From: a virus
Reading direction: 5' to 3' (one strand)
IMG/VR virus record: IMGVR_UViG_3300045988_154156
DNA: 64,000 bases
In this document: positions 1 to 64,000 of the stretch, piece by piece
Layout of the letters: each line of letters starts with the position of its first letter
Position numbering within the stretch: the stretch's first letter is position 1
Program-made: the position numbers and the translations under genes
The notes under the pieces: model-generated
What the model saw: only the letters and a program-made list of their open reading frames with translations
Database searches by the model: none
Told to the model about the DNA's origin: nothing

Positions 1-108
1 TCTGGTTCAATGCGTAAATTGGTATCTGATGGATTTGTAGAAAAAGTGAGTCAAAATCCAATTGTTTATACTTTAACAGAAAAAGGTAAAAATATTGAAA
101 TTGTGTAA
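1..108 (+). CDS. 3' end of a CDS truncated by the window edge (…KLVSDGFVEKVSQNPIVYTLTEKGKNIEIV*); looks like a winged-helix C-terminus
   Basis: Open frame from base 1 to TAA at 106-108; a strong RBS for the next gene follows. Confidence 0.35.
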   Translation, partial: SGSMRKLVSDGFVEKVSQNPIVYTLTEKGKNIEIV

Positions 109-130
109 TTATTAAGGAGAAAAATAATTT

Positions 131-1063
131 ATGAAGAAAACTATGGAAAATGTAACTCATATTGAAGGTATTTTGTATGAACATAATTTGGAATCAAAGG
201 TTTCTGGACCTAATTCTAAGACTCCTGGCACTCCTTTTATTTCTGGTACTATTAGCATCGCTACTGATGATGCTTTAACTAATATCGTTCAAGTTCATTT
301 TACTTATGTAACTCCTACAACTTCTAAGGGAAGTGCAAACGCCACTTATACTCTTCTTCAGAATATTATTGATGGCTTAGTAGGTACTTATATGAAAGAT
401 GGTGCTGATAAGGCTGCTAAACTTCGTGTTGATTCTGCTATTGGTTTGAATGAATTCTATTCTGATCGTAACGGTAAGTCAGAACTTGTTAGCACTAAGC
501 GCAATGAAGGTGGATTTGTTCATCTGACTAATACTTTAGCAGAAGATGAAAAAGTAAGAAATACTTTTAAGTGTGATATGGTTATTACTGGTGTAACTCA
601 TATTGATGGTGATGAAGAAAAGAAACTTCCTGAGAAGGTAATTGTTAAGGGAGCAATTTTTGATTTCCGTAAAGCTTTATTGCCAGTTGAATTCTCTGCT
701 ACCAATCCAGGAGCTATGGCTTATTATGAAGGACTTGGTGCTTCTAACTCAGAACCAGTATTTACTAAGGTTTGGGGTCGTCAGGTATCTGAAACTATTG
801 TGCGTGAGATTCGTGAAGAATCTGCTTTTGGTGAAGATAATGTTCGTGAAGTACAGACTACTCGTAAGGACTTTGTAATTACTGGTGGCGCTAAGGATCC
901 ATATCCTTGGGATGACGAAGAATTCTTGACCGCAAAGGAATTAACTGATGCTATGACTCAGCGTCAGACTTATCTTGCTACTATTAAGCAAAGACAAGAT
1001 GAATACAAGGCGGCTAAAAATGCAAGCATCGCTGCTCCTGCTCCCGGTGGATTTAATTTTTAA
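131..1063 (+). CDS. Hypothetical protein, 310 aa with no in-frame TAG; possible ssDNA-binding or annealing partner of the adjacent Sak4-like ATPase (uncertain)
   Basis: Intact ORF with RBS AAGGAGA 8 nt upstream, TAA stop, and position next to the Sak4-like gene. Confidence 0.7.
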   Translation: MKKTMENVTHIEGILYEHNLESKVSGPNSKTPGTPFISGTISIATDDALTNIVQVHFTYVTPTTSKGSANATYTLLQNIIDGLVGTYMKDGADKAAKLRVDSAIGLNEFYSDRNGKSELVSTKRNEGGFVHLTNTLAEDEKVRNTFKCDMVITGVTHIDGDEEKKLPEKVIVKGAIFDFRKALLPVEFSATNPGAMAYYEGLGASNSEPVFTKVWGRQVSETIVREIREESAFGEDNVREVQTTRKDFVITGGAKDPYPWDDEEFLTAKELTDAMTQRQTYLATIKQRQDEYKAAKNASIAAPAPGGFNF

Positions 1064-1078
1064 TAAATAGCCAATAGA

Positions 1079-1104
1079 TGATGGTCTCTAGAGAGGCCAT
1101 CATG
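1079..1104 (+). other. 11-bp stem-loop (ATGATGGTCTC-TAGA-GAGGCCATCAT) downstream of the first gene, with no T-tract
   Basis: Inverted repeat read directly from the sequence. No U-run follows, so it is not a classical intrinsic terminator. Confidence 0.3.
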
Positions 1105-1219
1105 CTAAACTAAATATATTATATGATGATGATGTTTTGTTAAATAAAGAAGAAATAGATAAATTACTAAATGAATATTGTAAATTATTTGAATTGGAGA
1201 AAAAGGAGAAAATTAAATA

Positions 1220-2209
1220 ATGGCTATTAATCTGTTAGGCCTTACCCCTCATAAGGTTAGTCGTGATCTTTCTGGATATATTACTTATATCTATGGTGCT
1301 GAAAAATCTGGTAAAACTACTTTTGCCTCTCATATGCCTTCAGCATTGATTCTTGCTTTTGAACGAGGATATAATGCTTTACCTGGTGTATTAGCACAGG
1401 ATATTACTTCTTGGGGCGATATGAAGCAAATTCTTCGAGAATTAAAAAAGCCAGAAGTAAAAGAAAGATTTAAGTCTATCGCAGTTGATACAGTTGATAT
1501 TGCTGGATAGTTCTGCGAAAAATATGTTTGCGCACAAAATAGTGTAGATACTCTTTCTGGTATTCCTTATGGACAAGGTTGGACCCTTGTAAAGAAAGAG
1601 TTTGAGGAAATGTTTAGAACTATTGCTCAGCTTGGTTATGCTGTCGTTTTTATTTCTCATAGTAAAGATAAGACTTTTAAGACTAAGACTGGCGTAGAGT
1701 ATAATCAAATTATTCCTACTTGCCCTACTTCTTACAATGATATTGCTAAGAATATGGCTGATATTTATGCTTATGCTGAGAAATATACTGAAAATGGTGA
1801 AGCTAAAGTTCGTTTAATCCTACGTTCTGTTGATAACAGTGCTGAAACTGGTTGCCGTTTTAAGTATATTGTTCCTTCTATTGAATTTTCTTATGAAAAT
1901 TTGGTTAAGGCATTGAATGATGCTATTGATAAGGAAGCTCAGATGTATGATAATAAATTCGTTACTGATCAGCGTGAAGCAACTTCTATTGCTAAGAATT
2001 ATGATTATGATGCTTTAATGGCTGAATTCCAGCAATTAGTTGGTGATTTAATGGCAAAGAATTCTGAGTATTATGCTCCTCGTATTACAAGAGTTATTGA
2101 AAAGTATCTTGGTAAGGGTAAGAAAATTTCAGAAGCTACAATGGATCAGGCAGAGTTCATTAGTTTAATTATTAATGAGATTAAGGAAGAATTAGTTCCT
2201 CAGTCTTAA
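1220..2209 (+). CDS. Sak4-like RecA-family recombination ATPase (AAA_24), with one in-frame TAG at 1508-1510
   Basis: Walker A GAEKSGKTTFA and Walker B-like IAVDTVD. ORF fragments 1220-1510 and 1610-2209 share a frame and are joined by a single TAG. RBS GGAGAAAAAGGAG. Confidence 0.8.
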
Positions 2210-2218
2210 TAAGATAGA

Positions 2219-2258
2219 CCCAAGGCGAGATAAAAATCGCCTTGGGTTGATTTTTTTA
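2219..2258 (+). terminator. Rho-independent terminator (CCCAAGGCGA-loop-TCGCCTTGGG followed by TTGATTTTTTT)
   Basis: 10-bp GC-rich stem followed by a T-run, immediately after the Sak4-like gene stop. Confidence 0.75.
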
Positions 2259-2275
2259 TTATTTTATGTTATAAT
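2247..2275 (+). promoter_or_regulatory. Sigma-A-type promoter TTGATT-N17-TGtTATAAT
   Basis: -35 at 2247-2252, 17-nt spacer, extended -10 TGTTATAAT at 2267-2275, about 35 nt upstream of the gene starting at 2311. Same architecture as the promoters at 11545 and 19976. Confidence 0.65.
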
Positions 2276-2310
2276 ATATAAAAGAAGAATTTTATGAAAG
2301 GATATTTTAA

Positions 2311-3261
2311 ATGAATATTAGTTTAACCACTAATTGTAATAATCATTGCCCTTATTGTTTTTAGCAAAATATTCATAATTTAAATATGGAAATATCCATC
2401 GAAAATTATGAAAAAATTTTAAAATGGGGACAGGATTATGATAAAGAATATATCCAATTATTGGGTGGAGAACCTACTTTATATTTAAAATTGCCTGATA
2501 TATTTGAAATAACAAATAATTATAAAAAGAAAATAAGTATAATTACTAATTTATTAGGATATAAAGATAATATTGAATTAATAACTCATTGTAATAATAT
2601 AGGTAGTATATTAATTAATACTACTTATGATGATAATAAAAAAGAATTATTTTTATCTAATATGGAACTTATAAAAAATACTTCCTTTTATAAAAGTTTT
2701 AGTATTACTTTAATGCCTAATAAAATTAATAATATAAAATATATTAACCGAATACGAGAATTATCTTTATTATTTCCAATGATTACGGAATTAAGAATTG
2801 GTTTAATGACTCCTTGCCCTGACTAGGATGATTTTTTTATTTATAATTATTCAGAGGATATAATTTTTTTAATAAAAGAATTACAGGGATCTAATTTAAA
2901 TTATTTAACTTTTGATTGTAGTATTAATTTATGTGAATTAGATTTTTCATTATTTAAATTATTAGCTGAAAATTAGATAAATAATTTATTTATTAATTTA
3001 ATAAATGTCACTTGTCCTGGGCCATGTATAGATATTATGCCTAATTTAGATATAAAATATTGTTATTCTATGTCTAAATTTTTTCCAACTAAAAATATTA
3101 CAGATTTTAATAATTATACTGAAGCTTATAATTATTATAATTCTTTAAATAAAAAATATTAGATTAAAAATAATAAATGCTTAAATTGCATTAATTTCCC
3201 AATATTATGTTAGCCTTGTCCTAGTATAGATTAGGCATTATTAAAAATAGAAAAGAGATGA
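2311..3261 (+). CDS. Radical SAM enzyme with C-terminal Cys-rich SPASM/twitch-like domain (about 316 aa, about 6 in-frame TAG)
   Basis: N-terminal CNNHCPYC (CxxxCxxC) motif, then LLGGEPTL. C-terminal Cys clusters (CSINLCE…CPGPC…CLNCINFPILCQPC). Single frame with all interruptions TAG and a TGA terminator. Confidence 0.75.
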
Positions 3262-3265
3262 ATAT

Positions 3266-3793
3266 ATGGCTCATAAAGTAAAATGTATCTATTGTTAGCA
3301 AGTATTTGATAGAGATAAATATCCATATATTCAAGTATCTTCTAGACGATATGCGCATCCTGCTTGCGCACAAGCAGAGAATAAAAAAAAGCAAGAAGAA
3401 GAAAATGATAAAGAAAAATTTGAAAAATATGTAATGAATTTACTTGATGAAACTTATATTAATGCTCGTGTACGCAAATAGATGAATACATATATAGAAG
3501 ATTATAATTATACTTATTCAGGAATGTTAAAAGCTTTAGTTTATTTTTATGAAGTAAAAGGTAATAGTAAGGCAAAAGCTAATGGTGGTATAGGAATTAT
3601 TCCATATATTTATAAAGATGCTTATAATTATTATTATAATTTATGGATGGCGCAACAGTCGAATCAAGGTAAAGTTATACAAGATTATGTACCAAAAGAA
3701 AAAGTGGTAATAATTCCATTACCAAAACGAATACCTATGAAACGAAGACTATTTACATTCTTGGATGATAAGGAGAATTAGAGTGAGTAGTAA
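3266..3793 (+). CDS. Small zinc-ribbon-like protein with a Tyr-rich C-terminal half (MAHKVKCIYCQQ…HPACAQ… IPYIYKDAYNYYYNLW)
   Basis: ATG at 3266; C-x2-C…H-x2-C motif; two internal TAGs in frame; runs into the dnaB start. Confidence 0.5.
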
Positions 3794-5312
3794 ATATGTT
3801 GATTCGACTGCTATTATGTAGGTAATTGGTTGTGTTTTTAATACTCCTCAATTATTAGATTTAACTGATAAATATACTATAACTGATGAAGATTTTGCTG
3901 ATCAATTTCATCGTATAGTTTTTGGAGCTATTTATAAGATTCATGAATTAGGAGCTGAAAAAATTACATTAGAAAATATTTCTGATTTTTTAGCAGACCG
4001 TCCTAAATATGAAGGAATTTATAAAGCTAACAAAGGTGAAGAATGGTTATTAAAAGTAGCTGAAAATGCTAAAATTTTATCTTTTGATTATTATTATGGT
4101 CGTTTAAAAAAGATGTCATTACTTCGTGCTTATGATAATTATGGTATTGATGTATCTTTTATATATGACCCTGATAATATCTTAGATGTTGAAAAAAAGC
4201 AATTACAAGAAGAAAATTTAGATAACTCTACATTGGAGCATATTGCGCAATTAGTAGATGATAGAATAGATGAAATTAAATATGAATATGTAAATAATGT
4301 AGAAGGTGTCGCTGTACAAGCAGGTACTGGAATATTTGATTTAATTGAATCTCTTAAAGAGCATCCAGAAGTAGGAAGCCCTCTATATGGTCCATTAATT
4401 AATACAGTTACTCGTGGCGCCAGATTAAGAAAGTTTTATTTGCGATCTGCTGCTACTGGCGTTGGTAAAACTCGTTCTATGATTGCCGATGCTTGTAATA
4501 TTGCTTGCAATAAAATATATAATGAAAATTTCGGTTGGATTAAAAATGGCGTTAGTGAACCAGTTCTTTATATCGCAACAGAACAAGATTTAAGTGAAAT
4601 CCAAACAATGATGTTAGCTTTTCTTTCTAACGTGAATGAAGAGCATATTATAAATGGCTCATATGAAGGCGATGAAGAAGAAAGAATAATTCAAGCTGGC
4701 CAAATTATTGAAGATAGTCCTATTTACTTACGAGAATTACCTGATTTTTCATTACAAGATGTAGAAAATGAAATTAAAAAAGCAATTAGAGATTATGGAG
4801 TAAAGTATATTTTTCACGATTATATTCATACAAGTATGAAAATTTTAGAAGAAATTACTAAACGAAGTGGTGGAGTTAAATTGCGTGAAGATAATATTCT
4901 TTTTATGTTATCAACTCGATTGAAAGATATTTGTAATCAATATGGAGTATTTATTATGTCTGCTACATAGCTGAATGGTGATTATGTAGATTCTAAAACT
5001 CCTGACCAAAATTTACTTCGTGGCGCAAAATCTATTGCAGATAAAATTGACTATGGTTCAATTTTATTAAATGTTCAAGATGATGATTTAATTGCTCTAA
5101 AAGATATATTAAGTGCTAATTTATTTGATACTCCAACTATTAAAATGTCTGTTTATAAAAATAGACGAGGTAGATATAAAGGAATAATTTTATGGTGTAA
5201 AGCAGATTTAGGTGTATGTAGAATTACTCCTATGTTCTGTACTACTTATAATTATGAATTAGTACCTATTGATGATATGAGAATTATGATTGAAGAAGAA
5301 TCCGCTTTTTAA
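3783..5312 (+). CDS. dnaB: DnaB-family replicative DNA helicase (509 codons, 2 in-frame TAG)
   Basis: GTG start 7 nt after AAGGAG. N-terminal DnaB-like domain (…VIGCVFNTPQLLD…), Walker A AATGVGKT, and IFHDYIHT…MSAT motifs. Frame continuous through ORF 4113-4970. Confidence 0.85.
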
Positions 5313-5329
5313 TGAAAGGAAAATATATT

Positions 5330-5512
5330 ATGGATAAGAAAGAAATTATTGGTGGAACTATTGAATATAAGATGCCTAAAGAAATGGCTAATATGTATTT
5401 AAAGACTGCTAAAGGAGAGTTTGCTAAAAAGCATCCTCAAGAATACCTTATTAAGGTAGTTAATGAAGAATTCGGCGTTAAAGGTACTTGTATTAATGTA
5501 ATTACATTCTAA
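5330..5512 (+). CDS. Small hypothetical protein (about 60 aa)
   Basis: ATG with AAAGGA RBS. The stop overlaps the primase start (TAATG). Confidence 0.4.
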   Translation: MDKKEIIGGTIEYKMPKEMANMYLKTAKGEFAKKHPQEYLIKVVNEEFGVKGTCINVITF

Positions 5513-6615
5513 TGATAGTATTTGATAAATTAGAAATAAGACAAGCATTAACTCTTGATAATATTTTTGATTTATTAATTGAATGGGGTGGAGATCCTGA
5601 ATATACTGATTTTGGGATAGTCTCCACCACCATTTGTCATAATCATCCAGGTGAAGGTAGCCGTAAATTATATTATTATGATAATACAGGACTATTTAAG
5701 TGTTACACTGGATGCGATTCTACTTTTGATATATTTGAATTGTGTTCTAAGATTATGAATATTCAATTTGCTGAAACATTTGATTTAAATGATGCTGTTT
5801 TATGGATAGCTCGCAGATTTGGGTTATCAGGTATGATTAAAGATGATAATGAAGGCAAAACTTTAGATGATTGGAAAGTTCTTTCTAATTATGCTAAAAT
5901 TCAAGAAATTGAATTAAAAGATAGTAGAACAACATTAAAAACTTATGATGATTCAATATTATCAAGATTAAATTATAAAGTAAAACTTACTCCTTGGTTA
6001 AATGAAGGAATTTCGCAAGAAGTCCTTACCAAGGCACATATAGGTTATTATCCAGGAGGAGATTAGATTACCATTCCTCATTATGATGTAAATGGTAATT
6101 TTATAGGATTGCGCGGACGTACTATGTGTAAATCTGAAGCGGAAGTATATGGCAAATATCGTCCTATTAAAATTAATAATCAATTATATAATCATCCTCT
6201 TGGACTAAACTTATATGGTTTAAATTGGAATAAACAAGCTATTAAAAAAATGAAGAAGGTAATTATTTTTGAATCTGAAAAATCAGTTTTGAAATATGCT
6301 ACTTATTTTGGATGGAATAATAATATTTCAGTAGCTTGTTGTGGTAGTAATATTTCTTCACATCAAATTCAATTACTATTAGATTGCGGTGTAGAAGAAA
6401 TTATTATTGCTTTTGATAGATAGTTTCAGGCAATTGGTGATGATGAATTTAAACATCTTAAAATTAATTTATTAAAAACTAGAACTAAATATAAAAATTT
6501 TGTTACTATATCTTTTATATTTGATAAAAATATGATAACTCAATATAAAAATAGTCCAATAGATGAAGGAAAAGAAAAATTTCTTCAACTATTTAAAGAA
6601 AGGATTTTAATTTAA
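5512..6615 (+). CDS. dnaG: DnaG-like DNA primase (zinc-binding plus TOPRIM), 2 in-frame TAG
   Basis: CHNHPGEG…CYTGC zinc-ribbon-like motif. TOPRIM-like IIFESEKSV and IIIAFDR. Located right after dnaB. Fragments 5512-6066 and 6109-6423 are in one frame, joined by TAG. Confidence 0.7.
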
Positions 6616-6616
6616 C

Positions 6617-8356
6617 GTGGAATATCATTTAAAGGCTCCAATGATTCCAGGTTATAGTCCTATAGAACAAATTCTTAATAATAGAGGTATTAAAAATATC
6701 TATCATTATTTACATACTACAGATGATGATATTCTTGATCCTTCTACTATTATGAATATAAAAAATGGGGCCATAATGCTGGTTTCACATATAAATAATA
6801 ATGATAAAATTTTAATATAGATAGACAGCGATTGTGATGGTTATACATCCGCCGCTGCTTTAATTAATTATTTACATAAAATCTGTCCTGCTTTTGTAGA
6901 AAATAATATTTCATATCGAGTACATGAAGGCAAATAGCATGGGATATTATTAGATAGTATTGGCAATGATATTAAATTGGTTATTGCTCCAGATTCTTCG
7001 TCAAATGATTATGAAGAACATAAATAGCTTAAAGAACATGGAATTGATGTATTAGTAATAGATCATCATGAAGCAGATAAAGTTTCTCAGTATGCTTGTA
7101 TAATTAATAATTAGTTATGTAACTATCCAACTAAATCATTATCTGGTGTCGGCATGGTTTATAAATTTTGTAGTTATTTAGATAAATTAATGAATGTAAC
7201 ATATGCTGATGACTTATTAGATTTAGTTGCTCTTGGCTTAATTGCTGATATGATGGATTTACGAGATTATGAAACTAAACGGCTTATTGATAAAGGTTTA
7301 AATCATATTATTAATCCATTTATTAGAACGATGATTAATAGAGATGCTTTTCATTTTTCGAATGGTATTACCCCAATTGATGTAGCATTTTATATTGCTC
7401 CTTTAGTAAATGCTGTTACTCGAGTAGGCACATAGGAAGAAAAATTAGTATTATTTGAATCTATGTTAGATTTTAAAGGATATGAATTAATTCCTTCAAC
7501 TAAGCGTGGTTGTTCTGGTAATGCCGAGCCTAGAGTAGAGTAGGCTTGTAGAAATTGTACTAATATTAAAAATAGATAGACTAGAACTAGAGATGCTGCT
7601 TTAGAGACTATTGAGAATTTAATTACTGCTAATAATTTATTAGAAAATAAATTATTAGTTATTTAGTTAGATAATATTTCTGCAGATCGCAATTTAACAG
7701 GATTAATTGCTAATTAGTTAATGAGTAAATATTAGCGTCCAGTTTTAATTTTAAATAAAGTATTTCATAATGATGGAACAATTACTTGGGAAGGGTCTGG
7801 ACGTGGTTATGATAAATCTAGTTTGAAAGACTTTAGATAGTTCTGTCAAGATACTGGATTGGTTATGTATGCGGAAGGCCATCCTAATGCTTTTGGATGC
7901 GGTATTACTGATGATAAAATTTAGTTATTTATTACAATTACAAATGAAGTACTAAAAAATGTTTAGTTTATTCCATCTTATACAGTTGATTTTATTTATC
8001 ATAATGTTGATGTAAAGCCTGAAGACATTACAGATATTGCTACATTAAAAAATCTTTGGGGACAAGGAATAGAAGAAGCGTTAATTGCTTTGGAAGATGT
8101 TCCTGTGACTGCTGAAAATTTAAATTTAATGGCAAAAGATAAAAATCCTACATTAAAAATTACTTTACCAAATAAAATTAGTATTATTAAATTTAAATCT
8201 TCAGAAGAAGAATTTGAAAAATTATATACTGAACATGGTAAAGTATCTATTAATATTATTGGGCGTTGTTCTGTTAATGAATGGAACGGAATTATAACTC
8301 CTTAGATTTTAGTAGAGGATTATGAAATTGTCAGTAGGAGTGAATATTATTTTTAA
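6617..8356 (+). CDS. RecJ-like DHH-family ssDNA exonuclease / phosphoesterase (about 579 codons, about 14 in-frame TAG)
   Basis: DHH motifs DSDCDGYTSAAAL and GIDVLVIDHHE, plus a GGH-like region (EGHPNAFGCGI). GTG start after GAAAGGA. Every interrupting stop is TAG. Confidence 0.7.
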
Positions 8357-8735
8357 AATAAAAAATATTGAAAGCGCAACTTTTTATGATAAAGATGGAA
8401 ATGAAGTTTTATATTGTAACGGAATAAATAATAGAATCAATCTTTCAGTAGATTCTAATGATTTAAAAGTGTATGGTGGAAAAGGTAATCCTAATATTGG
8501 CTAGATACATTATGAAAAAATTTTAAACCTTTCATTACAAATGGATGAAATTAATATTTCATAGAGTCTGCTCCGCCCGGAGAGGATAGACACAACCGAA
8601 AACCTAAATCAAAATGACGATTAGAAAATTTTCGATCAAAATGAATGGAATAAATTTTTATCTATGTTAGACTCGCCTCCACTAGAAGAAGAATTAACTT
8701 TAATTGGAAATGAATTTTTAAAGGATAAAGAATAA
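8322..8735 (+). CDS. Hypothetical protein (about 137 aa, 3 in-frame TAG); contains the GC-rich patch at 8565-8600
   Basis: Continuous frame MKLSV…GNPNIG(TAG)IHYEKILNLSLQMDEINIS(TAG)SLLRPERIDTTEN…DD(TAG)KIFDQNEW…KDKE* ending at TAA. Confidence 0.5.
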
Positions 8736-8738
8736 AAT

Positions 8739-9020
8739 ATGAAAGAATTAAAAAAAGTAGTAATGAAAGCACAACAATTTGATAATATATCAGAAAATTT
8801 ACAAAATATAGAAAAACATACAAAAGGTTTTATGTATGATAGCCTTTGTTATAGATATCAACTTGCTAGGTATAAAGCCTGCGAAGCAGATGCTATGGAT
8901 TTAATTATAACAAAAGGTTTATCTAAAAGAGAAGCTGAAGCTAAAGCTAGAAATTTATATGAAAGAGATTGTCTACGATTTTATCAAATTCTTGATGAAG
9001 CAATTGGAGAACATGATTAA
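8739..9020 (+). CDS. Small hypothetical protein (93 aa); paralogue of the next gene with an identical C-terminal tail …ILDEAIGEHD
   Basis: ORF with RBS. C-terminal 10 aa nearly identical to gene 9020-9346. Stop/start overlap TAATG. Confidence 0.55.
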   Translation: MKELKKVVMKAQQFDNISENLQNIEKHTKGFMYDSLCYRYQLARYKACEADAMDLIITKGLSKREAEAKARNLYERDCLRFYQILDEAIGEHD

Positions 9021-9346
9021 TGAAAAAGAAATATTATCGTAAGCGAGATAATAATTTTTATTTAGATAAAACTAAAGAAGAAATTTTATCAGAAATTGAT
9101 TATGATAATCCAAAAACTTTTTTACCGTATCTTGAAATACTAGATTATCCATATCTTGAATATGAATGGAATCATTGTCTTCAACTTGGAAGAGGGCGCA
9201 ATTTAAATAATATTTTTGGTAGGTATATTGCACTAATGCGTCTAAAAGGATATAAAAGTTTTTCATATCAAGATAGCGATTATTTAAATAATGCGAGAAA
9301 GAAAAATGATGAAATTTTAGATGAAGTGATTGGAGAGCATGATTAA
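9020..9346 (+). CDS. Small hypothetical protein (108 aa), paralogue with tail …ILDEVIGEHD
   Basis: ORF in the same arrangement as the previous gene (ATGATTAATG junctions at both ends). Confidence 0.55.
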   Translation: MKKKYYRKRDNNFYLDKTKEEILSEIDYDNPKTFLPYLEILDYPYLEYEWNHCLQLGRGRNLNNIFGRYIALMRLKGYKSFSYQDSDYLNNARKKNDEILDEVIGEHD

Positions 9347-9564
9347 TGTGGATTTATTGGAAAGAGCAATGTAATTATTGCTCTAATTATAAAGGTTGTA
9401 CTTATTATGATAAAGTCCAAGAATTAATTTCTCAACTAGATAGTATAGATAGATACGCAGTAGGTGTTTATGGGACATTAAAATGGACTTGTGATTATTT
9501 TAAAATTGATAAGGATAAATATTATAAATTAAATCCTGGAGAGAACTGTAATGATTCTAACTGA
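9346..9564 (+). CDS. Small Cys-rich hypothetical protein (72 aa)
   Basis: ORF overlapping both neighbours; CNYCSNYKGC motif. Confidence 0.45.
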   Translation: MWIYWKEQCNYCSNYKGCTYYDKVQELISQLDSIDRYAVGVYGTLKWTCDYFKIDKDKYYKLNPGENCNDSN

Positions 9565-10744
9565 AAAACAAGAATAGGGATTAAAAATTGCCGTTGAAAG
9601 GTATAAAAACCATGAGCGTTGGACTTGTATAGCAGGTTATGCCGGAAGTGGCAAAAGCACTTTAATTAAATTTATTATTTCAGCTTTAGATGTTGATCCA
9701 GAAACAGAAGTATGTTATGTTGCTTTTACTGGAAAAGCAGCTACTGTTCTTCAATAGAAGGGGTGCCCTAATGCTACTACAGCTCATAAATTATTATATA
9801 AAGCTCGTATGCTGCCAAATGGAAAATATAAATTTACTCCAAAATCTAATGAAGAATTATCTCAATATAAAGTAATTGTAGTTGATGAAGTTTCTATGCT
9901 TCCTTCAGCTATGTGGCATCTTTTATTGAGTCATGGTATTTATATTATAGCAGCTGGAGACCCTGGTTAGCTACCTCCAATAGAAGAAGCAGACAATAAC
10001 CATGTTTTAGATAAACCTCATATTTTCTTAGATGAAATTATGCGGCAAGCGCAAGATAGCGAAATTATTCGATTGTCAATGTGGATTAGAGATGGAAAGC
10101 CTATTTACTCTTATAAACCTGATGGAAATTAGGTTATGATTATTAATTTGTCTTAGCTTCGAGAAGGAATGTATGAATGGGCAGACCAAATCATTTGTGC
10201 GACTAATGATAGAAGAACTTTATTAAATCAAACTGTCAGAAAATTAAAAGGCTTTACATCTGATGAGCCAGAAATTGGTGATAAAATTATTAGTTTACAT
10301 AATAATTGGGATTTTTCTTCTGCTTCTGGAACTTGGGCTTTAACAAATGGTATGATTGGTACTTTAACTAATTATTATAATACGGTGGAAAGAGTACCTT
10401 TATATATTTATGATAAACCAATTATTTATATGAATGCTACTTTTGATCTAGAAGATGGAGATTATTTTCAAGATGTTCCCATTGATTATGAACAATTAAA
10501 AAGTGGCTAGGCTACTTTAACTGGACCACAATGCTATAAAATGAGAAAAAATTAGATGTGTCCAGACCCTCCTTTTGATTTTGCTTATGCTTATGCTATT
10601 AGTTGTTGGAAGGCACAAGGAAGTGAATATGATAAAGTGTTAGGATTTGAAGAAGGGCATCCACATGATAAATTAACACATACATAGTATTTGTATACTA
10701 TGGTGACTAGAGCGAAAGAAAAAATTGTTATTGTGAGGAAATGA
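9551..10744 (+). CDS. RecD/Dda-like superfamily-1 DNA helicase (397 codons, about 7 in-frame TAG)
   Basis: Walker A GYAGSGKST, motif II VVDEVSML, motif III AGDPG(TAG)LPPI which is GDxxQLPP with TAG at the invariant Gln, and C-terminal KAQGSEYDKV. TGA stop. Confidence 0.8.
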
Positions 10745-10820
10745 TATGTCAAATATCTTAATTATTAATTTTGATTTAGTATTAGAATAGTATATTCCAA
10801 TTTTAAAAAATATTAATACA

Positions 10821-11282
10821 ATGGACTTTAAAGATTATTCTATTATTTCCAATAATTTTATCTTAGATTCTAATTTATATAAAATTATTACAAATTTTTT
10901 TAATAAAGCTATAAAAAAAAATAATAGTGATACTATTTCTTTTTATAGAACTTTGAATTCTTTAATACCAATCTTATCTGATCAAAAGGATTTAATAATA
11001 ACAGATATTAGCTATAATGATATTAATATTTTATATCAAAATAATATTAATATTTAGCGAGGAATTTGGTTGAATGGTAGTTTTTCTCCTGCTATTTCTT
11101 CTAAAGTAAATAATATAAATAATTTATTATTACCTAGTTATACGATTTCTCCAGTAATATATGATAATATTTTTGTTATAGGAAGTTTAGATATAATACC
11201 AAAAAATTTATATAATTATTTTTATTTATGGATTGACTTAGCCGCAAATCAAAATAATACATACTATAAACTATTGGAGTAA
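10821..11282 (+). CDS. Hypothetical protein (153 aa, 1 in-frame TAG)
   Basis: ORFs 10821-11057 and 11070-11282 are in the same frame, joined by TAG. Confidence 0.45.
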
Positions 11283-11287
11283 TTAAT

Positions 11288-11548
11288 ATGATAGATAATT
11301 CAATGCTTGATTCATCTTTAGTTGCTATGTTAAATAGTAATATGTTTTTAAAAGATGAAAATTTGATGAATACATTAAGAGGTAGTGTCGCAGAAACTAT
11401 TAAAAAGGTAAATAATGAATTATAGGATTTAGACGGCAAAATTGTTACTAATTCAATTAATCATCAAATGCTTGACAATAAACTTAAAAATTTTGTACGC
11501 GATATAAAATAGGTTTGTGATCGCTATTTAGATAATTGCTATTATTGA
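11288..11548 (+). CDS. Hypothetical protein (about 86 aa, 2 TAG)
   Basis: ATG 6 nt after GGAG; frame continues through TAG at 11423 and 11510 to TGA. Confidence 0.4.
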
Positions 11549-11573
11549 TTTTTTCACAAAATTATGTTATAAT
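11545..11573 (+). promoter_or_regulatory. Sigma-A-type promoter TTGATT-N17-TGtTATAAT upstream of dnaE
   Basis: -35 at 11545-11550; 17-nt spacer ending in TGT; TATAAT at 11568-11573; 30 nt before the dnaE ATG. Confidence 0.65.
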
Positions 11574-11603
11574 ATTTATAGAAATGTAAGAAAGGATAAT
11601 TAA

Positions 11604-14600
11604 ATGAGAAGTTATTTTGGTATTCATAATCACACTCATTATTCTAATATTAGACTATTAGACTCAATTAATCGTCCTCAAGCATTAATTGATAAAGCTA
11701 TTGAATTAGGTTTATCTGGAATAGCAATTACTGACCATGAATGTTTATCTGCGCATATGGAAGTTAATCAATATGCGAAGAAATTATAGGAAACAAATCC
11801 TAATTTTACTATCGCACTTGGTAATGAAATTTATTTAACTGAAACTCGTCAAACTGGACAAAAATATTATCACTTTTTATTATTAGCTAAAGATGCTATT
11901 GGTCATAAAGCATTAAGAGAATTAAGTTCTATTGCTTGGATTAATAGTTATATTGATAGACGTATGGAACGTGTTCCTACTTTAAAAAGCGAATTAAAAG
12001 ATGTAATGTCTAAATATAAAGGTCATGTTATTGCTACTACAGCTTGTATTGGTGGAGAACTTGGTAGTTGTTTACTTCCAATGTATGAAGCTAATTTAGT
12101 TAATGACCAAAATACAGTAACTAATTATTCAATTCAAATAATGGATTTCATTAATTATTGTATTGAAGTATTTGGTGAAGATGATTTTTATCTTGAGTGT
12201 GCGCCTTCTAATAAAGAAGACCAGATGATTGTTAATAGACAAATTTATAAAATATCTCAATCTACTGGATTGAAAATGGTAATTGGTACTGACTCTCATT
12301 ATTTAACAAAAGAAGATAGAGCAATTCATAAAGCGTATTTAAATTCTAAAGAAGGCGAACGAGAAGTTGATACTTTCTATGAATTTGCGCATTTAATGAC
12401 AAGCGATGAAATCTTTGAATTAATGGAAAGTGATGCTGACACTTGGGATAGTAATAAATCAGGAAAAGAAATTTTAGATTGGATTTTAGATAATACTCAA
12501 AAAATTCAAAGTAAAATTTCTTTTTATTCTTTAGAAAGAAAGCAGATTATTCCAAAAGTAGAAGTAACTGATTATCCTCAATCATTAGCTGGTTGGTTTG
12601 AGCGCACAGAAAAATATCCTATTTTATGTAGCTTATTAATGAGTGATAACCCACAAGAAAGATATTGGGTTAATGAATGTTATATGTCTTTATTAGAAAA
12701 GATATATGATAAAAGTATTTCAGATGATAAGTTAGATATTTATTTAAATCGTCTTGAAATTGAAGCTGATATTATTAAAGATATTGGTGAAAAATTGGAT
12801 GATTGTTTGTTTGCTTATTTTAATACTTTTAAACACTATATTGATTTGTTTTGGAAATGCGGTTCTATTGTAGGTCCTGGTCGTGGTTCAGCAACAGGAT
12901 TTTTATCCAATTATTTATTAGGTATTACACAGCTTGATCCTATCCGCTGGGGTTTACCTTATTGGCGTTTTTTAAATAAAGAACGTGCTGAATTACCTGA
13001 TATTGATATTGATCTTGCGCCAAGTAAACGTCCTGCTATTTTTAAAGCAATTCGTGATGAACGTGGTGATTTAGGCTTAGTCCAAGTTGCTACATTTGGT
13101 ACTGAAGGAACTAAATCTGCGGTATTAACAGCTTGCCGTGGATATAGATCAGAAGATTTTCCAGAAGGTATTGATAATGATCAAGCACAATATATGTCTT
13201 CTCTAATTCCTCAAGAAAGAGGATTCTTATGGCCAATTCATGATGTTGTTTATGGCAATGAAGAAAAAGACCGCAAGCCAATTCAAGCTTTTATTAGAGA
13301 AGTAAATCAATATGATGGCCTGTTAGATATTATTATTTATATTGAAGGTATTATTAATAAACGTTCTTCTCATGCTTCTGGTGTTATTTTATATGGTGAT
13401 GATCCATTTGAAACAGCATCTTTTATGCGTACTCCCAGTGGTGATATTATCACTTGTTATGATTTGCATAAAGCAGAGGCAGCAGGCGATACTAAATATG
13501 ATTTCCTTGTAACTGAAGCATCTGATAAAATAATTACTTGTTATCAATTACTATTAAAGGATAATCAAATCCCTGATTTACCTTTAAGAGAATTTTATAA
13601 TAAATATATTCATCCAGAAGTAATAGACACAACAGATCAACGTATTTGGGATCACTTGGCGGCTGGCGATGTACTTGATGTATTCCAGTTCTCTACTGGA
13701 GTTGGATTAGCAATTGCTAAGAGATTAAAACCGCAAAATCCTATGGAAATGACGGCAGCAAATGCTATGATGCGTTTAATGTCTGAAAAAGGTAAAGAAT
13801 CTCAGCAAGATAGATATTATCGAATTCAACATCAAGGTATTCAAGTATTCGACGCTGAAATGAAGCAAAATCATTTGCCACAAGATTTAATTGATAAATT
13901 TCATAAGCATTGTGATAAATATTATGGTTGTTGCCCTATTCAGGAACAAATGATGGAAATTCTTATGGATATTGCGGGATTTACTTTAGGTGAAGCAAAT
14001 AGCGCTCGTAAAGTTGTTGCTAAAAAACAAATGTCAAAGATTCCACAATTAAAAGAGCAAGTATTTAGTAAATTTGATGATCCTAAAGTTGCTGAATACT
14101 TCTGGGAAATTGCGGTTGCTCCACAATTAGGTTATGCTTTTAGTTTAAATCATTCTTTACCTTATTCTTTTGTAGCAATTCAAATGATTTATTTAGTAAT
14201 AAATTATAATCCTATTTATTGGGATACCGCTTGTTTAATTGTTAATAGTGGTTCATTGGAAGATAATACGGAAGAAGAGCTAGTCGATATTTATGCTCCT
14301 GAAGGTGACGATTTAGCAAATGGTGTAACATTTGAAGATTTACCAGATAAGAGCGCAAAAATTAGAAGAACTGCTTCAACTGATTATGGAAAAATTGCTA
14401 AAGCTATTAGTGATATTCAAAAAGCAGGTATTGAAGTCGGTTTGCCAGATATTAATAAATCTAAGTTTGGTTTTGCTCCTGATATTGAAAATAATAAAAT
14501 TCTTTTTGGATTAAAAGGAATGTTGAATGTTGGTGATGATTTAGTTAATACCATTATTACTAACCGTCCATATATTTCTCCAAAAGATTTTTTATATAGA

Positions 14601-15599
14601 ATTAAGCCTAGTAAACAAGCTATGATATCTCTTATTAAAGGCGGTGCTTTTGATAATATGATGGATAGAAAATTATTAATGGGCTGGTATATTTGGGAAA
14701 CTTGTGATAAAAAGAGTCGTATTACTTTACAGAATATGAGTAGCTTAATTAAATATAAATTATTACCAGAAGATACTGATAAGCAAATTATGGCTCGTCG
14801 TGTTTTTGAATTTAATAGATATTTAAAAGCAGTTTGTAAAGATACAGCAAGTTTTTATAAATTAGACACAAGAGCAATTAATTTCTTAGTTGAAATTGGT
14901 GAAGATAATTTAATTGAAGAGGGCACGAAGCTGGATCAAAAGATATGGGATAAAAAAGTCTATCAACCTTGGATGGATGTATTTCGCGATTGGATTAGCG
15001 AAAATAAAACAGAAATTCTTGAAAATTTAAACGCAGTTATTTTTAAAGAAGATTGGAATAAATATACTGGTAAAAATAATTTATCAGCCTGGGAAATGGA
15101 AGTACTTTGCTTCTATTATCACAGTCACGAATTGAAAGACATTAATAATAAAAAATATGGATTTGCAGATTTCTTTGCTCTTCCGCAAGAACCAGAAGTA
15201 GATAGAAGCTTCTCCAAAGGTGGTAAGACAATTCATATCTATAAATTAAATACAATCTGCGGTACGTGTATTGCTAAAAATAAAACTAAAAGTACTGTTA
15301 CTATTCTTACTACTACTGGTCCTGTTGAAGTAAAATTCAGAAAAGAATATTTCAGTTTATTTGATAAACAAATTTCAGAAAAAGGACCGGATGGAGTAAA
15401 ACATATCGTCGAAAAGTCTTGGTTTAACCGAGGGAGTATGATTGTAGTTATGGGCGTGCGCCAAGGAGATAATTTTATAGCTAAAAAATATGCTTCTTCT
15501 CCTGGTCACCAGTTATATAAAATTGATGAAATTTTTGATGATGGAACTATTACATTACGTAATACTCGTTATCAGGGAGGAATAGAAGAAGATGTATAA
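11604..15599 (+). CDS. dnaE: DNA polymerase III alpha subunit-like replicative polymerase (PHP plus polymerase core), 1,331 aa with a single in-frame TAG at codon 62
   Basis: PHP domain HNHTHYSNIRLLDS…AITDHE. The 1,211-aa uninterrupted ORF 11964-15599 is in frame with the 11604 ATG and joined by TAG 11787-11789. RBS AAGAAAGGA. Confidence 0.9.
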
Positions 15600-16164
15600 A
15601 ATTGTAGCCATTATGGGCAAAGCAGGAAGCGGGAAGGATAGTCTTATGAAGGCTATCCTTCACCATGATACCGAAAAAAAATTAAATGAAATAATTAGTT
15701 ATACTACTCGTCCAATTAGAGAAGGAGAGCAAGAAGGAATTAATTATCATTATGTTTCTAATGAAGAATTTTCTCAATTAGTATTAGAAAATAAAATGTT
15801 AGAAGCGACAGTATTTAACTCTTGGGGATATGGTACTGCCATTAATTCATTAAATGAAAACAAAATTAATATTGGAGTATTTAACCCTGCGGGAGTTGAA
15901 AGCTTAATGAAAGATTCTCGTATTGATTTAAAAGTATTCTATATTGAAGCTTCAGACAAAGAAAGATTAATTCGTCAGCTAAGTCGAGAAAGCGATCCTA
16001 ATATTGAAGAAATATTTAGACGTTTTAAAGCAGATGAAATTGATTTTTCTGATTTATCAGATTTTAATTATACTACTATTAATAATGAAATTAAAAAAGA
16101 TTTTTATCCTGCTGTATATGCTATGGGAAGGCAAATCCGCGATTGGGCAGACGGATTTAATTAA
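15592..16164 (+). CDS. Deoxynucleoside monophosphate kinase-like P-loop kinase (190 aa, no TAG)
   Basis: GKAGSGKDS P-loop; overlaps the dnaE stop (ATGTATAAA). Confidence 0.65.
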   Translation: MYKIVAIMGKAGSGKDSLMKAILHHDTEKKLNEIISYTTRPIREGEQEGINYHYVSNEEFSQLVLENKMLEATVFNSWGYGTAINSLNENKINIGVFNPAGVESLMKDSRIDLKVFYIEASDKERLIRQLSRESDPNIEEIFRRFKADEIDFSDLSDFNYTTINNEIKKDFYPAVYAMGRQIRDWADGFN

Positions 16165-16232
16165 TCTATAAGAAAAACCATATTTAGTAGACAGCTTAAA
16201 ATTTTAATACTAAATATAGTGGAGGAATATAA

Positions 16233-18476
16233 ATGATTTATATTATAAAGCGCAATGGCACAATTGTTTTATTTGATAAAAATAAAATTATTAATGCTAT
16301 TAATAAAGCATTTATTGAAGTTGATGGATAGCTTTATGAAAATGATACCGCTCAAGATATCGCTAATGATATTGAACGTCAAGTAAATTATTTCCCTGAT
16401 GGTAGTGTAGGGGTAGAAGATATCCAAGATTGGATTGAAGATTATTTGATGCGCTCTGAGCGTCGTGATGTAGCTCGTGCATATATTAGATATAGATATA
16501 AAAAAGAAGTTGCTCGTGAAAAGAAAGATGATTTTATTCAAGCCATTAGGAAAAAGCTTGATGGTAAAGATATTAAAAATCAAAATGCTAACGTTGATGA
16601 AGCATCATTTGGCGGACGTATTGGCGAAGCCAGCAGTGTAGTAACTAAACAATTAGCTTTAGATTATATCTTATCACCAATGGCAAGAGATAATCATTTA
16701 AATAATATGATTTATACTCATGATCTTGATGCTTATTATGTTGGTTCTCATAATTGTTTAAGTATTCCTTTTGATGATTTACTTGCTAATGGATTTAATA
16801 CTCGCTAGACAGATGTACGTCCAGCAGGTTCAGTAAATACAGCTTTTCAATTAGTGGCTGTTATTTTCCAAATTCAAAGTCTTTCTCAATTCGGCGGCGT
16901 TAGTGCCACTCATCTTGATTGGACTATGGTTCCTTATGTAAGAAAAAGTTTTTATAAACATTGGAAAGACGGAATGCGTTATATTGAAAAAGTTGATTCA
17001 TGTGGGAAAGCATCTAATCCAGAAAATTTATCTATTGCTGATAATGGATATTTAGAATTTGAAAAAGCATATAAATATGCTATGGATATGACTATTAAAG
17101 AAGTCCATCAAGCAGTAGAAGGTATGTATCATAATCTTAATACTTTACAATCTCGTTCAGGAAATTAGTTGCCATTTACCTCTATTAATTATGGTACTTG
17201 TACTCTTCCAGAAGGAAGAATGATTACTAAAGCACTTTTGGATGTATCTATTGAAGGTATTGGCAAATTACATAAAACTTCTATTTTCCCTTGCGGAATT
17301 TTTCAATGTATGAAGGGAGTTAACCGTGAACCAGGTGACCCAAATTACGATTTGTTTAAACTCGCATTATAGTCCACCGCCCAAAGATTATATCCCAACT
17401 ACGCGAATGTTGATTGGTCAGGGAATGCTGGATATGATATCAATGACCCACGCACCTATTTTTCTACAATGGGATGTAGAACAGCCAATGGATACGATAT
17501 TAACGGTTTCGGTCAGCTAAAAGATGGTCGTGGTAATATTTGCCCAGTAACTATTATTATGCCCACTTTAGCTATGGAAGCTAAAGAAATGGCAGATCAT
17601 CAATATTTTGAAGATGGTTTAGATGCTCAAAAAGAACAATATCGTTGCAGATGTTTTATGAATTTATTAGATCAAAAAATTAATGAAGCAAGAATTCAAT
17701 TGATGGAACGTTTTGACTGGATTTGCTCACAAGACCCAAAATCTGCAAAATTTATGTATGAAAATAATTTAATGGCAGGTTATATTCCAGAAGAAGGAAT
17801 TAGAAGTGCCCTTAAGCATGGTACATTAGCTATAGGATAGATTGGTTTAGCTGAAACTCTTCAAATTCTTATTGGATGCGATCATACTGATCCAAGAGGA
17901 ATGAAAATGGCAAAAAAGATTGAAGAATTATTTAAACAACGTTGTGCTGAATTTAAAGAAGAATATAAACTTAATTTTGGAGTATATTATACGCCAGCTG
18001 AAAATTTATGTTATACAGCAATGCAAAAATTCAAAGAAAAATACGGCATCATACCTAATGTTTCTGATAAAGAATTTTTCACTAATAGTATCCATGTTCC
18101 CGTATGGAAGAAAATTTCTCCCTTTGACAAAATTGATATTGAAAGTCAGTTAACAGGTTATTCTTCTGCTGGATGTATTACCTATGTAGAATTAGATTCT
18201 ACTGTAAAGCATAATATTGATGCTCTTGAACAAATTGTTAATTATGCTATGGATAAAGATATCCCTTATTTTGCAGTAAATGTGCCTAATGATACTTGCC
18301 TTAACTGCGGATATTGTGATGAATTTAATGATAAATGTCCTGAATGCGGTAGTACCAATATTCAATAGCTACGTCGTGTGACTGGTTATTTAACTGGAAA
18401 CTACAAAACTGCTTTTAACTATGGTAAACAAAAAGAAGTAGAAGCACGAGTAAAACATACGGGGTAGATGGAATGA
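16233..18476 (+). CDS. nrdD: Anaerobic ribonucleoside-triphosphate reductase NrdD (about 747 codons, about 7 in-frame TAG)
   Basis: ATP-cone at the N-terminus. C-terminal Zn-ribbon CLNCGYC…CPECG followed by the glycine-radical motif RRVTGYL. Five ORF fragments in one frame, all joined by TAG. RBS GGAGGA. Confidence 0.9.
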
Positions 18477-18820
18477 CACATTCAATTTATGATTTAGCAA
18501 ACTATTTTAATTAGCAACAAGGAAGAAAATATCCTTGTTCTAATTAGATAGTGATATGTGCTTATATAACTGATAATTCGCAAGAAGTTTACAATTATTT
18601 AGATAAAAATAATATTATACCAATCAGAATATCAAAAACTCGTATAGAATGGCAAGAAAATAATGAGCGATGGATATGGTTACCTATAACTTAGAATACC
18701 AGAGGTTATAGATTTTATAAAATAAAAATATCTAAAAATTATAATAATGAGGAAATATTAAAAACAATAATTATTCCTTATTGCAGCTTATATTGTTGTT
18801 CTTGGGAGGTTATGGAATGA
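18473..18820 (+). CDS. Hypothetical protein (about 115 aa, 3 TAG)
   Basis: ATG overlaps the nrdD TGA. Continuous frame to TGA at 18818. Confidence 0.4.
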
Positions 18821-19494
18821 ATTATTCTAAAAGACCTTTAAAAAAGCATTAGAAAATAAAAGATAAATTAGAAAAAGCTACTGAAGTATTAAATAAAAAA
18901 ATTGACTCGGAATTAGAGGCAATTATAAAAAAAATATTTTCTTGGATAGCTGATGATGAAAAGATTAATACAAAAGAACATCGAGATGATTTAATAAATT
19001 TATTTTATAAAGCTTTAGAAAATCTTTATTCTGAAATTAATATATAGTTAGGAAAGATTTATAAAACCGTAGCTCCTTTTAATTTAAAGGATATAACAGA
19101 TTTAACTTTTCAAGAAGATGGAAAAACATTAGATGAGCGAATTACTAAATATTTAGATGATTTAGAAGAAAAAAGATTATCTGGTGATTTTCCAGATAAT
19201 TTAAAAAGCTTTGGTGCTAATATGTATTCTCGTCTGTTAAATAATGAAGGTAGATATTTATTTACTCATTTAATGAAAATGAAAATAAAACCTGTAGCTT
19301 CAATACTTGTAATTGAAACAGGAACTTGCGATGATTTATGCGGTGAATGGAATGGAGAATACCCTGCAGAAGAAGATGTTCCTCTTCCTCCCTACCATAC
19401 TAATTGTTAGTGTTCTGCTTATTATATTGAAACTGATGATGAAGATGATGTTAATGACTTAGATTTAGAAGTGGAGGAAGCAAAAAATATATGA
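18817..19494 (+). CDS. Protein with a Phage-Mu-F-like C-terminal motif (…PLPPYHTNC(TAG)CSAYYIE…), 225 aa
   Basis: RBS GGGAGG. C-terminal PPxHxNCxC signature typical of MuF/SPP1 gp7-like domains. Unusual position between nrdD and nrdG. Confidence 0.45.
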
Positions 19495-19979
19495 AATATG
19501 CAGGAATTATAAAAAATGATATTGCCGCAGCACCTGGAGTATGTGTTTCATTCTTTGTTCAAGGTTGTCCTAATCATTGTAAAGGATGCCATAATCCTGA
19601 AACATGGGATTTTGATGGTGGTAAAGAATTTACGAGTGATATATTTACTGAAATTACTCAAGCATTATAGGCAAATGGTATTCATCGAAATTTTTGTATA
19701 ATGGGTGGCGAACCATTATGTGAACAAAATCAATTGCTTACTTTACTTTTGGTCCGTACTATAAAAGAAAAACTTCCTAATACAAAAATTTATGTATGGA
19801 CTGGATATTATTATGATGATTTAATTAAACAAAAAGATAATGGAAAACTTCAAGAAATTCTTAGCAGTATTGATGTCTTGATTGATGGTCCATATATCCA
19901 AGAGCAAAGAGATGTATCATTGCCTATGCGTGGAAGTAAAAATTAGCATATTATTAATTTAAATTCAAATAAAAATTGA
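19491..19979 (+). CDS. nrdG: Anaerobic RNR activating enzyme NrdG (radical SAM activase)
   Basis: CPNHCKGC cluster near the N-terminus and IMGGEPL. Overlaps the upstream stop (ATATGA). 1 TAG. True end is either TAG 19944 or TGA 19977. Confidence 0.85.
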
Positions 19980-20004
19980 CGACTTTAAAATTTTTTGTTA
20001 TAAT
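19976..20004 (+). promoter_or_regulatory. Sigma-A-type promoter TTGACG-N17-TGtTATAAT
   Basis: -35 at 19976-19981; 17-nt spacer; TATAAT at 19999-20004; 30 nt upstream of ATG 20035. Confidence 0.65.
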
Positions 20005-20034
20005 ATATCTATAAAAAGAAATCGGAGGATTCAA

Positions 20035-20574
20035 ATGGAAAATTTTAAAGTTAGTTTTGAAGTGAAGAATATTCACGAATTAGAAAATTCTCCTTAGAAT
20101 TTCTATGCTGGATAGGTTTGCTATGATTAGGATAATCAAAAATTAATGGTATATAAAGATTCTAAGTGGATTCCATTAAATAATAATGCTAAATTAAATG
20201 CAGAAGGTTCAGGCATTGAGATTAATTTATATGATTTAAATAAAAATATTATGTCTCAATTAAAGCCTTTATCAGATGAAAAACTCAAAGAATTAAAGAA
20301 ATTAATTTTAACCTTTGATGATACAATAGATAATACTTACTATATGTTATTATGCCGAGAACGAAATTATTATACAATGTTCGTTAAAAGTGGTTGTATT
20401 GGTATTAATGCTATTAATGAAAGTGTTATTGATTGCTTACATGATTTAGGTGAAATAGTAAGTGGCGAATTAACTGAAGACAAAATAGCGATTGAATTCT
20501 GGATTAAAGCAGATGATACTGCTTATTGCGTTTATTTCTTTGGTTATGATGCTGGCGTAGTGGAGTGTGTATAA
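20035..20574 (+). CDS. Hypothetical protein (about 179 aa, 3 TAG near the N-terminus)
   Basis: RBS GGAGGA; ORF 20146-20574 extends in frame to ATG 20035 through TAGs. Confidence 0.55.
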
Positions 20575-20843
20575 TGGATACAAAAATTGTTGCTATCATT
20601 GATTTATTTGATAGTGAATAGAAAGTATATAAAATCTCTCCAAGCGAACAATCTCTTTTAGGAAAATATTCTTTAAATGATATTAACTCATTCGCTATGG
20701 AGATTTTACACAATTGTTATAATTATAAAATTAATGATATTCATTTCTTTGGATAGACAAATTATATTGAAGAAATTGTAGAATCAATTAATAATGTAAA
20801 TAGAAATAATTATTCTTTAAATTTAAATATAGAGGTTAATTAA
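20574..20843 (+). CDS. Hypothetical protein (about 89 aa)
   Basis: ATG overlaps the previous stop; 2 TAG; TAA stop. Confidence 0.4.
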
Positions 20844-21089
20844 ATGAAATATTTAATCAGTACAACAGATGTTTATAGAGTTCCAACAGTAGCAGAAGTA
20901 GAATAGTTACATGAAGAATTAATTAATGATACTCATTTTACTTTAAATGCTTTTAGTTATAAGACTAAACAAATTAAGCAGAAGGGCGAAATCATTGATG
21001 AATATCAACTAGTTACTGCTAAGAAATTATTTAATGATGAAAAAGAACCCGGTACAAATATTGATATTAAGTATGAGGTAGAATTTTAA
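20844..21089 (+). CDS. Hypothetical protein (about 81 aa)
   Basis: ATG directly after the previous TAA; 1 TAG; TAA stop overlaps the dut start. Confidence 0.4.
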
Positions 21090-21619
21090 TGAATAGATTT
21101 GAAAGAGTTTCAAGATTTCCCGACGCAGTTCTCCCTATTCGTAAGACAGCAAATTCTGCGGGTTATGATTTAACAGTCGCAGAAGATATTGTAATTCCTC
21201 CTTTATCTAAGCACATTTAGGCATTAGATGTTGATTAGGAATATGGTATTACAACGATGGATTTGACTGAAATGGCTGCTTTAACTAAATCTAAGAAAGC
21301 TAAACCTACTCTTGTTTCTACTGGAGTTAAATGTCAATTAAATCCTGATTGCTATTTGGAATTATCTGTGCGCAGTTCTACTCCTTTAAAATATTGGCTA
21401 ATTTTAGCTAATAGTGTGGGTATTATTGATTCTGACTATTATAATAATCCTGATAATGAAGGAGAGATTTTTTTACAATTAATTAATCTCTCTCCATATA
21501 ATATCCAATTGCATAAAGGTGATGTAATTGGACAAGGCATTATTAAAAAGTATGAGATTACTGATGATGATAATGCTACTGGGAATAGACTTGGAGGCTT
21601 TGGTTCTACGTCTAAATAA
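21089..21619 (+). CDS. dut: dUTP pyrophosphatase (dUTPase)
   Basis: Motifs AGYDL, GIIDSDY and C-terminal RLGGFGSTSK. 2 in-frame TAG near the N-terminus. Confidence 0.85.
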
Positions 21620-21653
21620 TAAAATTTGTCTCCTTGTCAGAAAGGAGGTAAAT

Positions 21654-22166
21654 ATGAATATTTTATTTTTAGATTTATCTACTAAATCTACTGGATATTG
21701 TATTTCTGATGATGCTGGTAAAATGATTACTTATGGTTTAATTACAGCATCATCAGAAAATAATATTTCAAGAATTGTTAAAATACAAACTGAAATTACA
21801 AAATTAATCCAATAGTATAAGATAGAAAAAATTATAGCAGAAGATGTTCATCCCGAAGAATATGGTTACTCAGATACTGCAAGATTATTAATGTGGCTTT
21901 AGGGCGCAGTTATGTTAGGTGCGCATTCAGTTAATTCTAAAGTAAATTCTAAAACTTTAGAATTAATGTAGGCTAACGAATGGCGCCGTCAACTAGGAAT
22001 TAAAGTAGGCCGTGGTATTAAACGATCAGCTTTAAAACCTTTAGATATTTAGTATGTAAAAGAACATTATGGTATTGAAGCAAATGATGATGTTTGTGAT
22101 GCTATATGTTTATTTACTGCTTATTTCCTCGCGCAGTAGCAGCAAAATGATTATAATTGGGAGTAA
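21654..22166 (+). CDS. RuvC-like Holliday junction resolvase (phage type)
   Basis: N-terminal ILFLDLSTKSTGYCI (catalytic Asp), then IAEDVHPE and DDVCDAICLF acidic residues. RBS AGGAGGT. About 5 TAG. Confidence 0.65.
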
Positions 22167-22243
22167 ATGATTGGACTTAAATAAGTAATCTTCCTATCTA
22201 AATGCTAAAGTATAATAGAAGCTAAAGAAAGGAGGTTACATAT

Positions 22244-22687
22244 ATGGCCACTTTTATTGCTGAACATTTTATTGAAATTATTTTTGGACTTATTTCTGCT
22301 GGACTATTAGCATTTTGTAAATCAATTCATGGTAAAATGAAAAAGTATCAAGCAATGGTTGAAGAGCAGAAAAATGATGACCTAGATGAAAAAATTGAAT
22401 CCCATATTGAGCCTATTAAAGAAGAAATAGAAGATTTGCGAAAATATATTAGAGAAGCAAAGACTATTGAAGAAAGTCATATGGAATTAATTATTGCATC
22501 TTACCGTTTTAGACTAACTCAATTGTGTCGTGCTTATTTAAAAAAGGGATATATGACTTCTAATGAGTATGAACAATTAACAGAGTTTTATAAAGTTTAT
22601 CATGGGTTAGGCGGCAATGGGCAAGCCAAAACTTATTATGATAAAACAATAAAATTACCAATTCAGCATGAAGAGCTTCCAAAATAA
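22244..22687 (+). CDS. Hypothetical protein with an N-terminal transmembrane helix (147 aa, no TAG)
   Basis: Intact ORF; RBS AAAGGAGG; hydrophobic FIEIIFGLISAGLLAF segment. Confidence 0.6.
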   Translation: MATFIAEHFIEIIFGLISAGLLAFCKSIHGKMKKYQAMVEEQKNDDLDEKIESHIEPIKEEIEDLRKYIREAKTIEESHMELIIASYRFRLTQLCRAYLKKGYMTSNEYEQLTEFYKVYHGLGGNGQAKTYYDKTIKLPIQHEELPK

Positions 22688-22691
22688 AAAT

Positions 22692-22731
22692 AAGGGATAG
22701 AACAATTAAGTTCTATCCCTTATTTTTTTAT
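22692..22731. terminator. Bidirectional intrinsic terminator at the convergent strand switch (AAGGGATAGAAC-loop-GTTCTATCCCTT, T-runs on both sides)
   Basis: 12-bp stem with a T-run downstream on both strands. Lies between the last + gene (22687) and the end of the - gene (22720). Confidence 0.75.
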
Positions 22732-23031
22732 CTATTTAAATATTTCATCAGTCTATTGGATTATATCAAATCCATAATCACTAATAATATTAGCAACTAA
22801 TTCCTACTAATCTAAATTTAATTTAATATTATAGCTAAACATAAAAGCATGAGTTATTTCATGACATAAAACATGATATAATTTATCTTCTTCTAATCTT
22901 CTATTTATATATATTGTGCTAGTCTTATCATCACAAGATCCTAATGCTTTTACCCCATTATGTTTAGATAATTTAGAAAAATTGGAGGGTACTAAAAGCA
23001 CCCTCCAATTTCTTCCATTTATATTAAACAT
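22720..23031 (-). CDS. ImmA/IrrE-like HExxH metallopeptidase-domain protein (about 103 aa)
   Basis: HEITHAFMF (HExxH) motif; 5 TAG clustered at the C-terminus; TAA stop inside the terminator stem. Confidence 0.5.
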
Positions 23032-23506
23032 TCATCTAACCAATTTTAGTTGCTAAAGCCGAAATTTTTCTTTCAAGGTAAGACCTTTCATCATTTGAAG
23101 CATTTTCAATCATTTCAACTATATCAGAGCTTAAATCTGAAATATAATTATCTAACTCCTTAAGCTGAATAGCCTTATCTTTATGATTTTGTTGAGCTTC
23201 TAAATACGCTTTACGGGCAGAGGGACTACGACCTATTTTGTCATCATCCCAAGCTGTTTCCATATGTGTATCAGTCATATATTTACTTGTTTTATTTTTA
23301 GGATATTTTTCAGTATAATATAAGATTTCTTCTTCAGAAGCTTTTTCCATTGCTTCAGTAATTGAACAATAATACTTTGCTTCTTCTAAATCTTTTATCA
23401 TATCAATGACTTCACCTAATTCATGAGCATCAACACAGGCTAAATTAGACATTTGGCATTCGACTTGCGCCATTAATTGTTCTCTTACACTTTCATAATC
23501 GCACAT
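23024..23506 (-). CDS. Hypothetical acidic protein (about 160 aa, no internal TAG)
   Basis: ORF with RBS AAGGGGGTAAA. Confidence 0.55.
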
Positions 23507-23520
23507 TCTAATTTACCCCC

Positions 23521-23946
23521 TTAAGCTACTCGTTCAATAATTAAATTAGCATTTTGTAAAGAGATAGCCTAAGTACCAGTGTTTTCAACACTAACCTAAG
23601 TGCAGCAACCTCCAATTACATCTAAGAATAAAGAACAAGAAATATTATTAAATTGTTCTACTGCGGTAGGAGTAGAAATCATAGTTGTTGTTTCTACCGG
23701 TTCCCCATTTATGGCAACTGCTAAAGAAATTGCTCCAGGAGTTCCACCAGTAGGAACTGCTATATTACCACCAAATAATATACGGAATCGAGCTTTTCGC
23801 TGATTCGCAGAAGTGATACCACGTAATGTTACTAAGCCACTTCCTTCACGATGTATCATAGAACAATTGCCAGCAACAGCGGTATTAGTAAATACTACAT
23901 TACTATTGGCATTAACCGTTTGTAAAGCATTTGCTGTTATTTCCAT
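23521..23946 (-). CDS. BclA-C / C1q-TNF-like jelly-roll domain protein (about 141 aa)
   Basis: Gly/Thr-rich beta-strand pattern (…GSGLVTLRG…RFRILFGGNIAVPTGGTPGAISLAVAINGEPV…) resembling exosporium BclA C-terminal domains. 2 TAG. Confidence 0.4.
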
Positions 23947-23967
23947 TTAGAAAACCTCTTTTCTTTA

Positions 23968-24825
23968 TTAAGCAGTATACTAACATCCACATCCAGTATA
24001 ATTAGTTCCCACATAAGGATTTTGGACAACATAGGCTGGAATAGGAGCTTTATTACTTAATTGTTCTACTAAATAAGCATTCTATAAATTTTGAGAAATT
24101 TGGCCCTTAAGAGTAGCATTTTCAGCAGTAAGAGTTTCAATCTTATCTTTGACAAGGAAATCAAGGATAGAGCGCATACTAGCATTAGTATTATCAATAA
24201 TATCTCTTACTCCTTCATTAACTGCTTGACGGTTTTGGCAAGCTTGACTTGCTAAATTATAATTTAAATCAGCAAAGCTTGATGTAATAAGATTTCTATT
24301 CTCGCAGCAGCACTGAGCATTCGTTGCTGCCATATTATTTAATTGCTGAATGATATTATTAGTATTCTACATACCAGCGACAGTATCAGCATTAATAGCC
24401 TAAGTAATGCCGAAGGTATTTTGCATATTGTTAATGCCCATATTACAAATATCTTGTGATAAAGAACGAGCATTGCTATTAATAGTCTCAGTAACATTAC
24501 CAAAACCAGAAAGTAAATTATTATTTACATTAGCGAAACCATTACATAAGCCAGTCTGTAAAGAATTAATTCCAGATTTAAGATCGCTTATATCAAATCC
24601 ATAAGTTAATTCTTCTCTCGTAGTAGTGCCTTGATAACCAGTATTACCATTATTACCCCAGCCGTTATTACCCCAGCCATTAAAGCAGAATAAGAATAGG
24701 ATAATAATCCACCAAGCGCCGTCGCCCCACATACCATTATCGCCATTGCGATAACCGTTACCAGAAGCAGCAGCAATATCAGATAAAGAATATTGCTGAG
24801 TTGGAAAACCACCATAATTAAACAT
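23968..24825 (-). CDS. Membrane protein with a Gly/Asn/Trp-rich region and Cys cluster (QCCCENRNL…GCGC), about 285 aa
   Basis: ORFs 24400-24843 and 24082-24333 are in the same frame joined by TAG. TM helix WWIIILFLFCF. RBS AAAGGGG before MFNYGG. Confidence 0.5.
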
Positions 24826-24860
24826 ACAAATAACCCCTTTCAAAAGTTATAATATTTTAT

Positions 24861-25106
24861 TTAAATCCCTAATTGAGATTTAAATTTCGCAAATTCAGTA
24901 TCAAAATTCATTCCTTTTGATTCAAAAAAATTCCTCGCAAACTTTTCAATGTCCGCGGTTTGGCCCCCGCGTGCCATTTTTATCAGATTATCTCCCATAG
25001 GCGTTCCGCCCATATTTTTTTCCAGAAGAGACATCATCAAAGTTTGAGGATTCTAGCCGTTTTTAATCATACCTATTATCTACAATGGATTTATTCCCTA
25101 CATCAT
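24861..25106 (-). CDS. Small hypothetical protein (81 aa, 3 TAG)
   Basis: RBS AAGGAGGT then ATGATG. MMQGINPLQIIGMIKNGQNPQ…KSQLGI*. Confidence 0.45.
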
Positions 25107-25117
25107 TTCTTACCTCC

Positions 25118-25573
25118 TTAAAAGTTAAACTGCGGTTTGCTATCAGTTATTTGCTCTGTCGAAGATTGAGTATTCTATTGTTGTTGTGGATTAATATTAG
25201 CCTAGGCCTATTGTGTTAATTGAGAAAAGGCTTCTTTAATCTATGATAAAGCATTATTAAATTCATTCCGTGTTATAAAATCTACATTATTACCTTGTGA
25301 ATTGCTTGGAAGTTCTTTTAGCTCATACATATTGATTGAAGCAGTTCCATCCATATTAATCTATTTTGTATATATTCTTCTATTGGCATAGTCAGGAAAA
25401 TAGAATACTGAACCATCAAAATCTACACTCATCGCCCGTACTTCATCTAATGAAGAGACTGGTCTAACTCTTGGAGTAGTATTTTGATTTGATGCCGGCA
25501 TAATAGGTTGAGTGTTATAAATTGGCCGATTTATAGCACTAAACTATTGTGGATAACCATAATTATTATTCAT
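25118..25573 (-). CDS. Hypothetical protein (151 aa, about 6 TAG), first gene of a leftward operon
   Basis: RBS GGAGGTAAAAATT then ATG; continuous frame to TAA. Confidence 0.45.
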
Positions 25574-25726
25574 AATTTTTACCTCCGGAGTTTTAAAGTA
25601 GAAGAATTTTATCTTTTTCTTCCATAGATATATAAAATTTAGATTATAAATATCATTAGGAAATACTCACACTTTTTTAAATGGAAATCTCTTCCGCACC
25701 AAAATAAATAAAAATATCGTCATGAA

Positions 25727-25755
25727 TAGACTTTTATAAAAATTTTTGGTATAAT
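25727..25755 (+). promoter_or_regulatory. Candidate promoter (TAGACT-N17-TGgTATAAT) in the divergent intergenic region upstream of the response-regulator gene
   Basis: Extended -10 TGGTATAAT at 25747-25755; weak -35. Confidence 0.4.
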
Positions 25756-25795
25756 TATAAATAGAGAAAGATAAAAATATTAATGAAAGGAGGAG

Positions 25796-26500
25796 ATTAT
25801 CATAGTTTCAATATGTATTTGTGATAGAGATGATTCACATGGATAGTCAATGATTACTATTATTAAAGATTATTTGTTTAAACATAATGTAATGGGAAGT
25901 ATAAATTATTTTAATAATGCTAAAGATTTATTAAGACAACCAATCTATGACGTCTATTTCTTAGATATTTTAATTAGAGATATGAATGGCATTGAGCTTG
26001 GAAAAATATTAAAACAAAAAAATGAAAAATGCGAAATAATTTATATAACTGATTAGCGTAATTATGGACCACAAACCTATGAAGTAAAGGCATTTAATTA
26101 TTTATTAAAACCTATAAATATAGAAGAAATAAATGATACTTTAGATAGATTATTTGAAAAAATTAAAAGTGAATATAGATATTTAAGAACTAAAGATGGG
26201 GAAGAAAGAATTCCACTTAAAGAATTATTATATGCTGATATTATAGGAAGAAATTTAACTTGTCATTTCTATGATGGTGAATTAATTCAAAGTACAACTT
26301 TAAAAAAATCTTTTGAAAAAATGATAGGTCCTTTAAAAGATAATCCAGATTTTGTCTTTGTTGCACCGAGTTTATTAATTAATTTAAATTATATTAGTTC
26401 AATGAACTTAAACTATTTAACTTTTACTACTGGTGAAGTATTATATTTCCCAAAGAGCGCGTATAAATTAATTTGTGAAAGATGGAAGCAATATAGTTAA
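25796..26500 (+). CDS. AgrA/ComE-like response regulator with C-terminal LytTR DNA-binding domain; the conserved N-terminus is encoded upstream of the first ATG (25850)
   Basis: Receiver-like MITIIKDYL…YFLDILIRDMNGIELGKIL aligns with AgrA. LytTR signature IPLKELLYADIIGRNLTCHF…FVFVAPSLLINLNYI. Upstream in-frame ICICDRDDSHG(TAG)SM matches the AgrA N-terminus IFICEDDPKQRENM, directly after RBS AAAGGAGGAG, with no AUG. Confidence 0.65.
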
Positions 26501-26502
26501 AT

Positions 26503-26541
26503 AGAAATAAGGGGAACACTCGATAATTGAGTGTTCCCCAT
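26503..26541. terminator. Bidirectional intrinsic terminator (GGGGAACACTC-loop-GAGTGTTCCCC followed by ATTTTTTT)
   Basis: 11-bp stem with a T-run on the + strand and an A/T-rich tract on the - strand, between the convergent RR gene and the holin gene. Confidence 0.7.
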
Positions 26542-26545
26542 TTTT

Positions 26546-26935
26546 TTATGATTTATTAATATTAACACTTGCTTCTATCTTTTCAGAAATATATTTATCT
26601 AAATCACCATAAATATTAGCAAGATAATCTTTTGCTTCTTGGCTAAGAATTGTTAATACTGCTTGCGTAGTTTGTTCAAATGCTTGCTTTTGAGCTTCTG
26701 CATCAAATTTGCCTTGTTTCTTTAGACTTTCTACATAAGTCTAATTCGTAGCAATAACACAACTATTAATTGTGTCAGTTAGCATTTGAATATATTTATT
26801 TGCTAATGCATTATCATTATTCTTTTGAATTTGATTACTTTTTACATTAATCCATTTAATAATAAAAGTAGTCAATACTCCTAATAATGGAATAATACAT
26901 ACTTGAAAAATTTGAGTTAGTAATTCACTAGTCAT
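26546..26935 (-). CDS. Holin, LL-H family-like (about 129 aa)
   Basis: N-terminal TM (IIPLLGVLTTFII) then …ANKYIQMLTDTINSCVIATN(TAG)TYVESLKKQGKFDAEAQKQAF…AKDYLANIYGDLDKYISEKIEA, matching the LL-H holin signature. RBS GGAGGAAATA. Confidence 0.6.
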
Positions 26936-26948
26936 TATTATTTCCTCC

Positions 26949-28010
26949 TTAAGGTGTTCCATAAATAGTACAAGTCATATCATATCTAGCGCTTGGACTA
27001 TTATTTAATAAAATTAATTCACAAAATTTTTGTGATGAAGTACTTGATTCATAACATCTACCAACAGCATAAATTCTCATTGTTCCTCCTGTTTGAGAAT
27101 AATTTAATAATTCTAAGGTAGATATACCATATAGGGTAGTTCTAGAACTATTTTCACAAACACAATATCCTTCAAAACCTTTTGATTTAATCTGTGCTAA
27201 AGTTACTCCGGAGGGATCCCCTCCTTTAAAAGATAACATATGATATGTTCCAGAGTTATAATCTGTATTAACTTTAATTGCAATAGAATAAATAGTAGAA
27301 GGTAATGCTCCTCCAAATGAAAAATTCAAATATCCTCCGTTACCATTACCTTCATTATAAAAGCTTGATACAGTTCCAGTATATAATTTAGCACTAGATA
27401 AAGTTCCAGTTACTCCAAAAATATTTACTCCTGATTTAATATTACTAGCAATTAAATTGCTGCTTCCAGATACAGTAATATTTCCAGTAGCATAAGAACC
27501 AGAAGCAATAGCAGTCTAAGAACTTGTGCTTGGAGTAATAGTTCTACCATTAACAGAAGGTATTGTTCCTGTTACTTTTACTCCAGAAGCAGAAGTAAAT
27601 GTTTTGCCAGTAAGTACATCGGCGGCAGTTGCATTACCAAAATCTGACTTTGGAAAAACACATCTTGTATGCGCTCCTGCTCTATATAATTTTGGATTAT
27701 TAAAAGGATATTTAACATAATAATATGTTGAATCCTAAGTTCTTAAATAATCAGATAATGAACCAGATTTTTGTTCATATCCTGTTACAATTGGTATTGT
27801 ACCTGTTATTTTTTCACCATTCACATAGGCTGTTTTACCTTGTCCAATATCTTCTGCAATGGCAGTTGCATCTGAAGTATCTATGCCTGTTTCAATATTT
27901 TGTATCAAATTAGGCATATCTTGAGCATTAATTTTATTAGACGTATTAGTTTTTTCTCTAATAGCATCTCCAATTCCTGTTAACAATTCAGGGACTGTAC
28001 TATAACTCAT
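26949..28010 (-). CDS. Tail fibre-like protein with TGTIP repeats (about 353 aa)
   Basis: ORFs 27735-28019 and 26949-27329 share a frame; repeats GEKITGTIPIV and VKVTGTIPSV; RBS GGAGGT. Confidence 0.5.
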
Positions 28011-29743
28011 TATTTCCATTTACCTCCTATCGCTGTAAATAATTCTATTTCTTTCCATTCATTATTTACTCCATAATATAATTTACATTCTTTCCACTCT
28101 TTATCTTTTCCAAAATAAATTTTTTTCTTAAAAACAGGATATAAATAAAGGTTACTCGGTTCGGTTCTAGTATATGTTGTATTAACTTTATAAGTTACTG
28201 TACTACTTCCTTTAGCTGTTGAATATCCTAAAAATTCACAACCTTCTAAATACTATTCATTTGGATAAATAGTAAAAGTTGCTGAAGAATAACAAGCATT
28301 ATTAGTATTAGATGACCATTTAGCATATAGCTAAGTAGCACCATTAGACATAATAAAATTAGTATCTGAAGTTGAATAACTACCTCCTGGAGTAAAATTT
28401 ACTCCACTTCCTGTATTTGTAGTATTCCAACTGGATAAAGTATAAGTAGTTTTAGGTTTATACTAAACATAATTAGTATGCAAAGGAGTAGTATTATCTG
28501 ACTTATATCTAATTATGGAATAGGTTGTTGTTTCCGATCCCCATACTGGTGATTTTGTAATAGAAGAAGATGATGGCATAGTAATAGTCTAAGCAATATT
28601 GTTATAATATGTTAAAGCATTAGCTGTACCACTACCTCCATTAAGATTAAATGATAAAGAAAAATACCAAATTCCATATAAACTTAAAGAATCCTAATCA
28701 GTAGATATCGTAGCTCCTTTAGCATATTTAGGAGTTGTTGCGTTTTTATTAGTACTCCATCCTTTGAATATAAAATTAGTAGGATTGGACCAAGTAGGTG
28801 GAGTCATTGTATTTGCTCCTGTATTTGTATAAGTCCCTAAAAGAGTGCCAGTATTATTATAAAATGACATAGTCCCTTTATAAGGGGTAAATGTTAATGT
28901 ATAAGGAATATAAGTAGATCCACTACCACTAAAAGCTAAATTAAGTGCTACATAATAAGTTCGACTACCTAAGAATTTTTCACTATATTTTACTTCACAG
29001 TCATATGATACGCTAGGATCCTTATCATCATTTTTCTCAGTATCATTATTATCATATACAAAAGATGCATCACGTGATTGCCCTGGAGCTCCTTGACTTG
29101 GTTCAGTTTTAGTAATATAGCCATAGGGATCTGGACTTTTACTTCCAATAGTAGTTGTAAAAGTAAGAGTTCCTCCACAAGGAACTGTTACATTAAAATA
29201 AGATGCTCTATAATAATATACTTGTATAGACCCACTATAACTTGAAGTATTTTCCGTATTTGTTATTCTTCGATCCGCAGAATAATGATAAGGAGCAATC
29301 CAAGAAGTATAAGTATCATTATAATCTCCATAAGGTGTATCATAATAATCTCTATAAGGTGTATCATCATAATCTCTATAAGGTGTATCATCATAATCTC
29401 TATAAGGTGTATCATTATAATCATTATATGAAGCAGGTGGATACTAAATATGGTCCTAATCAATGTCACCACCTATACCGTCCTATACAGAAGCTCCATA
29501 GGTAGTAGTGGTTGAAAGATTACGTCCTGAGAATGTAATAGTAACAGAACCAGAATTAGAATAAAATATTAATCCATTACGCCCACTAGTTAGAGAACCG
29601 CTAGACGCAGTAAAATTCGTAGTAGCACCTTGGTTAATTTTTGGATAAATATATATTTGACCACTAGAACAATTTCGCCATGATGCAAGAATTGTAATTG
29701 AACTTCCACTAGCTGACTATAAAGATACAGAAATTGAAGCCAT
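28010..29743 (-). CDS. Tail/structural protein (about 577 aa) carrying a 24-bp tandem repeat encoding (D-T-P-Y-R-D-Y-D)x3.5
   Basis: Strong RBS AAGGAAGGAGGA; continuous frame; tandem repeat at about 29330-29425; about 12 TAG. Confidence 0.55.
29330..29425 (-). repeat. Tandem 24-bp coding repeat (ATAAGGTGTATCATCATAATCTCT)x3.5 on +, encoding PYRDYDDT units
   Basis: Direct visual repeat; produces the spurious overlapping ORFs 29242-29505 (+) and 29263-29472 (-). Confidence 0.8.
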
Positions 29744-29746
29744 ATA

Positions 29747-30709
29747 TTATCCTCCTTCCTTATTTATAGAACTAAAAGCTAAACACCCGCCCTAACAAGA
29801 TAAATTATTAAATTTTTTACAATTTTTACATTTATCATTTTGTCCGTTAGCTTCTCTTTTAGGATAGATTGTTTTAAATAAAAAATAATTTGAAACTTCA
29901 TTAATATTATCAAACTAATGCAAATCTATTAAACCATAAGCGCCAAAACAACAAGTTGCTTTAAAATCCGGAGTAATATCTATAACTGGTTTACATAAAG
30001 TTTTCCAATGAATTACATTTTTTTTTAAAAAAGCTAAATCATCTTCTTTAAAATAACAAGCAGGTATCATATTACAATCAATGCGCAATTCAATATTATT
30101 TTTATAGGCTAACTAATTTAATTCTAATAATTGTGGGATACCATTATTGTAATATTCATCTTTATCTACTTGACTATATTGGCAAGTAGGAGCAGCATAA
30201 CTAATTCTTAAATTATTTTTTTTATATTTTTTACATAATTCAATTATATAATTAAAATCCTATAAATCTGGGTATATATTAATACCAAAATTAATTTGAT
30301 TTAATAGCTAATTTTTTTCAAAATTATTTAAAGTTTCTATAATACTATTATAATTACTTTCTGACATAGTATTTGGAGCATTCAAATTTATTAAACTAGA
30401 TAAAGCAGAATGATTTTTAAAACTATTTAAATATTTGTCTAAATAAATCCCATTAGAAAAAATAGTAACATTTTTTAAATCATATAATTTATCAAAACAA
30501 ATATCTATATATTCTGCTAGGCAGGGATGTAAAGTAGGTTCTCCTCCTATAATACCAATTCTATTACAAGGAGTCTAATCTAAAAAATCTAATATAGTTA
30601 ATAACTATTCCTTTGTTATAAGCTATTTTTCTTCCTCTGTAATAAATTTATTAGCAAAACAATATGGACACTATAAATTACAATAATTTAAAAATGCAAT
30701 ATTAGGCAT
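29747..30709 (-). CDS. Radical SAM / SPASM-domain protein (about 320 aa)
   Basis: N-terminal CNL(TAG)CPYC (CxxxCxxC) and GIIGGEPTL. C-terminal Cys clusters TCCFGAYG…CKNCKKFNNLSC(TAG)GGCLAF. Overlaps the upstream gene by 8 nt. Confidence 0.7.
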
Positions 30710-31976
30710 TATTTATTTTATCTCCTTCTAATTTTTTTATTTCTTTTAAATTAAAAAAATTATTTTCTATTAAAATTTGCTTTAAAATAGGATTTATATT
30801 ATCATATTTTAAATTAATATTTTTAATTAGATCGTATAAAATATCATATAATTTTTTATTAAAAATGCAATAATCTTCATTGAAAGATAATTTTCCTGTA
30901 GAAAAATATTCTTTTATACATCCACCATAACAAATATCATAATAATCACATTTTCCTTTACAATGTGTTAAAATTATATCATCAATTTTATTAATATAAT
31001 CCTAATAAGTTGGTAAAGATATTAATTCTTCAAAAGAATTAATATCTCTAATATTACAAAAAATATTTTCTTTATTAACATATCCACAATGAGTAATATC
31101 ACCATTAGGTAAAATTACTATCCATTTACCAACACAATAAGTTGTATAGCATTTCCCTCTACGGCCTAATAGACATTTAATACGATTTGTAATTCCTTGA
31201 TCTTCAATAGGATTGTCTGTATCATATATCCAATACCTAAAATATTCTGTAATTAATTCTAAATCTTCTTCATTATCAATATCTATTAGCATATTATTTG
31301 AATTACTATCTAATAATTTTATATCTTTAATAAAATTCCCCTAAAAGCCATGAACATTTAATGTTTTTAAATATTCATAATTTTCAATTAAATCTTTTAA
31401 ATGGGGTTTATCATACACACATATAAAACCTTTATGAGTATTTTTTAAAATAGGTTCCATGGCTAAAGTAGATTGTAGTCCTCTAGTCTCAGTATTATAT
31501 ATACCATTATATGAAAGTCCATATTTTATATGATATTTTTCAAGTAATGGTAATTTATCTTCTAATAAAATTCCATTACTTTGTAAAGAAATAGGAAAAT
31601 TTAAATTATATTTTTGTTTTTGCTCAGATAAATATATTAATAAATCTTCTGGCAATAATAAAGGTTCTCCACCATGCCAAGTAATTTCTCGAATATGAGA
31701 ACCAAATTTAGTAAGAATCTAATCTAATAGTTCTTTAGTTATAATCTAATCTTTATATTCATATCTAATAAACTAATTTTCACAATAAGGACAATTAGCA
31801 TTGCATTCATAAGAAGCATGTAATAAAATTAATACATTATCTATAGTATGAAATGACATATCATCTACTAACTATAAATCATCTAATTTAGATAATAATT
31901 CATTTTTATATTTAACTTTATAGGGCTAAATATGATTATACTTTAACCATAATTTTTTTTCTTCTTCGTATGTCAT
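30702..31976 (-). CDS. Radical SAM / SPASM-domain protein (about 424 aa)
   Basis: CNANCPYC motif and WHGGEPLL. C-terminal CKGKCDYYDICYGGC SPASM-like cluster. ORFs 31341-31655 and 31002-31292 in the same frame, joined by TAG. Confidence 0.7.
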
Positions 31977-31981
31977 AATTT

Positions 31982-32203
31982 TTATCCCTCATATCGAATC
32001 AAAATTTTTCCATTCACAACAGAAGGCATAGATTCAGAAGTTGGAGAAAAAATAAACATATCATTAGTTATAACTTCATTAGCTGATGTACCATTTGTGA
32101 CAGATTTTATTTTAGGGTTAGAGCTATTAATAGCACTTTTAAATAAATCAACACTATTATCATCATCAACATAAATTGCTCTTAATAATTTAGGCTCACT
32201 CAT
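31982..32203 (-). CDS. Small protein (73 aa) immediately upstream of the rSAM pair; candidate precursor or accessory protein
   Basis: Intact ORF; RBS GGAGGT; no TAG. Confidence 0.5.
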   Translation of the reverse strand: MSEPKLLRAIYVDDDNSVDLFKSAINSSNPKIKSVTNGTSANEVITNDMFIFSPTSESMPSVVNGKILIRYEG

Positions 32204-32216
32204 TTAATTTACCTCC

Positions 32217-32759
32217 TTAATAACTGTTATTCACTAAACCATTAACATAAGTATAAACTGCTCTTGCCGTTGGAACTTGACTATCTCCAGAACTTGAATT
32301 TATTACTGTGACTACTGGAAATGTAGTTCCTCCCGAGGATGATGAATCTCCATTATTATTACTAAGAGATAAATAAGGAAAACAAATAAAATTAAAAATA
32401 TCTCCAATTCTAGTCTTATAATTACTTCCCACTAAATTAATTTCAGTTTTATTTGTATTTAAAGTATAATTTTCCATTTTATTTAATAATAAACCATTCT
32501 AAAATACTAATAATTGTTTTTCATCAATTATTTCTATTGTATTAGGAATGGGAATAGTCTAAGTTATCTCTGATATAATTACTGTTTCATTTATTAAACT
32601 TTTATAAAATAATCCTTGAGAAATAGCTGTTTGTAGATCATAAGTAGAGCCGTTTATATCAATATAAACGGCTCTACCAAGAGTCTACGGGAAAATAGGA
32701 TTTTTATCATTATCATGCTATTCTGTGGTCTATAACAATTTAATATATTCTTCATTCAT
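32217..32759 (-). CDS. Hypothetical Ser/Gly-rich protein (about 180 aa)
   Basis: ATG overlaps the TGA of the upstream giant gene; 6 TAG; ends …AVYTYVNGLVNNSY*. Confidence 0.45.
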
Positions 32760-35700
32760 TTTGTGTTAGCCACCTTCCATTATAATTAACTTGAAAATCT
32801 TTAATTAATTTCCATTCATTATTTATTTTAACATAAGTATCTTTAATACGATACCATTCACCATTATCTTTTATATATTCATCAGTTGGGCCATCTAAAA
32901 CAGTAATAATTATAACTCCATCTCCATAATTACCAATTCGTGTATTTAACTAATCTGGCTATAGAATTTTTTCCTAACCAGTTTTAGAAATAGTATCTGA
33001 TAAATAATAATTTGGTGTTAATAAGCATCCAGAAGGATAATTAACCGCAGTAGAAGAAGTATAAACATAATTTGAACCGCCTCCACCGCCGCTACCCAAT
33101 TGGCTTGTATCAGTAGTGTAAGTTCCAGCACCGCCATACCAGCCACCACCACCAGCGCCAGAAACAACACCAATTCCAATAGCTCCACTTTTTATAGTTA
33201 TACCATTTCCACCAAATCCAAAGCCACCATAACAGTCTAATTGAGTAGAATAACTATTTGACTAAGTATCTTTTATCCAATTATTATTTACACCAGTTTG
33301 ATTTCCACCATAACCACCACTAGTAGTACCACTATTATATAAAGTAGCATTTAAACCTCCACCAGCACCGCCTTGGTATCCTTTATATCCACCTTCTGAA
33401 CCGCCACCGCCAGCGACTATTACTCTAGCATAAAGAGAATTAGAACCAATTCTTATATCAGTTCCTCCACCACCAGCAGGATAATTTTGACGTTTTCCAC
33501 CGCCATTGAATCCTCCAGCAATACCAGATCCTCCTACTCCAAACCATATAGGAGTAGTTTTAGTTAAAGTTAATACGCCAGATGTATAACCACCTCTATT
33601 ATTTCCAGTACTATTATCGCTATAATAATTTCCAGAAGCAATTCCACCTTGAGCACCCCAGCATTCTAGTTTATAACGTCCAGGAGGAAATGAAAATGGT
33701 CCTATTACTGCGCCATTTGGCGTTTCAAAATTGCCCATAAAAGTACTAGTCTAAGGAATAATAATCTATTTTCCCTTTTTAATAACACAATTATAAGGAG
33801 ATGAAATTACTTTAACTACGATACTTTTTGAGATATGCGCATAATTGCTATCATTATTATTATTTACAGTAATCGTAGCACGACCAATTTTATTAGCTTG
33901 TACAGTAATCCCTCGACCTTGATTATCACCAGCAATTAAATCTCCTATTGATACTATTGTATTATCATCTGATGCAAATGATAAGTTACTATAATTACCA
34001 TTATACAATACTGCTAAATTAACAGAATTTTCAACAACAATATAATGAGGATCCTAAATCTATAAATATGAAGTAGCAGGATTTATCTGCCACTCTATAG
34101 TTTTATTGCTAGTTGTTCCATCTGACCATTTAGTATTTGTAGTATCTATTAAAGAAAGAACCGTTGTATAATTTCCTGCATTAGAAGCTGAAGTTGTTCC
34201 ACCATTTATTGAATAAAGAATATCATAATCAGAATTATCATATAATATATCGCTAGCAAAATACCATGTATTTCCATTATATTGAATAGTTGTCTAAGGT
34301 TCAGGGATTAACACTGGAGTATATGATAAATTCTCATAAGTCATTGTAAAATATGGAATTCGTTTTGTTAAGCCAGAAATCTAAGTCTAATCTGGACTAT
34401 AACAATACATATATATTAAATCTCCAGCTTTTAAAGCAACCTCAAAAGATACAGTTCTTTGTTCCTAAGTAATATAATAATACTAAAAATTATTTCCATT
34501 TATCTATATACTAAATTGACTCATCCAATAAGAACCTATATCATCAAGATTTACTTCTGCCCCAAAAGTAAATTTAATTTTTACATTTTTCTTTACTCTG
34601 CCTCGATAATAAGCATAAAAACCAGTAAGAGGAGTTTTATTAGTTTCATATCTAGATGTATTAGAATTATAATAAAAACAATTATCATAATCACTAATAT
34701 TTTCAACACCTTCATCAACATTTAACTAAGTAATACGCACATAACCAGTACCATTATGTCCCGTTTCAGATGAACCTGTTGGAGAAGTAAATGAAACATT
34801 TCCTCCGATAGTCTAAGCATTTTCAAGATAATATTTACTATCTAATAAACATCCAGATGGATAACTAGTAGCAGTTGATGAAGTATATACATAACCGCTA
34901 CCTCCTCCGCCGCCTTGATTATCAGCTCCAGTTCCAGAAGAAGGTGGAGAAGTTAAATTGGAAACAGTTAAACCACCATACCAGCCGCCGCCACCGCCAC
35001 CACCATCATAAGCATGACGTCCTTGACCAAAACCTCCTCCTGAAGTTTGACTTCCTCCAGCAGCACCACCAGTACCACCTGATAGTCCTCCGCCATAACC
35101 GACTGAATCACCACTATCTTCTCCGCCACCTCCGCCGCCACCGGCCACAATCACACGAGCATAAAGAGAAGTAGAATTGATACGAATATCAGAAGCACCA
35201 CCACCGCCACATCCTGGTTCTGAGCTACCAGATCCCCAAGCTGATCCACCACCATTATATCCTCCTGAAGACAAAGATCCATATCCAACAGCTCCAATTC
35301 CACCACTATAGCAATGTAATGTAGTAGGTCTTAATAAAGTAAGATTACCATAAGAATACCCTCCTAGTCCTCCAAGACCTGCGGCTGAATTACCATCTTG
35401 TTGTCCTCCTCCTCGAGCACCCCAACATTCTAATTTATATTTACCAGGATTAAATTTTTTGCTATAAGATCCTGAACCGGAAATATTTAAATCATTAGAA
35501 ACATATCCAATTGATAAAACAGTAATGCGTACATAGCCATTACCACTATGACCAGTTTCAGAAGCACCAGTAGGTGAAGTGAATGATGTATTACCAGCAA
35601 TAGTATTTCCACTTGTTAAATCGTATTCATTTTGGTATACGTTAAAGCTATAATATCCGCTGCCGCCTGCATTTTGTTCTCGATAAGTACTATCATTATC

Positions 35701-36786
35701 ATTATAGCCAGTCTAGGCACCACCGCCATACCAGCCACCGCCGCCTCCTCCAGCTCCGTATCTATAATTAGTGCCCTAAGTAGTACTTGCTCCTTGACCA
35801 AATGCTCCTCCACTACCTGCTTCATATCGAGTAGAACGATATGTACTATTATTACAATAGCCAGTCGCTCCTCCACCATATTTTAAATCATCATGTAATC
35901 CTGCGGCTCCACCACCACCGCCAGCAACAACTACTCGCTAATTATAAGAATCTGTTCCAATACGAATATCAGAAGCGCCACCACCACCGCCGCCAGAAGT
36001 ATAAATATCCTACCACCAACGACGTCCGCCAGATCCGCCACCATTAAATCCACCAGCATTAGTTCCTCTATCAGTACTGTGAGATGATTGTCCTTGGCCG
36101 CCAGCATAACAATATAAAGTAGTATGAGCCTACTTTAAAATAGCTATCTAATAACTGTATCCGCCTTTGCCACCATCATAAGTTGGAAAAACACTAAAAT
36201 TAGCCTAATCATATGACGGAGAACCTCTAGTAATTGTAACTGCAACACTTTCGCCAGAAACAGAAGCACTGCTATCTTTAGTATAGGTCATCATTACTTC
36301 ATCATCTACATTTAAATACTTAGAATAAGTACCATTATTAGTACCGCTTACAGCACTTACGACTGTAGTTCCACCCACTGTTAAAGTAAATTTATCAAAA
36401 TTCTATTCTGTTGTATATGAATATACAAACTAATAATAACCCGCTGTTACACAAGTTAAAATTGTCTGAGCAGTACTACTATCCACAGCTAGATTATTAG
36501 CAGACCAAGTTCCATTAGTATCTGGAACAAAATGATAACTTGAAATAGCTCTAGAAAAATAAGTAGAAAAATTATTAGAAGTAATATTTGTATTATAATT
36601 TATACTACTTGGATTATTGGTACTAGTATAACCAGTTCCTCCTTGAGCACCCCAGCATTCAAATTTATACTATCCAGCAGGTAATTGAACAATTTTTTTG
36701 TTTCCGCTATAAGGACAATTTAATATGTCTCCTGCTCTTAAAAGATAATACTTTGGAATCGAAGAAGTTAAATCATATGTTGCCAT
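32752..36786 (-). CDS. Giant glycine-rich tail fibre/adhesin (about 1,344 aa) built from 4-5 repeats of a poly-Gly module (…KxECWGAQGG…ASDIRI…YARVIVAGGGGG…GGGWYGG…SGYVYTSS…YPSGCLL…ETGHNGNGYVRITV)
   Basis: All long minus-strand ORF fragments (33262-33738, 33766-34008, 34813-35274) are in one frame with ATG 36786 and TGA 32752-32754. Repeated motif blocks were read directly. GC-rich GGN codon runs generate spurious ORFs in other frames. Confidence 0.55.
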
Positions 36787-36789
36787 AAA

Positions 36790-37398
36790 TCAATTCTCCC
36801 TTACTATCCAAATATCTCCATTTTTGCCTTCATTATTAGTAGGAGCTGAAGTAGATACTAATATTGGGCGATAATATCTATTAGTAGAACTTATTGGAGT
36901 AGTACCAGCCGTATATTCAATTGGATTATTAACCATTTTAACTACACCAGTTATTTCATTGTTACCGTTTTTAGTAATATAATTATTTAATTGTGTTGGT
37001 AAATCATTAATTAATAAATATCTACTTAAAATAGTATTTAATTCTGCTTTACTCACATACTCACCATCATTTAAAATTTCACTAAACTACTCTATTGGAT
37101 TAGTCTATAATACTCCTTTTTCAGGCTAGATTTCATAAATACCAGCGTTATCTGTCTCTTTTAATAAAAAATCTGCCTTATTAGCATTCAACTATATGCG
37201 GTATTCTTTAATATTTTCTTTAGTTAAAGTCGCTCCATCTTTAAGTGGACTATCAATAAAAAAATTACCCGTATCAGGTGAAAAATAAGCCCATCCAGGG
37301 TTGAAAGGGACTGCTAATTCTTCCTGCTAAGTACTTTCATTAATTTTATATTTAAATAGATCCTCTTCATTTCCAGAATTTATTTTAAATAATGCCAT
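36790..37398 (-). CDS. Hypothetical structural protein (about 202 aa)
   Basis: RBS AAAGGAGA; ORF 36790-37056 in frame with ATG 37398; 4 TAG. Confidence 0.5.
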
Positions 37399-37430
37399 AA
37401 AGAATCTCCTTTCAATTTTATTTATATAAC

Positions 37431-37509
37431 AAAAAAAATGGGAGAGGATATACCTCTCCCATTTTATTTATATAACAAAAAAATGGGAGAGGATATACCT
37501 ACCTCTCCC
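37431..37509 (-). terminator. Tandemly duplicated intrinsic terminator (two copies of GGGAGAGG-ATATACC(TA)-CCTCTCCC followed by ATTTTTTT, each preceded by the same GTTATATAAATAAAAT spacer)
   Basis: Two about 40-bp direct repeats, each containing an 8-bp GC stem with a T-run on the - strand, downstream of gene 37609-38229. Confidence 0.7.
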
Positions 37510-37608
37510 ATATAATATATGAAAATTATTAAAATATTAAATTGAGAAAAGTATCTTACCTTTCATAATAACTGAAAAAATAAAATACTTTCTTAATTTA
37601 TTTTGTCC

Positions 37609-38229
37609 TTATAATACCAACCAATAAACATCTAATCCACCATCATTACCAACATATCCTTCTAGGCGAGATAGACGTTCCCAAATCTACTAAACAACCT
37701 AATCATCATCAACTACATAATAATCTTCTTCTTGTGAAATATTATCATAATTTAAACGATTATAAACCTTAATTACATCAGGCTAAGTATTTAAATTAAA
37801 CATAAGATTATTTGTGTTTTTTTCAATATGATAAAAAGTAATCATATATTTCAATAATCCGGTCTTTTTAGTAGCACTATAATTTAAAACCCAAGGAAAA
37901 ATAATTTTATCTTTCTTTGTAACTAAATCATAATAAGGAACTGGATAAATACGCTTTTCATTATCAGCATTAATATAACTTACAATACACATCATATTAC
38001 TTAAATCAACTAAGCCATGATACCTATTTACTTCAAAATAAAGTGTCTCAGCAGCATGATCGCCTTCAATAGTAACATAATTATTAGTATTCTCAATTTT
38101 TTTAGTCTAAAGATTAATTTTTATTAATGCTTCATCTTCTGGGCTTGGTAAAGATGGATATTTAATTGGAAAATTTTCATCTTCTAATTGGTATAATAAC
38201 TGTTGATAATCGGCAGGATTAGTTATCAT
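37609..38229 (-). CDS. Hypothetical protein (about 206 aa)
   Basis: ATG at 38229 (AGGTGAGATTGT upstream); contains ORF 37783-37995; about 5 TAG; TAA stop. Confidence 0.45.
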
Positions 38230-38242
38230 ACAATCTCACCTC

Positions 38243-39964
38243 TTATCCAAGACTAACTTTATTAGTACTCTTAGATTTTATTGCGCCCTTCTTAATAGTT
38301 ACTGTATAAGCAATAGCATTATTAGTATTAGCGATAGGAACTATAATAGTATTATTAGTAATTGCTTGAGATATACTATAAACGTTCTTACTGGTATCAT
38401 CATAGAAATCAACAATAAATTCACCAATAGAACCCAACTCATTAGTAGTATTTCCAACAGTAATAACATAATTAGTACCATCAATAGCACAAGAAGCGTT
38501 AATATTTATATTAGATATATCTAAGCAATGAGTAAATGGATAAATAGAGTTAAATTCTTTACTATCTCTATTCTTTACAGCAACAACCTTTGGTTTATAA
38601 ACTCCTTCATCAGAAGTTAATACCAATGTATTTGTATTATTCTCAATTAATGTACTATCTTTATACCAACTATAAGTAAATTCAATACCAGCATCTATAT
38701 TAGGTTTCAACTAAATAGTCTTTTCACCGTAATAATAAGCACCACTTTCATCATTAGAATCTGGGGCTGGACTATAATTAAATGATAAATCACTTGGTAA
38801 GCCAGTAACAATAACAGATAACTCATTATTATTTATAATTTGACTCTTATCATTTGCGGTTTTACCATAGGCAGAAACTGTATAAGTACCTTTTTCAGTA
38901 ATTTCGCAATAAGCAACTTTCAAATACAGATTATCTTTTTTCTCTTCAAAGCTGGCCGCATCTAAAATACCACTTACGTTATTATAATCAGTACCATTAG
39001 CTTCATAATAACTTAATTTACCATTATAAGTTGTATCAGTAAAAATACTATTTTCACCAGTGAGTTTCATATAATTATACTTTTGTGCCTCACTAATTGG
39101 ATATGCAGTTCCATTATCAGTGCGAACCCAATCATATATAATATTGGTACTTTCAATATTATTCTATGTATCATTATATGCTAAAGCATAAATTTTATCA
39201 CCAGTGATATATGCTTCTTTTTCATTCTTAATACCAGATAAGAAAGCAATAGTATCTGCTACGCCGCTACCAATACTCTTAGTAGAATCAATTAAAGATT
39301 TTAAATAATTATTCATATAATCAACTGGCTCTGCAGTTAATATATTTTCATCAATATCTAAACCTTTACTAATTGTCATTTGAGCTGGTAAAGTATTTAA
39401 CATATATTCATACTCTCTATCATTCTTCTTTTTAAAGAATACAATAGAAAAATATACTGTACCAGGTTGTGCGGTTATTGAATTATCAATAGGCCACTCA
39501 AAAATAATTTTTCCACTTTCACTAGTGATATCTCTAAAACGAGATTCAGAGAAACCTTTTATACTATCATCAACATACCATTGAACGAAAATACGGATTC
39601 CATTTTCAGCTAAATCCTATATATCAAAATATCTATCTATTCTAAACCAAATAGTTTCAGCCATATGATCTTTAGCGACATTTAAAAATACTGTCTTACC
39701 AAAATCATTACCCAACTTAATACGTCTTGTATTCGCATCTATATCTATAATTTGCTCATCTACTGGAACACGAATTACAAATGGATTAGTTGCGGCCATC
39801 TTTACAATACCAGTTATATTTTCAAAATAATCAGATATACTATTAACTTCTACAAGTTTACCTTTGTCATTAGTAACATTATTATCTTTAGCCAATTTAT
39901 TGATAGTATTAAAAAAAGTATCCCAATTACCATGCTCTTTATTCGTATCAATTCTAGTAATCAA
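38243..39964 (-). CDS. Virion structural protein with Ig-like C-terminal domains (about 573 aa)
   Basis: Four ORF fragments (39617-39964, 39164-39403, 38711-39070, 38243-38710) are all in the same frame, joined by TAG. TTG start after AAAGGAAGAG. Confidence 0.55.
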
Positions 39965-39983
39965 AACTTATCTCTTCCTTTCT

Positions 39984-40031
39984 AAAAAAATTAGGGTAGA
40001 TAGATTTTACCTTCTATCTACCCTAATTTTT
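39984..40031 (-). terminator. Intrinsic terminator (TTAGGGTAGATAG-loop-CTATCTACCCTAA) with T-runs on both strands
   Basis: 13-bp stem flanked by AAAAAAA on the 5' side and TTTTT on the 3' side; downstream of small gene 40062-40262. Confidence 0.7.
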
Positions 40032-40061
40032 AATTAAATTAAATAATCAACATTTGGCCGA

Positions 40062-40262
40062 TTATTCTTCATACCATTCTTCTAATTCATCTTCTGGAAC
40101 AAGAGGAGATACAGTATAATATTCTTTACCATCTTTAGTAACTCGTTTACCATAATCAGCATATAATCTATACATTTTCATAGCAGTAACCCCAGGTAAA
40201 TGAACACCAGTCTCAATCGTTCCATTAGTACCTACATATCTATAAATTGTATCTTTTTCCAT
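40062..40262 (-). CDS. Small protein (66 aa, no TAG)
   Basis: RBS TAAGGAGAA; intact ORF; followed by a strong terminator. Confidence 0.55.
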   Translation of the reverse strand: MEKDTIYRYVGTNGTIETGVHLPGVTAMKMYRLYADYGKRVTKDGKEYYTVSPLVPEDELEEWYEE

Positions 40263-40273
40263 AAAAATTCTCC

Positions 40274-43200
40274 TTATCTTACAATTGGATCAAAAGTATA
40301 TTGACAACCACTATTCTAAATATTAGAAATTACTTCATTCATTGCTGCCATAACAGAACTTTCAAATTGAGCACGATAATAATATCTAATAGTACCAGTA
40401 TACTTATTGCCCTTAGTTGGACCAAATGCAGTAGATTGAGTTAAAGAATTTGGCATACAAGCAAACTAACTTAATGGATATTTATTAGTACCTAACTGAA
40501 TTAATAAAGCACCAGTTATTGGATATACATTATCAACTTTGCTGCCAATAATATGCATACGACCAAAAGAATTACTATTTAAATTAAGTACTCCGTCTTT
40601 ACATCCTTCTAAAACGAAAGATTTAGTTTTTCCACCAATTTGTGTTTCCTAAAAAGCATAACTACCAATATATAAACCTTTTAAGGAAGAGGAATAAGGA
40701 ATACGTTCAACCTAATTTAAATTAGTTTTATAGAATGTATAATCACCTATTTTTTCTAAACAATCACTAAATTCAAAATACTATAAATTAGTTGCACCAA
40801 AAAATGTTCTACTATCTATTGAAGAAATTTTATTACTCAATTTTGGACTAAAATAAATACCAGTAACATTAGTATTCATAATAAAAGCTGTTGCACTTTG
40901 ACTGCCACTAGTATTTTCAATACGAGTAATAGATTGTCCATTATAAGTTGATGGTAATGTAATTTTTCCTCCTAAATACTTACACATATCAAAGAAATGT
41001 ATATAGTAAGTATTATTAGAAGTATCTTTTCTTATTTCATAATATTGATGATTATCATCATTTTCTAAGATATTATCATAAACATTAACTAATTCTCCAA
41101 TAGCATAGAAGGTACGATCAGCATATGCTAACTGTTTATTTAAATCAATTCTTACGCCATCTGGACTATCAGCAGCCCAGCCTGTTTGTTTCCAAGTTGT
41201 TTCAAAAGAAATCAATCCTTGCGCTGGACGTGTTTCATCCGTATTAAAATCATCTACGCTGTTCTTATAGTAATAGAAATTATTAGGAACGGTGATTCTA
41301 GTACCGTATAAATAAGTTCCAGTTACCTTAGAAATACCATCACCATTCACAAAAGTAATTTCATATGATTTACGCTCAAATCCTGCTGTAAATACATAAT
41401 CTAATTTATTTGGATTTAATGTTAAAGTATTCCAATTATTTGAAGTAATCTAATCCTTCTTATTTTCGTCTTTATCAACTGTAATTATGAAATTATTATT
41501 TTCATCTTTCCAGCCTTTAAAATCATCAATAGGACGCTTTTCCTACAAAGTACCAAATGAAATATAATTATTCTTTGTTTTATCTGTAGGATCATCAAAG
41601 AAGGTTTGAGAAGAAGAACCATCAGAATTCTTAATTAACTTCTAAGTTTTTAAGATTTCTTGAGCAATAACATTTCCATCTTCATCTGTTTCTTCAACAA
41701 TAAATTTTACAGAGTATTCCTTATTAACATTTTTTACAAAAATTGTTAAATTAGGATAAATGGATTGAAGTTCATTTTGAATAATATGCTCATCAATAGC
41801 TTCATTATTTTCAATATATACAATACCTGTAATATTAGGATTTTTCTAGTTTATACCTTTAAAAGTATTATCTTTATTGTAAATCTAAGATTCATCATAA
41901 ATTTTCTTTAGTAAGTCAGTGTAATTTACTATTTTACTATGGATTTCTTCGTAGCCATTTACCGTTTCATCAAGGTAGTAAATTAATCCATTCTTAATAT
42001 CTAACGTAGTAATTTTACTAACTTCATTATATGGGATTACATCTAATTGAAAATGTCCGTTATCTTTAAAGTATTGAACATTATCAGGATCTAATTCAAT
42101 TTTATCATCATTCAATAATCTATATGGACTCCATTGGACATCAACAAAATTAATTTCACAATCTTTTAAATTACTCTTTTTACATCCAAGATAATAGCGT
42201 CTTAATAATTCATAACTATAATATCCAAGATTGCCGCCTTCAATATCCATAGTTTTGATTTTAGTTTCAATTTGGTCATCATCTTTATCTGTCAGATTCT
42301 AAATATATAATCCTTTATTTTCATCTGCTACAACTAATCGTCCTGTCGTCGGATTAAGTGTAGGATTAACATAAGTAGTAATTAATTTATTCAATAAATT
42401 TGCTTCAATTAAAGTTAAATAATTAGTTTCACTAGTTAAATAAAGCGTATCTAATGCTACGCCTTTTGCAAATTCTACTCTTGGAATATTAGATCCAGTA
42501 TTTCTAAAGTTTTCTAGCTTTTCACTCTTAGTTAAATTTAATGCTGGCTAATCTTTCTTAAAAGTAATATTACATAGATTCATTTCTTTTAATAAAGGCA
42601 TACCAGTTTTAGGATAAGACCAATCATTAACATCTTTATTAAAATAAGCATATGGCTAACCATCTTCGATAGCAAGACCATCATAACCCAATAATAAATC
42701 TGTCATTTTATCTGCTTTACCTTCCATAGCAAATTCTTGGAAATATAATTTACTTAAATCTCCTAAAGATTTCATCTAATCAGTACCATAAATATAATAT
42801 AACTATTCACGATAATTACCACTAGACATAATACCTTTCTTTAAATCAGGAGCTGTAAATTTAACTGGACTTAATCCATTATATTTCTAAGAAGCAAAAT
42901 TTGCTCCATCAGTACCAACAGTAACATATGAATTACGTGCTGGCGACATTTCAATCCAATATTCGCCGTCAAAAATATGATTCTTTTCACCATATTCAAT
43001 ATTATCTTTCCAATATTGAGCATTAGTAACTAAATTAGTCATACCTTGAGTATTAGTACCTTCAATCCATTTATCAGAAGTATTCTTTGGGTTATTCGCA
43101 GAAATACGACTTCTAATAAAATTACCACCACTACCACTAGCATAACCATCAACAGTTAACCAAGAATCAATATAGTTAAGACGATTAGATAAAAATTGCG

Positions 43201-46200
43201 CGCGATATAAGTTACGGTCACCCTATAAAGCATAAAAATATTGGTCAGTTTCTACCGCATATTTGCCTTCATTAGTTAAACGACCAAATATAGTATTTTC
43301 AGCGGCTGAATTAGTAGGAATAATATATTTATATTCTTCATCTAAATTTAATGCCAATAATGGGCGGTCACCCTTCACAGCATAACTATCAGGGAACACT
43401 GAAGGATCAGTTTTATACCATTTATCAACAATCGCACTTTTATCACTATTGGTATCAGAGTCTTTAGCAAAAATCTAAGTGACTTTAGATGGAGTATAAG
43501 ATCCATTACTAAATCCCATTAATTGCTTATATTTATCTACAATTTTGCTCTTAAAAAATTGATAAAAATTATTCCACAATACACTATCATTAGTAGAAAA
43601 ACTTCCATCAATAGTGGCATCAACGTAATATTCAAATGATGGAATACCAGTATTATTAATACCTAATTGAGTATCAATATCATAGAAAATTGGATACCAA
43701 ATATAATGTTGAATTCCAGTCGCTTTTTCGATATTATTCTTTTGTGGACCCCACGAAGCAAACATCGCATTTTTACCACGAGAGTCATAACATTCAAAAA
43801 TTTCAGTCATTAAGAAATAAGTTGCTAAATATTCAATATTAAAATAATTACTTAACTCATTCTTAAATTTTGCTTGACGATATTCTTTACAATCTTTAGT
43901 ATATGTTACTCCACCATAAGTAACAGGAGCCGGTAATAACCATCTATCATCAATATTAGCTTCATTCTGAATTAACTAATAATAAGATTCATTGGCATTA
44001 AATCTATCATTACTAATAGTATAAATATTATTTTTTTCATCTTGTAAAATATAGTATATACCAGTCTTATAAACTTTATTTTCATTATTAGTTAAAGTAA
44101 TTAAATTATAATCTATTCCATTTAATTTATAATACTTTATTTCAGAATTAAATTCATCATTAGAAATTCCATATATATCATTACCCGCATCATTAGTTCC
44201 GGTAACTACATAATATTTTCCTCTTTCGTATAAAGCTTCTGCTAATCCATCTACTAAATTATATTGACCAATAGAAGGAATTTCATATAAAATTCCATCA
44301 AAATCAATACTACAATCTAAACAAGTACTCCAAACCCAACTAACAGCATCCTCCCAGTTAGACATTAATGCTAGTAATAATTCACGAGAGGTATTAGCAT
44401 TAGTACTATCAAATTTAACAGATTCCTAACCTGGATTTGTAATAATTATTTCAGTAGATTTTTGACCTGTAGTTTCATCAGTAATTTTATTAACTTGGAT
44501 TCTGTCTGGAGCTGTATTAGCTATACCATTAACCCAGTCAGGTAAATCATCAGCGTAACTACCTGAAGCAGTATCTTTACATTCGAATAAAGCTTTTGAA
44601 ATTAAATCATCATTAGCATTATATCTAACTTCAAAAGAATCGGCTACCATTGGAGCACCATGAGTAGTTACCCCATTATTATTATCCATAATTGGAGGTC
44701 TAAATGATAACTTATAACGATTCCAAGGATCGCGGAAAGAACAATAAGTTCTTGAGTTATTCTAGAACTCCCAACATTCAGCAATATCTCTTACTTTTGG
44801 TTTTCCTTCAATCTAATTCTATAAAACTTTTTTATTGGGCTTAAATCCAAAACATTCATCAGAGCCTTTGTCCAATAACATATTATATTTACCAATATAT
44901 ATAATATCACTTTCATTATTATATTGATTATTATTATCTGAAGGCCAATGGAAAGCTAAAACAGGGAATCCTTTCATGGAAGTTCTATAGTCATCAGTAT
45001 TTCCATATAAATCATAGTTATCAAAAGAATCTTTATAATCACAAATCGGATGCTATGAATAAGTTTCATTAACCAAATTAGCAAAACCTCGGTTATAATC
45101 ACCAGAAGATTCCATAAAATCTATTTTTAATGTAAATTTAGTTGTACCAACTGTCTCATTATCCATATAGAAAAATTCAATAAAGCATTTGCTATTTTTA
45201 TTTAAAGTATTATTAGTTTTATCTTCTTCATATAATTTTTCAAATGGACCTTTATTCATAAACATTACATTTTTACATTTAGCTTTATAATTACGACGAG
45301 GATAATTTCTAGAAGAAGTTCCCTAAACCTAAAAAGTACATCCATCAATAGTAGTAGTAAAACTAGGACAATGATGCATATAATAATTTTGGACAGGAGT
45401 GTAAATAACTTCTTTAGTTACACTATCCAAAATCGGAGGCCATTTTACAGGATCTAAATTTACTATATTATCTAGTTCACCACGAGCATAGGCAGCATCC
45501 AAAGGTACATTTATAAATTCTAAAGTACCCGCTTGCGCGCCTTTATCTTTAGAATAAGGCAATCTATTCTAAGTATTTTCATTATTATTAGCAGTAGTTC
45601 GCAAAATAATATATGGCATCAAAGGCTCATCTTGATGAGCGCTATTATAAGCTTTCATTCGCTGATAAGAAAAAACTTCATCTTGAATATCAGCTCGAGA
45701 TTCATATAAATCTTTCTAATCCCAATACTTAATATTTTTTTTATCAAAAGCATAATTCTATACAACTTCATGAATAGATAAATCTGTGTCATATACTCTA
45801 ATACTATACAAATCAATATCACAAGTATTAGACATAAATTTAATTACATCAGAATTAATACTCCACATTGAAGAACTACTACGACGAGCAACGCTAGTTA
45901 AAACACCATTCATAAAAATTTCTAATAACTTAGAGTTGCCACCAACCATGCCCTCTTTTGCCTTTGTATAAACAAAAGTTAAATTTAACATCTTATCTTC
46001 AACAAAATCAACAGATACAGTTTCTTCTTTACCATTTGCAGTAAATGTAGCGTCCTATGGACTAAAATAAATACCCAATGGATCTTCTTCTGAGCCATAA
46101 GCGCAAATTAAATTATTTTTTAAATCAAAAATCTACTCTAATCTATCATAAGTTAATTCATCATAAGTTGGAGCTTCTGGATGTTTAGGTAAATATTCCT

Positions 46201-48049
46201 AAGTTAAGAAAGTATCATAATTTAAATATGTACTCTGATTTCGGAATTCTTTCCAAGCATCATCATCAGTCCAATCCTATTTAGAAGAATCTGCTTCATC
46301 ACTGGCTTTATAACGAGTATATTTAGTAATAACCTTAGTATAATTCTAAGGATTTCTAATTTTAAATTGAATTTCAATAGTATGCGTAGAGGTAGCACTA
46401 CCATTATCAAACTCCAATGAACCAATAGGAATAGAAATTTCAGCACCATTACTAATTCTTAAACAAGTTACATTATTTTCATCAAATAGCCAACCATTAT
46501 TATACCAGTTAAAATTCTTAAACGTTGCACGCTTACCATTAATTTCAAGAGTTTCTCTGCTTAATTTACTTTCTGAATTTGAACGTCCAGTAGCAACAAA
46601 ATTAACTTTTAAATCACTTTCACGCGCTAACTTCATATCACGTAATGGATCAACTGAAATATCAAAAGTAAAATTACGAGAATAATCATACGGTTCTGTA
46701 CCAACTTTAATAGTATAATAAGCGCTATCATTTACAGCAAGATTAGTAATTTCCCAATATTCCCATTCAGCATTATTAGAAGTAATTTGTCTTGTACCAA
46801 TTAATACACCATTTTTATATAAATAGACTGTGGCAATTTGATTATTTGGATCTAATACTTTAAAAGGAATTCTAATTGTTTCATAAGTATAGTATTCTGT
46901 TTTAAAATTACCAGTCCAAATTAAAGGAATTAAGCTCGTTCTATCTCTAATAGCAATTTCTTTAGTAATAAATGGCGTTCCATTACCTTTTATTCCATTC
47001 TAAGATAAATATAATTTTGCTTTAATAGTATGTTCTCCATGAGTAAAAACATCTTTTAAAGTAGTCGCTTTAGTTGAATTTAAAATAACTGTATCAGCAG
47101 TAATAGTAAAATCATCATTAGCTTGATTAATGTTATCTCCTTTATATTCTCTATTCAAAACTAGATAATCATCAAAATATACTTCTATGGTACGTTCTAC
47201 TCCACTTGACATTAACCATGCTGTTCTCACTGAACCATCATCAAAAGGATAAATATTAGAAAAATTATCTTCCTTCCAAGATAAATCCAAAGCATGTTTT
47301 GTAATAAATACAGTACGCTTAGTTGGCGCTAAAAATTTATTATTTTCAGGGTCTGGATTGTTAGTAATATCAAAAGTAATTTGATGAGTAGTTGAATCTC
47401 TTAATACTTCTGTTAAATCAAATGTTTGAGCAACATTATGATTGAATACAACTCTATCACTTTGCCAAATTACTTCATATCCTTCACCAGATTTATTTTG
47501 CTAACTAACTGTTATTTGACCTTCTACAGACTCTGCTTGCGGCACGTTATCTATAGTACGGCACTTAACTAAAACAGTCACACTAGCCTATTCATTATTT
47601 AAAATATCTTGTGTACAATTTAAAGTTAAAGAAGTAGAACCTAGTACTTTTTTTTCAGAGCTTTCGTCACTTCCTCCACCCATTGTTAATTTTTCACATT
47701 TTGCACATTCTTCTCGATCTTCATTTAATCCAGTTCCTATAATGCGATAAAAGCATCCATCTGAATTTAAAATTAAATCATTTATATGATAATTTGTTGT
47801 CGATAACTTACCAATCTCAATTAAATAATCAATAGGATTCTCATCTATATCATATTCAATTTCTGCGTTATCATCAGTACCATATATTACCTATACGCCA
47901 CTAGAACCAATGGGTAATTTATTCTCGTCGGCAGTATCTAAATAAATGCGGCCAGTATCAGTGGCAACATAAAAATATCCTTCAGTCTAAGGAAAATTTT
48001 TAATCTTTTCTTCTAGGCCTTGTACTGGACGGAAATGAATTTTAGACAT
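40274..48049 (-). CDS. Giant virion protein (about 2,591 aa), putative tail/baseplate adhesin with C-terminal BspA-type leucine-rich-repeat-like region
   Basis: Eleven minus-strand ORF fragments (47000-47290 through 40781-41350) share one frame with ATG 48049 (RBS AAGGAGTAAAAT) and TAA 40274-40276. C-terminal repeats such as …ISSIDSRTFFGATNL(TAG)YFEFSDCLEKIGDYTFYKTNLN… resemble LRR_5. About 60 in-frame TAG. Confidence 0.55.
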
Positions 48050-48071
48050 ATTTTACTCCTTTCTATCCTAT

Positions 48072-48111
48072 AAAAAAATTATGGGGAAAGAAGAACACCT
48101 TCTTTCCCCAT
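48072..48111 (-). terminator. Strong intrinsic terminator (ATGGGGAAAGAAG-loop-TTCTTTCCCCAT followed by T7 on the - strand)
   Basis: 12-13 bp GC-containing stem; A-run on + means a T-run on -; located after gene 48170-49858. Confidence 0.8.
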
Positions 48112-48169
48112 AAAAACATTCTTCTATATAAGAAGAAAAAATTATAAGCAAAATTAATTTATATTGGCC

Positions 48170-49858
48170 TTAAAAGCTACCCCATTGTAATTCAACATTA
48201 ATTTTAGCAGCTTCTGTACTACTACCATTAACACACTCAACAGCTAATGTGTTACTATTAATTGTAATAGGAGCTAATTCTGTATCTACTTGATCTACTT
48301 TAACTACTGGAGTTAAAATATTACCATTACCAGCATGAGGAGCAGCTTCAATTATAGCATGAGTATCTTTTAATGTATAAGTTTTAGGAGTAACTTGTAA
48401 AATATGACCATTACTATCAATTTCAGTAGGATCTTGAATAGTAATTTCTAAACTACCATTTGAACCATATTCAAGAGTTTTAGAAATAGCAGTAGCATTT
48501 GATTTCTTTGTTGCTACATGTTTTAAGGTAACTACTTTTGTTTTATTAGTAGTAGCTGCTTCAACTCGCAAACTATCATCGGTAGCAATTTCGAAAGTAA
48601 GAAGTTCATCACTTAATCCTCTAAAAATTGAGAAATTAGGATTAGATTTATTAGCTCCTAATGTATCACCAATTTCAACTAAAGGTTCATCCGCCGAAGG
48701 CACATAGACCCAAGTTAATTGATCGCTAGGAATTAAACCATTTGCCCCTTCTTCACCAGAAGCAATAAATAAATCTCCTTGACGTACCTTATAACCATTA
48801 TATAAACTCTCATTGGCATCATTATAAATAAATACATCACCATTATGCAAATTAGAAGTAGTATAATTTGTATTTTCAAACGTAAATACTCCATCAGCAA
48901 TTCTAGTAATGGCTCCACGATAAACCATTGCATTTAATGTACGATTAAGATTATTAATTTCCTCTTTTGTATATACATCTAAAGTAGCCGCTCCATCTGT
49001 AAAATGGACAGAAACTGGATTATCAACACCATAAGTAATAAGAGGATTAATGGTCTAAGAAATTTGTTGGCCTTCAACGGCACTACCAGTAACAGTAAAT
49101 TGAAAACCTTCTCCTGCATTATCAACAGTAAAATCTTCAACTTTATTCTTTAAAGTTAATTTATACTAATTAGATTCTGCATTAACAGTTTCAAAATTTA
49201 AATTATCATCTGGAATAATAGCAACAGTAGTGCCGCTATCATTTTCAACACCAATATTTTTTAAAGTAATATTTAATTTTTGATGAGTTGTATCTTCAGC
49301 AGAAACATTTTCAATAGAACTCTATAATTTATAATCAATACCATCTAATTTAAAAGTTACGATATTATTAATAGTATCTACATCAAGAGTAATATGTTCT
49401 CCACCGACAAGAGTATGAACTTGAGTAATTGAATTTCCAGCAGTATCAGTAATAGTCTAAGTAATTGTCGCTTTATCTGCTTCCGGATAACCTACTTCAA
49501 TTGAACTAGTTTCACTACTTAGCGTAGTGTCAACATTAGTCTAAACCCAATTTTTACCATTACTAATACAAAGAATATTATCCTTACTAACATAGTAAAA
49601 ATTACCTGCATTTAATGCATTAGGAGTTGGTAAGTTTGCGGTAGTTTCAACATTCGTAATACCCTAATTAACAGGGGCAATATTAGTCGAATTAACACCA
49701 TAATATAATCTACCTGGTTTGCCTAACGAATCAGCAGTTGCTCCAGCAGTATCATCAATTACTAAATAAAAAGCACCAGGCTAATATTGACCAGCTGCAC
49801 ATAAAGCTTCAAATTGGGCTTGAGTGCCTTTTAAAAATTTTACAGCTTCACTCATTTA
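48170..49858 (-). CDS. Tail fibre protein (about 562 aa) with N-terminal motif FLKGTQAQFEAL…YLVIDD shared with the next gene
   Basis: RBS AAAGGAGAG; ORF 48170-48928 in frame with ATG 49858; about 9 TAG. Confidence 0.55.
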
Positions 49859-49863
49859 TTATT

Positions 49864-50547
49864 TCACTCTCCTTTAATATCTTTCCAAGTTAAAGTATTT
49901 TCAAGAGCACTTACACGATTAGTTAAATCAGTAGAAGTCTCTAAGAATGTATTAACTTGACTTATAGTTTCCTCAGATAATGTACCAACAACTTTTTTCC
50001 AAATACCATCAGCTGCTAAAAATCTATCAGCAGGACCCTTAGTTGGCACAGGAACTAAACCGCTAGTACCATCTTCAGTTTCAGTAGCTCCTGTCATTAT
50101 TGTGCCAACAGGAATTGACATCCATGCACCGTTGTCAGTTAGAACTTTTCCTTCAATGCCATTTGGATTAACTGGGATAAGTCCATTTTCAGTACCATTA
50201 AAAACAGGAACATATCTAACAACATTTTCTTTTGTTAAAATTCTATCAACCAATGAACTAATTAAAGTTTCATTATTAGTTAATTGAGTATTAACCCAAC
50301 GAGTACCATTATAAATTAATACATCATCAGTATTTAAATTATTGATAACTATATCAGCTAATTCTGATAGTTTACCAGCAGTATTTAAACCACTACTAAT
50401 TAAACGAGTACCTAAATATAATTTACCTGAATTATCTTCAGCGCTAGTAATAAAATATAAAGTATCTTCATCCTTAATCTTTAAAGAATCATAAGCGACT
50501 TGAGAACCTCTTTGGAATTTAACATATTTTTGGGTAATATCTGGCAA
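49864..50547 (-). CDS. Tail fibre protein paralogue (about 227 aa) with N-terminal KFQRGSQVAYDSL…TLYFIT motif
   Basis: Intact ORF 49864-50556. Likely TTG start 8 nt after GGAG. TGA stop immediately before the next gene's RBS. Confidence 0.55.
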   Translation of the reverse strand: MPDITQKYVKFQRGSQVAYDSLKIKDEDTLYFITSAEDNSGKLYLGTRLISSGLNTAGKLSELADIVINNLNTDDVLIYNGTRWVNTQLTNNETLISSLVDRILTKENVVRYVPVFNGTENGLIPVNPNGIEGKVLTDNGAWMSIPVGTIMTGATETEDGTSGLVPVPTKGPADRFLAADGIWKKVVGTLSEETISQVNTFLETSTDLTNRVSALENTLTWKDIKGE

Positions 50548-50611
50548 TTTAATCACTCCTTTTTCTGTTTCTTCCTTTTATTTATAAAAGTTATCTCAAT
50601 AAATTTATAAA

Positions 50612-50640
50612 AGCTTGGCCTATTAGACCAAGCCTTTATT
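50612..50640 (-). terminator. Weak stem-loop/terminator (AGCTTGG…CCAAGCT) after the 50642 gene
   Basis: 7-bp stem with a G-U wobble; T-rich tail on the - strand. Confidence 0.35.
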
Positions 50641-50641
50641 A

Positions 50642-52753
50642 TTAACTAGTTGTTGTAGAATTATCTTCTAATATTTTAATTCTTTCTGCTAATGTATCAA
50701 TATATGCACATAATTGTTGAATAGTTTTACTGTCGTTATTTACAGTAAATTTATCAGTTGTCTAAATATATGTATTTGGAATTGAATCTAATTTCGCATT
50801 CCATGCAGTTCTCTCTTCTGGAGTAATATGGATATTACTATTAGTATGAGTGTCTAAAGCGCTCTATAAAGCACGACTATTAATATTAGTAGTTAAATTA
50901 GTTTCTAAAGTAGATAATTTATTAGTAACTTCTGTATCCCAATCACTAATTTTAGCATGGGTTAATGATGGGATATCATCTGCTTTTAATGATGTTCTTG
51001 TTACTTTAATTTTACCTTTTTCTTCTGACACAGCAGTAACAAATTCTTTACTTATCGCCTAATCTTCAACTTTTAATGTATCAATCTTATTATTTACATA
51101 ATTTTCTGCCGCGCTTAAATTCGAAGCTAATTTAGTTGAAATTGCGTTAATACTATCTTTTAAGGTAGAAGTACTATTAAGCCCCAAATCAGCATTTGTA
51201 TAATCTTCAACACCGATTTGTAAATTACCTAAATAATCTTTTATTTCAACAAATTTTCCGTTTTCTGGAGTAAAAGTTAAGCTTGTAATTACATTACCAG
51301 TATCATCTGATTGATAAGAGCCTTTTGGGATAGTAATATTTCTAGTCTCGCTCTAAGATATTACATGTCCACAATCATCTACAGTAAAGCTTGGAATTTC
51401 TATTGTTTCACCAAATTTAGGAGTCTAATTTGCATTTGGTGCTATTGTTTTATTATCTAACTTAATGGAAGTATGGAATAATTTAAACTATGTTAATTTA
51501 TTATCAGCATTAGGAATAGCTTTATAATTAATCCAACTATCTCCAAGAATTTCTGCCGATTTAATAATTTTATCTCCAGTATCAGCATCTTCTTCTGGAG
51601 AAGCATATAATAATTTACTAGCTTCTAAATTAACATTATTAAACTTTTTATTTAATCTATTTAAAGCGCCAGAAACATTATTAGGATTATAATTTAATTC
51701 TCTTTCTTCACCATAAAGTAAGTCATAAACGCGACAAGCAGCATTTCCAAGACCAGGTAATTTAATTACAAGATTTTTAATATCATTAGTTTTATATTCA
51801 CCTGTTATACCGTCCTATTCAACATCATAATAATAAGGATAATTAGTAGTACCTAAAGTATAAGTAATACTATTTTCTTCATTACTAAGATGATGAATTT
51901 TTTCATCAAATCCAGCAGCATTAAAATCAATATTCTAAGGATCTAAATTTAATAAAAAATTAGTAGGCACTTGAATACGATAATTAATATTTGTACTATT
52001 AATTTCATCAATAGAAACATACGGAGGCCAATAAGGAGTTCCATCAGGATTAGTATAAACAGAATAATATTTTCTATCAGCTACAAAAGGTCCAGTGTCT
52101 TGTACATAAGATGTTCCATTAAAATAATAATACTTATTAGGCTAATAAGTATCTTCGTTTAAATCTATTAGAGTGTAAATATCTTGTGGTGCTTGAGGTA
52201 AAATTTCAAATACTGGAACTATAGTATTTAATTCAGCAATCTATACATATTTTTCTTCATTATTAATAAATTGTTTAATCCAAACTGTTGAATCATATCC
52301 ACGTCCATATTTTTGGTAATCAATATCATAATTTAATTTATAGGCTTCGTCATCTGGGGTATTTTCTATTACACTATATCCAGATAATTTTTTCCATATT
52401 TGATTACGTGAACTATTTTCTAATACGCCTTGATAATAATCATATCGAGAACCAGAACTAAAATTTACTCTTGCTTTTACTATTTTACGTTCAACCCAAG
52501 GAACAATATATATACTGTCTCTTTTAGTAGGATCACTATAAAAAGTATTAATACGAGTAGTTAAAGAACCATCAGTATAAACTTCTTGAATATCATTTAA
52601 AACAGTAGCACCATATTCAACTAACACATAACGTCCTAAAAATACACCATCACCAAGGGCACAATCAGCATCCATATCACGTCTATTTGCATAAATTTTA
52701 TCAAAGGAGAATGTAGTCTTTGATGTATTTGTTATATTACCATAAAAACCCAT
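50642..52753 (-). CDS. Tail fibre/structural protein (about 703 aa)
   Basis: RBS GAGGAGGGA before ATG 52753; ORF 52241-52783 in frame; continuous to TAA 50642-50644; C-terminal coiled/beta-rich region; about 10 TAG. Confidence 0.5.
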
Positions 52754-52754
52754 A

Positions 52755-53102
52755 TTATCCCTCCTCGTATAAAATATCCACAATTAAATAAGCATTGGTA
52801 TTTTGATTAATTAAATTCATGGAAGCTTTATCAAATTTAATAGAAGTTATATAAGAAATTCCTTCTAAATCTAATTCATAAATACCAGTACTTCCAACCA
52901 TAACACTATTATCACTTTCATTTAAATAAAACTTAACTCCAGGTACTGTCTAAATACCTAACTAAGTAATTAATACATTATTACCATTAATTTTAAATGC
53001 GGAACCATTAATTAATTTAGTCATACCTAAAGAAGTTCCACCGGGATAATTTTTTACATTATTTTCATTGTAATAACGAATCTATTTAATTCGCTTTGCC
53101 AT
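52755..53102 (-). CDS. Small structural protein (about 115 aa)
   Basis: RBS GGAGGAAC; 3 TAG; TAA overlaps the next RBS. Confidence 0.45.
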
Positions 53103-53115
53103 TTAGTGTTCCTCC

Positions 53116-55431
53116 TTAATATACTTTTGATATAGCTTTGGTGGCACTAATAGACATTGTTCCATTATAACTTAACGGAATAGTTAATTTATTAACTAAA
53201 TATTCTCCTTCTACGCCACTTTTTTTATCTTCAATATAAATTCTAGTATTTGGTTCTAAATAATAAACTGGTAAAGTAGTTATTGTACTACTTTCAGTAC
53301 AATAAGCAGTTGTCTATAATAAATCTTCCATTTCATCAATGGCACTTTTACCCATAGAACTAATACTAAAATAATTATCATAATTTTTAGGGACATTTAC
53401 CCAAACATATCCAGTTTCTTGAGGATAATTATTTTCAACAATTCGATCATAGTCTCCTTGATTTAAAAATAACACTTCAGGTACATCTCTATAACTTATA
53501 ACTTTTATATTAGTATCATTAACTGCTTTTGTTCTATCACCAATTAACTTTATTGAATACTTGCTAATATCACTATTTTCTTCTCCAATAAAATCAAACC
53601 AAAAATCTAAATTTTCTGGATATTGCTTAACATTATCATAGAATGTACGATGTTCAAAATCATAAATCTAACGCCAAAATGAAAAAATATCAGCATAATA
53701 TGTTTCATATCCAGTTACTCCAGAAGGATAGAGAGTAGGGTTGGCGGCTGCTACTTTATGGAGAAAATCATCACCATAATTATATTGATAATAATCAACA
53801 GCCATACGATATATAATTTCGCGCCAATCACAATAAATTATACCTGCCGGATCTCCATCTTCAGGGTAAGCTTTAAATGTTTGCTATTTTAGCTATAAAT
53901 TCATTGTTTGAAATATTTCATTATTATAAGTTAAAGTTTTATATCTATTAATATCATCTTGAGTAACTATAATAGTTGTATATTGAACAGGCTTTGTGTC
54001 AATAGCATAACGCATATGGATTGGAAGTTCTTCTCCACTTGCGGATTTGCGCTATCCCCAAATTGAAAAATCATTTCTTAATATATTAATCTAAGGATTA
54101 TTAGCGAACTAAGTTACTATCTAACTATCCTTAAATGAATAAGTATAAGAAGAAGAATAAACTGCCGGTTTAATATAACTTTCTCCTTCTGATTTTTTAA
54201 CTATATTATTCCATGATTTAAAATCGTAAAATTTTTTGCGCTAAAAAATAAACCTACCATCAATATCATAAAAATATTCAAAACAACTTAACATATTCTT
54301 AATTTTGTCTAAGACTGATGTTAAAGTATCACCAACATTAGTTATTAAATCTCCAGCATATACTAAATCACAAATTCGATAACCGACTGGTTCTCCATAC
54401 GATTTTTTAGCAATAGTATAAACTGTAGGATTAGGCGTATCTAAAGATAAAATAATTCTAGTTGGCTAATTTTCTTCTCCTAATAACTTATAAGAATCTA
54501 GCTAATCAAATATAATCTATTCAAGAGGAATTGGTCCATGACTTATTTCTTCATATAAATTAGGAAGATTATCTCCAATTACTACATTCACTACACGACC
54601 TGTCTCAGCATCTCTAAAGAAATACATATCAGCATCACATTTATTTTGTAATAATTCATAACCATATTCATCTAAATCATTAATAACAATATTAGATTCT
54701 AATTCTTTACCATAAACCATCAAGGCTTTTTTAATAATAGTCTTAATAGGTACTTTAACTAAATCTAAAATACGTTCACGATAATAATAAGTTCTATTTT
54801 CTGTTTTAATTTCATTTTCGTCTAAAACATAATATATTTTCTCATTGCCATTAGTAGCAATATAATAATTATTATACTTTTTTGCTTCTTCTTCACTATT
54901 CACTCTAAAACAGTAATGTCCAGCATCATAGTTAAAATCATTATCTTGAACAATATAATTATATTTAATAACTTCTTCCTAACCAAAGTCAATAGAAGCA
55001 GGTAAACTTCCTCCAAGGTCACCGTTTAATAAACACATTTTATCTTTACCTTGAATAGAAATTGTATAATTACTAGCGCTTTGAGAAGTATTAAAAGAAG
55101 TTATTAAATAAATACCTTCATTAAACCAAATAATATCAGGGTAATTTGAATCAATAGTATTTTTTAAACCAACAGCAAGATTAAATTTAGATTTTAGTCC
55201 CCACATATATTGCTTATATAACTAATCATTTGTTACCATAGTCAAAGAACAAGATCTGCGGACAGCAGATGACCCATCAATATTAATAGATCCAGTCGTT
55301 ATCTTGCCTTCAATCGTTTCTATTGGTAATTCATCAAAAGTCATTAACTCAATACGTGCATAAACTTCACGTTCATGGAGACTATCTAATTTTCTTAAAA
55401 ATTCTTTATCAAGATTCTATTGATGTCTCAT
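53116..55431 (-). CDS. Virion structural protein (about 771 aa)
   Basis: ORFs 54979-55206 and 54517-54903 and the terminal segment are all in the same frame; ATG 55431; TAA 53116-53118; about 17 TAG. Confidence 0.5.
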
Positions 55432-58288
55432 AATTATTTATAGCCTCTTTCAAATATTTAATAAATAAATTATATTTATTATTTACATCAGCTTGCTTAG
55501 TTTTTATCATATCATTATAAGTTCTTAACTACGATTCATACAGAGAAGCGTTGATTGAATTTGGAGTAAATGGTAACATATAGACTCCATCATCTGAATT
55601 ATCATCTTCTCCGCGCTTTAGTCCCTGATATACCTATAAATCATTATAAGCTTTTTGCCATTCAGTTTTTAACTAATAAATAGTCTTTTCAACATAAGTG
55701 TTTCCAGTAAAAACTTTATATTTAGTACTATTATCGTTTTCAAAAGAAAATACTTTCTCTTGACGTTGAATAGATAATTCACATAAAATCCCAGGATCAA
55801 TTTCTACTGAAGTAATATCACTTAAATCAGTAACGAAATATTCATTTTTATGAGTAATATCAATTAATTCTTTATCATCATTATTAAAACGAATTTTATA
55901 ATCCCATTCATCTTCTGTAACTAATCGGCCATTATAAGTGATTGGCTTCTAAGTATTACCATCATAAAAATAAGGCACAGAATCAGTAGGAGGATTATTC
56001 ATTTCTGTTGATAAATTATAAACCTTATAAATTAAAGATCTATCAAAAGAAGTTAATAAATCATTTGATTTTTGTTCACGAGCGCCACCAGGAGATAAAT
56101 AGAATTTCTTTCCATCTAAAGTATAAATAGTCTATAATTCTCGTTTAGTAAAACGCATAAAATAAATCTTTAATACAGTATATTTTAAGTCATCCTAATA
56201 CTAATCTAAAATATTGCCGCCATCCACACTATAGCATTGCTCTAATGGTAAATCAGCGATTTTAACATCTTCTATAATATCAAATTTGCTTTCTTGAGTT
56301 CCCATAAATGAATACTCGATAGTTCCTTGCTAAATACCCTAATCAGAAATGTTTACAATTTCTAATGTATATACTGGCATTGAATGGTCAATTAAATAAG
56401 CACCAGTAACACCAATAACTACTTCTTCATTATTAATTTTAAATTTGTCTCCTGCGCTAAATCCTTGTAAGCGCAATGTTATCGCAGGCCCATTAAAGAT
56501 TAAATTTTCTGTATATAATCTTTTATGAGTGGGATTTAATGAATCATTTTCTACTTTACAAAATTGATAAGTAGCTAGTAATGATTCAATATTAACCTCT
56601 AATTCTCTTTTAGTTTGATTTAACTTATTAATAGATTCAGTATTTGTTTCCGTTGTTAATCTATCAATACAATCATTATAACTTTTAAGGCAACTATTTA
56701 ATTTATAAATCCCATAAAGAGATAAACTATTCCATTTAAGAATTTCACTATTAGGTTCATCAGCATCAACAAATCCATAAGAATTAAGATTATCAAAAGT
56801 AACCTTATCAATCTCATAAGCTGTTCCTTTAAATGAATGTAACATACGTCCTAATGTATCTTGCGGAGTTAATGTAACATTTAAAAGTCTAACAATAAAA
56901 TTGCCTTCTGCCGGAGATTTAAACAATTTAGGCTTTCCGTTAGTTAAAAATTCTAAAACTTTAGTTTTAAATTGACGCTCTATATTATAATTATAATCTG
57001 TTAAATCAGTGCTAGTAAAATCCTTTATTTCATCATTTCCTAATTTATTTATAAATAAATGACTTTCATCTTGTAAATAAGAAATTAGCCCACCAATAGG
57101 AAATTCATGATAATAAGTATTTCCATTACGGAAAATATAAGGATATTGACTTCCTATAGTATCCATTTTAGTTTCTAAAGTATTAATTTTAAAACTTTCT
57201 ACTTTAGGATTAAATCTAATTTTTAACAATCTACCATTTTCATATAAAAAGCTATCTTCAAATATACTATAAATTATATTAGATAAAATTTTATTTGAAC
57301 GCAAAGAAGTTGCATCACTATACTATTGAATAGCATACTGATAAGAAAATCCATGCTCAACAGTAAAGTCTTTATATAATACACGACTAGGCGCTTCACC
57401 AGTTAATTTAAATTTAAGAATAGGATTCCAAGAACTATAGTTATCTTCACTACTAGCTCTTAAAAGAATAAAAGCTCCAGTAGCAGGAATCTCTGATTTA
57501 GTAGCAGCATCTTTAATACCTTTTAAATTAATTTGCGCAAATCCATTATTTTCATCCATGACTGCTTGTAAAGTAGCACGAATTTCAGGGTCAATCGTTT
57601 CTCTATTAATAATACGATATTCAGGACTAGTCGCCTCATAATTATTAATTGTAGTAACTTTATACTAAATATAATAATTTTTACCTTTAATTAATTCTTT
57701 ATTTAACTCAAAACTATCATATGACTCATATAACTGTTCATCATTGATAGTGTTATGTAGCTATTCTCCAGAAGTAGCAAATACATTATGGTATTCATCA
57801 TATACAATAAATTGATAAGAATAAACTCTTTCAGTTACATCACCATTATATTGACTATAATGACCAATAAAATTAGTTTTATTAATACCAATACCACCTG
57901 ACTCCAATCCTTCAATTTCTACTTTTGGATCTGTAGTATATTTAACAATACCAACTGTAGAATAATATCCTATAACTTTATTATTATCAATATAAGCTAA
58001 TTGAACCTTATAAGACTACCCTAAATTTAATTGAAAAGCATTGCCATTAATTTGTTTAAACTTTAATTGGAAAGTAATTGAACCACTATTAATAGCATCT
58101 TGTGCTTGAGATGAAACAATCTAACCTTGCGCAATTACTACATTACTTTGTATAGTTTTAAATATATAAGCGAATCCACTAACTTCTGCCGCACTTACAG
58201 TTTGATTCATCTGGAACGGAATAGTTAATTCCGTTCCAGTAAATGCAGGTAGCGTTCCACTTATATAAGGCGGATATAATTTATTCAT
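55409..58288 (-). CDS. Virion structural protein (about 959 aa)
   Basis: RBS AAGAGGAGGA before ATG 58288; ORFs 57323-57559 and 56339-57304 in the same frame; TGA 55409-55411; about 16 TAG. Confidence 0.5.
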
Positions 58289-58291
58289 AAA

Positions 58292-58453
58292 TTATTCCTC
58301 CTCTTGTTTTTGTTGTGTATTATTCTAACGATAAATGAATTCTTTTAAACTTTTAATACATTCTCCCATTAAAATAGTATCTTCACCTTTCGTAGAAATA
58401 CAAATTAATGTGTTATATAAAGCATTTAAATAATTTAAATCCTCTTTATTCAT
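58292..58453 (-). CDS. Small protein (53 aa)
   Basis: ATG overlaps the upstream TAA (TAATGA); 1 TAG. Confidence 0.35.
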
Positions 58454-61400
58454 TAGTTTTTTTCCTCCTTTAACTCTTTCACTTGAAGCTTTAATTCTTC
58501 AATCTCTTTCATTAAATCTTGTGTGACTGCAATATTTAATGTAAATAAACTATTATAATTTAATGATAATAATTGTTTTTCATCTTTTTTTATTAAACTA
58601 TTATCATTTAAATTATTTTCCTGTAAAATATTTTCAATATCCTAAGCAATAAAACCTAAATAAGTTCTATCAGATAATTTATATTTATAACTAACAGGTT
58701 TTAATTCACTAAATAATTTTTTATAATCATTAATATGATTATAACTAATATTAGTTTTTAATCGTTTATCAGATTTTACACTAATTTCTTCGCTAGAGAA
58801 ACACCCTGAACCTGTTACATAAATCTAATTACCATAATAATACATAGAAGCACCACTATTAGAAGCAGCAACATATCCTCCATTAGCAGCATACATCTAA
58901 ATACCTCTTGTACTTCCTGCTCCACTACTACCTACATAAGAATACTCAATTCCACCATAGCCACTACGAGAAGAATCTAATTTTGAAGCTAAACCATTAA
59001 TTGCACTCTATGCCTAAGAAGCAGCACTCTATGCCTATTGAGCTGCGCTAGCAGCAGCATTAGCAGCCTCTTTAGCATCTTCAGCTGTCGTCTATAAATA
59101 TGTTAAAATTGAATTTAATGAAGTAGTATCATTATTATCAAACCAACTTAAACGCCCATTTTTATATTTAATATAAATATCTCCATTGAATGTTCCTGTA
59201 TTAGCCCACACATACCCATTATTTAAATCAATCTTCATACCAATTTTACCATTATCAGCATAATTTTTTGATTGTAAATAATAACTATTATTACCAACAT
59301 TCATTAAAGTATCATATCCAACTGGATCTCGAATAGTCAAATAATTTGTGCTATTAGCACCGCTATTAATTGTAAAAACTGAACTGCCTTTTATTTTACA
59401 ATCTAATAAATTACTCTCTAAATTAAGTAACATACCATTACCATTAGTAATATCATAAGTAGCAGATTTTAAAAGACATTGATTACCATCTAATATAATA
59501 CGACCTTTACCATCTTTACCAAAAAATGCCGTACCATCTTCTCTTAAAGCGAATGACTATTCTCCTTGATGGAATCCATATATGCCACACTAACCACTAA
59601 TACTATTATCTGATATTGATTCACCATTAGGGCTCCAATCGCCCATCAATACACCAGAAAAAGTATTATCATCATTTTTCTTACCGGCAGCAATCTAACT
59701 AGCTAAAATGCTTCCGCTTGCTTCATTTAATACTAAAGACTTACCATCCCATTTATTTATCATAGATGAAGGATACTTATTCTATAATATTAAAATAGGC
59801 TAAGTCCATAAAATATTTCCCTAAGCATTTTTACACTGTACCGCATACTAGGGAGCACCATTTACATATATTGCTAAAGGATATAAATATGATTTATTAT
59901 TAATTACTTTAATAATTCCATAAAAATCAGATTCAGCAGTAGAAGTTCTTCTATAATAAGTTCTAGAGCCAGAACTGCTATATACTTTTTCATAATAATT
60001 AATTGTTCTATAAGTAGTAGAAATTAAATTATTATTACTATCCTTTATATAATAACTTTCTCCATCAATCGGATTTCCTACAATATCAGTCCCTAAAGTT
60101 TTTTTATAATAATTTAATTTATTAAATATAGAATATACATAATTATTATTATTTCCACTCCTAATATAACAATTACTGTAATCAATAATATCACCATTAG
60201 GAATTACTTTATAACTATCTTTACTTGCATCTAATGAATATAGTGATGGTCCAGTATATATAAATTTATACATAATATTATTTTGTTTAAAATAATAAGT
60301 AGATAACCGTACTAAATCATTAAAAGTACAAGTAGTAGTCGCACCATCAGAACTTTCATCTATTTCAGAAACATAGTATTCTTTAAAATCATAAGAAATT
60401 ATTGTATTATTTTTAAAAATATAATAGGTGGTATTATATTTCCATGAATTTTTATTAACAGACTAATATTTTGTAAAATATAATTCTTCAAAATCAAAAG
60501 GATAAATTGCACTATACTAAAACTAAGAATCACTAGCTAAAAATCTATATTCTTTTCCAGATTCTAAATCACTTATAGAAGTAATTTTTTCTCCATTAGT
60601 ATCATAAAGATTATTTATTAATTTATTATAACTAATAATAGAAGTCTAATTATAAGGTCCGCTACTATTAGTACGCTTAGTATTTTTTATAGTATATCTT
60701 TTATCAGGAATTTTCTAAATATCAATAATAGATAAATCACTTATTTTAGAATTTTTATCATAACTAATATCTTTATAAATTCCCTAAAGAGTGCTATAAT
60801 CTTCATTGGAAACATCATAATAAGCATAATATGGAAATTTATCAATTAAATTATTAATAGAAACAATTACTTTATTAGTTGCTAAATTATAAAATGTTTG
60901 AGCATCATAATAAGCAGAAATATAATTGCCTGTAGCTTCATCCTTCTAAAAATATAATGTTCCATCTATTAAATTATTAGGAGGAACTAAAGTATATTTT
61001 ATATCCTAACTACTTTGATAAAAAACAGTACTATCTATTGGCAAATAAAAATTCAACTAATCAATATCATTTGAACTAGCACTTACGTATAAATATTTAC
61101 CATTATCATCGCGTATATATCCGCTCGATACTTTTTTATATAAATCCTAATATTTAAAAAGATAAGAAATTGAACCATTTGAATTATAATAAGTTTCATT
61201 ATTAATTAAATCCCAATAGCTATCAACTAAAGTATATTTATTTTTGCTAGGATTTAATCTATAATAAGTCTAAGAAATTCCACTATATACAACTTCTGTT
61301 ACTCTATCTTCAAGATAATATTTTTTTCCTATGGTTGGATTAGAAACTAATCTAAAAGTCATATTAGAAGATAAAGTAGTTGGAATATAAATATCTTCTC

Positions 61401-63699
61401 CATTACTATTTTGTTCTTTATAATAATAAGTTTTATATTTTAATTCTTCAGATGTTGGATTACATACCGTATATTGATAACCATTAGAAGCTGGATAAAT
61501 ATCCCAATAAACATCTTGAATCTAAGTTAATTGTTTATCATTACCATATAATTGATAAGGTTCTTTAGAAAAAACAGCTTCACCATCACTTAAATAAATT
61601 ACCTAAGTGGGTCCATTAATATAGCTTCCTTGTCCAGAAGTAATCGGAATAGGATAATAAGCAGTTAATAAATAATTACCCCAATTCTATAATGTTACTG
61701 ATAAAATATACATTTTATTCATTAATGAATTTTTATTTAATACTGCGAATGTGATTTCATTAGATTTACCAGCTATAGTCTTTAAATTTACATTAGGATC
61801 ATCTACATTTAAAGACCATATACAATTATAACCACTTAAATCTATTTCTTTACCAGTATTATCATATAAAGAAGCTCTAAATTTATAATCTTTAACTTCT
61901 CCAGAAGTAATAGCAACAATTGGGTTACCAACTTGATCATCAACTAAATCAATAACTAAAGTACAATCAGTACCATTCGTGCCAGCTTGCCCAAATGTAA
62001 ATTCTTTTTTAGCTGTATATTCAACATTATCGCGTTTAATTTTCGCAATAACTATATTATTTGATTTATTCGCACTATAAAAATTATTTACTTTATATTT
62101 AACTATAAAATCTTTATCATTAGGATTATTAGATTTTATCTAATAATAATTATTATCATAATCTGTTAAAGTCTATCCTTCTAAAGCAAAAGACATCATA
62201 CTATTTTTTGGCAACAACCATAATACTTCTTGCGCTTCAGTTAATTGACTTTCATTTTCACTATTATTTTCCGTCCCATAAGTTTTAGAATTAAAATATA
62301 ACTACATAGAACGAACAATTTTATTATCGACAGTATTTAATAAATAATTTGCCTAATCATAAATTAAATAATTACCATTAGTACCATCAATGCAATGAAT
62401 AGATAAAGCATTTAAAACATCAACTGTTGCATCATTAGGTACTAGCATATCATTATTAAAAGTAATTATATTGCTGTAATAATATTTATTATTATATCTA
62501 ATAATAACTTTATATCGCTCATCCTGCTTTTCCGTCCGAGGAGTAAATTCATAATTAAACTAATTAGTATTATCTACGAATGTCCAATAAACACCACAGC
62601 GTTCATCCGCAGATGGCGCTCCAAAATCATATCTATACCATAGAATTTCTGCGCCCGCAGGCAATCTACTAATTTGAGATTTATTATTATCATCATCAAA
62701 ATGAATCCATTTTAAATGAATAGATTTTTTACTAACCTAACCATTAATAACTTTATAATTTAATCCATCATTGGTATAAAGTCTTAAAAATTCTCCATTT
62801 ATTTCATCTAAACCAATACCAAGACTAAAATAAATATTTTTTACAAATATATTATTTGGCAAAACAGAGGTAATACCAGTAGTTCCCTCCGTTAATTGAG
62901 TAGGTATTTTCTTATTATTTTTATCATAAAAATTATCATCTTGATATAAAAACACCTAAACTTTGTCTATGCGTGCAAGAGCGCTAATATCAATAACTAT
63001 TTCCTAAGAATAATATCCTTCAAAATTATATGGATTACCATACATATCTGAAGTATCTAATCTTACTTTATAAGTGCTAGTGGTAGAATTAAATTTTTCC
63101 GCAGTAGTTTCTTTTACTCCAGTAATAGCAATTTCTAAACCATAGTTACCTTGAACAGTACCTAACTCTTGAAGCCATGCTCTAAAATCTGCGCGCAATC
63201 CTAACCGTGTAAAACCTTGACAACTAGATGAAATTTTTATTCCATTATTATTCGAATCCTCTTCGTCTATTGGAGTAATTTCAATAAATCTTTCATCGCC
63301 ATTAGCAAGAATACTCCATAAAGGTTTATTATTCTAACCAGCAATAAACATATTACCAGTTAAATCAACAAAAGTATTAAAAGGATTTACATAATTATAT
63401 GGCTTATCCTAATCTTTATCTTCTTTTTTACCAACTATAAATTTAGTATTATTAAAATCACCTTTAGGGATTTGAACATATACTCTGTTATTTTTATTAT
63501 AAGTAGTAATTTGGGAGAAAGCATCAAATTCAGAATATGATTCATTCTTTACTCTATATTGCCCTTTTAATTTATTACTATCATCAATAATCGTACATTC
63601 AATAGTATTATCATAAGTAATCTTATCAACTGCCGATTTGGCAATAATAGATATAGCTTCGCATATATTTTCCTGAATATTTGTAGCATTATCAGCCAA
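58453..63699 (-). CDS. Giant tail spike/fibre (about 1,748 aa) with C-terminal intramolecular chaperone auto-processing (peptidase S74-like) domain
   Basis: RBS AAGGAGGG plus TTG start. Five long ORF fragments are all in one frame to TAA 58453-58455. C-terminus …VKSDKRLKTNISYNHINDYKKLFSELKPVSYKYKL…LGFIA(TAG)DIENIL… matches S74 motifs SDKRLKxNI and GFIAQE. About 50 TAG. Confidence 0.6.
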
Positions 63700-63780
63700 A
63701 ATAATCCCTCCTTTTACTCATTATTCTATAAATTAGTGAAAAATTGTCCTACTTTATTAAATATATCTACCCAAAAAGAA

Positions 63781-63815
63781 AAAGGTGAGATCCATTAAGA
63801 ATCTCACCTTCATTT
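63781..63815 (-). terminator. Intrinsic terminator (AAGGTGAGAT-loop-ATCTCACCTT) with a T-rich tail on the - strand
   Basis: 10-bp stem; follows the partial gene that ends at 63817. Confidence 0.65.
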
Positions 63816-63816
63816 T

Positions 63817-64000
63817 ATTTACGATTAGCATATTGCGAAGCTACATTAATTAATGTGTTAAATGCTTCTTGAATTTCATTCCTATCAGTTACGTTCGGGA
63901 AGCTAGCATCAATATGAACCTATTGTTCTAATATATCATTACCAGTTCCAAAAGTGCTATAAATTGGATTAATTGGCATTGTAGTATATCTACTGCGCAA
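63817..64000 (-). CDS. 3' end of a CDS entering from beyond the window (…IQEAFNTLINVASQYANRK*)
   Basis: Open frame from the window edge to TAA 63817-63819; 2 TAG. Confidence 0.35.

What the first reader, a model, noticed from the sequence alone, without database searches (positions are those of the whole stretch)
1..64000. Amber (TAG) stop codon reassigned to glutamine throughout the element (code-15-like recoded phage)
**Pattern of interruptions.** Nearly every gene on both strands is split by in-frame stops, and every one is TAG; none is TAA or TGA. Reading frame is conserved across each interruption. TAA and TGA terminate all genes. TAG is never followed by a plausible 5' end; where it sits near a gene end, a TAA or TGA follows within a few codons.

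**Conserved motifs spanning TAG.** Three independent motifs place TAG at an invariant Gln:
- helicase motif III AGDPG-TAG-LPPI (GDxxQLPP) at 9953-9976;
- S74 chaperone-domain motif GFIA-TAG-DIENIL (GFIAQE) near 58640;
- LL-H holin motif VIATN-TAG-TYVESLK (ATNQTYV) near 26760.

**Missing machinery.** No suppressor tRNA(CUA), RF2 or GlnRS gene is recognisable in the window.
Basis: partly seen in the sequence, partly recalled or inferred. Interest (0 to 1): 0.9.

Follow-up and report, generated by a model that had tools for sequence, protein, structure and literature searches.

The report
Gut phage reading TAG as glutamine
This 64-kb stretch comes from a common ~200-kb human-gut phage that reads the amber stop codon TAG as glutamine, a known kind of phage recoding, and the suppressor tRNA that seemed to be missing sits in a tRNA array elsewhere in the same genome.

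Summary

- **Reading frames.** Reading TAG as sense raises coverage by ORFs of 100 aa or more from 0.54 to 1.04 of the window. It yields 58 genes covering 97%, with 298 in-frame TAGs in 49 genes. All terminators are TAA (46) or TGA (12).
- **Amino acid.** All three named motifs place TAG on a conserved Gln; in the holin, 133 of 137 homologues have Q. Where standard-code relatives align to window TAGs, Gln is the majority residue at 12 of 26 sites, and at 75 of 174 sites elsewhere in the same phage. Near-identical strains swap TAG mainly with CAG or CAA.
- **Machinery.** The window has no tRNA, but this reflects where the window lies. A 192-kb scaffold 98.6% identical to the window carries 27 tRNAs, the last with anticodon CUA. 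No RF or GlnRS signature was seen, but about 50 kb of the ~195-200-kb genome remains unread.
- **Pattern.** TAG's share of Gln-type codons rises from 0.07-0.17 (early-looking genes, tRNA region) to 0.27 (replication) and 0.45 (tail).

This is a new member of a known kind (Ivanova 2014; Borges 2022; Peters 2022; Babkin 2023). Interest is modest.

The parts
1..64000 (.). Window of a TAG-recoded phage genome: 58 genes, 298 in-frame TAG, GC 28.9%
131..22687 (+). Replication and nucleotide-metabolism arm. Contains YorF-like g02, AAA_24, radical SAM, DnaB, primase, RecJ, RecD-like helicase, DnaE-type Pol III alpha, guanylate kinase, NrdD and a RuvC-like resolvase. TAG makes up 0.27 of TAG+CAA+CAG codons.
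   Evidence: Pfam; PHROGs
22720..63979 (-). Lysis, accessory and tail/structural arm. One + strand gene (25850-26500) is embedded in it. TAG share is 0.38 at 22.7-32.3 kb and 0.45 at 32.3-64 kb.
9968..9970 (+). TAG at the invariant Gln of SF1 helicase motif III (AGDPG-TAG-LPPI) in gene 9551-10744, which has 8 TAGs
26741..26743 (-). TAG in holin gene 26546-26962 (VIATN-TAG-TYVES); 133 of 137 homologue representatives have Q in this column
58642..58644 (-). TAG in the Peptidase_S74 chaperone domain (LGFIA-TAG-DIENI) of tail-fibre gene 58453-63351, which has 38 TAGs
17166..17168 (+). TAG at the conserved Gln of NrdD (SRSGN-TAG-LPFTSINYG) in gene 16233-18476
11604..15599 (+). DnaE-type DNA polymerase III alpha (1331 aa), strongly TAG-depleted: 1 TAG versus 51 CAA/CAG (p=1e-9). 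The single TAG (11787-11789) lies inside the PHP domain, so this gene also needs TAG decoding.
6641..8356 (+). RecJ-like DHH exonuclease (571 aa), TAG-enriched: 14 TAG versus 4 CAA/CAG (p=8e-4)
40274..48049 (-). Largest gene in the window (2591 aa, 39 in-frame TAG). Function not determined.

Best explanation
**What it is.** The window is about one third of a ~195-200-kb, AT-rich, SPbeta-related tailed phage that is common in human and primate gut metagenomes. In this phage UAG is a glutamine codon (genetic code 15). TAA and TGA remain the only terminators.

**How it works.**
- The phage brings its own decoder. Outside the window it carries an array of 22-27 tRNA genes whose last member has anticodon CUA.
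- That array lies in a TAG-poor part of the genome, next to a GC-richer block of short, almost TAG-free genes.
- These parts can be expressed under the host's standard code. Once the suppressor tRNA accumulates, TAG-containing genes become translatable: replication genes first, then lysis and tail genes.
- The suppressor is presumably charged with Gln by host enzymes.

**Shown.** TAG is in frame. TAG corresponds to Gln. The CUA tRNA is present on a 98.6%-identical scaffold that encodes an exact window protein. TAG density follows a gradient along the genome.

**Inferred.** The host uses the standard code. Expression follows a temporal order. Which enzyme charges the suppressor. Whether the host's RF1 is counteracted.
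For: - **ORF statistics and gene map:**
- **TAG at conserved Gln:**
- **Residues opposite TAG in standard-code relatives (raw DNA):** Q in 46% of cells at window sites and 31% in the strain's tail and tape-measure region. The profile matches that of ordinary CAA/CAG codons.
- **Best-fitting residue:** Q scores twice the runner-up.
- **Interchange with Gln codons:** TAG aligns with TAG or Q in recoded relatives. It swaps with CAG/CAA in 98-100%-identical strains.
- **Gln content:** rises from 2.4% to a normal 3.9% when TAG is counted.
- **tRNA array with a CUA member:** in L188-L195. The tRNA is conserved with compensatory T-stem changes and scores 45.6 bits on Rfam tRNA.
- **Link to the window:** scaffold_41 carries both the array (L194) and the exact g02 protein (L198). 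L198 is 98.6% identical to the window.
- **TAG-share gradient:** 0.07-0.17, then 0.27, then 0.38-0.45.
- **Literature model:** Borges et al., bioRxiv 10.1101/2021.08.26.457843.
Against: - The suppressor tRNA was not seen on a contig proven to contain the window itself. The 99%-identical strain contig breaks just before the array.
- Every replication gene examined except g02 has at least one TAG, DnaE included. A strict 'early genes are standard-code' scheme therefore does not hold for the replication module.
- The suppressor does not resemble the array's tRNA-Gln(UUG). Its anticodon arm is tRNA-Trp-like, so Gln charging rests on alignment evidence only.
- One NrdD TAG (17838-17840) aligns with a conserved F/Y.
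- No RF2 or aaRS was found, but about 50 kb of the genome was not read.
- No proteomic evidence is available.
Confidence: 0.9

Rival explanations
1. TAG is decoded, but as another amino acid. Candidates are Trp (the suppressor has a tRNA-Trp-like anticodon arm), Glu (if a non-discriminating GluRS charges it and it is not amidated), Lys, Tyr or pyrrolysine.
For: - The suppressor's anticodon stem-loop is identical to the array's tRNA-Trp(CCA) except at position 35.
- ARAGORN labels any CUA tRNA 'Pyl'.
- E is the second most frequent residue opposite TAG.
- One NrdD TAG aligns with F/Y.
Against: - Q is the majority residue at 12 of 26 window sites and 75 of 174 strain sites, and scores twice E. 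W, Y and K are rare.
- Invariant-Gln motifs carry TAG, and the holin column is 133 Q of 137.
- TAG swaps with CAG/CAA between near-identical strains.
- The tRNA has an ordinary cloverleaf, not the tRNA-Pyl form.
Confidence: 0.04
2. The TAGs are real stops: a decaying phage, pseudogenes, or sequencing or assembly errors.
For: Under the standard code the genes look fragmented. Public databases hold the holin as two fragments, P0267 and P0307.
Against: - There are 298 interruptions, all TAG and all in frame. Domains continue across them.
- The same TAGs are kept in many independent assemblies at 98-100% identity and in dozens of relatives.
- Off-frame TAA is 2.6 times commoner than off-frame TAG and off-frame TGA 1.5 times commoner (62 and 37 versus 24 per 1000 codons), yet neither occurs in frame.
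Confidence: 0.01
3. The phage does not impose the code. Its host already reads UAG as Gln or supplies the suppressor, and the phage's tRNA array is incidental.
For: - The host is unknown. The only hits in genome collections are MAG bins.
- No RF or aaRS gene was seen.
- Borges et al. detected suppressor tRNAs in only 40% of TAG-recoded phages.
Against: - The family conserves a CUA tRNA.
- Genes around the array and the neighbouring GC-richer block avoid TAG.
- Close relatives with the standard code exist, which argues for hosts with the standard code.
- To my knowledge no bacterium reading UAG as Gln is known.
Confidence: 0.04

Closest known systems
TAG-to-Gln (code 15) recoded gut phages: crAss-like, Lak, and the Garnet, Amethyst, Sapphire, Agate and Topaz clades (Ivanova 2014, from my own knowledge; Borges et al., 10.1101/2021.08.26.457843; Peters et al., PMC9523058)
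   Same: - In-frame TAG at Gln positions.
- Low GC content.
- TAA and TGA kept as stops.
- A phage-borne CUA tRNA.
- Heavier recoding in structural and lysis genes.
- Standard-code close relatives exist.
- Found in human and baboon gut samples.
   Different: - A different lineage from crAss and Lak: replication genes are SPbeta-type.
- 84% of window genes carry TAG, and the replication genes are recoded too.
- Clade membership in Borges' scheme was not tested. The ~200-kb size would fit Sapphire or Jade.
Phage phAss-1 / proposed Phassvirus group (Babkin et al. 2023, PMC10607447)
   Same: - Human-gut phage reading TAG as Gln.
- Large tRNA set that includes Sup-CTA (36 tRNAs, 3 of them suppressors).
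- DnaE-type polymerase; it is among the best deposited matches, at 41% aa identity.
- No dedicated aaRS.
   Different: - Only 41% identity in DnaE, and no nucleotide-level match.
- Genome of ~195-200 kb versus 136 kb.
- One CUA tRNA in each array seen here.
SPbeta-like Bacillus phages and Enterococcus VRE9 phages
   Same: - YorL-type DnaE at ~41% identity.
- Pfam families YorF, YorH, YomU and YonG on near-identical contigs.
- Firmicutes-type accessory genes.
   Different: Those phages use the standard code. Identity to them is low.
E. coli Su+7 amber suppressor: tRNA-Trp with anticodon CUA, charged mainly with Gln (from my own knowledge, not checked in the library)
   Same: The phage CUA tRNA has the tRNA-Trp anticodon arm CCGGU-CUCUAAA-ACCGG with only C35 changed to U. 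It also has G73 and an unpaired or weak 1:72 position. TAG is read as Gln.
   Different: Outside the anticodon arm, identity to the array's tRNA-Trp is only about 60% overall. Charging has not been tested. The host may lack GlnRS.

Membership tests
Code-15 (TAG to Gln) recoded phage | Coding density and ORF length rise sharply when TAG alone is read as sense | tested here: met
   Coverage 0.54 to 1.04; ORFs of 300 aa or more rise from 4 to 21; TGA read-through gives no gain
Code-15 (TAG to Gln) recoded phage | In-frame TAG inside conserved domains, with the frame kept | tested here: met
   Pfam domains span TAGs in RecJ, helicase, NrdD and DnaE; PDB alignments
Code-15 (TAG to Gln) recoded phage | TAG columns correspond to Gln in homologues that use the standard code | tested here: met
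Code-15 (TAG to Gln) recoded phage | TAG is not used as a terminator | tested here: inconclusive
   All 58 genes end in TAA or TGA, but by construction of the ORFs. TAG is not enriched in the last 10 codons (8 seen, 8.5 expected).
Code-15 (TAG to Gln) recoded phage | Phage-encoded suppressor tRNA with anticodon CUA | tested here: met
   Absent from the window. Present on the 98.6%-identical scaffold_41 and on all relatives whose array is fully covered.
Code-15 (TAG to Gln) recoded phage | Protein-level proof of Gln at TAG | not testable with these tools
   Needs metaproteomics, as in Peters et al. (PMC9523058)
Code-change module with RF2 and/or an aaRS (some Lak, Agate and Jade phages) | Phage-encoded release factor or Gln/Trp-tRNA synthetase | tested here: inconclusive
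   No GGQ or HIGH signature in 3.9 Mb of window plus loci. No such Pfam on the annotated loci. About 50 kb of the genome is unread.
Phassvirus (phAss-1 genus) | Nucleotide-level similarity and synteny with phAss-1 | tested here: not met
   No megablast match of 21 kb of the window to any deposited phage; DnaE only 41% identical
SPbeta-related phage group (broad) | SPbeta-type replication genes (YorL DnaE, YorF, YorH, YonG, YomU families) | tested here: met

The most novel reading that the evidence does not exclude
The decoder may be a tRNA-Trp-derived amber suppressor that host enzymes charge with glutamine, a natural counterpart of E. coli Su+7. If the host is a Firmicute without GlnRS, charging would have to go through non-discriminating GluRS plus GatCAB. 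Alternatively, an unrecognised factor in the ~50 kb not read here could be involved. This lineage would then offer a defined, widespread system for working out how phages impose code 15 without their own synthetase or release factor.
Probability: 0.2. Interest if true: 0.55.

Novelty: new member of a known kind. Interest (0 to 1): 0.3.

Why it matters
**Annotation.** Genes of this very common gut phage are shattered under table 11. Public databases hold its holin as two fragments, so it should be annotated with table 15.

**Biology.** It adds a well-resolved SPbeta-related example to the recoded-phage catalogue, with three features of use:
- standard-code relatives at 60-65% protein identity;
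- a clear gradient of TAG use along the genome;
- a conserved CUA tRNA with a Trp-like anticodon arm.

These make it a convenient system for two open questions raised by Borges et al.: who charges the suppressor, and how RF1 is handled.

**Caution.** 'Recoded phage without a suppressor tRNA' can be an assembly artefact. The 125.8-kb strain contig ends a few kb before the tRNA array.

Tried and rejected
- **No deposited close relative.** Megablast of 21 kb of the window against deposited phages gave no match.
- **Window-end probe.** An exact 40-mer from the window's end found nothing in viral contigs.
- **Wrong contig offset, corrected.** I first read L003 as showing that the window starts 469 bp into the 125.8-kb contig. 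L116 showed the offset is about 13.46 kb.
- **'tRNA-less phage', rejected.**
  - Seven scans walked the strain contig end to end, and 182 loci (3.4 Mb) had no tRNA. For a time I considered the phage tRNA-less.
  - The contig turned out not to be closed, and relatives carry the array just beyond its end.
- **Fossil stop codons.** I tested for an excess of TAG near 3' ends and found none: 8 observed versus 8.5 expected.
- **Pfam LL-H holin.** No hit.
- The protein given as letters with X was accepted.
- **RF and GlxRS motif screen.** Negative, but crude.
- **Host search.** The genome-contig scan returned only MAG bins: Acutalibacteraceae, 'Tenericutes' and Bacilli. This is too weak for a host call.
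- **Apparent 520-bp gap at 50.1-50.6 kb.** It is a TAG-free ORF without an early ATG.
- **Circularity caveat.** Database proteins on these contigs were already predicted with TAG read through, so Q in close database homologues is circular. My tallies therefore use raw DNA of relatives classed as standard-code, PDB sequences, and distant cluster representatives.
Full report
**1. The observation**

The window has 28.9% GC and no Ns. I compared how much of it is covered by stop-to-stop ORFs of at least 100 codons under four readings:

| Reading | Coverage | ORFs of 300 aa or more |
|---|---|---|
| Standard code | 0.54 | 4 |
| TAG as sense | 1.04 | 21 (13 of them 500 aa or more; the longest frame is 2,592 codons) |
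| TGA as sense | 0.65 | 4 |
| TAA as sense | 1.61 | 5 (only 1 of 500 aa or more: the non-specific gain expected in AT-rich DNA) |

With TAG read through, a simple caller gives 58 real genes covering 97% of the window. They form two arms that match the GC-skew switch near 22 kb. The + strand carries genes from 131 to 22,687 and the - strand from 22,720 to 63,979.

The gene set holds 20,590 codons with 298 in-frame TAG, 441 CAA and 58 CAG. All terminators are TAA (46) or TGA (12). Forty-nine of the 58 genes carry at least one TAG. Off-frame TAA (62 per 1000 codons) and off-frame TGA (37) are commoner than off-frame TAG (24), yet only TAG occurs in frame, at 14.5 per 1000. Counting TAG as Gln raises the Gln content from 2.4% to a normal 3.9%.

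**2. Which amino acid**

*Named motifs.* I masked TAG as X so the alignments could not be biased.
- The RecD-like helicase (9551-10744; Pfam AAA_30, AAA_19, UvrD_C_2) aligns its AAGDPG-X-LPPI to GDPAQLPPV of 9kwf and GDNKQIRPV of T4 Dda.
- NrdD aligns SRSGN-X-LPFTSINYG to SRGGNQVVFSSINYG (8p23) and to Q in 9d3x.
- The tail-fibre C-terminus matches Pfam Peptidase_S74. It aligns LGFIA-X-DIENIL to GLIAQEVEAVL of 6f45.
- The holin matches PHROG 13712 at E=6e-35 and has no Pfam hit. I searched it against 1.84 billion cluster representatives. Q occupies the TAG column in 133 of 137 aligned homologues.

*Standard-code relatives.* The phage belongs to a large family in IMG/VR. By ORF-coverage ratio, some relatives use the standard code and most are TAG-recoded.
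- In tblastn against raw DNA of the standard-code relatives, window TAG sites are opposite Q in 33 of 72 cells. These cover 26 sites, against a background Q frequency of 3.5%.
- For a 99%-identical strain, in its tail and tape-measure region, the profile at TAG (Q 31%, E 13%, K 7%) matches that at ordinary CAA/CAG codons (Q 37%, E 12%, K 10%).
- Summed BLOSUM62 scores rank Q first by a factor of two. The scores are 54 versus 27 for E in the window, and 374 versus 194 over 174 sites outside it. Q is the majority residue at 12 of 26 and 75 of 174 sites.

*Interchange with Gln codons.* In recoded relatives TAG aligns mostly with TAG or Q, and about 10% of CAA/CAG sites align with TAG. Among assemblies 98-100% identical to the window there are 14 sites where a TAG is gained or lost. 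Nine of them involve CAG or CAA.

*One exception.* The NrdD TAG at 17838-17840 (AIG-TAG-IGL) aligns with F/Y in both structures.

**3. Where the machinery is**

The window has no tRNA by ARAGORN or Rfam, even at E<=5.

I walked a 99%-identical IMG/VR strain contig (IMGVR_UViG_3300026522_000023 = Ga0256406_1000168, 125,780 bp) from end to end. I found no tRNA in it, nor in 182 loci from relatives. A positive control worked.

The contig is not closed, however. Both ends fall inside genes, and relatives continue past its end without reaching its start.

Using the terminal 134-aa gene as a handle, I reached longer contigs. About 4.6 kb downstream lies a tRNA array. An AAA/nSTAND3 ATPase gene sits inside the array and gave further entry points. 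Every array that is fully covered holds 22-27 tRNAs. Each ends in the conserved order Pro(UGG), Gln(UUG), Tyr, Val, then a tRNA with anticodon CUA.

The link to the window is direct:
- Scaffold GAIO21-1_SAMN11098166_METAG-scaffold_41 (192,228 bp) carries this array (L194).
- The same scaffold also carries the exact window protein g02 with its syntenic replication module (L198).
- L198 is 98.6% identical to the window over 10 kb. L194 is 96% identical to the strain contig's end.
- A 201,103-bp human-gut contig (PRJEB5224, L205) is 100% identical to the window over 11 kb.

The positions of g02 and the array on scaffold_41, combined with the strain contig, imply a circle of ~195-200 kb. This agrees with the many 193-201-kb contigs among relatives. 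About 50 kb, between the array and the PhoH-like gene, was not read.

No release-factor GGQ signature or GlxRS HIGH signature occurs in any frame of the 3.9 Mb fetched. This is a crude screen, so RF2 or an aaRS cannot be excluded.

**4. The suppressor tRNA**

The sequence in L194 is TGAGGGGTAGCATAGCGGCAAATGCGCCGGTCTCTAAAACCGGATAAGTGGGGTCGGCACCCACCCCCTCCGCCA.
- It folds as a normal cloverleaf and scores 45.6 bits on Rfam tRNA, against a threshold of 29.
- It has an unpaired U1/C72, a G73 discriminator and an encoded CCA.
- Relatives show compensatory T-stem changes, ATGGG/CCCAT versus GTGGG/CCCAC.
- It is not similar to the array's tRNA-Gln(UUG).
- Its anticodon stem-loop CCGGT-CTCTAAA-ACCGG equals that of the array's tRNA-Trp(CCA) except at position 35.

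From my own knowledge, this recalls E. coli Su+7, a tRNA-Trp with anticodon CUA that GlnRS charges with Gln. It is a lead, not a test.

**5. Pattern of use**

TAG use is uneven between genes. DnaE has 1 TAG against 51 CAA/CAG (p=1e-9). RecJ has 14 against 4 (p=8e-4). The tail fibre has 38 against 29.

Along the composite genome, TAG's share of Gln-type codons changes as follows:

| Region | TAG share |
|---|---|
| GC-richer (41%) block of short genes | 0.07-0.13 |
| Around and inside the tRNA array | 0.13-0.17 |
| Replication arm | 0.26-0.27 |
| Lysis region | 0.38 |
| Tail genes | 0.45 |

Outside the window, the capsid-like, scaffold-like and tail-tube-like genes have no TAG, while the 3,120-aa tape measure gene has 108.

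This fits the model of Borges et al.: standard-code-compatible early genes plus the code-change tRNA come first, and recoded late genes follow. Two further points stand out. The most highly expressed virion genes avoid TAG. The replication genes are not TAG-free: DnaE's single TAG lies in its PHP domain.

**6. Comparison with what is known**

Reassignment of TAG to Gln in gut phages is established (Borges et al.; Peters et al., PMC9523058, and Babkin et al., PMC10607447). Borges et al. detected TAG suppressors in only 40% of recoded genomes and rarely found RFs or synthetases. One relative found here comes from a baboon scaffold with Borges-style naming.

The closest deposited phages by DnaE, at 41% identity, are phAss-1, Enterococcus VRE9 phages and SPbeta-like phages. 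SPbeta-type Pfam families label the near-identical contigs. Gene calls on those contigs in the protein collection already read through TAG.

**Verdict.** This is a new, well-documented member of a known kind.

Noticed in passing
window 2302-3258 (gene 2311-3261): A radical-SAM gene (316 aa, 6 TAG, ~24% GC) is a strain-variable cassette. It is absent from the 99%-identical L001, L003 and L198-L202, and present in L203 and L205.
   Followed up: partly
window ~4810-4815, inside DnaB-like gene 3765-5312; L003 4324-5394: The 99% strain carries an extra ~1.07 kb here, splitting DnaB after ...VKYIF. The insert is out of frame, so it looks like an intron or homing-endonuclease insertion rather than an intein.
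   Followed up: partly
window 17838-17840 (NrdD): This TAG, in AIG-TAG-IGL, aligns with a conserved aromatic residue (F in 8p23, Y in 9d3x) rather than Gln. TAG is one mutation away from the Tyr codons TAT and TAC.
   Followed up: no
window 25850-26500 (+): A response-regulator gene (Response_reg domain plus a weak LytTR match, 1 TAG) lies on the opposite strand inside the lysis and accessory region.
   Followed up: no
window 28010-36786 (-): This stretch holds two more radical-SAM genes (29747-30709 and 30702-31976, with 9 and 7 TAGs). Next to them are a 577-aa repeat protein and a 1,344-aa glycine-rich protein with three internal repeats (26 TAGs). The combination could be a peptide-modification or surface module in a phage.
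   Followed up: no
window 37392-37525: A strong hairpin in the 211-bp gap between genes draws several weak, meaningless Rfam hits on both strands. It is probably a bidirectional terminator.
   Followed up: no
window 49864-50577 (-): A 238-codon TAG-free ORF has its first ATG at codon 152. It probably starts at a non-ATG codon, so the apparent 520-bp gap is coding.
   Followed up: partly
L115 ~11300-20576 and L170/L178 (strain contig ~97.8-110.5 kb): A block of about 25 short + strand genes has 38-48% GC, against 29% elsewhere, and almost no TAG. The same upstream sequence recurs before each gene, translating as ...KGIDTM or ...RKELxxM. It includes AbrB/SpoVT-like proteins. It is probably the early region or a module of foreign origin.
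   Followed up: partly
L188 8693-8765 and L189 1353-1425: A more distant relative has, besides the CUA tRNA, a tRNA-like gene with anticodon UUA (an ochre suppressor). It has an imperfect acceptor stem and a 4-bp anticodon stem, and it is absent from the closer relatives.
   Followed up: no
L188 15730-18562; L190 16144-18970; L194 19342-21119: Two tandem genes with the Mtd_N domain (major tropism determinant, the usual target of diversity-generating retroelements) follow the tRNA array.
   Followed up: no
L005 796-3516, 6804-7805 and 9322-9870 (strain contig, outside the window): The capsid-like, scaffold-like, tail-tube-like and chaperone-like genes have no TAG, while neighbours have up to 25 and the tape measure gene has 108. 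Highly expressed virion genes appear to avoid the reassigned codon.
   Followed up: partly
P0267 and P0307 (protein database): The holin of this phage is stored in public protein collections as two fragments, of 64 and 75 aa. The 64-aa fragment ends at residue 73, right at the TAG; the 75-aa one matches residues 84-138. This shows mis-annotation under table 11.
   Followed up: yes

What the first reader, a model, noticed from the sequence alone, without database searches (positions are those of the whole stretch)
2311..3793. A third rSAM/SPASM gene in the early region, paired with a Tyr-rich zinc-ribbon small protein
Gene 2311-3261 has CNNHCPYC, LLGGEPTL and a Cys-rich SPASM-like C-terminus. 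It is driven by its own strong promoter. A 175-aa protein immediately follows it, with an N-terminal C-x2-C…H-x2-C ribbon and a Tyr-dense segment (IPYIYKDAYNYYYNLW). This looks like an enzyme-substrate or enzyme-partner pair separate from the tail-fibre rSAMs. The pairing suggests the phage deploys rSAM chemistry at two different stages.
Basis: inference. Interest (0 to 1): 0.6.

Follow-up and report, generated by a model that had tools for sequence, protein, structure and literature searches.

The report
Optional radical-SAM cassette in helicase operon
The radical-SAM gene is real, but it is an optional 957-base insert that landed just in front of a conserved phage DNA-replication gene, so the two neighbours are not an enzyme-substrate pair.

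Summary
Both ORFs exist only if TAG is read as glutamine, which holds across the whole window. Gene A (2311-3261, 316 aa, 6 in-frame TAG) is a functional radical SAM enzyme. It has CX3CX2C at residues 9-16, a GGE motif and seven invariant C-terminal cysteines. Its profile aligns over the full length with the SPASM maturases SuiB, TigE and CteB. It has no N-terminal RRE and reaches no curated family cut-off. dN/dS is 0.11.

Gene B (3266-3793, 175 aa) is a YorH-family protein. YorH is a core member of the SPbeta-type replication module (YorF, Sak4, YorH, DnaB, primase, RecJ-like, PolC). B has more than 1000 homologue clusters; A has 18. In 80 of 80 IMG/VR YorH loci, Sak4 and DnaB flank YorH directly and no relative of A lies within 5 kb.

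A contig 99% identical in the flanks lacks exactly window 2302-3258. The "own promoter" is the conserved terminator-promoter-RBS of the yorH-dnaB operon. Other lineages carry a GIY-YIG endonuclease or a LysM gene in the same slot, and one relative carries the rSAM 8 kb downstream.

Verdict: the enzyme call is right and the pairing is not supported. The substrate is unknown. This is a new member of a known kind, of low to moderate interest.

The parts
1220..2209 (+). Sak4-like AAA_24 ATPase (YorG homologue). Upstream neighbour, context only.
   Evidence: BLASTP to SPbeta YorG gives 30% identity over the full length, E=4e-39. Homologues carry PF13479.
2217..2248 (+). Intrinsic terminator that closes the yorF-sak4 unit.
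   Evidence: 12-bp stem with 7 GC pairs, followed by a T-run. The hairpin is kept in relatives through compensatory changes: CCCAAGG/CCTTGGG versus GCCGGAG/CTTCGGC.
2247..2275 (+). Extended -10 sigma-70-type promoter (TTGATT-17-TGtTATAAT). It is the ancestral promoter of the yorH-dnaB operon, not one specific to the rSAM.
   Evidence: Found by the scan. It is nearly identical in L108 and L110, where it directly precedes yorH, and in L112, where it precedes a GIY-YIG gene.
2302..3258 (+). 957-bp presence/absence cassette. It holds a 9-nt leader plus essentially the whole rSAM ORF; the stop codon (3259-3261) falls in the flank shared with L122.
   Evidence: L122 is 99.2% and 98.9% identical to window 1-2301 and 3259-4813 and lacks exactly this segment. 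TATGAAAGG flanks the insert as a direct repeat in L003.
2311..3261 (+). Gene A: radical SAM enzyme, 316 aa, with a SPASM-type C-terminal domain and no RRE. It has 6 in-frame TAG (=Gln) codons.
3266..3793 (+). Gene B: YorH-family protein, 175 aa. It has a Zn ribbon, a helical DnaD-like domain that includes the Tyr-rich helix, and an acidic tail. It is a core gene of the replication module.
3599..3646 (+). Tyr-dense segment IPYIYKDAYNYYYNLW (aa 112-127 of B). It forms part of the last helix of the helical domain.
   Evidence: P113, Y116, A119, Y122 and Y123 are invariant and W127 nearly invariant in 40 YorH homologues, most of them from rSAM-less lineages. The model shows a helix at 112-132.
3765..5312 (+). 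DnaB-type replicative helicase (YorI homologue). It overlaps or abuts the end of yorH. The start codon is approximate.
   Evidence: BLASTP to SPbeta YorI gives 36% identity, E=6e-119. The YorH-to-DnaB distance is -22 to +16 bp in 80 of 80 viral loci.

Best explanation
The window comes from a TAG=Gln recoded phage; contigs carrying near-identical yorH reach about 196-201 kb. Its replication module is of the SPbeta type. Gene B is the YorH orthologue, the small protein that always sits between the Sak4-like ATPase and the DnaB helicase. It consists of an N-terminal Zn ribbon, a DnaD/G39P-like helical domain whose last helix is the Tyr-rich segment, and an acidic C-terminal tail. It most likely acts in helicase loading or replisome organisation (inferred).

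Gene A is an accessory, strain-variable cassette. A 957-bp segment holding only the rSAM ORF was inserted between the Shine-Dalgarno sequence and the start codon of yorH, duplicating the leader. A is therefore transcribed from the pre-existing yorH-dnaB promoter as the first gene of that operon. The adjacency of A and B is a by-product of where the cassette landed.

A is a functional enzyme under purifying selection. It belongs to the SPASM branch of radical SAM enzymes. Shown: the CX3CX2C cluster site, the GGE SAM-binding motif, the partial TIM barrel, and a C-terminal domain with seven invariant Cys that align with the SPASM motifs of SuiB, TigE and CteB. Inferred: A reductively cleaves SAM to a 5'-deoxyadenosyl radical, abstracts a hydrogen atom from its substrate, and uses one or two auxiliary [4Fe-4S] clusters.

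A has no RRE, so it must recognise its substrate directly (as anSME does) or through a factor encoded elsewhere. The substrate is not identified. A protein or peptide target of phage or host is favoured, because the best full-length matches are peptide and protein maturases.
For: - Code.
- rSAM identity.
- SPASM homology: the 71-sequence profile aligns 9-309 with SuiB 136-440 (3.2e-16) and 3-315 with TigE. Its C..C.......C..C segment falls on their CX2CX5CX3C.
- Selection: dN/dS 0.107, and all six TAG codons are shared with a 96%-identical homologue.
- YorH identity and synteny.
- YorH family size: more than 1010 clusters against 18 for A.
- Neighbourhood: 0 of 80 viral YorH loci have a relative of A within 5 kb. 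All 80 have Sak4 87-283 bp upstream and DnaB -22 to +16 bp downstream.
- Empty site: a contig 99% identical in the flanks lacks the cassette. The leader repeat TATGAAAGG marks the junctions.
- Conserved terminator, promoter and RBS.
- Same slot, other cargo: a GIY-YIG endonuclease (L112-115) or a LysM gene (L086).
- Relocated rSAM: in L086 the rSAM lies between the UvrD-like helicase and PolC.
Against: - The substrate of A is unknown, and no neighbour is conserved across the family.
- The Pfam SPASM model does not hit, and the Cys spacing differs from the canonical motif: C-x2-C-x7-C-x2-C instead of x5 and x3.
- The direction of the polymorphism (gain or loss) is not determined.
- Co-transcription of A with yorH does not exclude that, in strains carrying A, YorH or another replisome protein is modified.
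Confidence: 0.85

Rival explanations
1. Enzyme-substrate pair. A post-translationally modifies the downstream YorH-like protein, for example at its Tyr-dense segment, and the two genes are a dedicated functional unit.
For: - The genes are 4 nt apart and co-transcribed.
- The same order occurs in L003-5 and L120.
- The closest full-length relatives of A are peptide and protein maturases.
Against: - YorH has more than 1010 homologue clusters and A has 18.
- 0 of 80 viral YorH loci have the rSAM nearby.
- A contig 99% identical in the flanks has YorH without A.
- L086 has both genes, but 8 kb apart.
- The Tyr motif is invariant in rSAM-less phages and lies in a structured helix, not in a variable core peptide.
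- A has no RRE.
Confidence: 0.07
2. A acts on a small molecule (a nucleotide, sugar-nucleotide or cofactor), as BlsE, viperin, MoaA or BtrN do. It would support or alter nucleotide or DNA metabolism during replication.
For: - A has no RRE and is small (316 aa).
- It is placed in the replication and nucleotide-metabolism arm.
- One family member is fused to a GT9 glycosyltransferase.
- Distant viral and bacterial relatives lie beside ATP-grasp genes and, judged by eye, sugar-nucleotide genes.
Against: - No NCBIfam nucleotide-rSAM model comes near its cut-off: NrdG2 31 bits against 131, QueE 19.6 against 260, MoaA 44 against 325.
- Matches to those families cover only the N-terminal core.
- Relatives encode ThyA together with DHFR, which points to ordinary dTMP synthesis.
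- The gene is dispensable at strain level.
Confidence: 0.25
3. A is a decaying passenger gene or an artefact of reading through stop codons, with no function.
For: - Six in-frame TAG codons.
- The gene is absent from a contig that is 99% identical in the flanks.
Against: - TAG is recoded across the whole window.
- dN/dS is 0.107, from 27 synonymous and 15 non-synonymous changes.
- All catalytic motifs and seven C-terminal Cys are intact and invariant across 71 homologues.
- The model is confident.
- The 90%-identity cluster of A's 96%-identical homologue P0001 has 62 member sequences.
Confidence: 0.04

Closest known systems
SPASM-domain radical SAM maturases: SuiB (5v1q), TigE (8vpo), CteB (5wgg), anSME (4k36)
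   Same: - CX3CX2C and GGE core.
- A C-terminal Cys-rich domain whose hairpin (C...DI.P....YC) and C-x2-C...C...C segment align with the SPASM motif.
   Different: - A lacks the roughly 100-aa N-terminal RRE of SuiB, TigE and CteB; the alignments start at their residues 136, 113 and 101.
- The Cys spacing is x7/x2 instead of x5/x3, and the Gly of the Gx4C element is Leu in A.
- The Pfam SPASM model and all NCBIfam equivalogs fail.
- No precursor peptide gene is adjacent.
- anSME also lacks an RRE, but A shows no specific sequence match to it.
SPbeta YorH (PF26927, phrog_4680)
   Same: - 35% identity with the same Zn-ribbon signature.
- The same position between the Sak4-like YorG and the YorI helicase.
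- The whole YorF-G-H-I-J-K-L order is colinear.
   Different: - The window protein is 19 aa longer.
- It carries TAG-encoded Gln.
- In this strain it is preceded by the rSAM insert.
- YorH itself has no experimentally known function; it is annotated as hypothetical in the SPbeta record.
DnaD-like domains and the SPP1 G39P helicase loader
   Same: - A small helical domain that superposes on 2zc2, 2i5u and 1no1 over most of their length.
- The gene lies immediately upstream of a DnaB-type helicase, as G39P does upstream of G40P (the SPP1 gene order is from my own knowledge).
   Different: - An additional Zn ribbon and an acidic tail.
- Function not tested.
Free-standing homing endonuclease and moron insertions between conserved phage genes
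   Same: - A single-gene insert with precise ends in an intergenic leader.
- Presence or absence varies among near-identical strains.
- The same slot holds a GIY-YIG endonuclease in other lineages.
   Different: - The cargo is a radical SAM enzyme with no nuclease.
- It brings no promoter or terminator of its own; it uses the operon's.
Uncharacterised multi-rSAM phages (Myoviridae sp. ctkfK18, Campylobacter CP21/CP220, Ralstonia RP12/RSF1)
   Same: Phage-encoded rSAM/SPASM-like proteins of unknown function, with similar folds (Foldseek TM 0.5-0.63).
   Different: - Only 11-21% identity.
- No tblastn match of A in 50,697 GenBank phage records at E<=1e-5.

Membership tests
Radical SAM superfamily (PF04055) | CX3CX2C motif that ligates the SAM-binding [4Fe-4S] cluster | tested here: met
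   C9, C13 and C16 are present and invariant in 71 homologues. The Pfam score is 50.6 bits against a cut-off of 29.5.
Radical SAM superfamily (PF04055) | GGE SAM-binding motif and a partial (beta/alpha)6 TIM-barrel fold | tested here: met
   [not shown]
Radical SAM superfamily (PF04055) | Reductive cleavage of SAM to a 5'-deoxyadenosyl radical | not testable with these tools
   Requires anaerobic biochemistry.
SPASM/twitch subfamily | C-terminal seven-Cys motif: CX9-15GX4C, gap, CX2CX5CX3C, gap, C | tested here: inconclusive
   Seven C-terminal Cys are invariant: C203, C208, C235, C251, one of the C289/C292 pair, C300 and C303. The spacing is C235-x15-C251 and C289-x2-C292-x7-C300-x2-C303. The Gly of Gx4C is Leu in A but Gly in some homologues. 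The profile aligns these segments with the SPASM motifs of SuiB, TigE and CteB. The Pfam SPASM model gives no hit at E<=1.
SPASM/twitch subfamily | Fold of the C-terminal auxiliary-cluster domain | tested here: met
   [not shown]
SPASM/twitch subfamily | Binding of one or two auxiliary [4Fe-4S] clusters | not testable with these tools
   Needs Fe/S quantification and EPR or Mossbauer spectroscopy.
RiPP maturase with RRE and an adjacent precursor | N-terminal PqqD-like RiPP recognition element | tested here: not met
   The first Cys of CX3CX2C is residue 9, and the model starts with strand 1 at residues 2-4. Alignments to SuiB, TigE and CteB begin after their RRE. An RRE encoded elsewhere was not searched for.
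RiPP maturase with RRE and an adjacent precursor | A co-conserved adjacent precursor or substrate gene | tested here: not met
   The downstream gene is YorH, which is conserved without the rSAM. The rSAM occurs in other positions and contexts.
Nucleotide-related rSAMs (NrdG, QueE, MoaA, viperin) | Score above the curated family cut-off, with a full-length match | tested here: not met
   NrdG2 31.3 against 131; QueE 19.6 against 260; MoaA 44.5 against 325; viperin 41.4 against 180. All matches cover the N-terminal core only. The same holds for 71 family members.
YorH family (PF26927, phrog_4680), gene B | Sequence match to the family profile and to SPbeta YorH | tested here: met
   phrog_4680 at 2.3e-22, covering aa 1-155. 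BLASTP to SPbeta YorH gives E=1e-17. The 98%-identical P0161 and most homologues carry PF26927. The local Pfam copy lacks this model.
YorH family (PF26927, phrog_4680), gene B | Position between the Sak4-like ATPase and the DnaB helicase | tested here: met
   Seen in SPbeta, phi36, L003, L086, L108-115 and 80 of 80 IMG/VR loci.
DnaD/G39P-type helicase-loading proteins, gene B | DnaD-like helical fold and helicase-loading activity | tested here: inconclusive
   [not shown]

The most novel reading that the evidence does not exclude
The cassette encodes a new RRE-independent, protein-modifying SPASM enzyme. Its target would be a replisome component made from the same operon (YorH's Tyr-rich helix, DnaB or the primase) or a host factor. 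It would give rSAM-plus strains a conditional advantage, for example escape from a host defence that senses or blocks the phage replisome. The family behind it has about 700 cluster representatives at E<=1e-30 and no characterised member, so it could hold a new radical reaction.
Probability: 0.1. Interest if true: 0.6.

Novelty: new member of a known kind. Interest (0 to 1): 0.3.

Why it matters
- The result removes a false lead. The Tyr-rich zinc-ribbon protein is a conserved replication protein, not an rSAM substrate.
- It gives a clean natural experiment. Contigs 99% identical in the flanks occur with and without a single radical SAM gene. That makes the gene's contribution testable by comparing strains, hosts and metaproteomes.
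- It marks the Sak4-yorH leader as an insertion hotspot in a large group of TAG-recoded gut phages.
- It delimits an uncharacterised RRE-less SPASM subfamily found in these phages and in gut Gastranaerophilales, Melainabacteria and Bacteroidales genomes.
- None of this is surprising to a specialist. Phage-borne rSAM genes of unknown function are already known.

Tried and rejected
- Standard-code ORF calling fragments both genes. It was replaced by TAG=Q translation.
- Megablast of window 1-9000 against GenBank phages found no match. tblastn of A against the same set found no match at 1e-5.
- Curated families gave no assignment for A. NCBIfam scans of A and of 71 family members never reached a cut-off. 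PADLOC matched only the generic N-terminal core of pVip. The Pfam SPASM model did not hit.
- I looked for a conserved partner gene around A's homologues in phage and bacterial contigs. The contexts differ: methyltransferase and sigma-70; ATP-grasp x2; ClpX and def-fmt; YcaO and TrxB; tandem paralogues. No partner emerged.
- Pfam scans of fusion proteins in the family gave one GT9 fusion and one double-rSAM protein. These are hints only.
- Source names for cluster members: none are recorded.
- Two tools rejected the TAG=Q translation, so the 96%-identical P0001 and the 98%-identical P0161 were used as stand-ins.
- The AFDB50 fold library was unavailable.
- Literature searches found nothing on YorH function or on this rSAM subfamily.

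Full report
**Observation**

Under the standard bacterial code the interval 2311-3793 holds only ORF fragments, because in-frame TAG codons interrupt it. Reading TAG as sense raises the total length of ORFs of at least 100 aa in the window from 34.6 kb to 67 kb. Recoding TGA gives far less gain. Recoding TAA inflates ORFs on both strands, as expected for 29% GC DNA. At 22 TAG positions that can be aligned with SPbeta orthologues, the SPbeta residue is Gln 8 times, against a background of 3.2%. The phage therefore uses code 15 (TAG=Gln). No tRNA gene lies in the window.

With that code, gene A is 2311-3261 (316 aa) and gene B is 3266-3793 (175 aa). A has TAG at codons 18, 172, 222, 284, 301 and 308; B has four.

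**Gene A is a radical SAM enzyme of the SPASM branch**

- Pfam Radical_SAM matches at 3.3e-13, above the gathering score. phrog_1802 ("radical SAM domain-containing protein") matches over the full length.
- A word-indexed search of 5.8 billion proteins found only 18 homologues. An exhaustive profile search found 696 cluster representatives at E<=1e-30, almost all 300-340 aa.
- In a 71-sequence alignment the following are invariant: C9, C13, C16, G52-G53-E54-P55, N103, R162 and seven C-terminal Cys (C203, C208, C235, C251, one of the C289/C292 pair, C300, C303).
- An AlphaFold model of the 96%-identical stand-in P0001 is confident (pLDDT 87.7, pTM 0.88).
- The family profile aligns over its full length with SuiB (E=3.2e-16) and TigE. 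Its C-terminal part aligns with CteB. The hairpin "C..iDI.Pd....yC" and the "C..C.......C..C" segment fall on the SPASM CX9-15GX4C and CX2CX5CX3C elements.
- The Pfam SPASM model itself does not hit. No NCBIfam model approaches its cut-off in A or in any of the 71 relatives.
- The CX3CX2C motif begins at residue 9, so there is no room for an N-terminal RRE. The alignments to SuiB, TigE and CteB start after theirs.
- A is under purifying selection. Against a 96%-identical homologue (L120) there are 27 synonymous and 15 non-synonymous differences, giving dN/dS 0.107. The values for B and Sak4 are 0.085 and 0.047. All six TAG codons of A are shared.

**Gene B is YorH, a core replication gene**

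- B matches phrog_4680 (2.3e-22) and SPbeta YorH (tblastn; BLASTP 35% identity, E=1e-17).
- The SPbeta order is yorF, yorG (Sak4-like), yorH, yorI (DnaB helicase), yorJ (primase), yorK (RecJ-like), yorL (polymerase). It is reproduced gene for gene in the window: 131-1063, 1220-2209, [A], 3266-3793, 3765-5312, 5512-6615, 6641-8356 and 11604-15599. SPbeta and Mammaliicoccus phi36 have no rSAM there.
- B has more than 1010 homologue clusters, most of them carrying PF26927 (Phage_SPbeta_YorH).
- In 40 diverse homologues the Zn-ribbon residues, the Tyr-rich segment (P113, Y116, A119, Y122 and Y123 invariant; W127 nearly so) and a C-terminal KKRKLFxFLDEEE tail are invariant or nearly invariant.
- The model (pLDDT 81.5) shows a Zn ribbon, a long helix, a three-helix domain whose last helix (112-132) is the Tyr-rich segment, and a disordered tail.
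- Together with its fixed position abutting the helicase gene, this suggests a role in helicase loading or replisome organisation. That role is inferred, not shown.

**The adjacency is an insertion artefact**

1. In all 80 IMG/VR loci that encode a YorH homologue (48-96% identity), the Sak4-like gene ends 87-283 bp upstream and dnaB starts -22 to +16 bp downstream. None has a relative of A within 5 kb.
2. In contigs of about 150-205 kb from TAG-recoded relatives, the Sak4-yorH slot is either empty (L108-111) or holds a GIY-YIG homing endonuclease (L112-115). In L086 it holds an 87-aa LysM gene. In that same contig a 38%-identical homologue of A lies 8 kb downstream, between the UvrD-like helicase and PolC. 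The L086 YorH keeps the Tyr motif.
3. The IMG/VR contig behind L122 is 99.2% identical to window 1-2301 and 98.9% identical to window 3259-4813. It lacks window 2302-3258. This 957-bp difference comprises the rSAM ORF (all but its stop codon) plus 9 nt of leader.
4. The empty site reads GAATTTTATGAAAGG|TGTGAATATATGG(yorH). In L003 the sequence TATGAAAGG is present on both sides of the rSAM. In the window the right-hand copy has diverged.
5. The terminator hairpin (kept through compensatory changes), the TTGATT-17-TGnTATAAT promoter and the AGAAAGGA ribosome-binding site upstream of A are conserved in relatives, where they directly precede yorH. The "own strong promoter" is therefore the promoter of the yorH-dnaB operon. 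A is carried as the first cistron of that operon.

**What A does**

No neighbour is conserved across the family. The contexts seen are:

- a methyltransferase and sigma-70 in a 192-kb recoded cattle contig;
- rSAM, two ATP-grasp genes, rSAM and a gene of about 190 aa in an unassigned JGI contig (L007) and in Muribaculaceae and Vampirovibrio contigs;
- ClpX | rSAM | def-fmt in a contig whose rSAM is identical to one in a Cyanobacteria (Melainabacteria-type) MAG; orthologues (35-46% identical) occur in eight further Gastranaerophilales/Melainabacteria-type MAGs, sometimes as tandem paralogues, with varying neighbours;
- YcaO | rSAM | TrxB-like | Lgt in a 25% GC standard-code contig;
- tandem copies in L119.

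One family member is fused to a GT9 glycosyltransferase. The enzyme therefore appears to be stand-alone.

The best full-length sequence and fold matches are peptide or protein maturases, and an RRE is absent. I therefore favour direct recognition of a protein or peptide substrate, in the style of anSME. This is an inference.

**Comparison with what is known, and novelty**

A is a new, uncharacterised member of the SPASM radical SAM group. B is a member of the YorH family. The arrangement resembles the moron and free-standing homing-endonuclease insertions common between conserved phage genes. Phage-encoded rSAM/SPASM proteins of unknown function are already on record: Myoviridae ctkfK18, Campylobacter CP21/CP220 and Ralstonia RP12/RSF1 are fold neighbours with TM 0.5-0.63. 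A has no match in 50,697 GenBank phage records. TAG recoding in large gut phages is also known (bioRxiv 10.1101/2021.08.26.457843; PMC10607447).

**Verdict**

- The sequence observations are confirmed once code 15 is applied.
- The enzyme classification is supported.
- The enzyme-substrate pairing and the "own promoter" are not supported.
- Interest is low to moderate (0.3). The useful by-product is a natural pair of rSAM-plus and rSAM-minus strains, which makes the function of this cassette testable.

Noticed in passing
whole window; genes 131-1063, 1220-2209, 3765-5312, 5512-6615, 11604-15599 versus 2311-3261, 3266-3793, 6641-8356: TAG is recoded to Gln across the window, and no suppressor tRNA lies in these 64 kb. 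TAG density is very uneven within one replication module. It is 0-0.5% of codons in the YorF, Sak4, DnaB, primase and PolC genes, but 1.9-2.5% in the rSAM, YorH and RecJ-like genes.
   Followed up: partly
window 29747-30709 (-) and 30702-31976 (-); neighbour 28010-29743 (-): Two further rSAM genes overlap each other inside the tail-fibre module. The 320-aa one is a 25%-identical full-length paralogue of A. The adjacent 577-aa protein carries a (D/Y)DTPYRDY repeat rich in Tyr and Asp at about aa 105-140. Homologous rSAM pairs occur in IMG/VR contigs L016-L018, near genes that look by eye like NeuB-type or cytidylyltransferase-type sugar genes.
   Followed up: partly
L122 6548-7617 and 8102-8888 (equivalent to window 4814 and 5300-5327): The rSAM-minus strain carries a 1.07-kb insertion inside dnaB with a 236-aa GIY-YIG ORF (probably an intron or homing element). 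It also carries a 0.79-kb insertion after dnaB with a Cys-rich 237-aa ORF. Both are absent from the window.
   Followed up: partly
L112-L115 4321-4998; L086 741-1004: In other lineages the same Sak4-yorH slot holds a 225-aa GIY-YIG/NUMOD homing endonuclease or an 87-aa LysM protein. The leader of the yorH operon therefore looks like an insertion hotspot.
   Followed up: yes
window 3740-3793 (C-terminus of B) and the A5 alignment: YorH proteins end in a conserved basic-then-acidic tail, KKRKLFxFLDEEE. The model predicts it to be disordered. It looks like a short protein-interaction motif.
   Followed up: no
L087-L095, L089/L090: The bacterial relatives fetched with the P0013-led alignment (35-100% identical to P0013, itself about 30% identical to A) are concentrated in gut Gastranaerophilales and Melainabacteria MAGs. 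They often occur as two or three tandem paralogues with no conserved neighbours.
   Followed up: partly
window 25850-26500 (+): A phage-encoded response regulator with receiver and LytTR DNA-binding domains sits alone on the + strand inside the late (- strand) region.
   Followed up: no
window 16233-18476 and 19491-19979 (+): An anaerobic ribonucleotide reductase NrdD-like gene (identified by eye) and an NrdG-type activase with CX3CX2C at aa 26. The activase is the fourth rSAM-type gene of the window. A dUTPase-like gene lies at 21089-21619.
   Followed up: no
window 2294-2314: A six-codon upstream ORF (MKGYFK) has a stop codon that overlaps the ATG of A. In L003 the equivalent ATG is in frame and was called as the rSAM start (MKERIILV...). 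This is probably a remnant of the duplicated leader.
   Followed up: no
L014 10231-10825: In a 267-kb viral contig, two small proteins (106 and 99 aa) with Cys-rich repeats (for example TVDCSTIQCNTINCTTINCS) lie about 1.3 kb downstream of a 26%-identical homologue of A. They could be peptide substrates in that lineage.
   Followed up: no

What the first reader, a model, noticed from the sequence alone, without database searches (positions are those of the whole stretch)
11604..63699. Extremely uneven TAG density between genes suggests TAG-gated temporal expression
**TAG-poor genes.** DnaE has 1 TAG in 1,331 codons. The first gene (310 aa), the dNMP kinase, hypotheticals 22244, 23036 and 40062 have none. 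The Sak4-like gene has 1 in 329.

**TAG-dense genes.** Virion genes carry about 1 TAG per 30-45 codons; for example, about 50 in the 1,748-codon tail spike and about 60 in the 2,591-codon adhesin. RecJ-like (about 14) and nrdD (about 7) are intermediate.

**Inference.** Genes that must be made before amber suppression is established are TAG-free. Late genes are untranslatable until a suppressor is expressed. This matches the lysis-timing model proposed for recoded phages, but here DnaE is singled out within the replication module.
Basis: inference. Interest (0 to 1): 0.7.

Follow-up and report, generated by a model that had tools for sequence, protein, structure and literature searches.

The report
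Uneven TAG-as-glutamine use in a recoded phage
This phage reads the stop codon TAG as glutamine and uses it freely in tail genes but almost never in its DNA polymerase, a real and conserved pattern that is a new example of something already described in gut phages.

Summary
The unevenness is real. TAG makes up 37% of glutamine-type codons (TAG+CAA+CAG) overall, but 1 of 52 in DnaE and 46% in the tail genes. Heterogeneity across genes gives p≈2e-13, and still 8e-8 with DnaE removed.

The pattern is conserved. Twenty-six distinct DnaE orthologues in TAG-recoded relatives carry 3 TAGs in 1,221 glutamine-type codons. TGA-recoded relatives have 0 TGA in 34 Trp-type codons of DnaE. Per-gene TAG shares correlate with the distant phage phAss-1 (rho 0.64).

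The strict "TAG gate" reading holds only in part:
- DnaE's single TAG lies inside its essential PHP domain, and helicase, primase and Sak4 also carry TAGs.
- In a near-identical contig, the major capsid protein and other apparently abundant late virion proteins are TAG-free.
- TAG-dense genes sit at the mutational default (TAG 306, CAA 304, CAG 30), with no 5' bias.
- No suppressor tRNA was found.

Best reading: AT-biased mutation pushes TAG up, and gene-specific selection removes it from early genes, the core replisome and abundant proteins. This makes TAG-rich late genes depend on suppression in a graded way. It is a new member of a published phenomenon (Borges et al.; phAss-1).

The parts
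11604..15599 (+). DnaE (DNA polymerase III alpha), 1,331 codons; 1 TAG, 42 CAA, 9 CAG
   Evidence: Pfam PHP 8-199, DNA_pol3_alpha, finger and HHH_6 domains. Counts. Orthologues carry 3 TAG in 1,221 glutamine-type codons.
11787..11789 (+). The only in-frame TAG of DnaE (codon 62), inside the PHP domain
   Evidence: Sequence read directly. It aligns with R/K/L/Q in orthologues, and the N-terminal 61 residues are conserved. The 99%-identical contig shares this TAG and has a second at codon 1043, where the window has CAG.
11545..11573 (+). Sigma-A-like promoter match TTGATT-17-TGnTATAAT, about 30 nt upstream of the DnaE start
   Evidence: This is a consensus match only; such matches are not enriched over shuffles.
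131..1063 (+). First gene (phrog_2367, function unknown); 0 TAG in 8 glutamine-type codons, CAG-rich
   Evidence: Orthologues: 2 TAG in 140; 0 TGA in 29 in TGA-recoded relatives.
1220..2209 (+). Sak4-like annealing protein; 1 TAG in 13, CAG-rich; followed by a strong terminator-like hairpin at 2217-2248
3765..6615 (+). DnaB-like helicase (3765-5312; 2 TAG in 16), a small ORF, and primase (5512-6615; 2 TAG in 13)
   Evidence: Orthologues: 38/599 and 14/508.
6641..8356 (+). RecJ-like exonuclease; 14 TAG in 18 glutamine-type codons, the most TAG-rich replication-module gene
   Evidence: Orthologues: 181/865.
9551..10744 (+). Dda-like helicase; 8 TAG in 19
15592..16164 (+). Guanylate-kinase-type dNMP kinase; 0 TAG in 4 (uninformative alone)
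16233..19979 (+). NrdD (16233-18476; 7 TAG in 35), two small ORFs, and NrdG (19491-19979; 2 TAG in 10)
21654..22166 (+). RuvC-like resolvase; 5 TAG in 11. TAG-rich or TGA-rich in all relatives.
   Evidence: 98/239; 7 TGA in 12.
26949..63699 (-). Tail and structural block of 20 genes; 199 TAG in 436 glutamine-type codons (0.456), nearly uniform between genes
58453..63699 (-). Tail fibre/spike, 1,748 codons, TTG start; 39 TAG, 29 CAA, 4 CAG
   Evidence: Peptidase_S74 chaperone domain at the C-terminus.
40274..48049 (-).
32752..36786 (-). 1,344-codon glycine-rich protein; 26 TAG in 53

Best explanation
The window is part of a large tailed phage that reads TAG as glutamine.

**Mutation pressure.** In this 29% GC genome, AT-biased mutation turns CAG into TAG by a single C-to-T change, just as it turns CAG into CAA. 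Where TAG costs nothing, it should therefore be as common as CAA. That is the state of the tail, tape-measure and other low-copy late genes.

**Selection.** The unevenness comes from gene-specific purifying selection that removes TAG from two kinds of genes:
- Genes translated while host release factor 1 still competes at UAG. These are the small early genes and the core replisome, DnaE most strongly.
- The most abundantly made proteins. These are the capsid and probable major tail proteins and the first-gene/Sak4 pair, which also prefer CAG and C-ending codons.

**Consequence (inferred).** If each TAG is read through with probability s, full-length yield falls as s to the power n. A one-TAG DnaE is made at partial suppression, whereas 39- to 108-TAG proteins need near-complete suppression. 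TAG-rich late genes are thus conditional on the suppression state, but in a graded way. The sequence gives no sign that the gate itself is what selection built.

**Shown:** the recoding, TAG = Gln, the heterogeneity, its conservation, the TAG-specific nature of the avoidance in DnaE, and the TAG≈CAA default.

**Inferred:** timing, read-through efficiency, and the source of suppression.
For: **Recoding and TAG = Gln.**
- ORF coverage rises from 50% to 94% when TAG is sense.
- Window TAG sites align with CAA/CAG/TAG in 49% of orthologue cells, against 57% for CAA sites, with a Gln-like replacement spectrum.
- 7 of 9 TAG differences between the window and a 96-100% identical contig are with CAG or CAA.

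**Heterogeneity.** p=2e-13 overall and 8e-8 without DnaE.

**Not a composition effect.**
- DnaE GC3 is 0.156, typical for the genome.
- DnaE has TTG:CTG of 11:2 but TAG:CAG of 1:9.

**Mutational default in late genes.**
- The tail plus tape-measure block has TAG 306, CAA 304, CAG 30.
- In the tail block, TAG/(TAG+CAG) is 0.917 against TTG/(TTG+CTG) of 0.957.
- TAGs are evenly spread along genes: mean relative position 0.50, and first-TAG position is not early (p=0.08).

**Conservation (distinct orthologues in TAG-recoded loci).**
- TAG-poor: DnaE 3/1221, first gene 2/140, primase 14/508, topoisomerase 6/252.
- TAG-rich: RecJ 181/865, RuvC 98/239.
- The same families are poor or rich in TGA in TGA-recoded relatives: DnaE 0/34, first gene 0/29, RuvC 7/12, HNH endonuclease 19/21.
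- phAss-1: DnaE 0/59, capsid 0/15; per-family Spearman rho 0.64, p=0.001.

**Abundant late proteins are TAG-free and CAG-rich** in the near-identical contig and in most relatives. The capsid identity rests on 50% identity to the phAss-1 ORF that its authors annotate as major capsid protein.

**Two independent effects.** Module and codon bias each explain TAG share given the other (likelihood-ratio p=7e-9 and 9e-8).

**Support for a temporal component.** In phAss-1, two suppressor tRNAs sit inside the TAG-free replication block, directly upstream of nrdD.
Against: - No expression or read-through data exist; timing is inferred from gene function and gene order only.
- The capsid, tape-measure and early-block data come from a 96-100% identical contig, not from the window itself.
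- Orthologue counts are not corrected for shared ancestry, so their nominal p-values are inflated.
- Large residual over-dispersion remains after module and codon bias are fitted (Pearson chi-square 353 on 144 df). Other gene-specific factors therefore act as well.
- The Leu-based control suggests TAG may be slightly below neutrality even in tail genes (odds about 10 against 15-17).
- In phAss-1, late genes lie well below their expected TAG share (0.17 against about 0.31).
- No suppressor tRNA or other code-change factor was found, so the central quantity s has no identified molecular basis here.
Confidence: 0.6

Rival explanations
1. Strict adaptive TAG gate. TAGs are placed in late genes so that they cannot be translated until a suppressor appears. 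Genes needed before that point are kept TAG-free, and DnaE is specially protected.
For: - The early-like block is mostly TAG-free, while tail, tape-measure, portal and terminase genes all carry TAGs.
- DnaE avoidance is conserved in TAG-recoded and TGA-recoded relatives.
- RuvC and homing endonucleases are consistently recoded, as reported by Borges et al..
- The phAss-1 suppressor tRNAs lie in the TAG-free replication block.
Against: - DnaE, DnaB, primase, Sak4, ligase and GyrB each carry 1-2 TAGs, DnaE's inside its PHP domain.
- The capsid protein, the probable major tail protein and neighbouring head proteins are late but TAG-free.
- The TAG share in late genes equals the mutational default and shows no 5' bias.
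- No gene family here prefers TAG significantly after multiple testing.
- Within the window DnaE does not differ from the other core replisome genes (p=0.26).
Confidence: 0.2
2. Translation cost only. TAG is simply a slow or leaky glutamine codon that is avoided in proportion to expression level and to the harm done by truncated products. There is no change of decoding during infection and no temporal role.
For: - TAG-free late capsid and probable tail proteins, and the first-gene/Sak4 pair, also show CAG and C-ending codon preference.
- Codon bias predicts TAG share (LR p=4e-16 alone).
Against: - DnaE, topoisomerase, primase and helicase are not codon-biased (GC3 0.12-0.16, CAG share 0-0.18). 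Yet they are more TAG-poor than portal and terminase, whose codon bias is equal or stronger.
- Module remains significant after codon bias is fitted (p=7e-9).
- 108 TAGs in one gene require almost perfect read-through, which is hard to reconcile with a generally leaky codon (arithmetic: 0.95^108 = 0.4%).
Confidence: 0.12
3. Recent import. DnaE and the other TAG-free genes were recently acquired from standard-code phages or from the host, and have not yet accumulated TAGs.
For: - The clade mixes TAG-, TGA- and standard-code members.
- The early-like block has a clearly different composition (GC3 0.3-0.65).
Against: - DnaE has the genome's own composition (GC3 0.156; TTG:CTG 11:2).
- Orthologues at 82, 76, 69 and 60% identity, all in TAG-recoded contexts, are TAG-free, which shows long residence under selection.
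- Synteny around DnaE is conserved.
Confidence: 0.04
4. Chance or a gene-length artefact.
For: Orthologues of gene 22244 are 30% TAG.
Against: G-tests on glutamine-type codons give p=2e-13, and 8e-8 without DnaE. The pattern is reproduced in relatives and in a second recoding.
Confidence: 0.01

Closest known systems
Stop-codon-recoded gut phages and the temporal code-switch model (Borges et al., bioRxiv 10.1101/2021.08.26.457843, later Nat Microbiol 2022; earlier Ivanova 2014 and Yutin 2021, the last three dates and names from my own knowledge)
   Same: - TAG read as Gln in a phage of a presumably standard-code host.
- The recoded codon is frequent in structural genes and rare or variable in replication genes.
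- Homing endonucleases are strongly recoded.
- Close relatives use different codes.
- A suppressor tRNA was detectable in only about 40% of TAG-recoded genomes.
- That paper already ran a per-gene-family test of TAG against CAA/CAG.
   Different: - Here the most abundant late proteins are TAG-free.
- TAG-rich genes sit at TAG≈CAA, the mutational default, rather than showing preference.
- No lysis or other gene family is significantly TAG-preferring.
- The replisome is TAG-poor rather than TAG-free.
- This lineage is not one of the clades named in that paper, as far as I could test.
phAss-1 / proposed Phassvirus and its wider group (Babkin et al. 2023, PMC10607447; GenBank OQ749652.1, 'Caudoviricetes code 15 clade')
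   Same: - Large siphovirus-like genome of about 130 kb from a gut sample, using code 15.
- Same gene families: capsid 50% identical, TerL 45%, portal 41%, DnaE 38%.
- DnaE, capsid, primase, topoisomerase and NrdD are TAG-free, while TerL and the tape measure are recoded.
   Different: - There is no nucleotide-level similarity (megablast finds nothing).
- phAss-1 is 44.5% GC with a TAG share of 18%; this phage is 29% GC with 37%.
- phAss-1 has 36 tRNAs including three Sup-CTA; none was found here.
- In this lineage TAG has spread into RecJ, Dda, NrdD and even DnaE.
TAG-recoded crAss-like phages with metaproteomic proof of TAG = Gln (Peters et al. 2022, PMC9523058)
   Same: Code 15, recoded late structural genes, and an early region readable in standard code.
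   Different: Unrelated phage order with Bacteroidota hosts, and experimental evidence exists there. Here TAG = Gln rests on alignments only.
Codon-usage-based tuning of phage late genes with phage tRNAs (for example T4-like phages; general knowledge, not tested here)
   Same: Works alike: the yield of a gene depends on how well its codons are decoded at a given stage of infection.
   Different: There, rare sense codons slow translation. Here the codon is a host stop codon, so failure to decode it truncates the protein.

Membership tests
Code-15 (TAG to Gln) recoded Caudoviricetes | In-frame TAGs fragment conserved genes, and reading TAG as sense restores long ORFs | tested here: met
   Coverage by ORFs of at least 100 aa is 50% under table 11 and 94% with TAG as sense. 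TGA as sense gives only 54%.
Code-15 (TAG to Gln) recoded Caudoviricetes | TAG positions correspond to glutamine in homologues | tested here: met
   - 39% CAA/CAG plus 10% TAG at aligned orthologue codons, similar to CAA sites (52% plus 5%).
- 7 of 9 strain-level TAG differences are with CAG or CAA.
- DnaE codon 62 aligns with Q in three orthologues.
Code-15 (TAG to Gln) recoded Caudoviricetes | Phage-encoded suppressor tRNA with anticodon CUA (frequent, not universal) | tested here: inconclusive
   - No tRNA in the window (ARAGORN; Rfam).
- None in loci tiling nearly all of the near-identical 125.8-kb contig.
- That contig is not closed: its ends do not overlap, and a relative's contig continues beyond its end.
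Code-15 (TAG to Gln) recoded Caudoviricetes | TAG no longer used as a terminator; TAA and TGA retained | tested here: inconclusive
   My gene calls end in TAA (44) or TGA (12) by construction. Four genes have a TAG within their last 4 codons, which is the number expected by chance, so terminal TAG use cannot be excluded.
Temporal code-switch model (early genes in standard code, late genes recoded) | Early genes lack the recoded codon | tested here: met
   The early-like block lies outside the window, in the near-identical contig. There 43 of 62 called ORFs have no TAG, and the larger real-looking genes have 0.
Temporal code-switch model (early genes in standard code, late genes recoded) | Structural and lysis genes use the recoded codon | tested here: inconclusive
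   The result is mixed.
- Recoded: tail genes, tape measure (108 TAG), portal, terminase, endolysin.
- TAG-free: capsid, the 303-aa and 197-aa head proteins, the 332-aa virion protein, the chaperone and a holin-like gene.
Temporal code-switch model (early genes in standard code, late genes recoded) | Specific late or lysis gene families significantly prefer the recoded codon | tested here: not met
   Only RecJ and the tail spike exceed the pooled share (p about 4e-4 each). Neither exceeds the TAG≈CAA default after correction. The tail block is homogeneous.
Temporal code-switch model (early genes in standard code, late genes recoded) | Decoding of the stop codon changes during infection | not testable with these tools
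   This needs an infected host with time-resolved proteomics or ribosome profiling.
Phassvirus genus / phAss-1 group | Shared signature proteins and module content | tested here: met
   Capsid 50%, TerL 45%, portal 41%, DnaE 38% identity; 24 reciprocal families in all. This supports membership of the wider group only.
Phassvirus genus / phAss-1 group | Genus-level nucleotide identity (the three published members share 83-86%) | tested here: not met
   Megablast of 25 kb of the window against 50,697 phage records finds no match. The genus identity figures are from the paper's abstract.

The most novel reading that the evidence does not exclude
This lineage may carry no suppressor tRNA at all, yet it tolerates 39-108 TAGs per late gene at the neutral frequency. 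If so, an unrecognised phage factor neutralises host release factor 1 during infection. Host tRNA-Gln(CUG) would then read UAG through a first-position G·U pair. The number of TAGs per gene would act as a graded dial (yield = s^n) that sets both the timing and the copy number of virion parts. The abundant capsid and tail-tube proteins would be kept TAG-free and the low-copy fibres left TAG-rich.
Probability: 0.1. Interest if true: 0.7.

Novelty: new member of a known kind. Interest (0 to 1): 0.3.

Why it matters
The finding adds a well-sampled lineage to the known set of stop-codon-recoded phages. That lineage has dozens of relatives using TAG, TGA or standard code.

It also sharpens the published model in three ways:
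- The informative signal is depletion of TAG in particular genes, not enrichment in late genes.
- Depletion has at least two causes, timing and abundance.
- The same gene families are spared in two different recodings (TAG and TGA) among related phages.

For annotation, genomes like this one must be called with table 15, or half of the coding sequence is lost.

Tried and rejected
**Search for the suppressor tRNA.**
- I walked the near-identical contig in 10-kb steps, which used all 8 viral scans and the single metagenome scan.
- I ran ARAGORN and Rfam on every piece. No tRNA turned up, but the contig is not closed.
- A protein search meant to step further along a 200-kb relative found nothing.

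**Composition as the cause.** GC3 does not correlate with TAG share (rho -0.11). Rejected.

**Positional design of TAGs.** There is no 5' enrichment.

**Promoter co-occurrence.** Sigma-70-type matches number 125 against 134 expected from shuffles, so they cannot be used as evidence.

**Capsid identity.** Pfam, PHROGs names and PDB sequence search were all uninformative. Identity rests on homology to the phAss-1 ORF annotated as major capsid protein and on gene order.

**Nucleotide search in GenBank phages.** No close relative was found.

**Former TAG stops near C-termini.** Four genes have a TAG in their last 4 codons, which is about the chance number. Rejected.

**Leu-based 'neutral expectation'.** It is unstable because CTG counts are tiny. 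I rely on the TAG≈CAA comparison instead.

Full report
**What the window is.** The 64-kb window has 29% G+C. It is only half covered by ORFs of at least 100 aa under the standard code, but 94% covered when TAG is read as sense. Making TGA sense instead gives only 54%.

I called 56 genes with TAA/TGA stops and RBS-aware starts. They fall into two blocks:
- **A + strand block, 131-22687.** It holds replication and nucleotide-metabolism genes:
  - Sak4-like protein, DnaB-like helicase, primase and RecJ-like exonuclease;
  - Dda-like helicase and NrdG;
  - RuvC-like resolvase;
  - DnaE, a guanylate-kinase-type dNMP kinase and NrdD.
- **A − strand block, 22720-63979.** It holds tail and other late genes. 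These include a 1,748-codon fibre/spike with a Peptidase_S74 chaperone domain.

**Is the observation true?** Mostly.
- The two giant tail genes each have 39 TAGs, not about 50 and about 60.
- The tail block averages one TAG per 60 codons, not one per 30-45.
- Gene 40062 has no glutamine codon at all.
- Gene '23036' is TAG-free only if a TAG four codons before its TAA is taken as the stop.

I used TAG/(TAG+CAA+CAG), which removes gene length and glutamine content. On that measure the genes are strongly heterogeneous: G=164.9, df 53, p=2e-13. The signal remains without DnaE (p=8e-8) and inside the + strand block alone (p=2e-9). The 20 tail genes, by contrast, are nearly uniform at 0.456.

**TAG means glutamine.**
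- Window TAG codons align with CAA, CAG or TAG in 49% of orthologue cells. The figure for window CAA codons is 57%, and the replacement spectrum is the same.
- The window differs from a 96-100% identical contig at nine TAG-involving codons, and seven of those are TAG↔CAG or TAG↔CAA. One is DnaE codon 1043.

**It is not composition.**
- DnaE has the genome's ordinary GC3 of 0.156.
- DnaE also has the ordinary T-over-C bias at synonymous first positions of leucine codons (TTG:CTG = 11:2). Its TAG:CAG ratio, however, is 1:9.
- The avoidance is therefore specific to TAG.

**The TAG-dense state is the default.** CAG reaches TAG and CAA each by a single transition toward A+T. A cost-free TAG should therefore be about as common as CAA.
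- In the tail plus tape-measure genes the counts are TAG 306, CAA 304, CAG 30.
- TAGs are spread evenly along genes, and the first TAG is not significantly early.
- Nothing in the sequence looks like TAGs placed on purpose. The anomaly is the depletion in some genes.

**Conservation.** DnaE and the first gene retrieved more than 100 related loci from IMG/VR.

In TAG-recoded relatives, counting distinct orthologues below 97% identity:

| Family | TAG / glutamine-type codons |
|---|---|
| DnaE | 3/1221 (23 of 26 orthologues have none) |
| First gene | 2/140 |
| Primase | 14/508 |
| NrdD | 22/565 |
| Topoisomerase subunit | 6/252 |
| RecJ | 181/865 |
| RuvC | 98/239 |
| Gene 22244 | 78/256 |

Gene 22244 is TAG-free in the window, so that absence looks like chance.

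- Some relatives are TGA-recoded and carry a tRNA(UCA). In these the same families are spared or hit: DnaE 0 TGA in 34 Trp-type codons, first gene 0/29, Dda 0/26, RuvC 7/12, an HNH endonuclease 19/21.
- The distant, published phage phAss-1 shows DnaE 0/59 and capsid 0/15. Its per-family TAG shares correlate with this phage (rho 0.64, p=0.001).
- These counts are not phylogenetically corrected. Even so, the repeat across two different recodings is hard to explain without gene-specific selection, and it rules out recent import of DnaE.

**Where the strict gate fails.**
1. DnaE's one TAG (11787-11789) lies inside the PHP domain, downstream of the conserved metal-binding motif. Full-length polymerase therefore needs read-through. 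The 99% contig shares this TAG and has a second one.
2. Other core replication genes also carry TAGs. In the window these are DnaB, primase and Sak4 (1-2 each). In the near-identical contig, ligase and GyrB carry one each.
3. Within this phage, DnaE (1/52) does not differ from the other core replication genes (7/92, Fisher p=0.26). That set pools window genes with three from the contig just upstream. Clade-wide DnaE is the lowest.
4. Walking the near-identical contig beyond the window showed a mixed late module:
   - TAG-rich: the tape measure (108 TAG in 213 glutamine-type codons) and a 406-aa protein (24 in 36).
   - TAG-free and rich in CAG: the capsid orthologue, two neighbouring head proteins, a 332-aa virion protein in the major-tail position, and the chaperone.
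   - The TAG-free state holds in most relatives.
   - The capsid assignment rests on 50% identity to the phAss-1 ORF that its authors call major capsid protein. They do not mark that ORF as recoded.

A binomial model finds that genome module and codon bias each explain TAG share independently (p=7e-9 and 9e-8). DnaE is the largest negative residual and RecJ among the largest positive.

**The early block.** The remaining ~30 kb of the contig holds small genes that are mostly TAG-free. They are CAG-preferring and have GC3 of 0.3-0.65, against 0.13 elsewhere. This fits the published idea that early genes are readable by the unmodified host.

**The suppressor.**
- No tRNA or tRNA-like Rfam hit exists in the window.
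- None exists in loci tiling almost the entire 125.8-kb contig.
- ARAGORN did find all the phAss-1 tRNAs, including three with anticodon CTA. Two of those lie directly upstream of nrdD, inside the TAG-free replication block.
- The contig is not closed. Its start cuts a PhoH-like gene, its ends do not overlap, and a relative's contig runs on past its end. Absence is therefore unproven.
- Borges et al. found suppressor tRNAs in only 40% of TAG-recoded phages.

**Promoters.** Sigma-70-type matches are no more frequent than in shuffled sequence. Two good extended −10 matches with identical hexamers lie upstream of DnaE (11545-11573) and of a TAG-rich radical-SAM gene (2247-2275). They do not single out TAG-free genes.

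**How it most likely works.** AT-biased mutation drives TAG toward parity with CAA. Selection removes it from two kinds of genes:
- genes translated while release factor 1 still competes, namely the early genes and the core replisome;
- the most abundantly made proteins.

If each TAG is read with probability s, yield is s^n.
- A one-TAG DnaE is made at partial suppression.
- At s = 0.95 a 39-TAG fibre is completed 14% of the time and a 108-TAG tape measure 0.4% of the time.
- At s = 0.99 the figures are 68% and 34%.

Late, TAG-rich genes therefore depend on near-complete suppression. This gives a graded rather than binary dependence. That step, and the timing itself, are inference.

**Comparison with what is known.**
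- The phenomenon and the temporal model are published (Borges et al.; Peters et al.).
- A related code-15 group has been described (phAss-1).
- This phage belongs to that wider group by protein similarity, but not to the genus. It shows no nucleotide match to any GenBank phage.
- It is a new member of a known kind.
- The additions here are modest but useful: TAG≈CAA in low-copy late genes, TAG-free abundant late proteins, and the same families spared under TAG and TGA recoding.

Noticed in passing
L024 12545-13727 (endonuclease ORF 12694-13584); also L019, L027, L029, L034, L040, L044: DnaE orthologues in relatives are split at two sites, after about residue 456-479 and after about 843-848, by 0.3-1.2 kb insertions with a frame change. 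One insertion encodes a GIY-YIG endonuclease, so these look like group I introns. The window's DnaE is uninterrupted.
   Followed up: partly
window 24000-56000 compared with contig IMGVR_UViG_3300026522_000023: The window carries about 10 kb more than the otherwise 96-100% identical contig in the tail module. The region includes two radical-SAM/SPASM-like genes (29747-30709, 30702-31976), a 577-aa protein with YxDTPYRDY repeats (28010-29743) and a 1,344-aa glycine-rich protein (32752-36786). A third radical-SAM gene lies at 2311-3261.
   Followed up: no
window 25850-26500 (+): A response-regulator gene (receiver domain plus a weak LytTR DNA-binding match) sits alone on the + strand inside the − strand late block. 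A strong bidirectional terminator-like hairpin follows at 26511-26539.
   Followed up: no
L021 12245-12316, L023 12269-12340, L035 22156-22227, and several loci: Relatives with 52-53% identical DnaE appear TGA-recoded and carry a tRNA with anticodon UCA. The same clade therefore holds TAG-recoded, TGA-recoded and standard-code members.
   Followed up: partly
L150 11500-20500, L151 10300-20270, L159 10900-19900: The early-like block of the near-identical contig has GC3 of 0.3-0.65, against about 0.13 in the rest of the genome. It prefers CAG, has almost no TAG, and includes SpoVT/AbrB-like regulators.
   Followed up: partly
window and loci L128, L048, L015, L113, L115, L129, L150, L151, L159: No tRNA gene of any kind was found in about 135 kb of composite genome, whereas the distant relative phAss-1 has 36. 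The contig is not closed, so this remains open.
   Followed up: yes
window, all sense TAG codons: The base after a sense TAG is C more often than after CAA (14% against 6%) and G less often (chi-square p=7e-5). This could reflect selection on termination context.
   Followed up: no
window 63699, 50547, 39964 (− strand starts): Large tail genes appear to start at TTG behind strong Shine-Dalgarno sequences. The 1,748-codon length of the tail spike depends on the TTG at 63699.
   Followed up: partly
window 6641-8356, 9551-10744, 16233-18476 compared with orthologues: This lineage has far more TAG in RecJ (78% against 21%), Dda (42% against 8%) and NrdD (20% against 4%) than its relatives. TAG seems to be spreading into the replication module here.
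   Followed up: partly

Follow-up and report, generated by a model that had tools for sequence, protein, structure and literature searches.

On balance, and with some reserve, we read the phage gene described here as encoding a core transcription factor, made up of a pseudo-receiver and a LytTR domain, that would act independently of phosphorylation and control a divergent cassette of six genes via putative operator repeats located between the two. The gene lies within a 64,000-nt stretch of viral DNA that was analysed as a whole and will be named hereafter the window. An earlier note on this DNA had viewed the gene as an orphan AgrA-like regulator, possibly allowing host quorum signals to control lysis or late functions.

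The window (G+C ~28%) makes sense when TAG is read as a sense codon. Doing so raises the summed length of the ORFs of at least 100 aa from 11,460 to 22,261 aa, and yields long genes on both strands that end with TAA or TGA. Over the whole window there are 299 in-frame TAGs per ~20,900 codons (14.3 per 1000). Most genes contain some, and the replication core (a single-strand-binding-like gene, AAA_24 ATPase, DnaB, primase and a 1331-aa PolIII-alpha-type polymerase) is almost TAG-free. TAG is probably decoded as Gln in this phage, in keeping with one TAG of the BclA-like gene discussed below that aligns with a Gln of a phage whose annotation uses the standard code. The TAG codons that the earlier note assigned to the operon next to the regulator are therefore real but not a property of that operon, since the whole window is recoded and the regulator gene itself has two of them. 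Neither tRNA genes, including suppressor tRNAs, nor Rfam families were found in the 64-kb window.

The source is a large TAG-recoded phage that probably infects Clostridia. It is a gut phage, belonging to a large, uncultured clade present in gut metagenomes. At 41% identity, the polymerase of the window resembles its counterparts in phAss-1, Enterococcus phages VRE9/H1 and SPbeta (YorL), and no near-identical DNA was found among catalogued phages. Homologues of the regulator fall into a tight group, at 77-99% identity, and a broad group at ~30-35% identity, carried on contigs of 100-330 kb; the close relatives are carried on contigs of ~200 kb. A scan of a genome collection, using a narrow alignment, returned a single close match, a 98%-identical copy on a phage contig of 12.8 kb that had been assigned to the bin of a Clostridium sp. 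MAG and points only weakly to the host. The remaining matches in that scan were bacterial LytTR regulators of the ordinary kind (20-32% identity). The features of the locus are the following (coordinates in the window):

22686..22727, both strands: perfect 18-bp inverted repeat, terminator-like, closing both the six-gene operon and the replication operon that opposes it on the plus strand
22720..25573, minus strand: divergent six-gene operon, proposed target of the regulator, synteny kept in all relatives examined
22720-23031, minus strand: minimal ImmA-like HExxH peptidase, 103 aa (Peptidase_M78, 22.4 vs 22 bits; DUF6782, 27.4 vs 27 bits)
23521-23946, minus strand: BclA-C/ExsF/TNF-like jelly-roll protein, 141 aa (model pLDDT 87.8)
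23968-24843, minus strand: Cys-rich membrane protein, 285/291 aa
25619..25632, minus strand: -10-like block of the operon promoter, TATATCTATGGAAG here and TATAGTAATGGAAGGG in relatives
25665..25678, minus strand: proximal conserved element AAAAAAGTGTGAGT, candidate operator, centred at about -50 of the operon promoter
25691..25704, minus strand: degenerate second copy, TTTTGGTGCGGAAG, recognised in the stacked intergenic regions of relatives
25727..25755, plus strand: regulator promoter of sigma-70/sigmaA type (TAGACT, 17 nt, TGgTATAAT; 10/12 matches plus TG in a promoter scan)
25787..25795, plus strand: Shine-Dalgarno of the regulator gene, AAGGAGGAG, conserved in relatives L001-L004 and L009
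25802..26500, plus strand: receiver and LytTR regulator gene of 232 codons and a TAA stop, likely start ATA 25802, alternative ATT 25796
25844..25846, plus strand: first in-frame TAG, codon 15, sense, probably Gln, also TAG in the 77%-identical relative L009
26054..26056, plus strand: second in-frame TAG, codon 85, just past beta4 in the receiver domain, spanned by the Response_reg match
26511..26539, both strands: bidirectional intrinsic terminator of the regulator and the convergent holin (13-bp and 11-bp stems, seven G-C pairs, a T-run on each strand)
26546..26962, minus strand: holin, last gene of a long late operon (phrog_13712, E 5.9e-35)

The frame of the regulator gene is open from 25787 to 26500 with TAG as sense, and closes with a TAA stop at 26498-26500. 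Under the standard code, ORF calling breaks it into 68-aa and 59-aa pieces, a result that was rejected given that TAG is sense throughout the window. Two starts had been put forward previously, at 25796 and 25850. The idea of an upstream non-AUG start is favoured by our results (ATA 25802, or ATT 25796 as an alternative), whereas ATG 25850 is internal and was rejected. That is, strand beta1 of the receiver (IVSICIC) is encoded upstream of ATG 25850, the sequence IVSICICDRDD comes immediately after the Shine-Dalgarno and can be aligned to ATG-MLSIAIYS, where the genes of distant relatives start, and the 77%-identical relative L009 has no ATG at the position of 25850 while keeping I-L-S-I-C-V-C-D-R. 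Moreover, the 18 codons upstream of ATG 25850 are under purifying selection (pS 0.44 vs pN 0.17). Taken together, the beta1 alignment, the lack of the ATG in L009 and the excess of pS over pN suggest that the regulator initiates at a weak non-AUG codon, probably ATA 25802, which is the codon homologous to the ATG of the relatives, is replaced by ATT in L009, and is located 8-9 nt from the Shine-Dalgarno.

The receiver and LytTR architecture, as first proposed in the earlier note, is now established. Pfam Response_reg (PF00072) matched the protein over the full profile and across both TAG codons (E 1.4e-12, 48.2 bits vs a cutoff of 30.2). It also matched 11 of the 12 clade members. The HMM check gave a less clear result for the second domain: Pfam LytTR (PF04397) covered positions 5-95 of the 98 in its profile but stayed below the gathering score (18.8 vs 22.6 bits), and only four of the 12 clade members matched it at E <= 0.01, with a best value of 2.2e-5. 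A profile of the regulator family matched the structures 3d6w and 4cbv by sequence, and PHROG 8810 matched the regulator end to end (E 3.5e-33). For comparison at the fold level, an AlphaFold model (pLDDT 89.7) was used for P0001, a protein 99% identical to that of the window and lacking beta1. The top Foldseek match of this model was full-length ComE (4cbv, E 1e-11). The LytTR domains of AgrA (4xqj/4g4k/3bs1) were matched with a target TM of 0.74-0.78 and an rmsd of 2.4-2.6 Å, B. cereus 3d6w was matched as well, and receiver domains were matched at an rmsd of 2.2-3.4 Å. The LytTR fold is therefore confirmed by the predicted structure, despite the sub-threshold Pfam score.

A canonical phosphorylatable receiver carries an acidic DD pair, the second residue of which binds the metal directly, an acceptor D, a T/S and a K; a pseudo-receiver lacks at least one of these five catalytic residues, and an aspartate-less receiver is also defined (PMC12632262). 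The receiver of the window reads D-R / D / T / K, with the DD position placed by sequence alignment alone, and thus departs from the canonical five-residue set. The YFLDI motif with the acceptor Asp, which had been described as retained, is indeed present, as are the Lys-Pro motif and the Thr that follows beta4, but D-R takes the place of D-D at the metal-binding pair and the Asp has been regained from Gly. The sister lineages of the window read D-R / G, the acceptor being Gly in all of them (77-96% identity; P0004 with 219 sequences, P0005, P0006, P0008, P0009, P0011/L009 and L001). Elsewhere in the clade, P0023 has Asn as its acceptor, one large subclade (that of L007) has Gly instead of Thr/Ser, and the metal-binding pair takes the forms S-D, S-N, S-T, S-E, S-K, V-K and E-T. 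The bacterial-type matches from the same search keep the canonical DD...D...T/S...K arrangement. In a neighbour-joining tree, the sequences with Asp (window, P0001-3 and L020) form a terminal clade within a ladder of Gly lineages, and on this topology the acceptor Asp of the window is a recent GGT-to-GAT (Gly-to-Asp) reversion, not a retention.

Loss of the acceptor has not been accompanied by decay of the gene, since dN/dS between L009 and L002, which both have a Gly acceptor, is 0.17. Between the window and L009 the value is 0.18 (0.07 for the LytTR half, 0.34 for the receiver half), and across comparisons the regulator stays at 0.17-0.22. Judged from their residues, the clade members would be pseudo-receivers by the published definition, the Gly forms being aspartate-less receivers, and the purifying selection between two Gly-bearing genes supports function without the Asp. 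The Asp-bearing variant of the window may nonetheless be phosphorylatable.

In agreement with the earlier observation that no histidine kinase or AIP genes accompany the regulator, a Pfam scan of 20 window proteins revealed no kinase, the proteins outside this set being recognisable replication or tail proteins, and the six-frame translation of the 64-kb window contained no G1/G2 ATP-lid pattern. Likewise, no HATPase or HisKA was present among the precomputed Pfam matches on called genes within 6-10 kb in nine relatives, and none of the agrB, agrD and agrC partners that define an Agr-type system was found in the window or at the loci of these relatives. The NCBIfam AgrA equivalog model (NF046049) aligned with the receiver over residues 3-126 and scored 27.6 bits against a cutoff of 400, so that the protein does not qualify as an AgrA orthologue; the best named NCBIfam models were LytR and BtsR, both matching the receiver only. 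A search for AgrA/ComE-type boxes, taken as direct repeats of about 9 bp with a 12-13 bp spacer, was also negative. No direct repeats were found in 25500-25900, no consensus pair occurred in the intergenic region, and the window as a whole was not enriched (208 found vs 199 +/- 16 expected). The degenerate site, the purifying selection on the Gly-bearing genes and the AgrA score thus argue against a conserved kinase-driven, Agr-like input in the clade, and the idea that the phage eavesdrops on quorum signals via a host kinase finds no support, all the more as boxes of the expected type are missing.

In every relative examined, the order is dUTPase, RuvC and a 145-aa gene on one strand, followed by the six genes on the other strand, a gap of 220-300 nt, and the regulator pointing away; the arrangement of dUTPase-RuvC, six-gene operon, intergenic region and divergent regulator is identical down to ~30% protein identity, in a clade whose contigs measure 120-330 kb. 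By this gene order, the regulator is a syntenic core gene of the phage clade and not accessory cargo. The composition of the operon corresponds to what had been described. In order of transcription, it encodes a 151-aa protein with a single NHL/'Pizza'-like propeller blade, an 81-aa protein, the Cys-rich membrane protein, the 141-aa protein of BclA-C/ExsF fold, a 160-aa protein and the HExxH peptidase. The assignment to BclA-C is a fold-level match (F-BclA 9h38, BxpB 8d02 and ExsFA 7r1m, TM 0.71-0.76), and that of the peptidase is marginal in terms of its Pfam scores. The 141-aa protein is widespread, with 6919 matches, and reaches 70-80% identity where the regulator is ~33% identical. NCBIfam gave no matches on the cassette, and PADLOC defence models gave nothing meaningful on the regulator and cassette.

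The holin, on the other side, does adjoin the regulator in the window, the two genes being convergent, but this adjacency is lost in some relatives, where the gene after the regulator encodes a tail protein (L014, L017). Furthermore, the start of the holin gene overlaps the gene upstream, which leaves it without a promoter region of its own, and the suggested link to lysis is thus unsupported. Because only the adjacency to the operon is constant, the partner of the regulator would be the six-gene operon and not the holin, which we regard as a neighbour and not as a demonstrated target. The two bidirectional terminators, at 22686..22727 and 26511..26539, would isolate the regulator and the operon as one unit.

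The divergent intergenic region is 228 nt long (25574-25801). At the place of the regulator promoter, the relatives have TTGAyT and TATAAT separated by 17-18 nt. At the operon promoter no -35 hexamer is recognisable, and in several relatives the -10 block is CATATAGTAATGG, which reads CATA-N3-TA followed by an invariant ATGGAAGGG. In the proximal element an A-tract precedes TGTGAGT, and the element occurs as a single exact copy in 64 kb. The composite arrangement TGTGAGT-N32-TATA (at most one mismatch in TGTGAGT, exact spacer) was found in 10 of the 11 divergent relatives, whereas shuffled sequences gave 0.07 on average and 2 at most. The CAC cores of the two copies in the window, read on the plus strand, are 29 bp apart, and a spacing of 27-29 bp is conserved. 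Distant relatives have three to four same-strand copies of an A/T-tract plus TGTG(A/T), 27-29 bp or multiples thereof apart, which reach into the regulator promoter. Two small temperate phages, Butyrivibrio virus Ceridwen and Dulem virus 33, have the cassette but neither the regulator nor the composite element. The possibility that the TGTGAGT and -10 blocks represent a general phage promoter was considered and rejected, as they are not enriched in the window.

In the mechanism that we favour, host RNA polymerase would transcribe the regulator from its own consensus sigmaA-type promoter, and full-length protein would be made only once TAG is read as sense, the weak non-AUG start giving a low, delayed level. 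The protein would then bind the A-tract plus TGTGAGT direct repeats in the 228-nt intergenic region, and occupancy of the proximal site, 32 nt upstream of the -35-less -10, would lead to activation of the cassette at 22720-25573; auto-repression is probable in those relatives whose repeats overlap the regulator promoter. What we infer here is the binding of the repeats by this regulator, together with the sign and timing of the control. The following observations go against this reading: the TGTGAGT repeats with their 27-29 bp period are unlike published LytTR boxes (9 bp, ~21 bp apart), the window has one good and one degenerate copy of the repeat, the CATATAGTAATGG form of the -10 block could mark the promoter of an alternative sigma factor, and the window has regained the acceptor Asp while keeping the Thr and Lys.

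The first three of these observations could instead suggest that the intergenic elements belong to an alternative sigma factor, of sporulation or phage type, or to another phage DNA-binding protein, the regulator having its targets elsewhere, i.e. in host genes, at phage promoters outside the window, or at its own promoter as a repressor. The CATA-N3-TA plus ATGGAAGGG pattern of several relatives indeed differs from a plain sigmaA promoter, and the cassette can occur in small phages without the regulator. We consider this account possible but rather doubtful, since the regulator and the cassette are always divergent neighbours, even at ~30% protein identity, the exact element is unique in 64 kb, the composite element is missing where the regulator is missing, and the window contains no recognisable sigma factor or additional DNA-binding protein. 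The fourth observation bears on a different view, in which a host AgrC-like or LytS-like kinase would phosphorylate the regulator, with quorum or envelope signals tuning lysis or late genes. The acceptor Asp in YFLDI, the Thr after beta4 and the Lys-Pro motif would all fit, the return of Asp from Gly could be adaptive, and Asp-dependent orphan LytTR regulators do exist, CdtR of Clostridioides difficile requiring Asp61 and being non-functional (null) as an Asp61Ala mutant (PMC6699598). Phosphorylation by a host kinase nevertheless appears unlikely, given the Arg in place of the second, metal-binding residue of the DD pair, the persistence of purifying selection with Gly in every sister lineage, the low score of the AgrA model, the lack of AgrA-type boxes, and a holin that is neither a conserved neighbour nor equipped with its own promoter region.

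It could also be argued that a bacterial response regulator was captured and is now decaying, as the frame is broken twice under the standard code, no ATG, GTG or TTG precedes beta1, and the sister lineages have lost the acceptor Asp. This is very improbable: with TAG as sense throughout the window (299 in-frame TAGs, doubling of ORF length) the frame is intact, no relative shows a TAA or TGA stop or a frameshift, dN/dS is low, particularly in the LytTR half, the N-terminal extension is itself under purifying selection, and the AlphaFold model is confident. A more far-reaching version of the favoured mechanism, which we regard as quite unlikely, would make the regulator a double-gated timer (early transcription by host polymerase, then full translation after the TAG switch from a weak AUA/AUU start) activating a cassette of exosporium-like surface proteins, namely those with the BclA-C/ExsF fold and the NHL blade and the Cys-rich membrane protein, that remodels the surface of the host cell or spore, with the Asp reversion reconnecting the protein to a host phosphodonor. 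If true, the phage population would be polymorphic for hearing or ignoring the host signal.

Phage genes that look like quorum-sensing components are often read as eavesdroppers. In the reading that we favour, a pseudo-receiver regulator controlling its divergent cassette, the signalling chemistry would have been lost and the gene kept as the phage's own regulator. This provides a concrete regulator, a candidate operator and a proposed target cassette for a clade of TAG-recoded, Clostridia-type phages. Moreover, the natural Asp/Gly polymorphism at the acceptor position is well suited to allele swaps.

AgrA of Staphylococcus and ComE of Streptococcus, both quorum-sensing regulators, share the two-domain architecture and the fold of the phage protein. 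In contrast to these, the phage regulator comes without agrB, agrD and agrC, has a degenerate DD pair, and belongs to a family in which the acceptor is degenerate as well; in addition, the LytTR motif H-R/N-S-Y/F-hV-N is changed to (A/P)-P-S-L-L-I-N. CdtR of C. difficile is similar in being an orphan LytTR regulator of Clostridia, associated with a mobile element or phage and located beside an operon, which in the case of CdtR is the toxin operon that it controls and in that of the phage the proposed target. On phage phiSemix9P1, too, CdtR accompanies the binary-toxin locus. It is accessory cargo whereas the phage gene is part of a syntenic core, and the phage family dispenses with the Asp on which CdtR depends.

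Atypical response regulators such as ChxR, HP1043 and BldM/WhiI resemble the phage regulator in that at least one catalytic residue is missing, there is no partner kinase, and selection acts on the output domain. To our knowledge, these examples have OmpR- or NarL-type outputs, whereas the output of the phage regulator is LytTR and the gene is encoded by a phage genome. Neither LytTR nor phages are mentioned in the review on pseudo-receivers (PMC12632262), and the protein described here may therefore serve as an example of a pseudo-receiver with LytTR output, a combination absent from that review. LytTR regulation without a histidine kinase is also seen with HdrRM and BrsRM of Streptococcus mutans (PMC6193735), as is proposed for the phage regulator; however, the proteins of these systems lack a receiver domain and have a membrane inhibitor gene as partner, whereas the phage regulator has a receiver and no such partner was identified.

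Phage-borne LytTR regulators as such are already known. The C. difficile phages LIBA2945 and LIBA6276 encode a 'two-component response regulator', and the LIBA2945 protein is 26% identical to that of the window over 98% of its length. The LIBA2945 locus shares no synteny with the window, the gene being located among anti-repressor genes, and because of this different gene context it looks like an independent acquisition. Finally, PHROG 8810 is a catalogued phage-borne family of receiver plus LytTR proteins with no assigned function, for which the control of a divergent cassette by a pseudo-receiver regulator would be the first functional hypothesis.

The residue that would be phosphorylated in the receiver domain of the phage regulator is polymorphic, with both Asp and Gly occurring at this position among phages that are 92-99% identical. 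The acceptor codon is GAT in the window (25964-25966) versus GGT in the related locus L001 (about 8169-8171). Since the Asp clade is nested inside Gly lineages, this distribution points to the window's acceptor Asp being a reversion.

Variation was also found at the start of the regulator gene. More distant relatives retain an ATG start, which in the window's subclade has been replaced by ATA (window, 25802) or ATT (relative L009, about 9691), and an in-frame TAG lies 3 nt upstream of the internal ATG at 25850 in the window. Without TAG suppression in the cell, the gene could yield short fragments only. The window is recoded throughout (1-64000), carrying 299 in-frame TAGs, or 14.3 per 1000 codons, and no suppressor tRNA was found within the 64 kb. 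TAG is nearly absent from the replication core, and a few small genes (8739-9564, 22244-22687 and 49864-50556) are likewise almost free of it. The TAG counts in the replication core are:

131-1063, replication-core gene: 0
1220-2209, replication-core gene: 1
DnaB: 2
Primase: 2
Polymerase, 1331 aa: 1

The first gene of the six-gene cassette divergent from the regulator (25118-25573, minus strand) encodes a protein with a Q/N/P-rich N-terminus, in which a lone segment (residues about 26-68) gives a match to a single blade, both of the designed 'Pizza' beta-propellers and of the NHL sensor of PknD. The presence of a single blade-like segment suggests a propeller built from several chains. Another cassette gene (23521-23946, minus strand) encodes a 141-aa protein that stands alone and adopts the exosporium, TNF-like fold of BclA-C/ExsF. 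This protein has 6919 homologues and shows 70-80% identity, far above the conservation of its neighbours. In small temperate phages (Butyrivibrio virus Ceridwen, Dulem viruses), the gene for this fold and its partner genes directly follow the lysis cassette.

The sole hints of a host come from two labels. A MAG labelled Clostridium sp. SUG825 includes, among its binned sequences, a 12.8-kb contig (L020, JALFMW010000253.1) whose regulator is 98% identical, and another family member carries the NCBI label Methanobrevibacter sp., probably through mis-binning.

Relatives have an anaerobic ribonucleotide reductase gene (NrdD) that is interrupted by homing-endonuclease genes of the HNH, GIY-YIG and LAGLIDADG types (L005, 776-3571; L009, 1274-2221); the window's copy (16233-18476) is unbroken. 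In L009, an HNH gene is also inserted within the six-gene cassette.

Between two tail genes (37399-37608), a hairpin terminator unit, made up of TGGGAGAGG...CCTCTCCCA, then a T-run and TGTTATATAAATAAAAT, is present as two near-identical tandem copies. About four tandem copies of the peptide YRDYDDTP (29263-29500, minus strand) occur in a 577-aa putative fibre protein (gene 28010-29743). Also inside the tail-fibre region, two radical-SAM genes whose products have Cys-rich C-termini lie side by side (29747-32203, minus strand) and are followed by a TAG-free 73-aa ORF; a third radical-SAM gene is located in the replication module (2311-3261, plus strand). The layout of these genes and the ORF resembles that of a peptide-modification set.

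What the first reader, a model, noticed from the sequence alone, without database searches (positions are those of the whole stretch)
25786..25852. The response regulator appears to initiate at a non-AUG codon (ATT/ATC/ATA) directly after a perfect SD
The first ATG (25850) would give a receiver lacking beta-1 and the acidic pocket. The in-frame upstream sequence K-E-E-I-I-I-V-S-I-C-I-C-D-R-D-D-S-H-G-(TAG=Q)-S-M matches the AgrA N-terminus IFICEDDPKQRENM. This upstream stretch is bounded by a TGA at 25784 and contains no ATG, GTG or TTG. The only candidate starts are ATT, ATC or ATA at 25796-25804, which lie 0-6 nt after AAAGGAGGAG. An AUU/AUA start in the infC style would be a regulatory feature in its own right.
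Basis: seen in the sequence. Interest (0 to 1): 0.5.

Follow-up and report, generated by a model that had tools for sequence, protein, structure and literature searches.

The report
Phage regulator gene starting at AUA
A regulator gene in a gut phage that reads TAG as glutamine has no normal start codon and most likely begins at a weak ATA codon placed at the usual distance behind a very strong ribosome-binding site, a rare but already known way of keeping a regulator scarce, and one that public gene calls have missed.

Summary
The LytTR-type response-regulator frame is closed by TAA and TGA at 25781-25786. It holds no ATG, GTG or TTG before 25850. GAAAGGAGG (25785-25793) sits just before ATT, ATC and ATA (25796-25804).

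The 16 codons before ATG 25850 are translated. They supply positions 1 onward of the Pfam receiver profile. Across relatives they change mostly synonymously or conservatively. The 25850 ATG itself is missing in a 77%-identical orthologue.

Across the phage family the N-terminus (consensus M-L-S-I-A-I-Y) aligns with window I-V-S-I-C-I-C. The first codon is ATG, GTG or TTG in distant members, ATT in two sister clades and ATA in nine independent assemblies of the window clade. The ribosome-binding site always lies 6-9 nt upstream.

ATA 25802 has a spacing of 8, the window's median. ATT 25796 has a spacing of 2, so ATA is the favoured start. The CDS is then 25802-26500 (232 codons, with TAG read as Gln at 25844 and 26054).

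Sequencing error, a +1 frameshift from ATG 25783, and a truncated product are all disfavoured.

This is a new member of a known kind: the Firmicute AUA/AUU starts with strong ribosome-binding sites, as in infC, ccpN and cvfC1. Initiation itself has not been shown experimentally.

The parts
25727..25755 (+). Sigma-70-type promoter of the regulator gene: TAGACT, 17 nt, TATAAT, with a TG extension (TGgTATAAT).
   Evidence: Consensus scan, 10 of 12 matches with TG. The block AAAAATTTTTGGTATAATTATAA is conserved in all relatives.
25781..25786 (+). Two in-frame stop codons (TAA, TGA) that close the regulator frame upstream.
   Evidence: Sequence. Orthologues L010, L021 and L002 also have a stop here.
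25785..25797 (+). Shine-Dalgarno sequence GAAAGGAGG (25785-25793), with a possible extended pairing GAU (25795-25797) that overlaps the ATT codon.
   Evidence: An 8-nt match to the anti-SD complement. It is conserved in the window clade and in L002. AGGTGAT occupies the same register in the 45% clade.
25796..25801 (+). ATT and ATC, the less likely alternative start codons, at aligned spacings 2 and 5.
   Evidence: ATT is conserved but too close to the SD core. ATC is GTC in L002 and GTT in L025.
25802..25804 (+). ATA, the most likely initiation codon.
   Evidence: Aligned spacing is 8, the median for the window's genes. It aligns with ATT in L002 and the 45% clade, and with ATG, GTG or TTG in distant family members.
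25802..26500 (+). Proposed full coding sequence of the LytTR-type response regulator: 232 codons plus TAA. TAG is read as Gln at 25844-25846 and 26054-26056. The phospho-acceptor Asp codon GAT is at 25964-25966.
   Evidence: Pfam Response_reg 1.4e-12 and LytTR 0.002. phrog_8810 at 3.5e-33. Whole-gene dN/dS is 0.09-0.17. The profile matches ComE across both domains.
25850..25852 (+). The internal ATG that public gene calls use as the start (216-aa product).
   Evidence: P0001-P0009 are all called at 216 aa. No SD precedes it. This codon is ATA in L002.
26511..26539 (.). Bidirectional intrinsic terminator shared with the convergent holin gene.
   Evidence: A 13-bp G+C-rich stem followed by a T run, found on both strands; 0.1 expected by chance.
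26546..26935 (-). Holin gene, the conserved convergent neighbour. This is context, not part of the start-codon feature.
   Evidence: phrog_13712 holin at 4.9e-35. A holin homologue lies directly downstream of the regulator in all 31 fetched loci that tblastn matched.

Best explanation
The regulator mRNA is made from its own sigma-70-type promoter. The very strong SD (GAAAGGAGG, with possible extended pairing through GAU) recruits the host 30S subunit. Initiation then occurs with fMet-tRNA on the near-cognate AUA at 25802, eight nucleotides after the GGAGG core. The product is a 232-residue protein (M)VSICICDRDDSHGQSM... with a complete receiver domain.

Shown here:
- The segment upstream of ATG 25850 is coding and under purifying selection.
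- There is no canonical start.
- The SD and its spacing are conserved.
- The codon aligned with the family's initiator is ATA or ATT in this lineage, and ATG, GTG or TTG elsewhere.

Inferred from known AUA/AUU-initiated genes: the weak start keeps the regulator at a low level (about 10-30% of the AUG level in S. aureus reporters) and makes its synthesis sensitive to IF3 and to the host's physiological state. Also inferred: the two in-frame TAG codons make completion of the protein depend on the phage's TAG-to-Gln suppression.
For: 1. Sequence: the frame is closed by TAA and TGA, and there is no ATG, GTG or TTG before 25850.

2. Pfam receiver profile position 1 maps to 25811. Profile-to-PDB alignments put profile positions 3-4 at residues 2-6 of Spo0A, SLN1 and other receivers.

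3. In L002 (77% aa identity) the 25850 ATG is ATA, and the upstream codons are kept: I-L-S-I-C-V-C-D-R-N-S-S-H-G-Q.

4. Selection: window vs L021 shows 3 synonymous and 0 nonsynonymous changes in the 16 upstream codons. Window vs L002 shows 5 synonymous and 6 nonsynonymous (omega about 0.2). The whole gene has omega 0.09-0.17 at dS up to 0.9-1.0.

5. Start-codon table: ATA in the window, L031, L010, L021 and L025; ATT in L002, L013, L012 and L032; ATG in L006, L033 and L034; GTG in L026; TTG in L027-L030. All have a GGAGG-type SD at aligned spacing 6-9.

6. Most family members begin M-L-S-I-A-I-Y, which aligns with window I-V-S-I-C-I-C.

7. The window's genes use SD spacings of 5-11, median 8. 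ATA sits at 8, ATC at 5 and ATT at 2.

8. In the 45% clade, 21 nt covering the SD, spacer and ATT are invariant in 8 distinct sequences, while 26% of CDS sites vary (P about 0.001).

9. No RNA structure occludes the site (z = 0).

10. Precedent: S. aureus infC (AUA), ccpN (AUA), cvfC1 (AUU) and citZ (AUA) were mapped by ribosome profiling. All have strong extended SDs and give about 10-30% of AUG expression (PMC13009471).
Against: - There is no experimental evidence of initiation (no N-terminal peptide, ribosome profiling or toeprint).
- The host and its 16S 3' end are unknown. The only hint is a 98%-identical contig binned in a 'Clostridium sp.' MAG.
- ATT 25796 is also conserved and cannot be excluded as a start.
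- In the 45% clade an in-frame ATG (TTG in L012) lies five codons upstream, without an SD of its own, and might be the start there.
- Selection counts on 16 codons are small.
- Two relatives (L025, L019) carry frameshifts inside the gene, so the gene may be dispensable in some genomes, or those assemblies may be wrong.
Confidence: 0.72

Rival explanations
1. Initiation is non-canonical, but at ATT 25796 (or ATC 25799) rather than ATA 25802. This would add two (or one) Ile residues to the N-terminus.
For: ATT 25796 is conserved in all window-clade members and in L002. ATC sits at aligned spacing 5, the lower end of the range seen in the window.
Against: ATT lies 2 nt after the GGAGG core, outside the 5-11 range used by every confident gene in the window. 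In the 45% clade the corresponding ATT overlaps the SD itself (AGGTGAT-T). ATC is GTC in L002 and GTT in L025. The family's initiator Met aligns with 25802, not 25796.
Confidence: 0.12
2. The protein starts at ATG 25850, as in public gene calls (216 aa). The upstream open stretch is then untranslated leader. The product would be a regulator with a truncated receiver that no longer gates the DNA-binding domain.
For: It is the first canonical start in frame. All database entries of the close clade are called this way.
Against: No SD precedes 25850. The ATG is ATA in L002, whose first ATG lies 11 codons further down. The upstream 16 codons show coding-type conservation and match the receiver profile from position 1. 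Homologues have their N-terminus at the 25802 position.
Confidence: 0.05
3. Translation starts at the out-of-frame ATG 25783 and reaches the regulator frame by a +1 shift. Alternatively, the assembly carries a one-base indel in AAAGG that hides an ATG-AAG-GAG-GAG start.
For: ATG 25783 lies one base out of frame. Removing one A would give M-K-E-E-I-I-I-V-S-I-C-I-C-D. The 45% clade has an in-frame ATG-AAG-G at a similar place. ATG is also present in L021-L025.
Against: The same reading frame offset is present in nine independent assemblies. The ATG is AAG in L010 and absent in L002. No SD precedes it. There is no slippery site between 25786 and 25822, where the 13-codon frame ends.
Confidence: 0.03
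4. The gene lost its start codon and is no longer translated in this lineage. It is a decaying relic.
For: The phospho-acceptor Asp is Gly in most relatives, and the acidic pair is N-S in L002. L025 and L019 carry frameshifts.
Against: The ORF is intact with omega 0.09-0.17 at dS 0.4-1.0 between lineages that all lack a canonical start. The promoter, SD, terminator and synteny with the holin are conserved.
Confidence: 0.05

Closest known systems
ccpN (AUA) and cvfC1 (AUU) of Staphylococcus aureus / Bacillus subtilis (PMC13009471)
   Same: These are genes for transcription regulators in low-G+C Gram-positives. They start at AUA or AUU behind a very strong, extended SD at conserved spacing, and the non-canonical codon is conserved among relatives. 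Expression is reduced to about 10-30% of the AUG level.
   Different: Those starts were mapped by ribosome profiling and tested with reporters; this one is inferred. This gene is phage-borne, belongs to a different protein family, and also carries in-frame TAG sense codons.
infC (IF3), AUU in E. coli and AUA in S. aureus; pcnB, AUU in E. coli
   Same: A near-cognate AUH start codon is used as a built-in throttle that IF3 discriminates against.
   Different: infC is autoregulatory because its product is the discriminator. Nothing suggests such a loop here. IF3 sensitivity is assumed, not tested.
AgrA / ComE / LytR family (receiver plus LytTR DNA-binding domain)
   Same: It has the same two-domain architecture. 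The N-terminus I-x-I-C-D-(x)-D-D, the FLD phospho-acceptor context, IYIT and LLKP are all present in the window copy. The profile matches ComE (4cbv) across both domains.
   Different: The LytTR match is below Pfam's threshold for the single sequence (18.8 vs 22.6 bits). No histidine kinase was identified. Most orthologues have Gly in place of the phospho-acceptor Asp, so the family may act without phosphorylation.
Code-15 (TAG read as Gln) gut phages (bioRxiv 10.1101/2021.08.26.457843; PMC9523058)
   Same: In-frame TAGs occur in most long genes. TAG exchanges with CAG and CAA among orthologues. Genomes of relatives are about 200 kb and come from gut metagenomes.
   Different: No suppressor tRNA lies within this 64-kb window. 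A text search of the first paper found no mention of a response regulator, and its one use of 'start codon' concerns mis-predicted integrase starts.

Membership tests
Genes initiated at a non-canonical AUA/AUU codon behind a strong SD (infC / pcnB / ccpN / cvfC1 type) | There is no canonical start codon at or near the position where homologues begin, and the frame is closed upstream. | tested here: met
   TAA and TGA lie at 25781-25786, and there is no ATG, GTG or TTG until 25850. Homologues begin at the 25802 position.
Genes initiated at a non-canonical AUA/AUU codon behind a strong SD (infC / pcnB / ccpN / cvfC1 type) | A strong SD lies at functional spacing from the near-cognate codon. | tested here: met
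   GAAAGGAGG has aligned spacing 8 to ATA 25802. The window's genes use 5-11, median 8.
Genes initiated at a non-canonical AUA/AUU codon behind a strong SD (infC / pcnB / ccpN / cvfC1 type) | The non-canonical codon and its SD are conserved among orthologues. | tested here: met
   ATA in nine assemblies, and ATT in L002 and in eight 45%-clade sequences. The SD-spacer-ATT block is invariant.
Genes initiated at a non-canonical AUA/AUU codon behind a strong SD (infC / pcnB / ccpN / cvfC1 type) | The sequence downstream of the proposed start evolves as coding sequence. | tested here: met
   Omega is about 0-0.2 in the 16 codons before ATG 25850, and 0.09-0.17 for the whole gene. Counts in the short segment are small.
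Genes initiated at a non-canonical AUA/AUU codon behind a strong SD (infC / pcnB / ccpN / cvfC1 type) | Initiation at that codon has been demonstrated (N-terminal peptide, initiation-site ribosome profiling or toeprint), along with reduced, IF3-sensitive expression. | not testable with these tools
   This needs an experiment or metaproteomic spectra.
LytTR-family response regulator (AgrA / ComE type) | An N-terminal receiver domain (PF00072). | tested here: met
   E 1.4e-12, 48.2 bits against a cutoff of 30.2, profile positions 1-110.
LytTR-family response regulator (AgrA / ComE type) | A C-terminal LytTR DNA-binding domain (PF04397). | tested here: inconclusive
   18.8 bits against a cutoff of 22.6. 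PF04397 is precomputed on the orthologue P0011 and on homologues P0013-P0019. The family profile aligns with ComE 4cbv to residue 219.
LytTR-family response regulator (AgrA / ComE type) | Phospho-acceptor Asp, acidic pair, and conserved Thr/Ser and Lys. | tested here: met
   The window has CDRDD, FLD (GAT 25964-25966), IYIT and LLKP. However, Asp is Gly in L001, L010, L021-24, L002, the 45% clade and L006.
LytTR-family response regulator (AgrA / ComE type) | A cognate histidine kinase. | not tested
   None was seen among the ten neighbouring genes scanned. The rest of the window was not scanned.
Programmed +1 frameshift (prfB type) | A conserved upstream start in the 0 frame, a slippery codon, and a stimulatory SD 3 nt before it. 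| tested here: not met
   ATG 25783 is AAG in L010 and absent in L002. No re-pairing site exists in 25786-25822.
TAG-to-Gln recoded (code 15) phage | In-frame TAGs in most genes, and TAG exchanging with Gln codons among orthologues. | tested here: met
   ORF coverage doubles with TAG as sense. TAG/CAG at I-I-N-Q-Y and TAG/CAA at W-K-Q-Y.
TAG-to-Gln recoded (code 15) phage | A phage-encoded suppressor tRNA (anticodon CUA). | tested here: not met
   There is no tRNA in the 64-kb window. The genome is about 200 kb, so one may lie elsewhere.

The most novel reading that the evidence does not exclude
The weak AUA/AUU start is one half of a two-key translational gate on a lysis-linked regulator. The mRNA comes from a host-type promoter. 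The protein appears only when initiation at a near-cognate codon is permitted, which depends on IF3, ppGpp and the host's physiological state. It also requires that the phage's TAG-to-Gln suppression is already on, because there are TAGs at codons 15 and 85. The regulator then times expression of the conserved neighbouring holin or late genes. The family-wide series at one codon (ATG, then GTG/TTG, then ATT/ATA) would then record selection for ever lower, state-dependent synthesis.
Probability: 0.15. Interest if true: 0.65.

Novelty: new member of a known kind. Interest (0 to 1): 0.4.

Why it matters
- Annotation: public protein sets truncate this regulator by 16 residues (216 aa) or 29 residues (203 aa). 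This removes the first strand of the receiver fold, so structure or function predictions made from those entries would be wrong.
- Biology: it adds a phage example to the few documented AUA/AUU starts. It also gives an unusually clear comparative series within one family: ATG, GTG, TTG, ATT and ATA at the same codon behind the same ribosome-binding geometry.
- Context: the gene sits next to the holin in every relative examined and carries TAG sense codons. How its synthesis is throttled may therefore bear on how recoded phages time late events.

Tried and rejected
- DNA search of the annotated phage collection with 25400-26700 found nothing.
- IMG/VR scans returned only one near-identical contig.
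PDB sequence and profile alignments were used instead.
- Folding of the 5' region showed no structure beyond shuffled controls (z = -0.01). A riboswitch-like or occluding hairpin explanation was therefore dropped.
- A +1 frameshift or indel from ATG 25783 was considered, because deleting one A restores M-K-E-E-I-I-I. It was rejected because the ATG is not conserved and nine assemblies share the frame.
- Re-initiation at ATG 25850 after termination at TAG 25844 was considered and rejected. L002 lacks that ATG, and a second TAG follows at 26054.
- I suspected that other truncated or extended gene calls in the family (P0070, P0110, P0117, P0089, P0099) hid more AUH starts. They turned out to be GTG or TTG starts at the aligned codon.
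- The conserved upstream element ACTCACACTTTTTTA is not repeated elsewhere in the window.

Full report
**What is in the sequence.** On the + strand the regulator frame reads TAA(25781) TGA(25784) AAG GAG GAG ATT(25796) ATC(25799) ATA(25802) GTT TCA ATA TGT ATT TGT GAT AGA GAT GAT TCA CAT GGA TAG(25844) TCA ATG(25850). It continues to TAA at 26498-26500, with a second in-frame TAG at 26054-26056. No ATG, GTG or TTG lies in frame between the upstream stops and 25850. GAAAGGAGG occupies 25785-25793.

The window is an A+T-rich (28.9% G+C) phage segment in which TAG is a sense codon. Treating TAG as sense raises the summed length of ORFs of 100 or more codons from 34.6 to 67.0 kb. Almost every long gene carries several in-frame TAGs. 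No tRNA gene lies in the window.

**The stretch before ATG 25850 is part of the protein.** The Pfam receiver domain matches from profile position 1 at the Ile codon 25811 (E 1.4e-12). The LytTR domain matches weakly (E 0.002). A family profile aligns its positions 3-4 with residues 2-6 of solved receivers such as Spo0A and SLN1, and aligns with ComE across both domains. A product starting at 25850 would lack strand 1 and the acidic loop.

Relatives confirm this:
- L002 (77% amino-acid identity) keeps I-L-S-I-C-V-C-D-R-N-S-S-H-G-Q. It has ATA where the window has ATG 25850, and its first ATG lies 11 codons further down.
- Nei-Gojobori counts with TAG as Gln give omega 0.09-0.17 for the whole gene at dS 0.37-1.0.
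- For the 16 codons before 25850, the counts are 3 synonymous and 0 nonsynonymous changes (window vs L021), and 5 synonymous and 6 nonsynonymous (window vs L002).
- TAG exchanges with CAG and CAA at aligned positions, which supports TAG as Gln.

**It is not an error or a frameshift.** The same SD, ATT, (ATC or GTT) and ATA arrangement occurs in eight further independent assemblies: L001, L010, L021-L025 and L031. All close database entries are called at 216 aa from the internal ATG, so none offers an upstream canonical start.

An out-of-frame ATG at 25783 could give M-K-E-E-I-I-I if one A were removed. However, that ATG is AAG in L010 and absent in L002. It has no SD, and no slippery site follows it.

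**Which codon starts the protein.** A profile search found a large family (360 hits). Most members begin M-L-S-I-A-I-Y, which aligns residue for residue with window I-V-S-I-C-I-C. I fetched DNA for representatives. The codon at that position is as follows:

| Start codon | Loci |
|---|---|
| ATG | L006, L033, L034 |
| GTG | L026 |
| TTG | L027-L030 |
| ATT | L002; the 45-55% clade (L011-L016, L019, L032) |
| ATA | the window clade |

In every case a GGAGG-type SD lies at aligned spacing 6-9.

Within the window, about 27 confident genes use spacings of 5-11 (median 8) with canonical starts. The regulator is the only real gene without one. ATA 25802 sits at spacing 8, ATC at 5 and ATT 25796 at 2. 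ATC is not conserved: it is GTC in L002 and GTT in L025. ATT 25796 can be read as the GAU extension of the SD pairing. That reading assumes a standard Firmicute 16S 3' end, which is an inference.

In the 45% clade, 21 nt covering AGGTGAT, the spacer TAAA and ATT-TTT are invariant in eight distinct sequences, while 26% of coding sites vary (P about 0.001). This argues that the block is a ribosome-binding site rather than ordinary codons, even though an SD-less in-frame ATG (TTG in L012) lies five codons upstream in that clade.

I therefore place the start at ATA 25802 and the CDS at 25802-26500.

**Surroundings.**
- A promoter, TAGACT-17-TGgTATAAT (25727-25755), and a strong bidirectional terminator (26511-26539) flank the gene.
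- The 5' region has no structure beyond shuffled controls.
- The gene is a lone + strand gene between - strand blocks.
- Its convergent neighbour (26546-26935) is a holin (phrog_13712, 4.9e-35). A holin homologue occupies the same place in all 31 fetched loci that tblastn matched, even where the regulators are only 33-37% identical.

**How it most likely works.** Two things are shown: the N-terminal segment is translated, and the only conserved initiation signal is a strong SD followed at optimal distance by AUA or AUU. It is inferred that fMet-tRNA initiates on AUA at reduced efficiency.

In S. aureus, ribosome profiling mapped AUA or AUU starts at infC, ccpN, cvfC1 and citZ. All sit behind strong extended SDs, and reporters gave about 10% of AUG expression, up to 30% for ccpN in rich medium (PMC13009471). 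In-vitro work shows that non-AUG starts are especially sensitive to nutrient limitation and ppGpp (PMC5499595 abstract). A weak start on a transcription regulator fits this pattern.

The TAG codons at positions 15 and 85 add a second requirement, active suppression. That is consistent with the idea that recoding delays late functions (bioRxiv 10.1101/2021.08.26.457843). This link is speculative.

**Comparison and novelty.** This works like the ccpN / cvfC1 / infC class. It meets every sequence-level criterion for that class, and only the experimental criterion is untested.

The protein is a receiver-plus-LytTR regulator. The window copy keeps the acidic residues, the phospho-acceptor Asp (GAT 25964-25966), and the Thr and Lys. 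Most orthologues have Gly at the phospho-acceptor position, so phosphorylation may not be essential in the family.

Phage LytTR regulators are known, for example in Clostridioides, Staphylococcus and Listeria phages at about 25% identity. My literature searches turned up no report of a non-AUG start in one, or in a recoded phage. This is therefore a new member of a known kind. It has practical consequences for annotation and moderate biological interest.

**Limits.**
- The host is unknown. The only hint is a 98%-identical contig binned with a Clostridium MAG.
- The choice between ATA 25802 and ATT 25796 rests on geometry and homology.
- Selection statistics on 16 codons are thin.
- Only 17 family members could be inspected at the DNA level, because look-ups are capped.

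Noticed in passing
window 26546-26935 (- strand) with 25802-26500 (+ strand); loci L001-L034: The regulator and a holin gene (phrog_13712) are convergent neighbours sharing one terminator. tblastn matched a holin homologue downstream of the regulator in 31 fetched loci, down to 33-37% regulator identity. This suggests a conserved LytTR-regulator/holin module in these recoded phages.
   Followed up: partly
window 25964-25966 (GAT, Asp55): The phospho-acceptor Asp is Gly (GGT) in L001, L010, L021-24, L002, the 45% clade and L006. It is Asp only in the window, L031, P0001 and P0007. Many more distant family members again have Asp. The receiver may act as a pseudo-receiver in most of the near relatives, and the window's Asp may be a reversion.
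   Followed up: partly
window 25663-25681: A 19-nt element, TACTCACACTTTTTTAAAT, lies in the divergent intergenic region upstream of the regulator promoter. It is conserved in the window clade, L002 and L006, and approximately in the 45% clade. It occurs only once in the window. It could be an operator or part of the promoter of the - strand operon that starts at 25573.
   Followed up: partly
L025 (near the FL(G) codons) and L019 (about codon 128): Two relatives carry frameshifts inside the regulator gene. These are either assembly errors in homopolymer runs or real inactivation.
   Followed up: no
window 25783-25824: A 13-codon out-of-frame ORF (M-K-G-G-D-Y-H-S-F-N-M-Y-L) starts at ATG 25783 and overlaps the SD and the start region. 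Its ATG is present in most of the window clade but is AAG in L010 and absent in L002, so it is probably not functional.
   Followed up: yes
window 22720-23031 (- strand): A small protein with an HExxH-type motif gives weak matches to the IrrE/M78 and DUF6782 metallopeptidase families (Pfam 2.4e-06 and 1.1e-04; phrog_1233 at 2e-16). It lies in the operon divergent from the regulator.
   Followed up: no
window 23968-24825 (- strand): A 285-aa protein has a Trp/Gly-rich membrane-like segment (GAWWIIILFLFCFNGWGNNGWGNNG) and Cys clusters. It matches phrog_16490 (unknown function) and has no Pfam match.
   Followed up: no
L032 (CAMELE010000001.1, 163.9 kb) and L031 (JALFMW010000253.1): Contigs carrying this phage module are binned in MAGs labelled 'uncultured Mollicutes' and 'Clostridium sp.'. 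The 164-kb contig is probably a phage genome binned as bacterial, so these host labels should be treated with caution.
   Followed up: no
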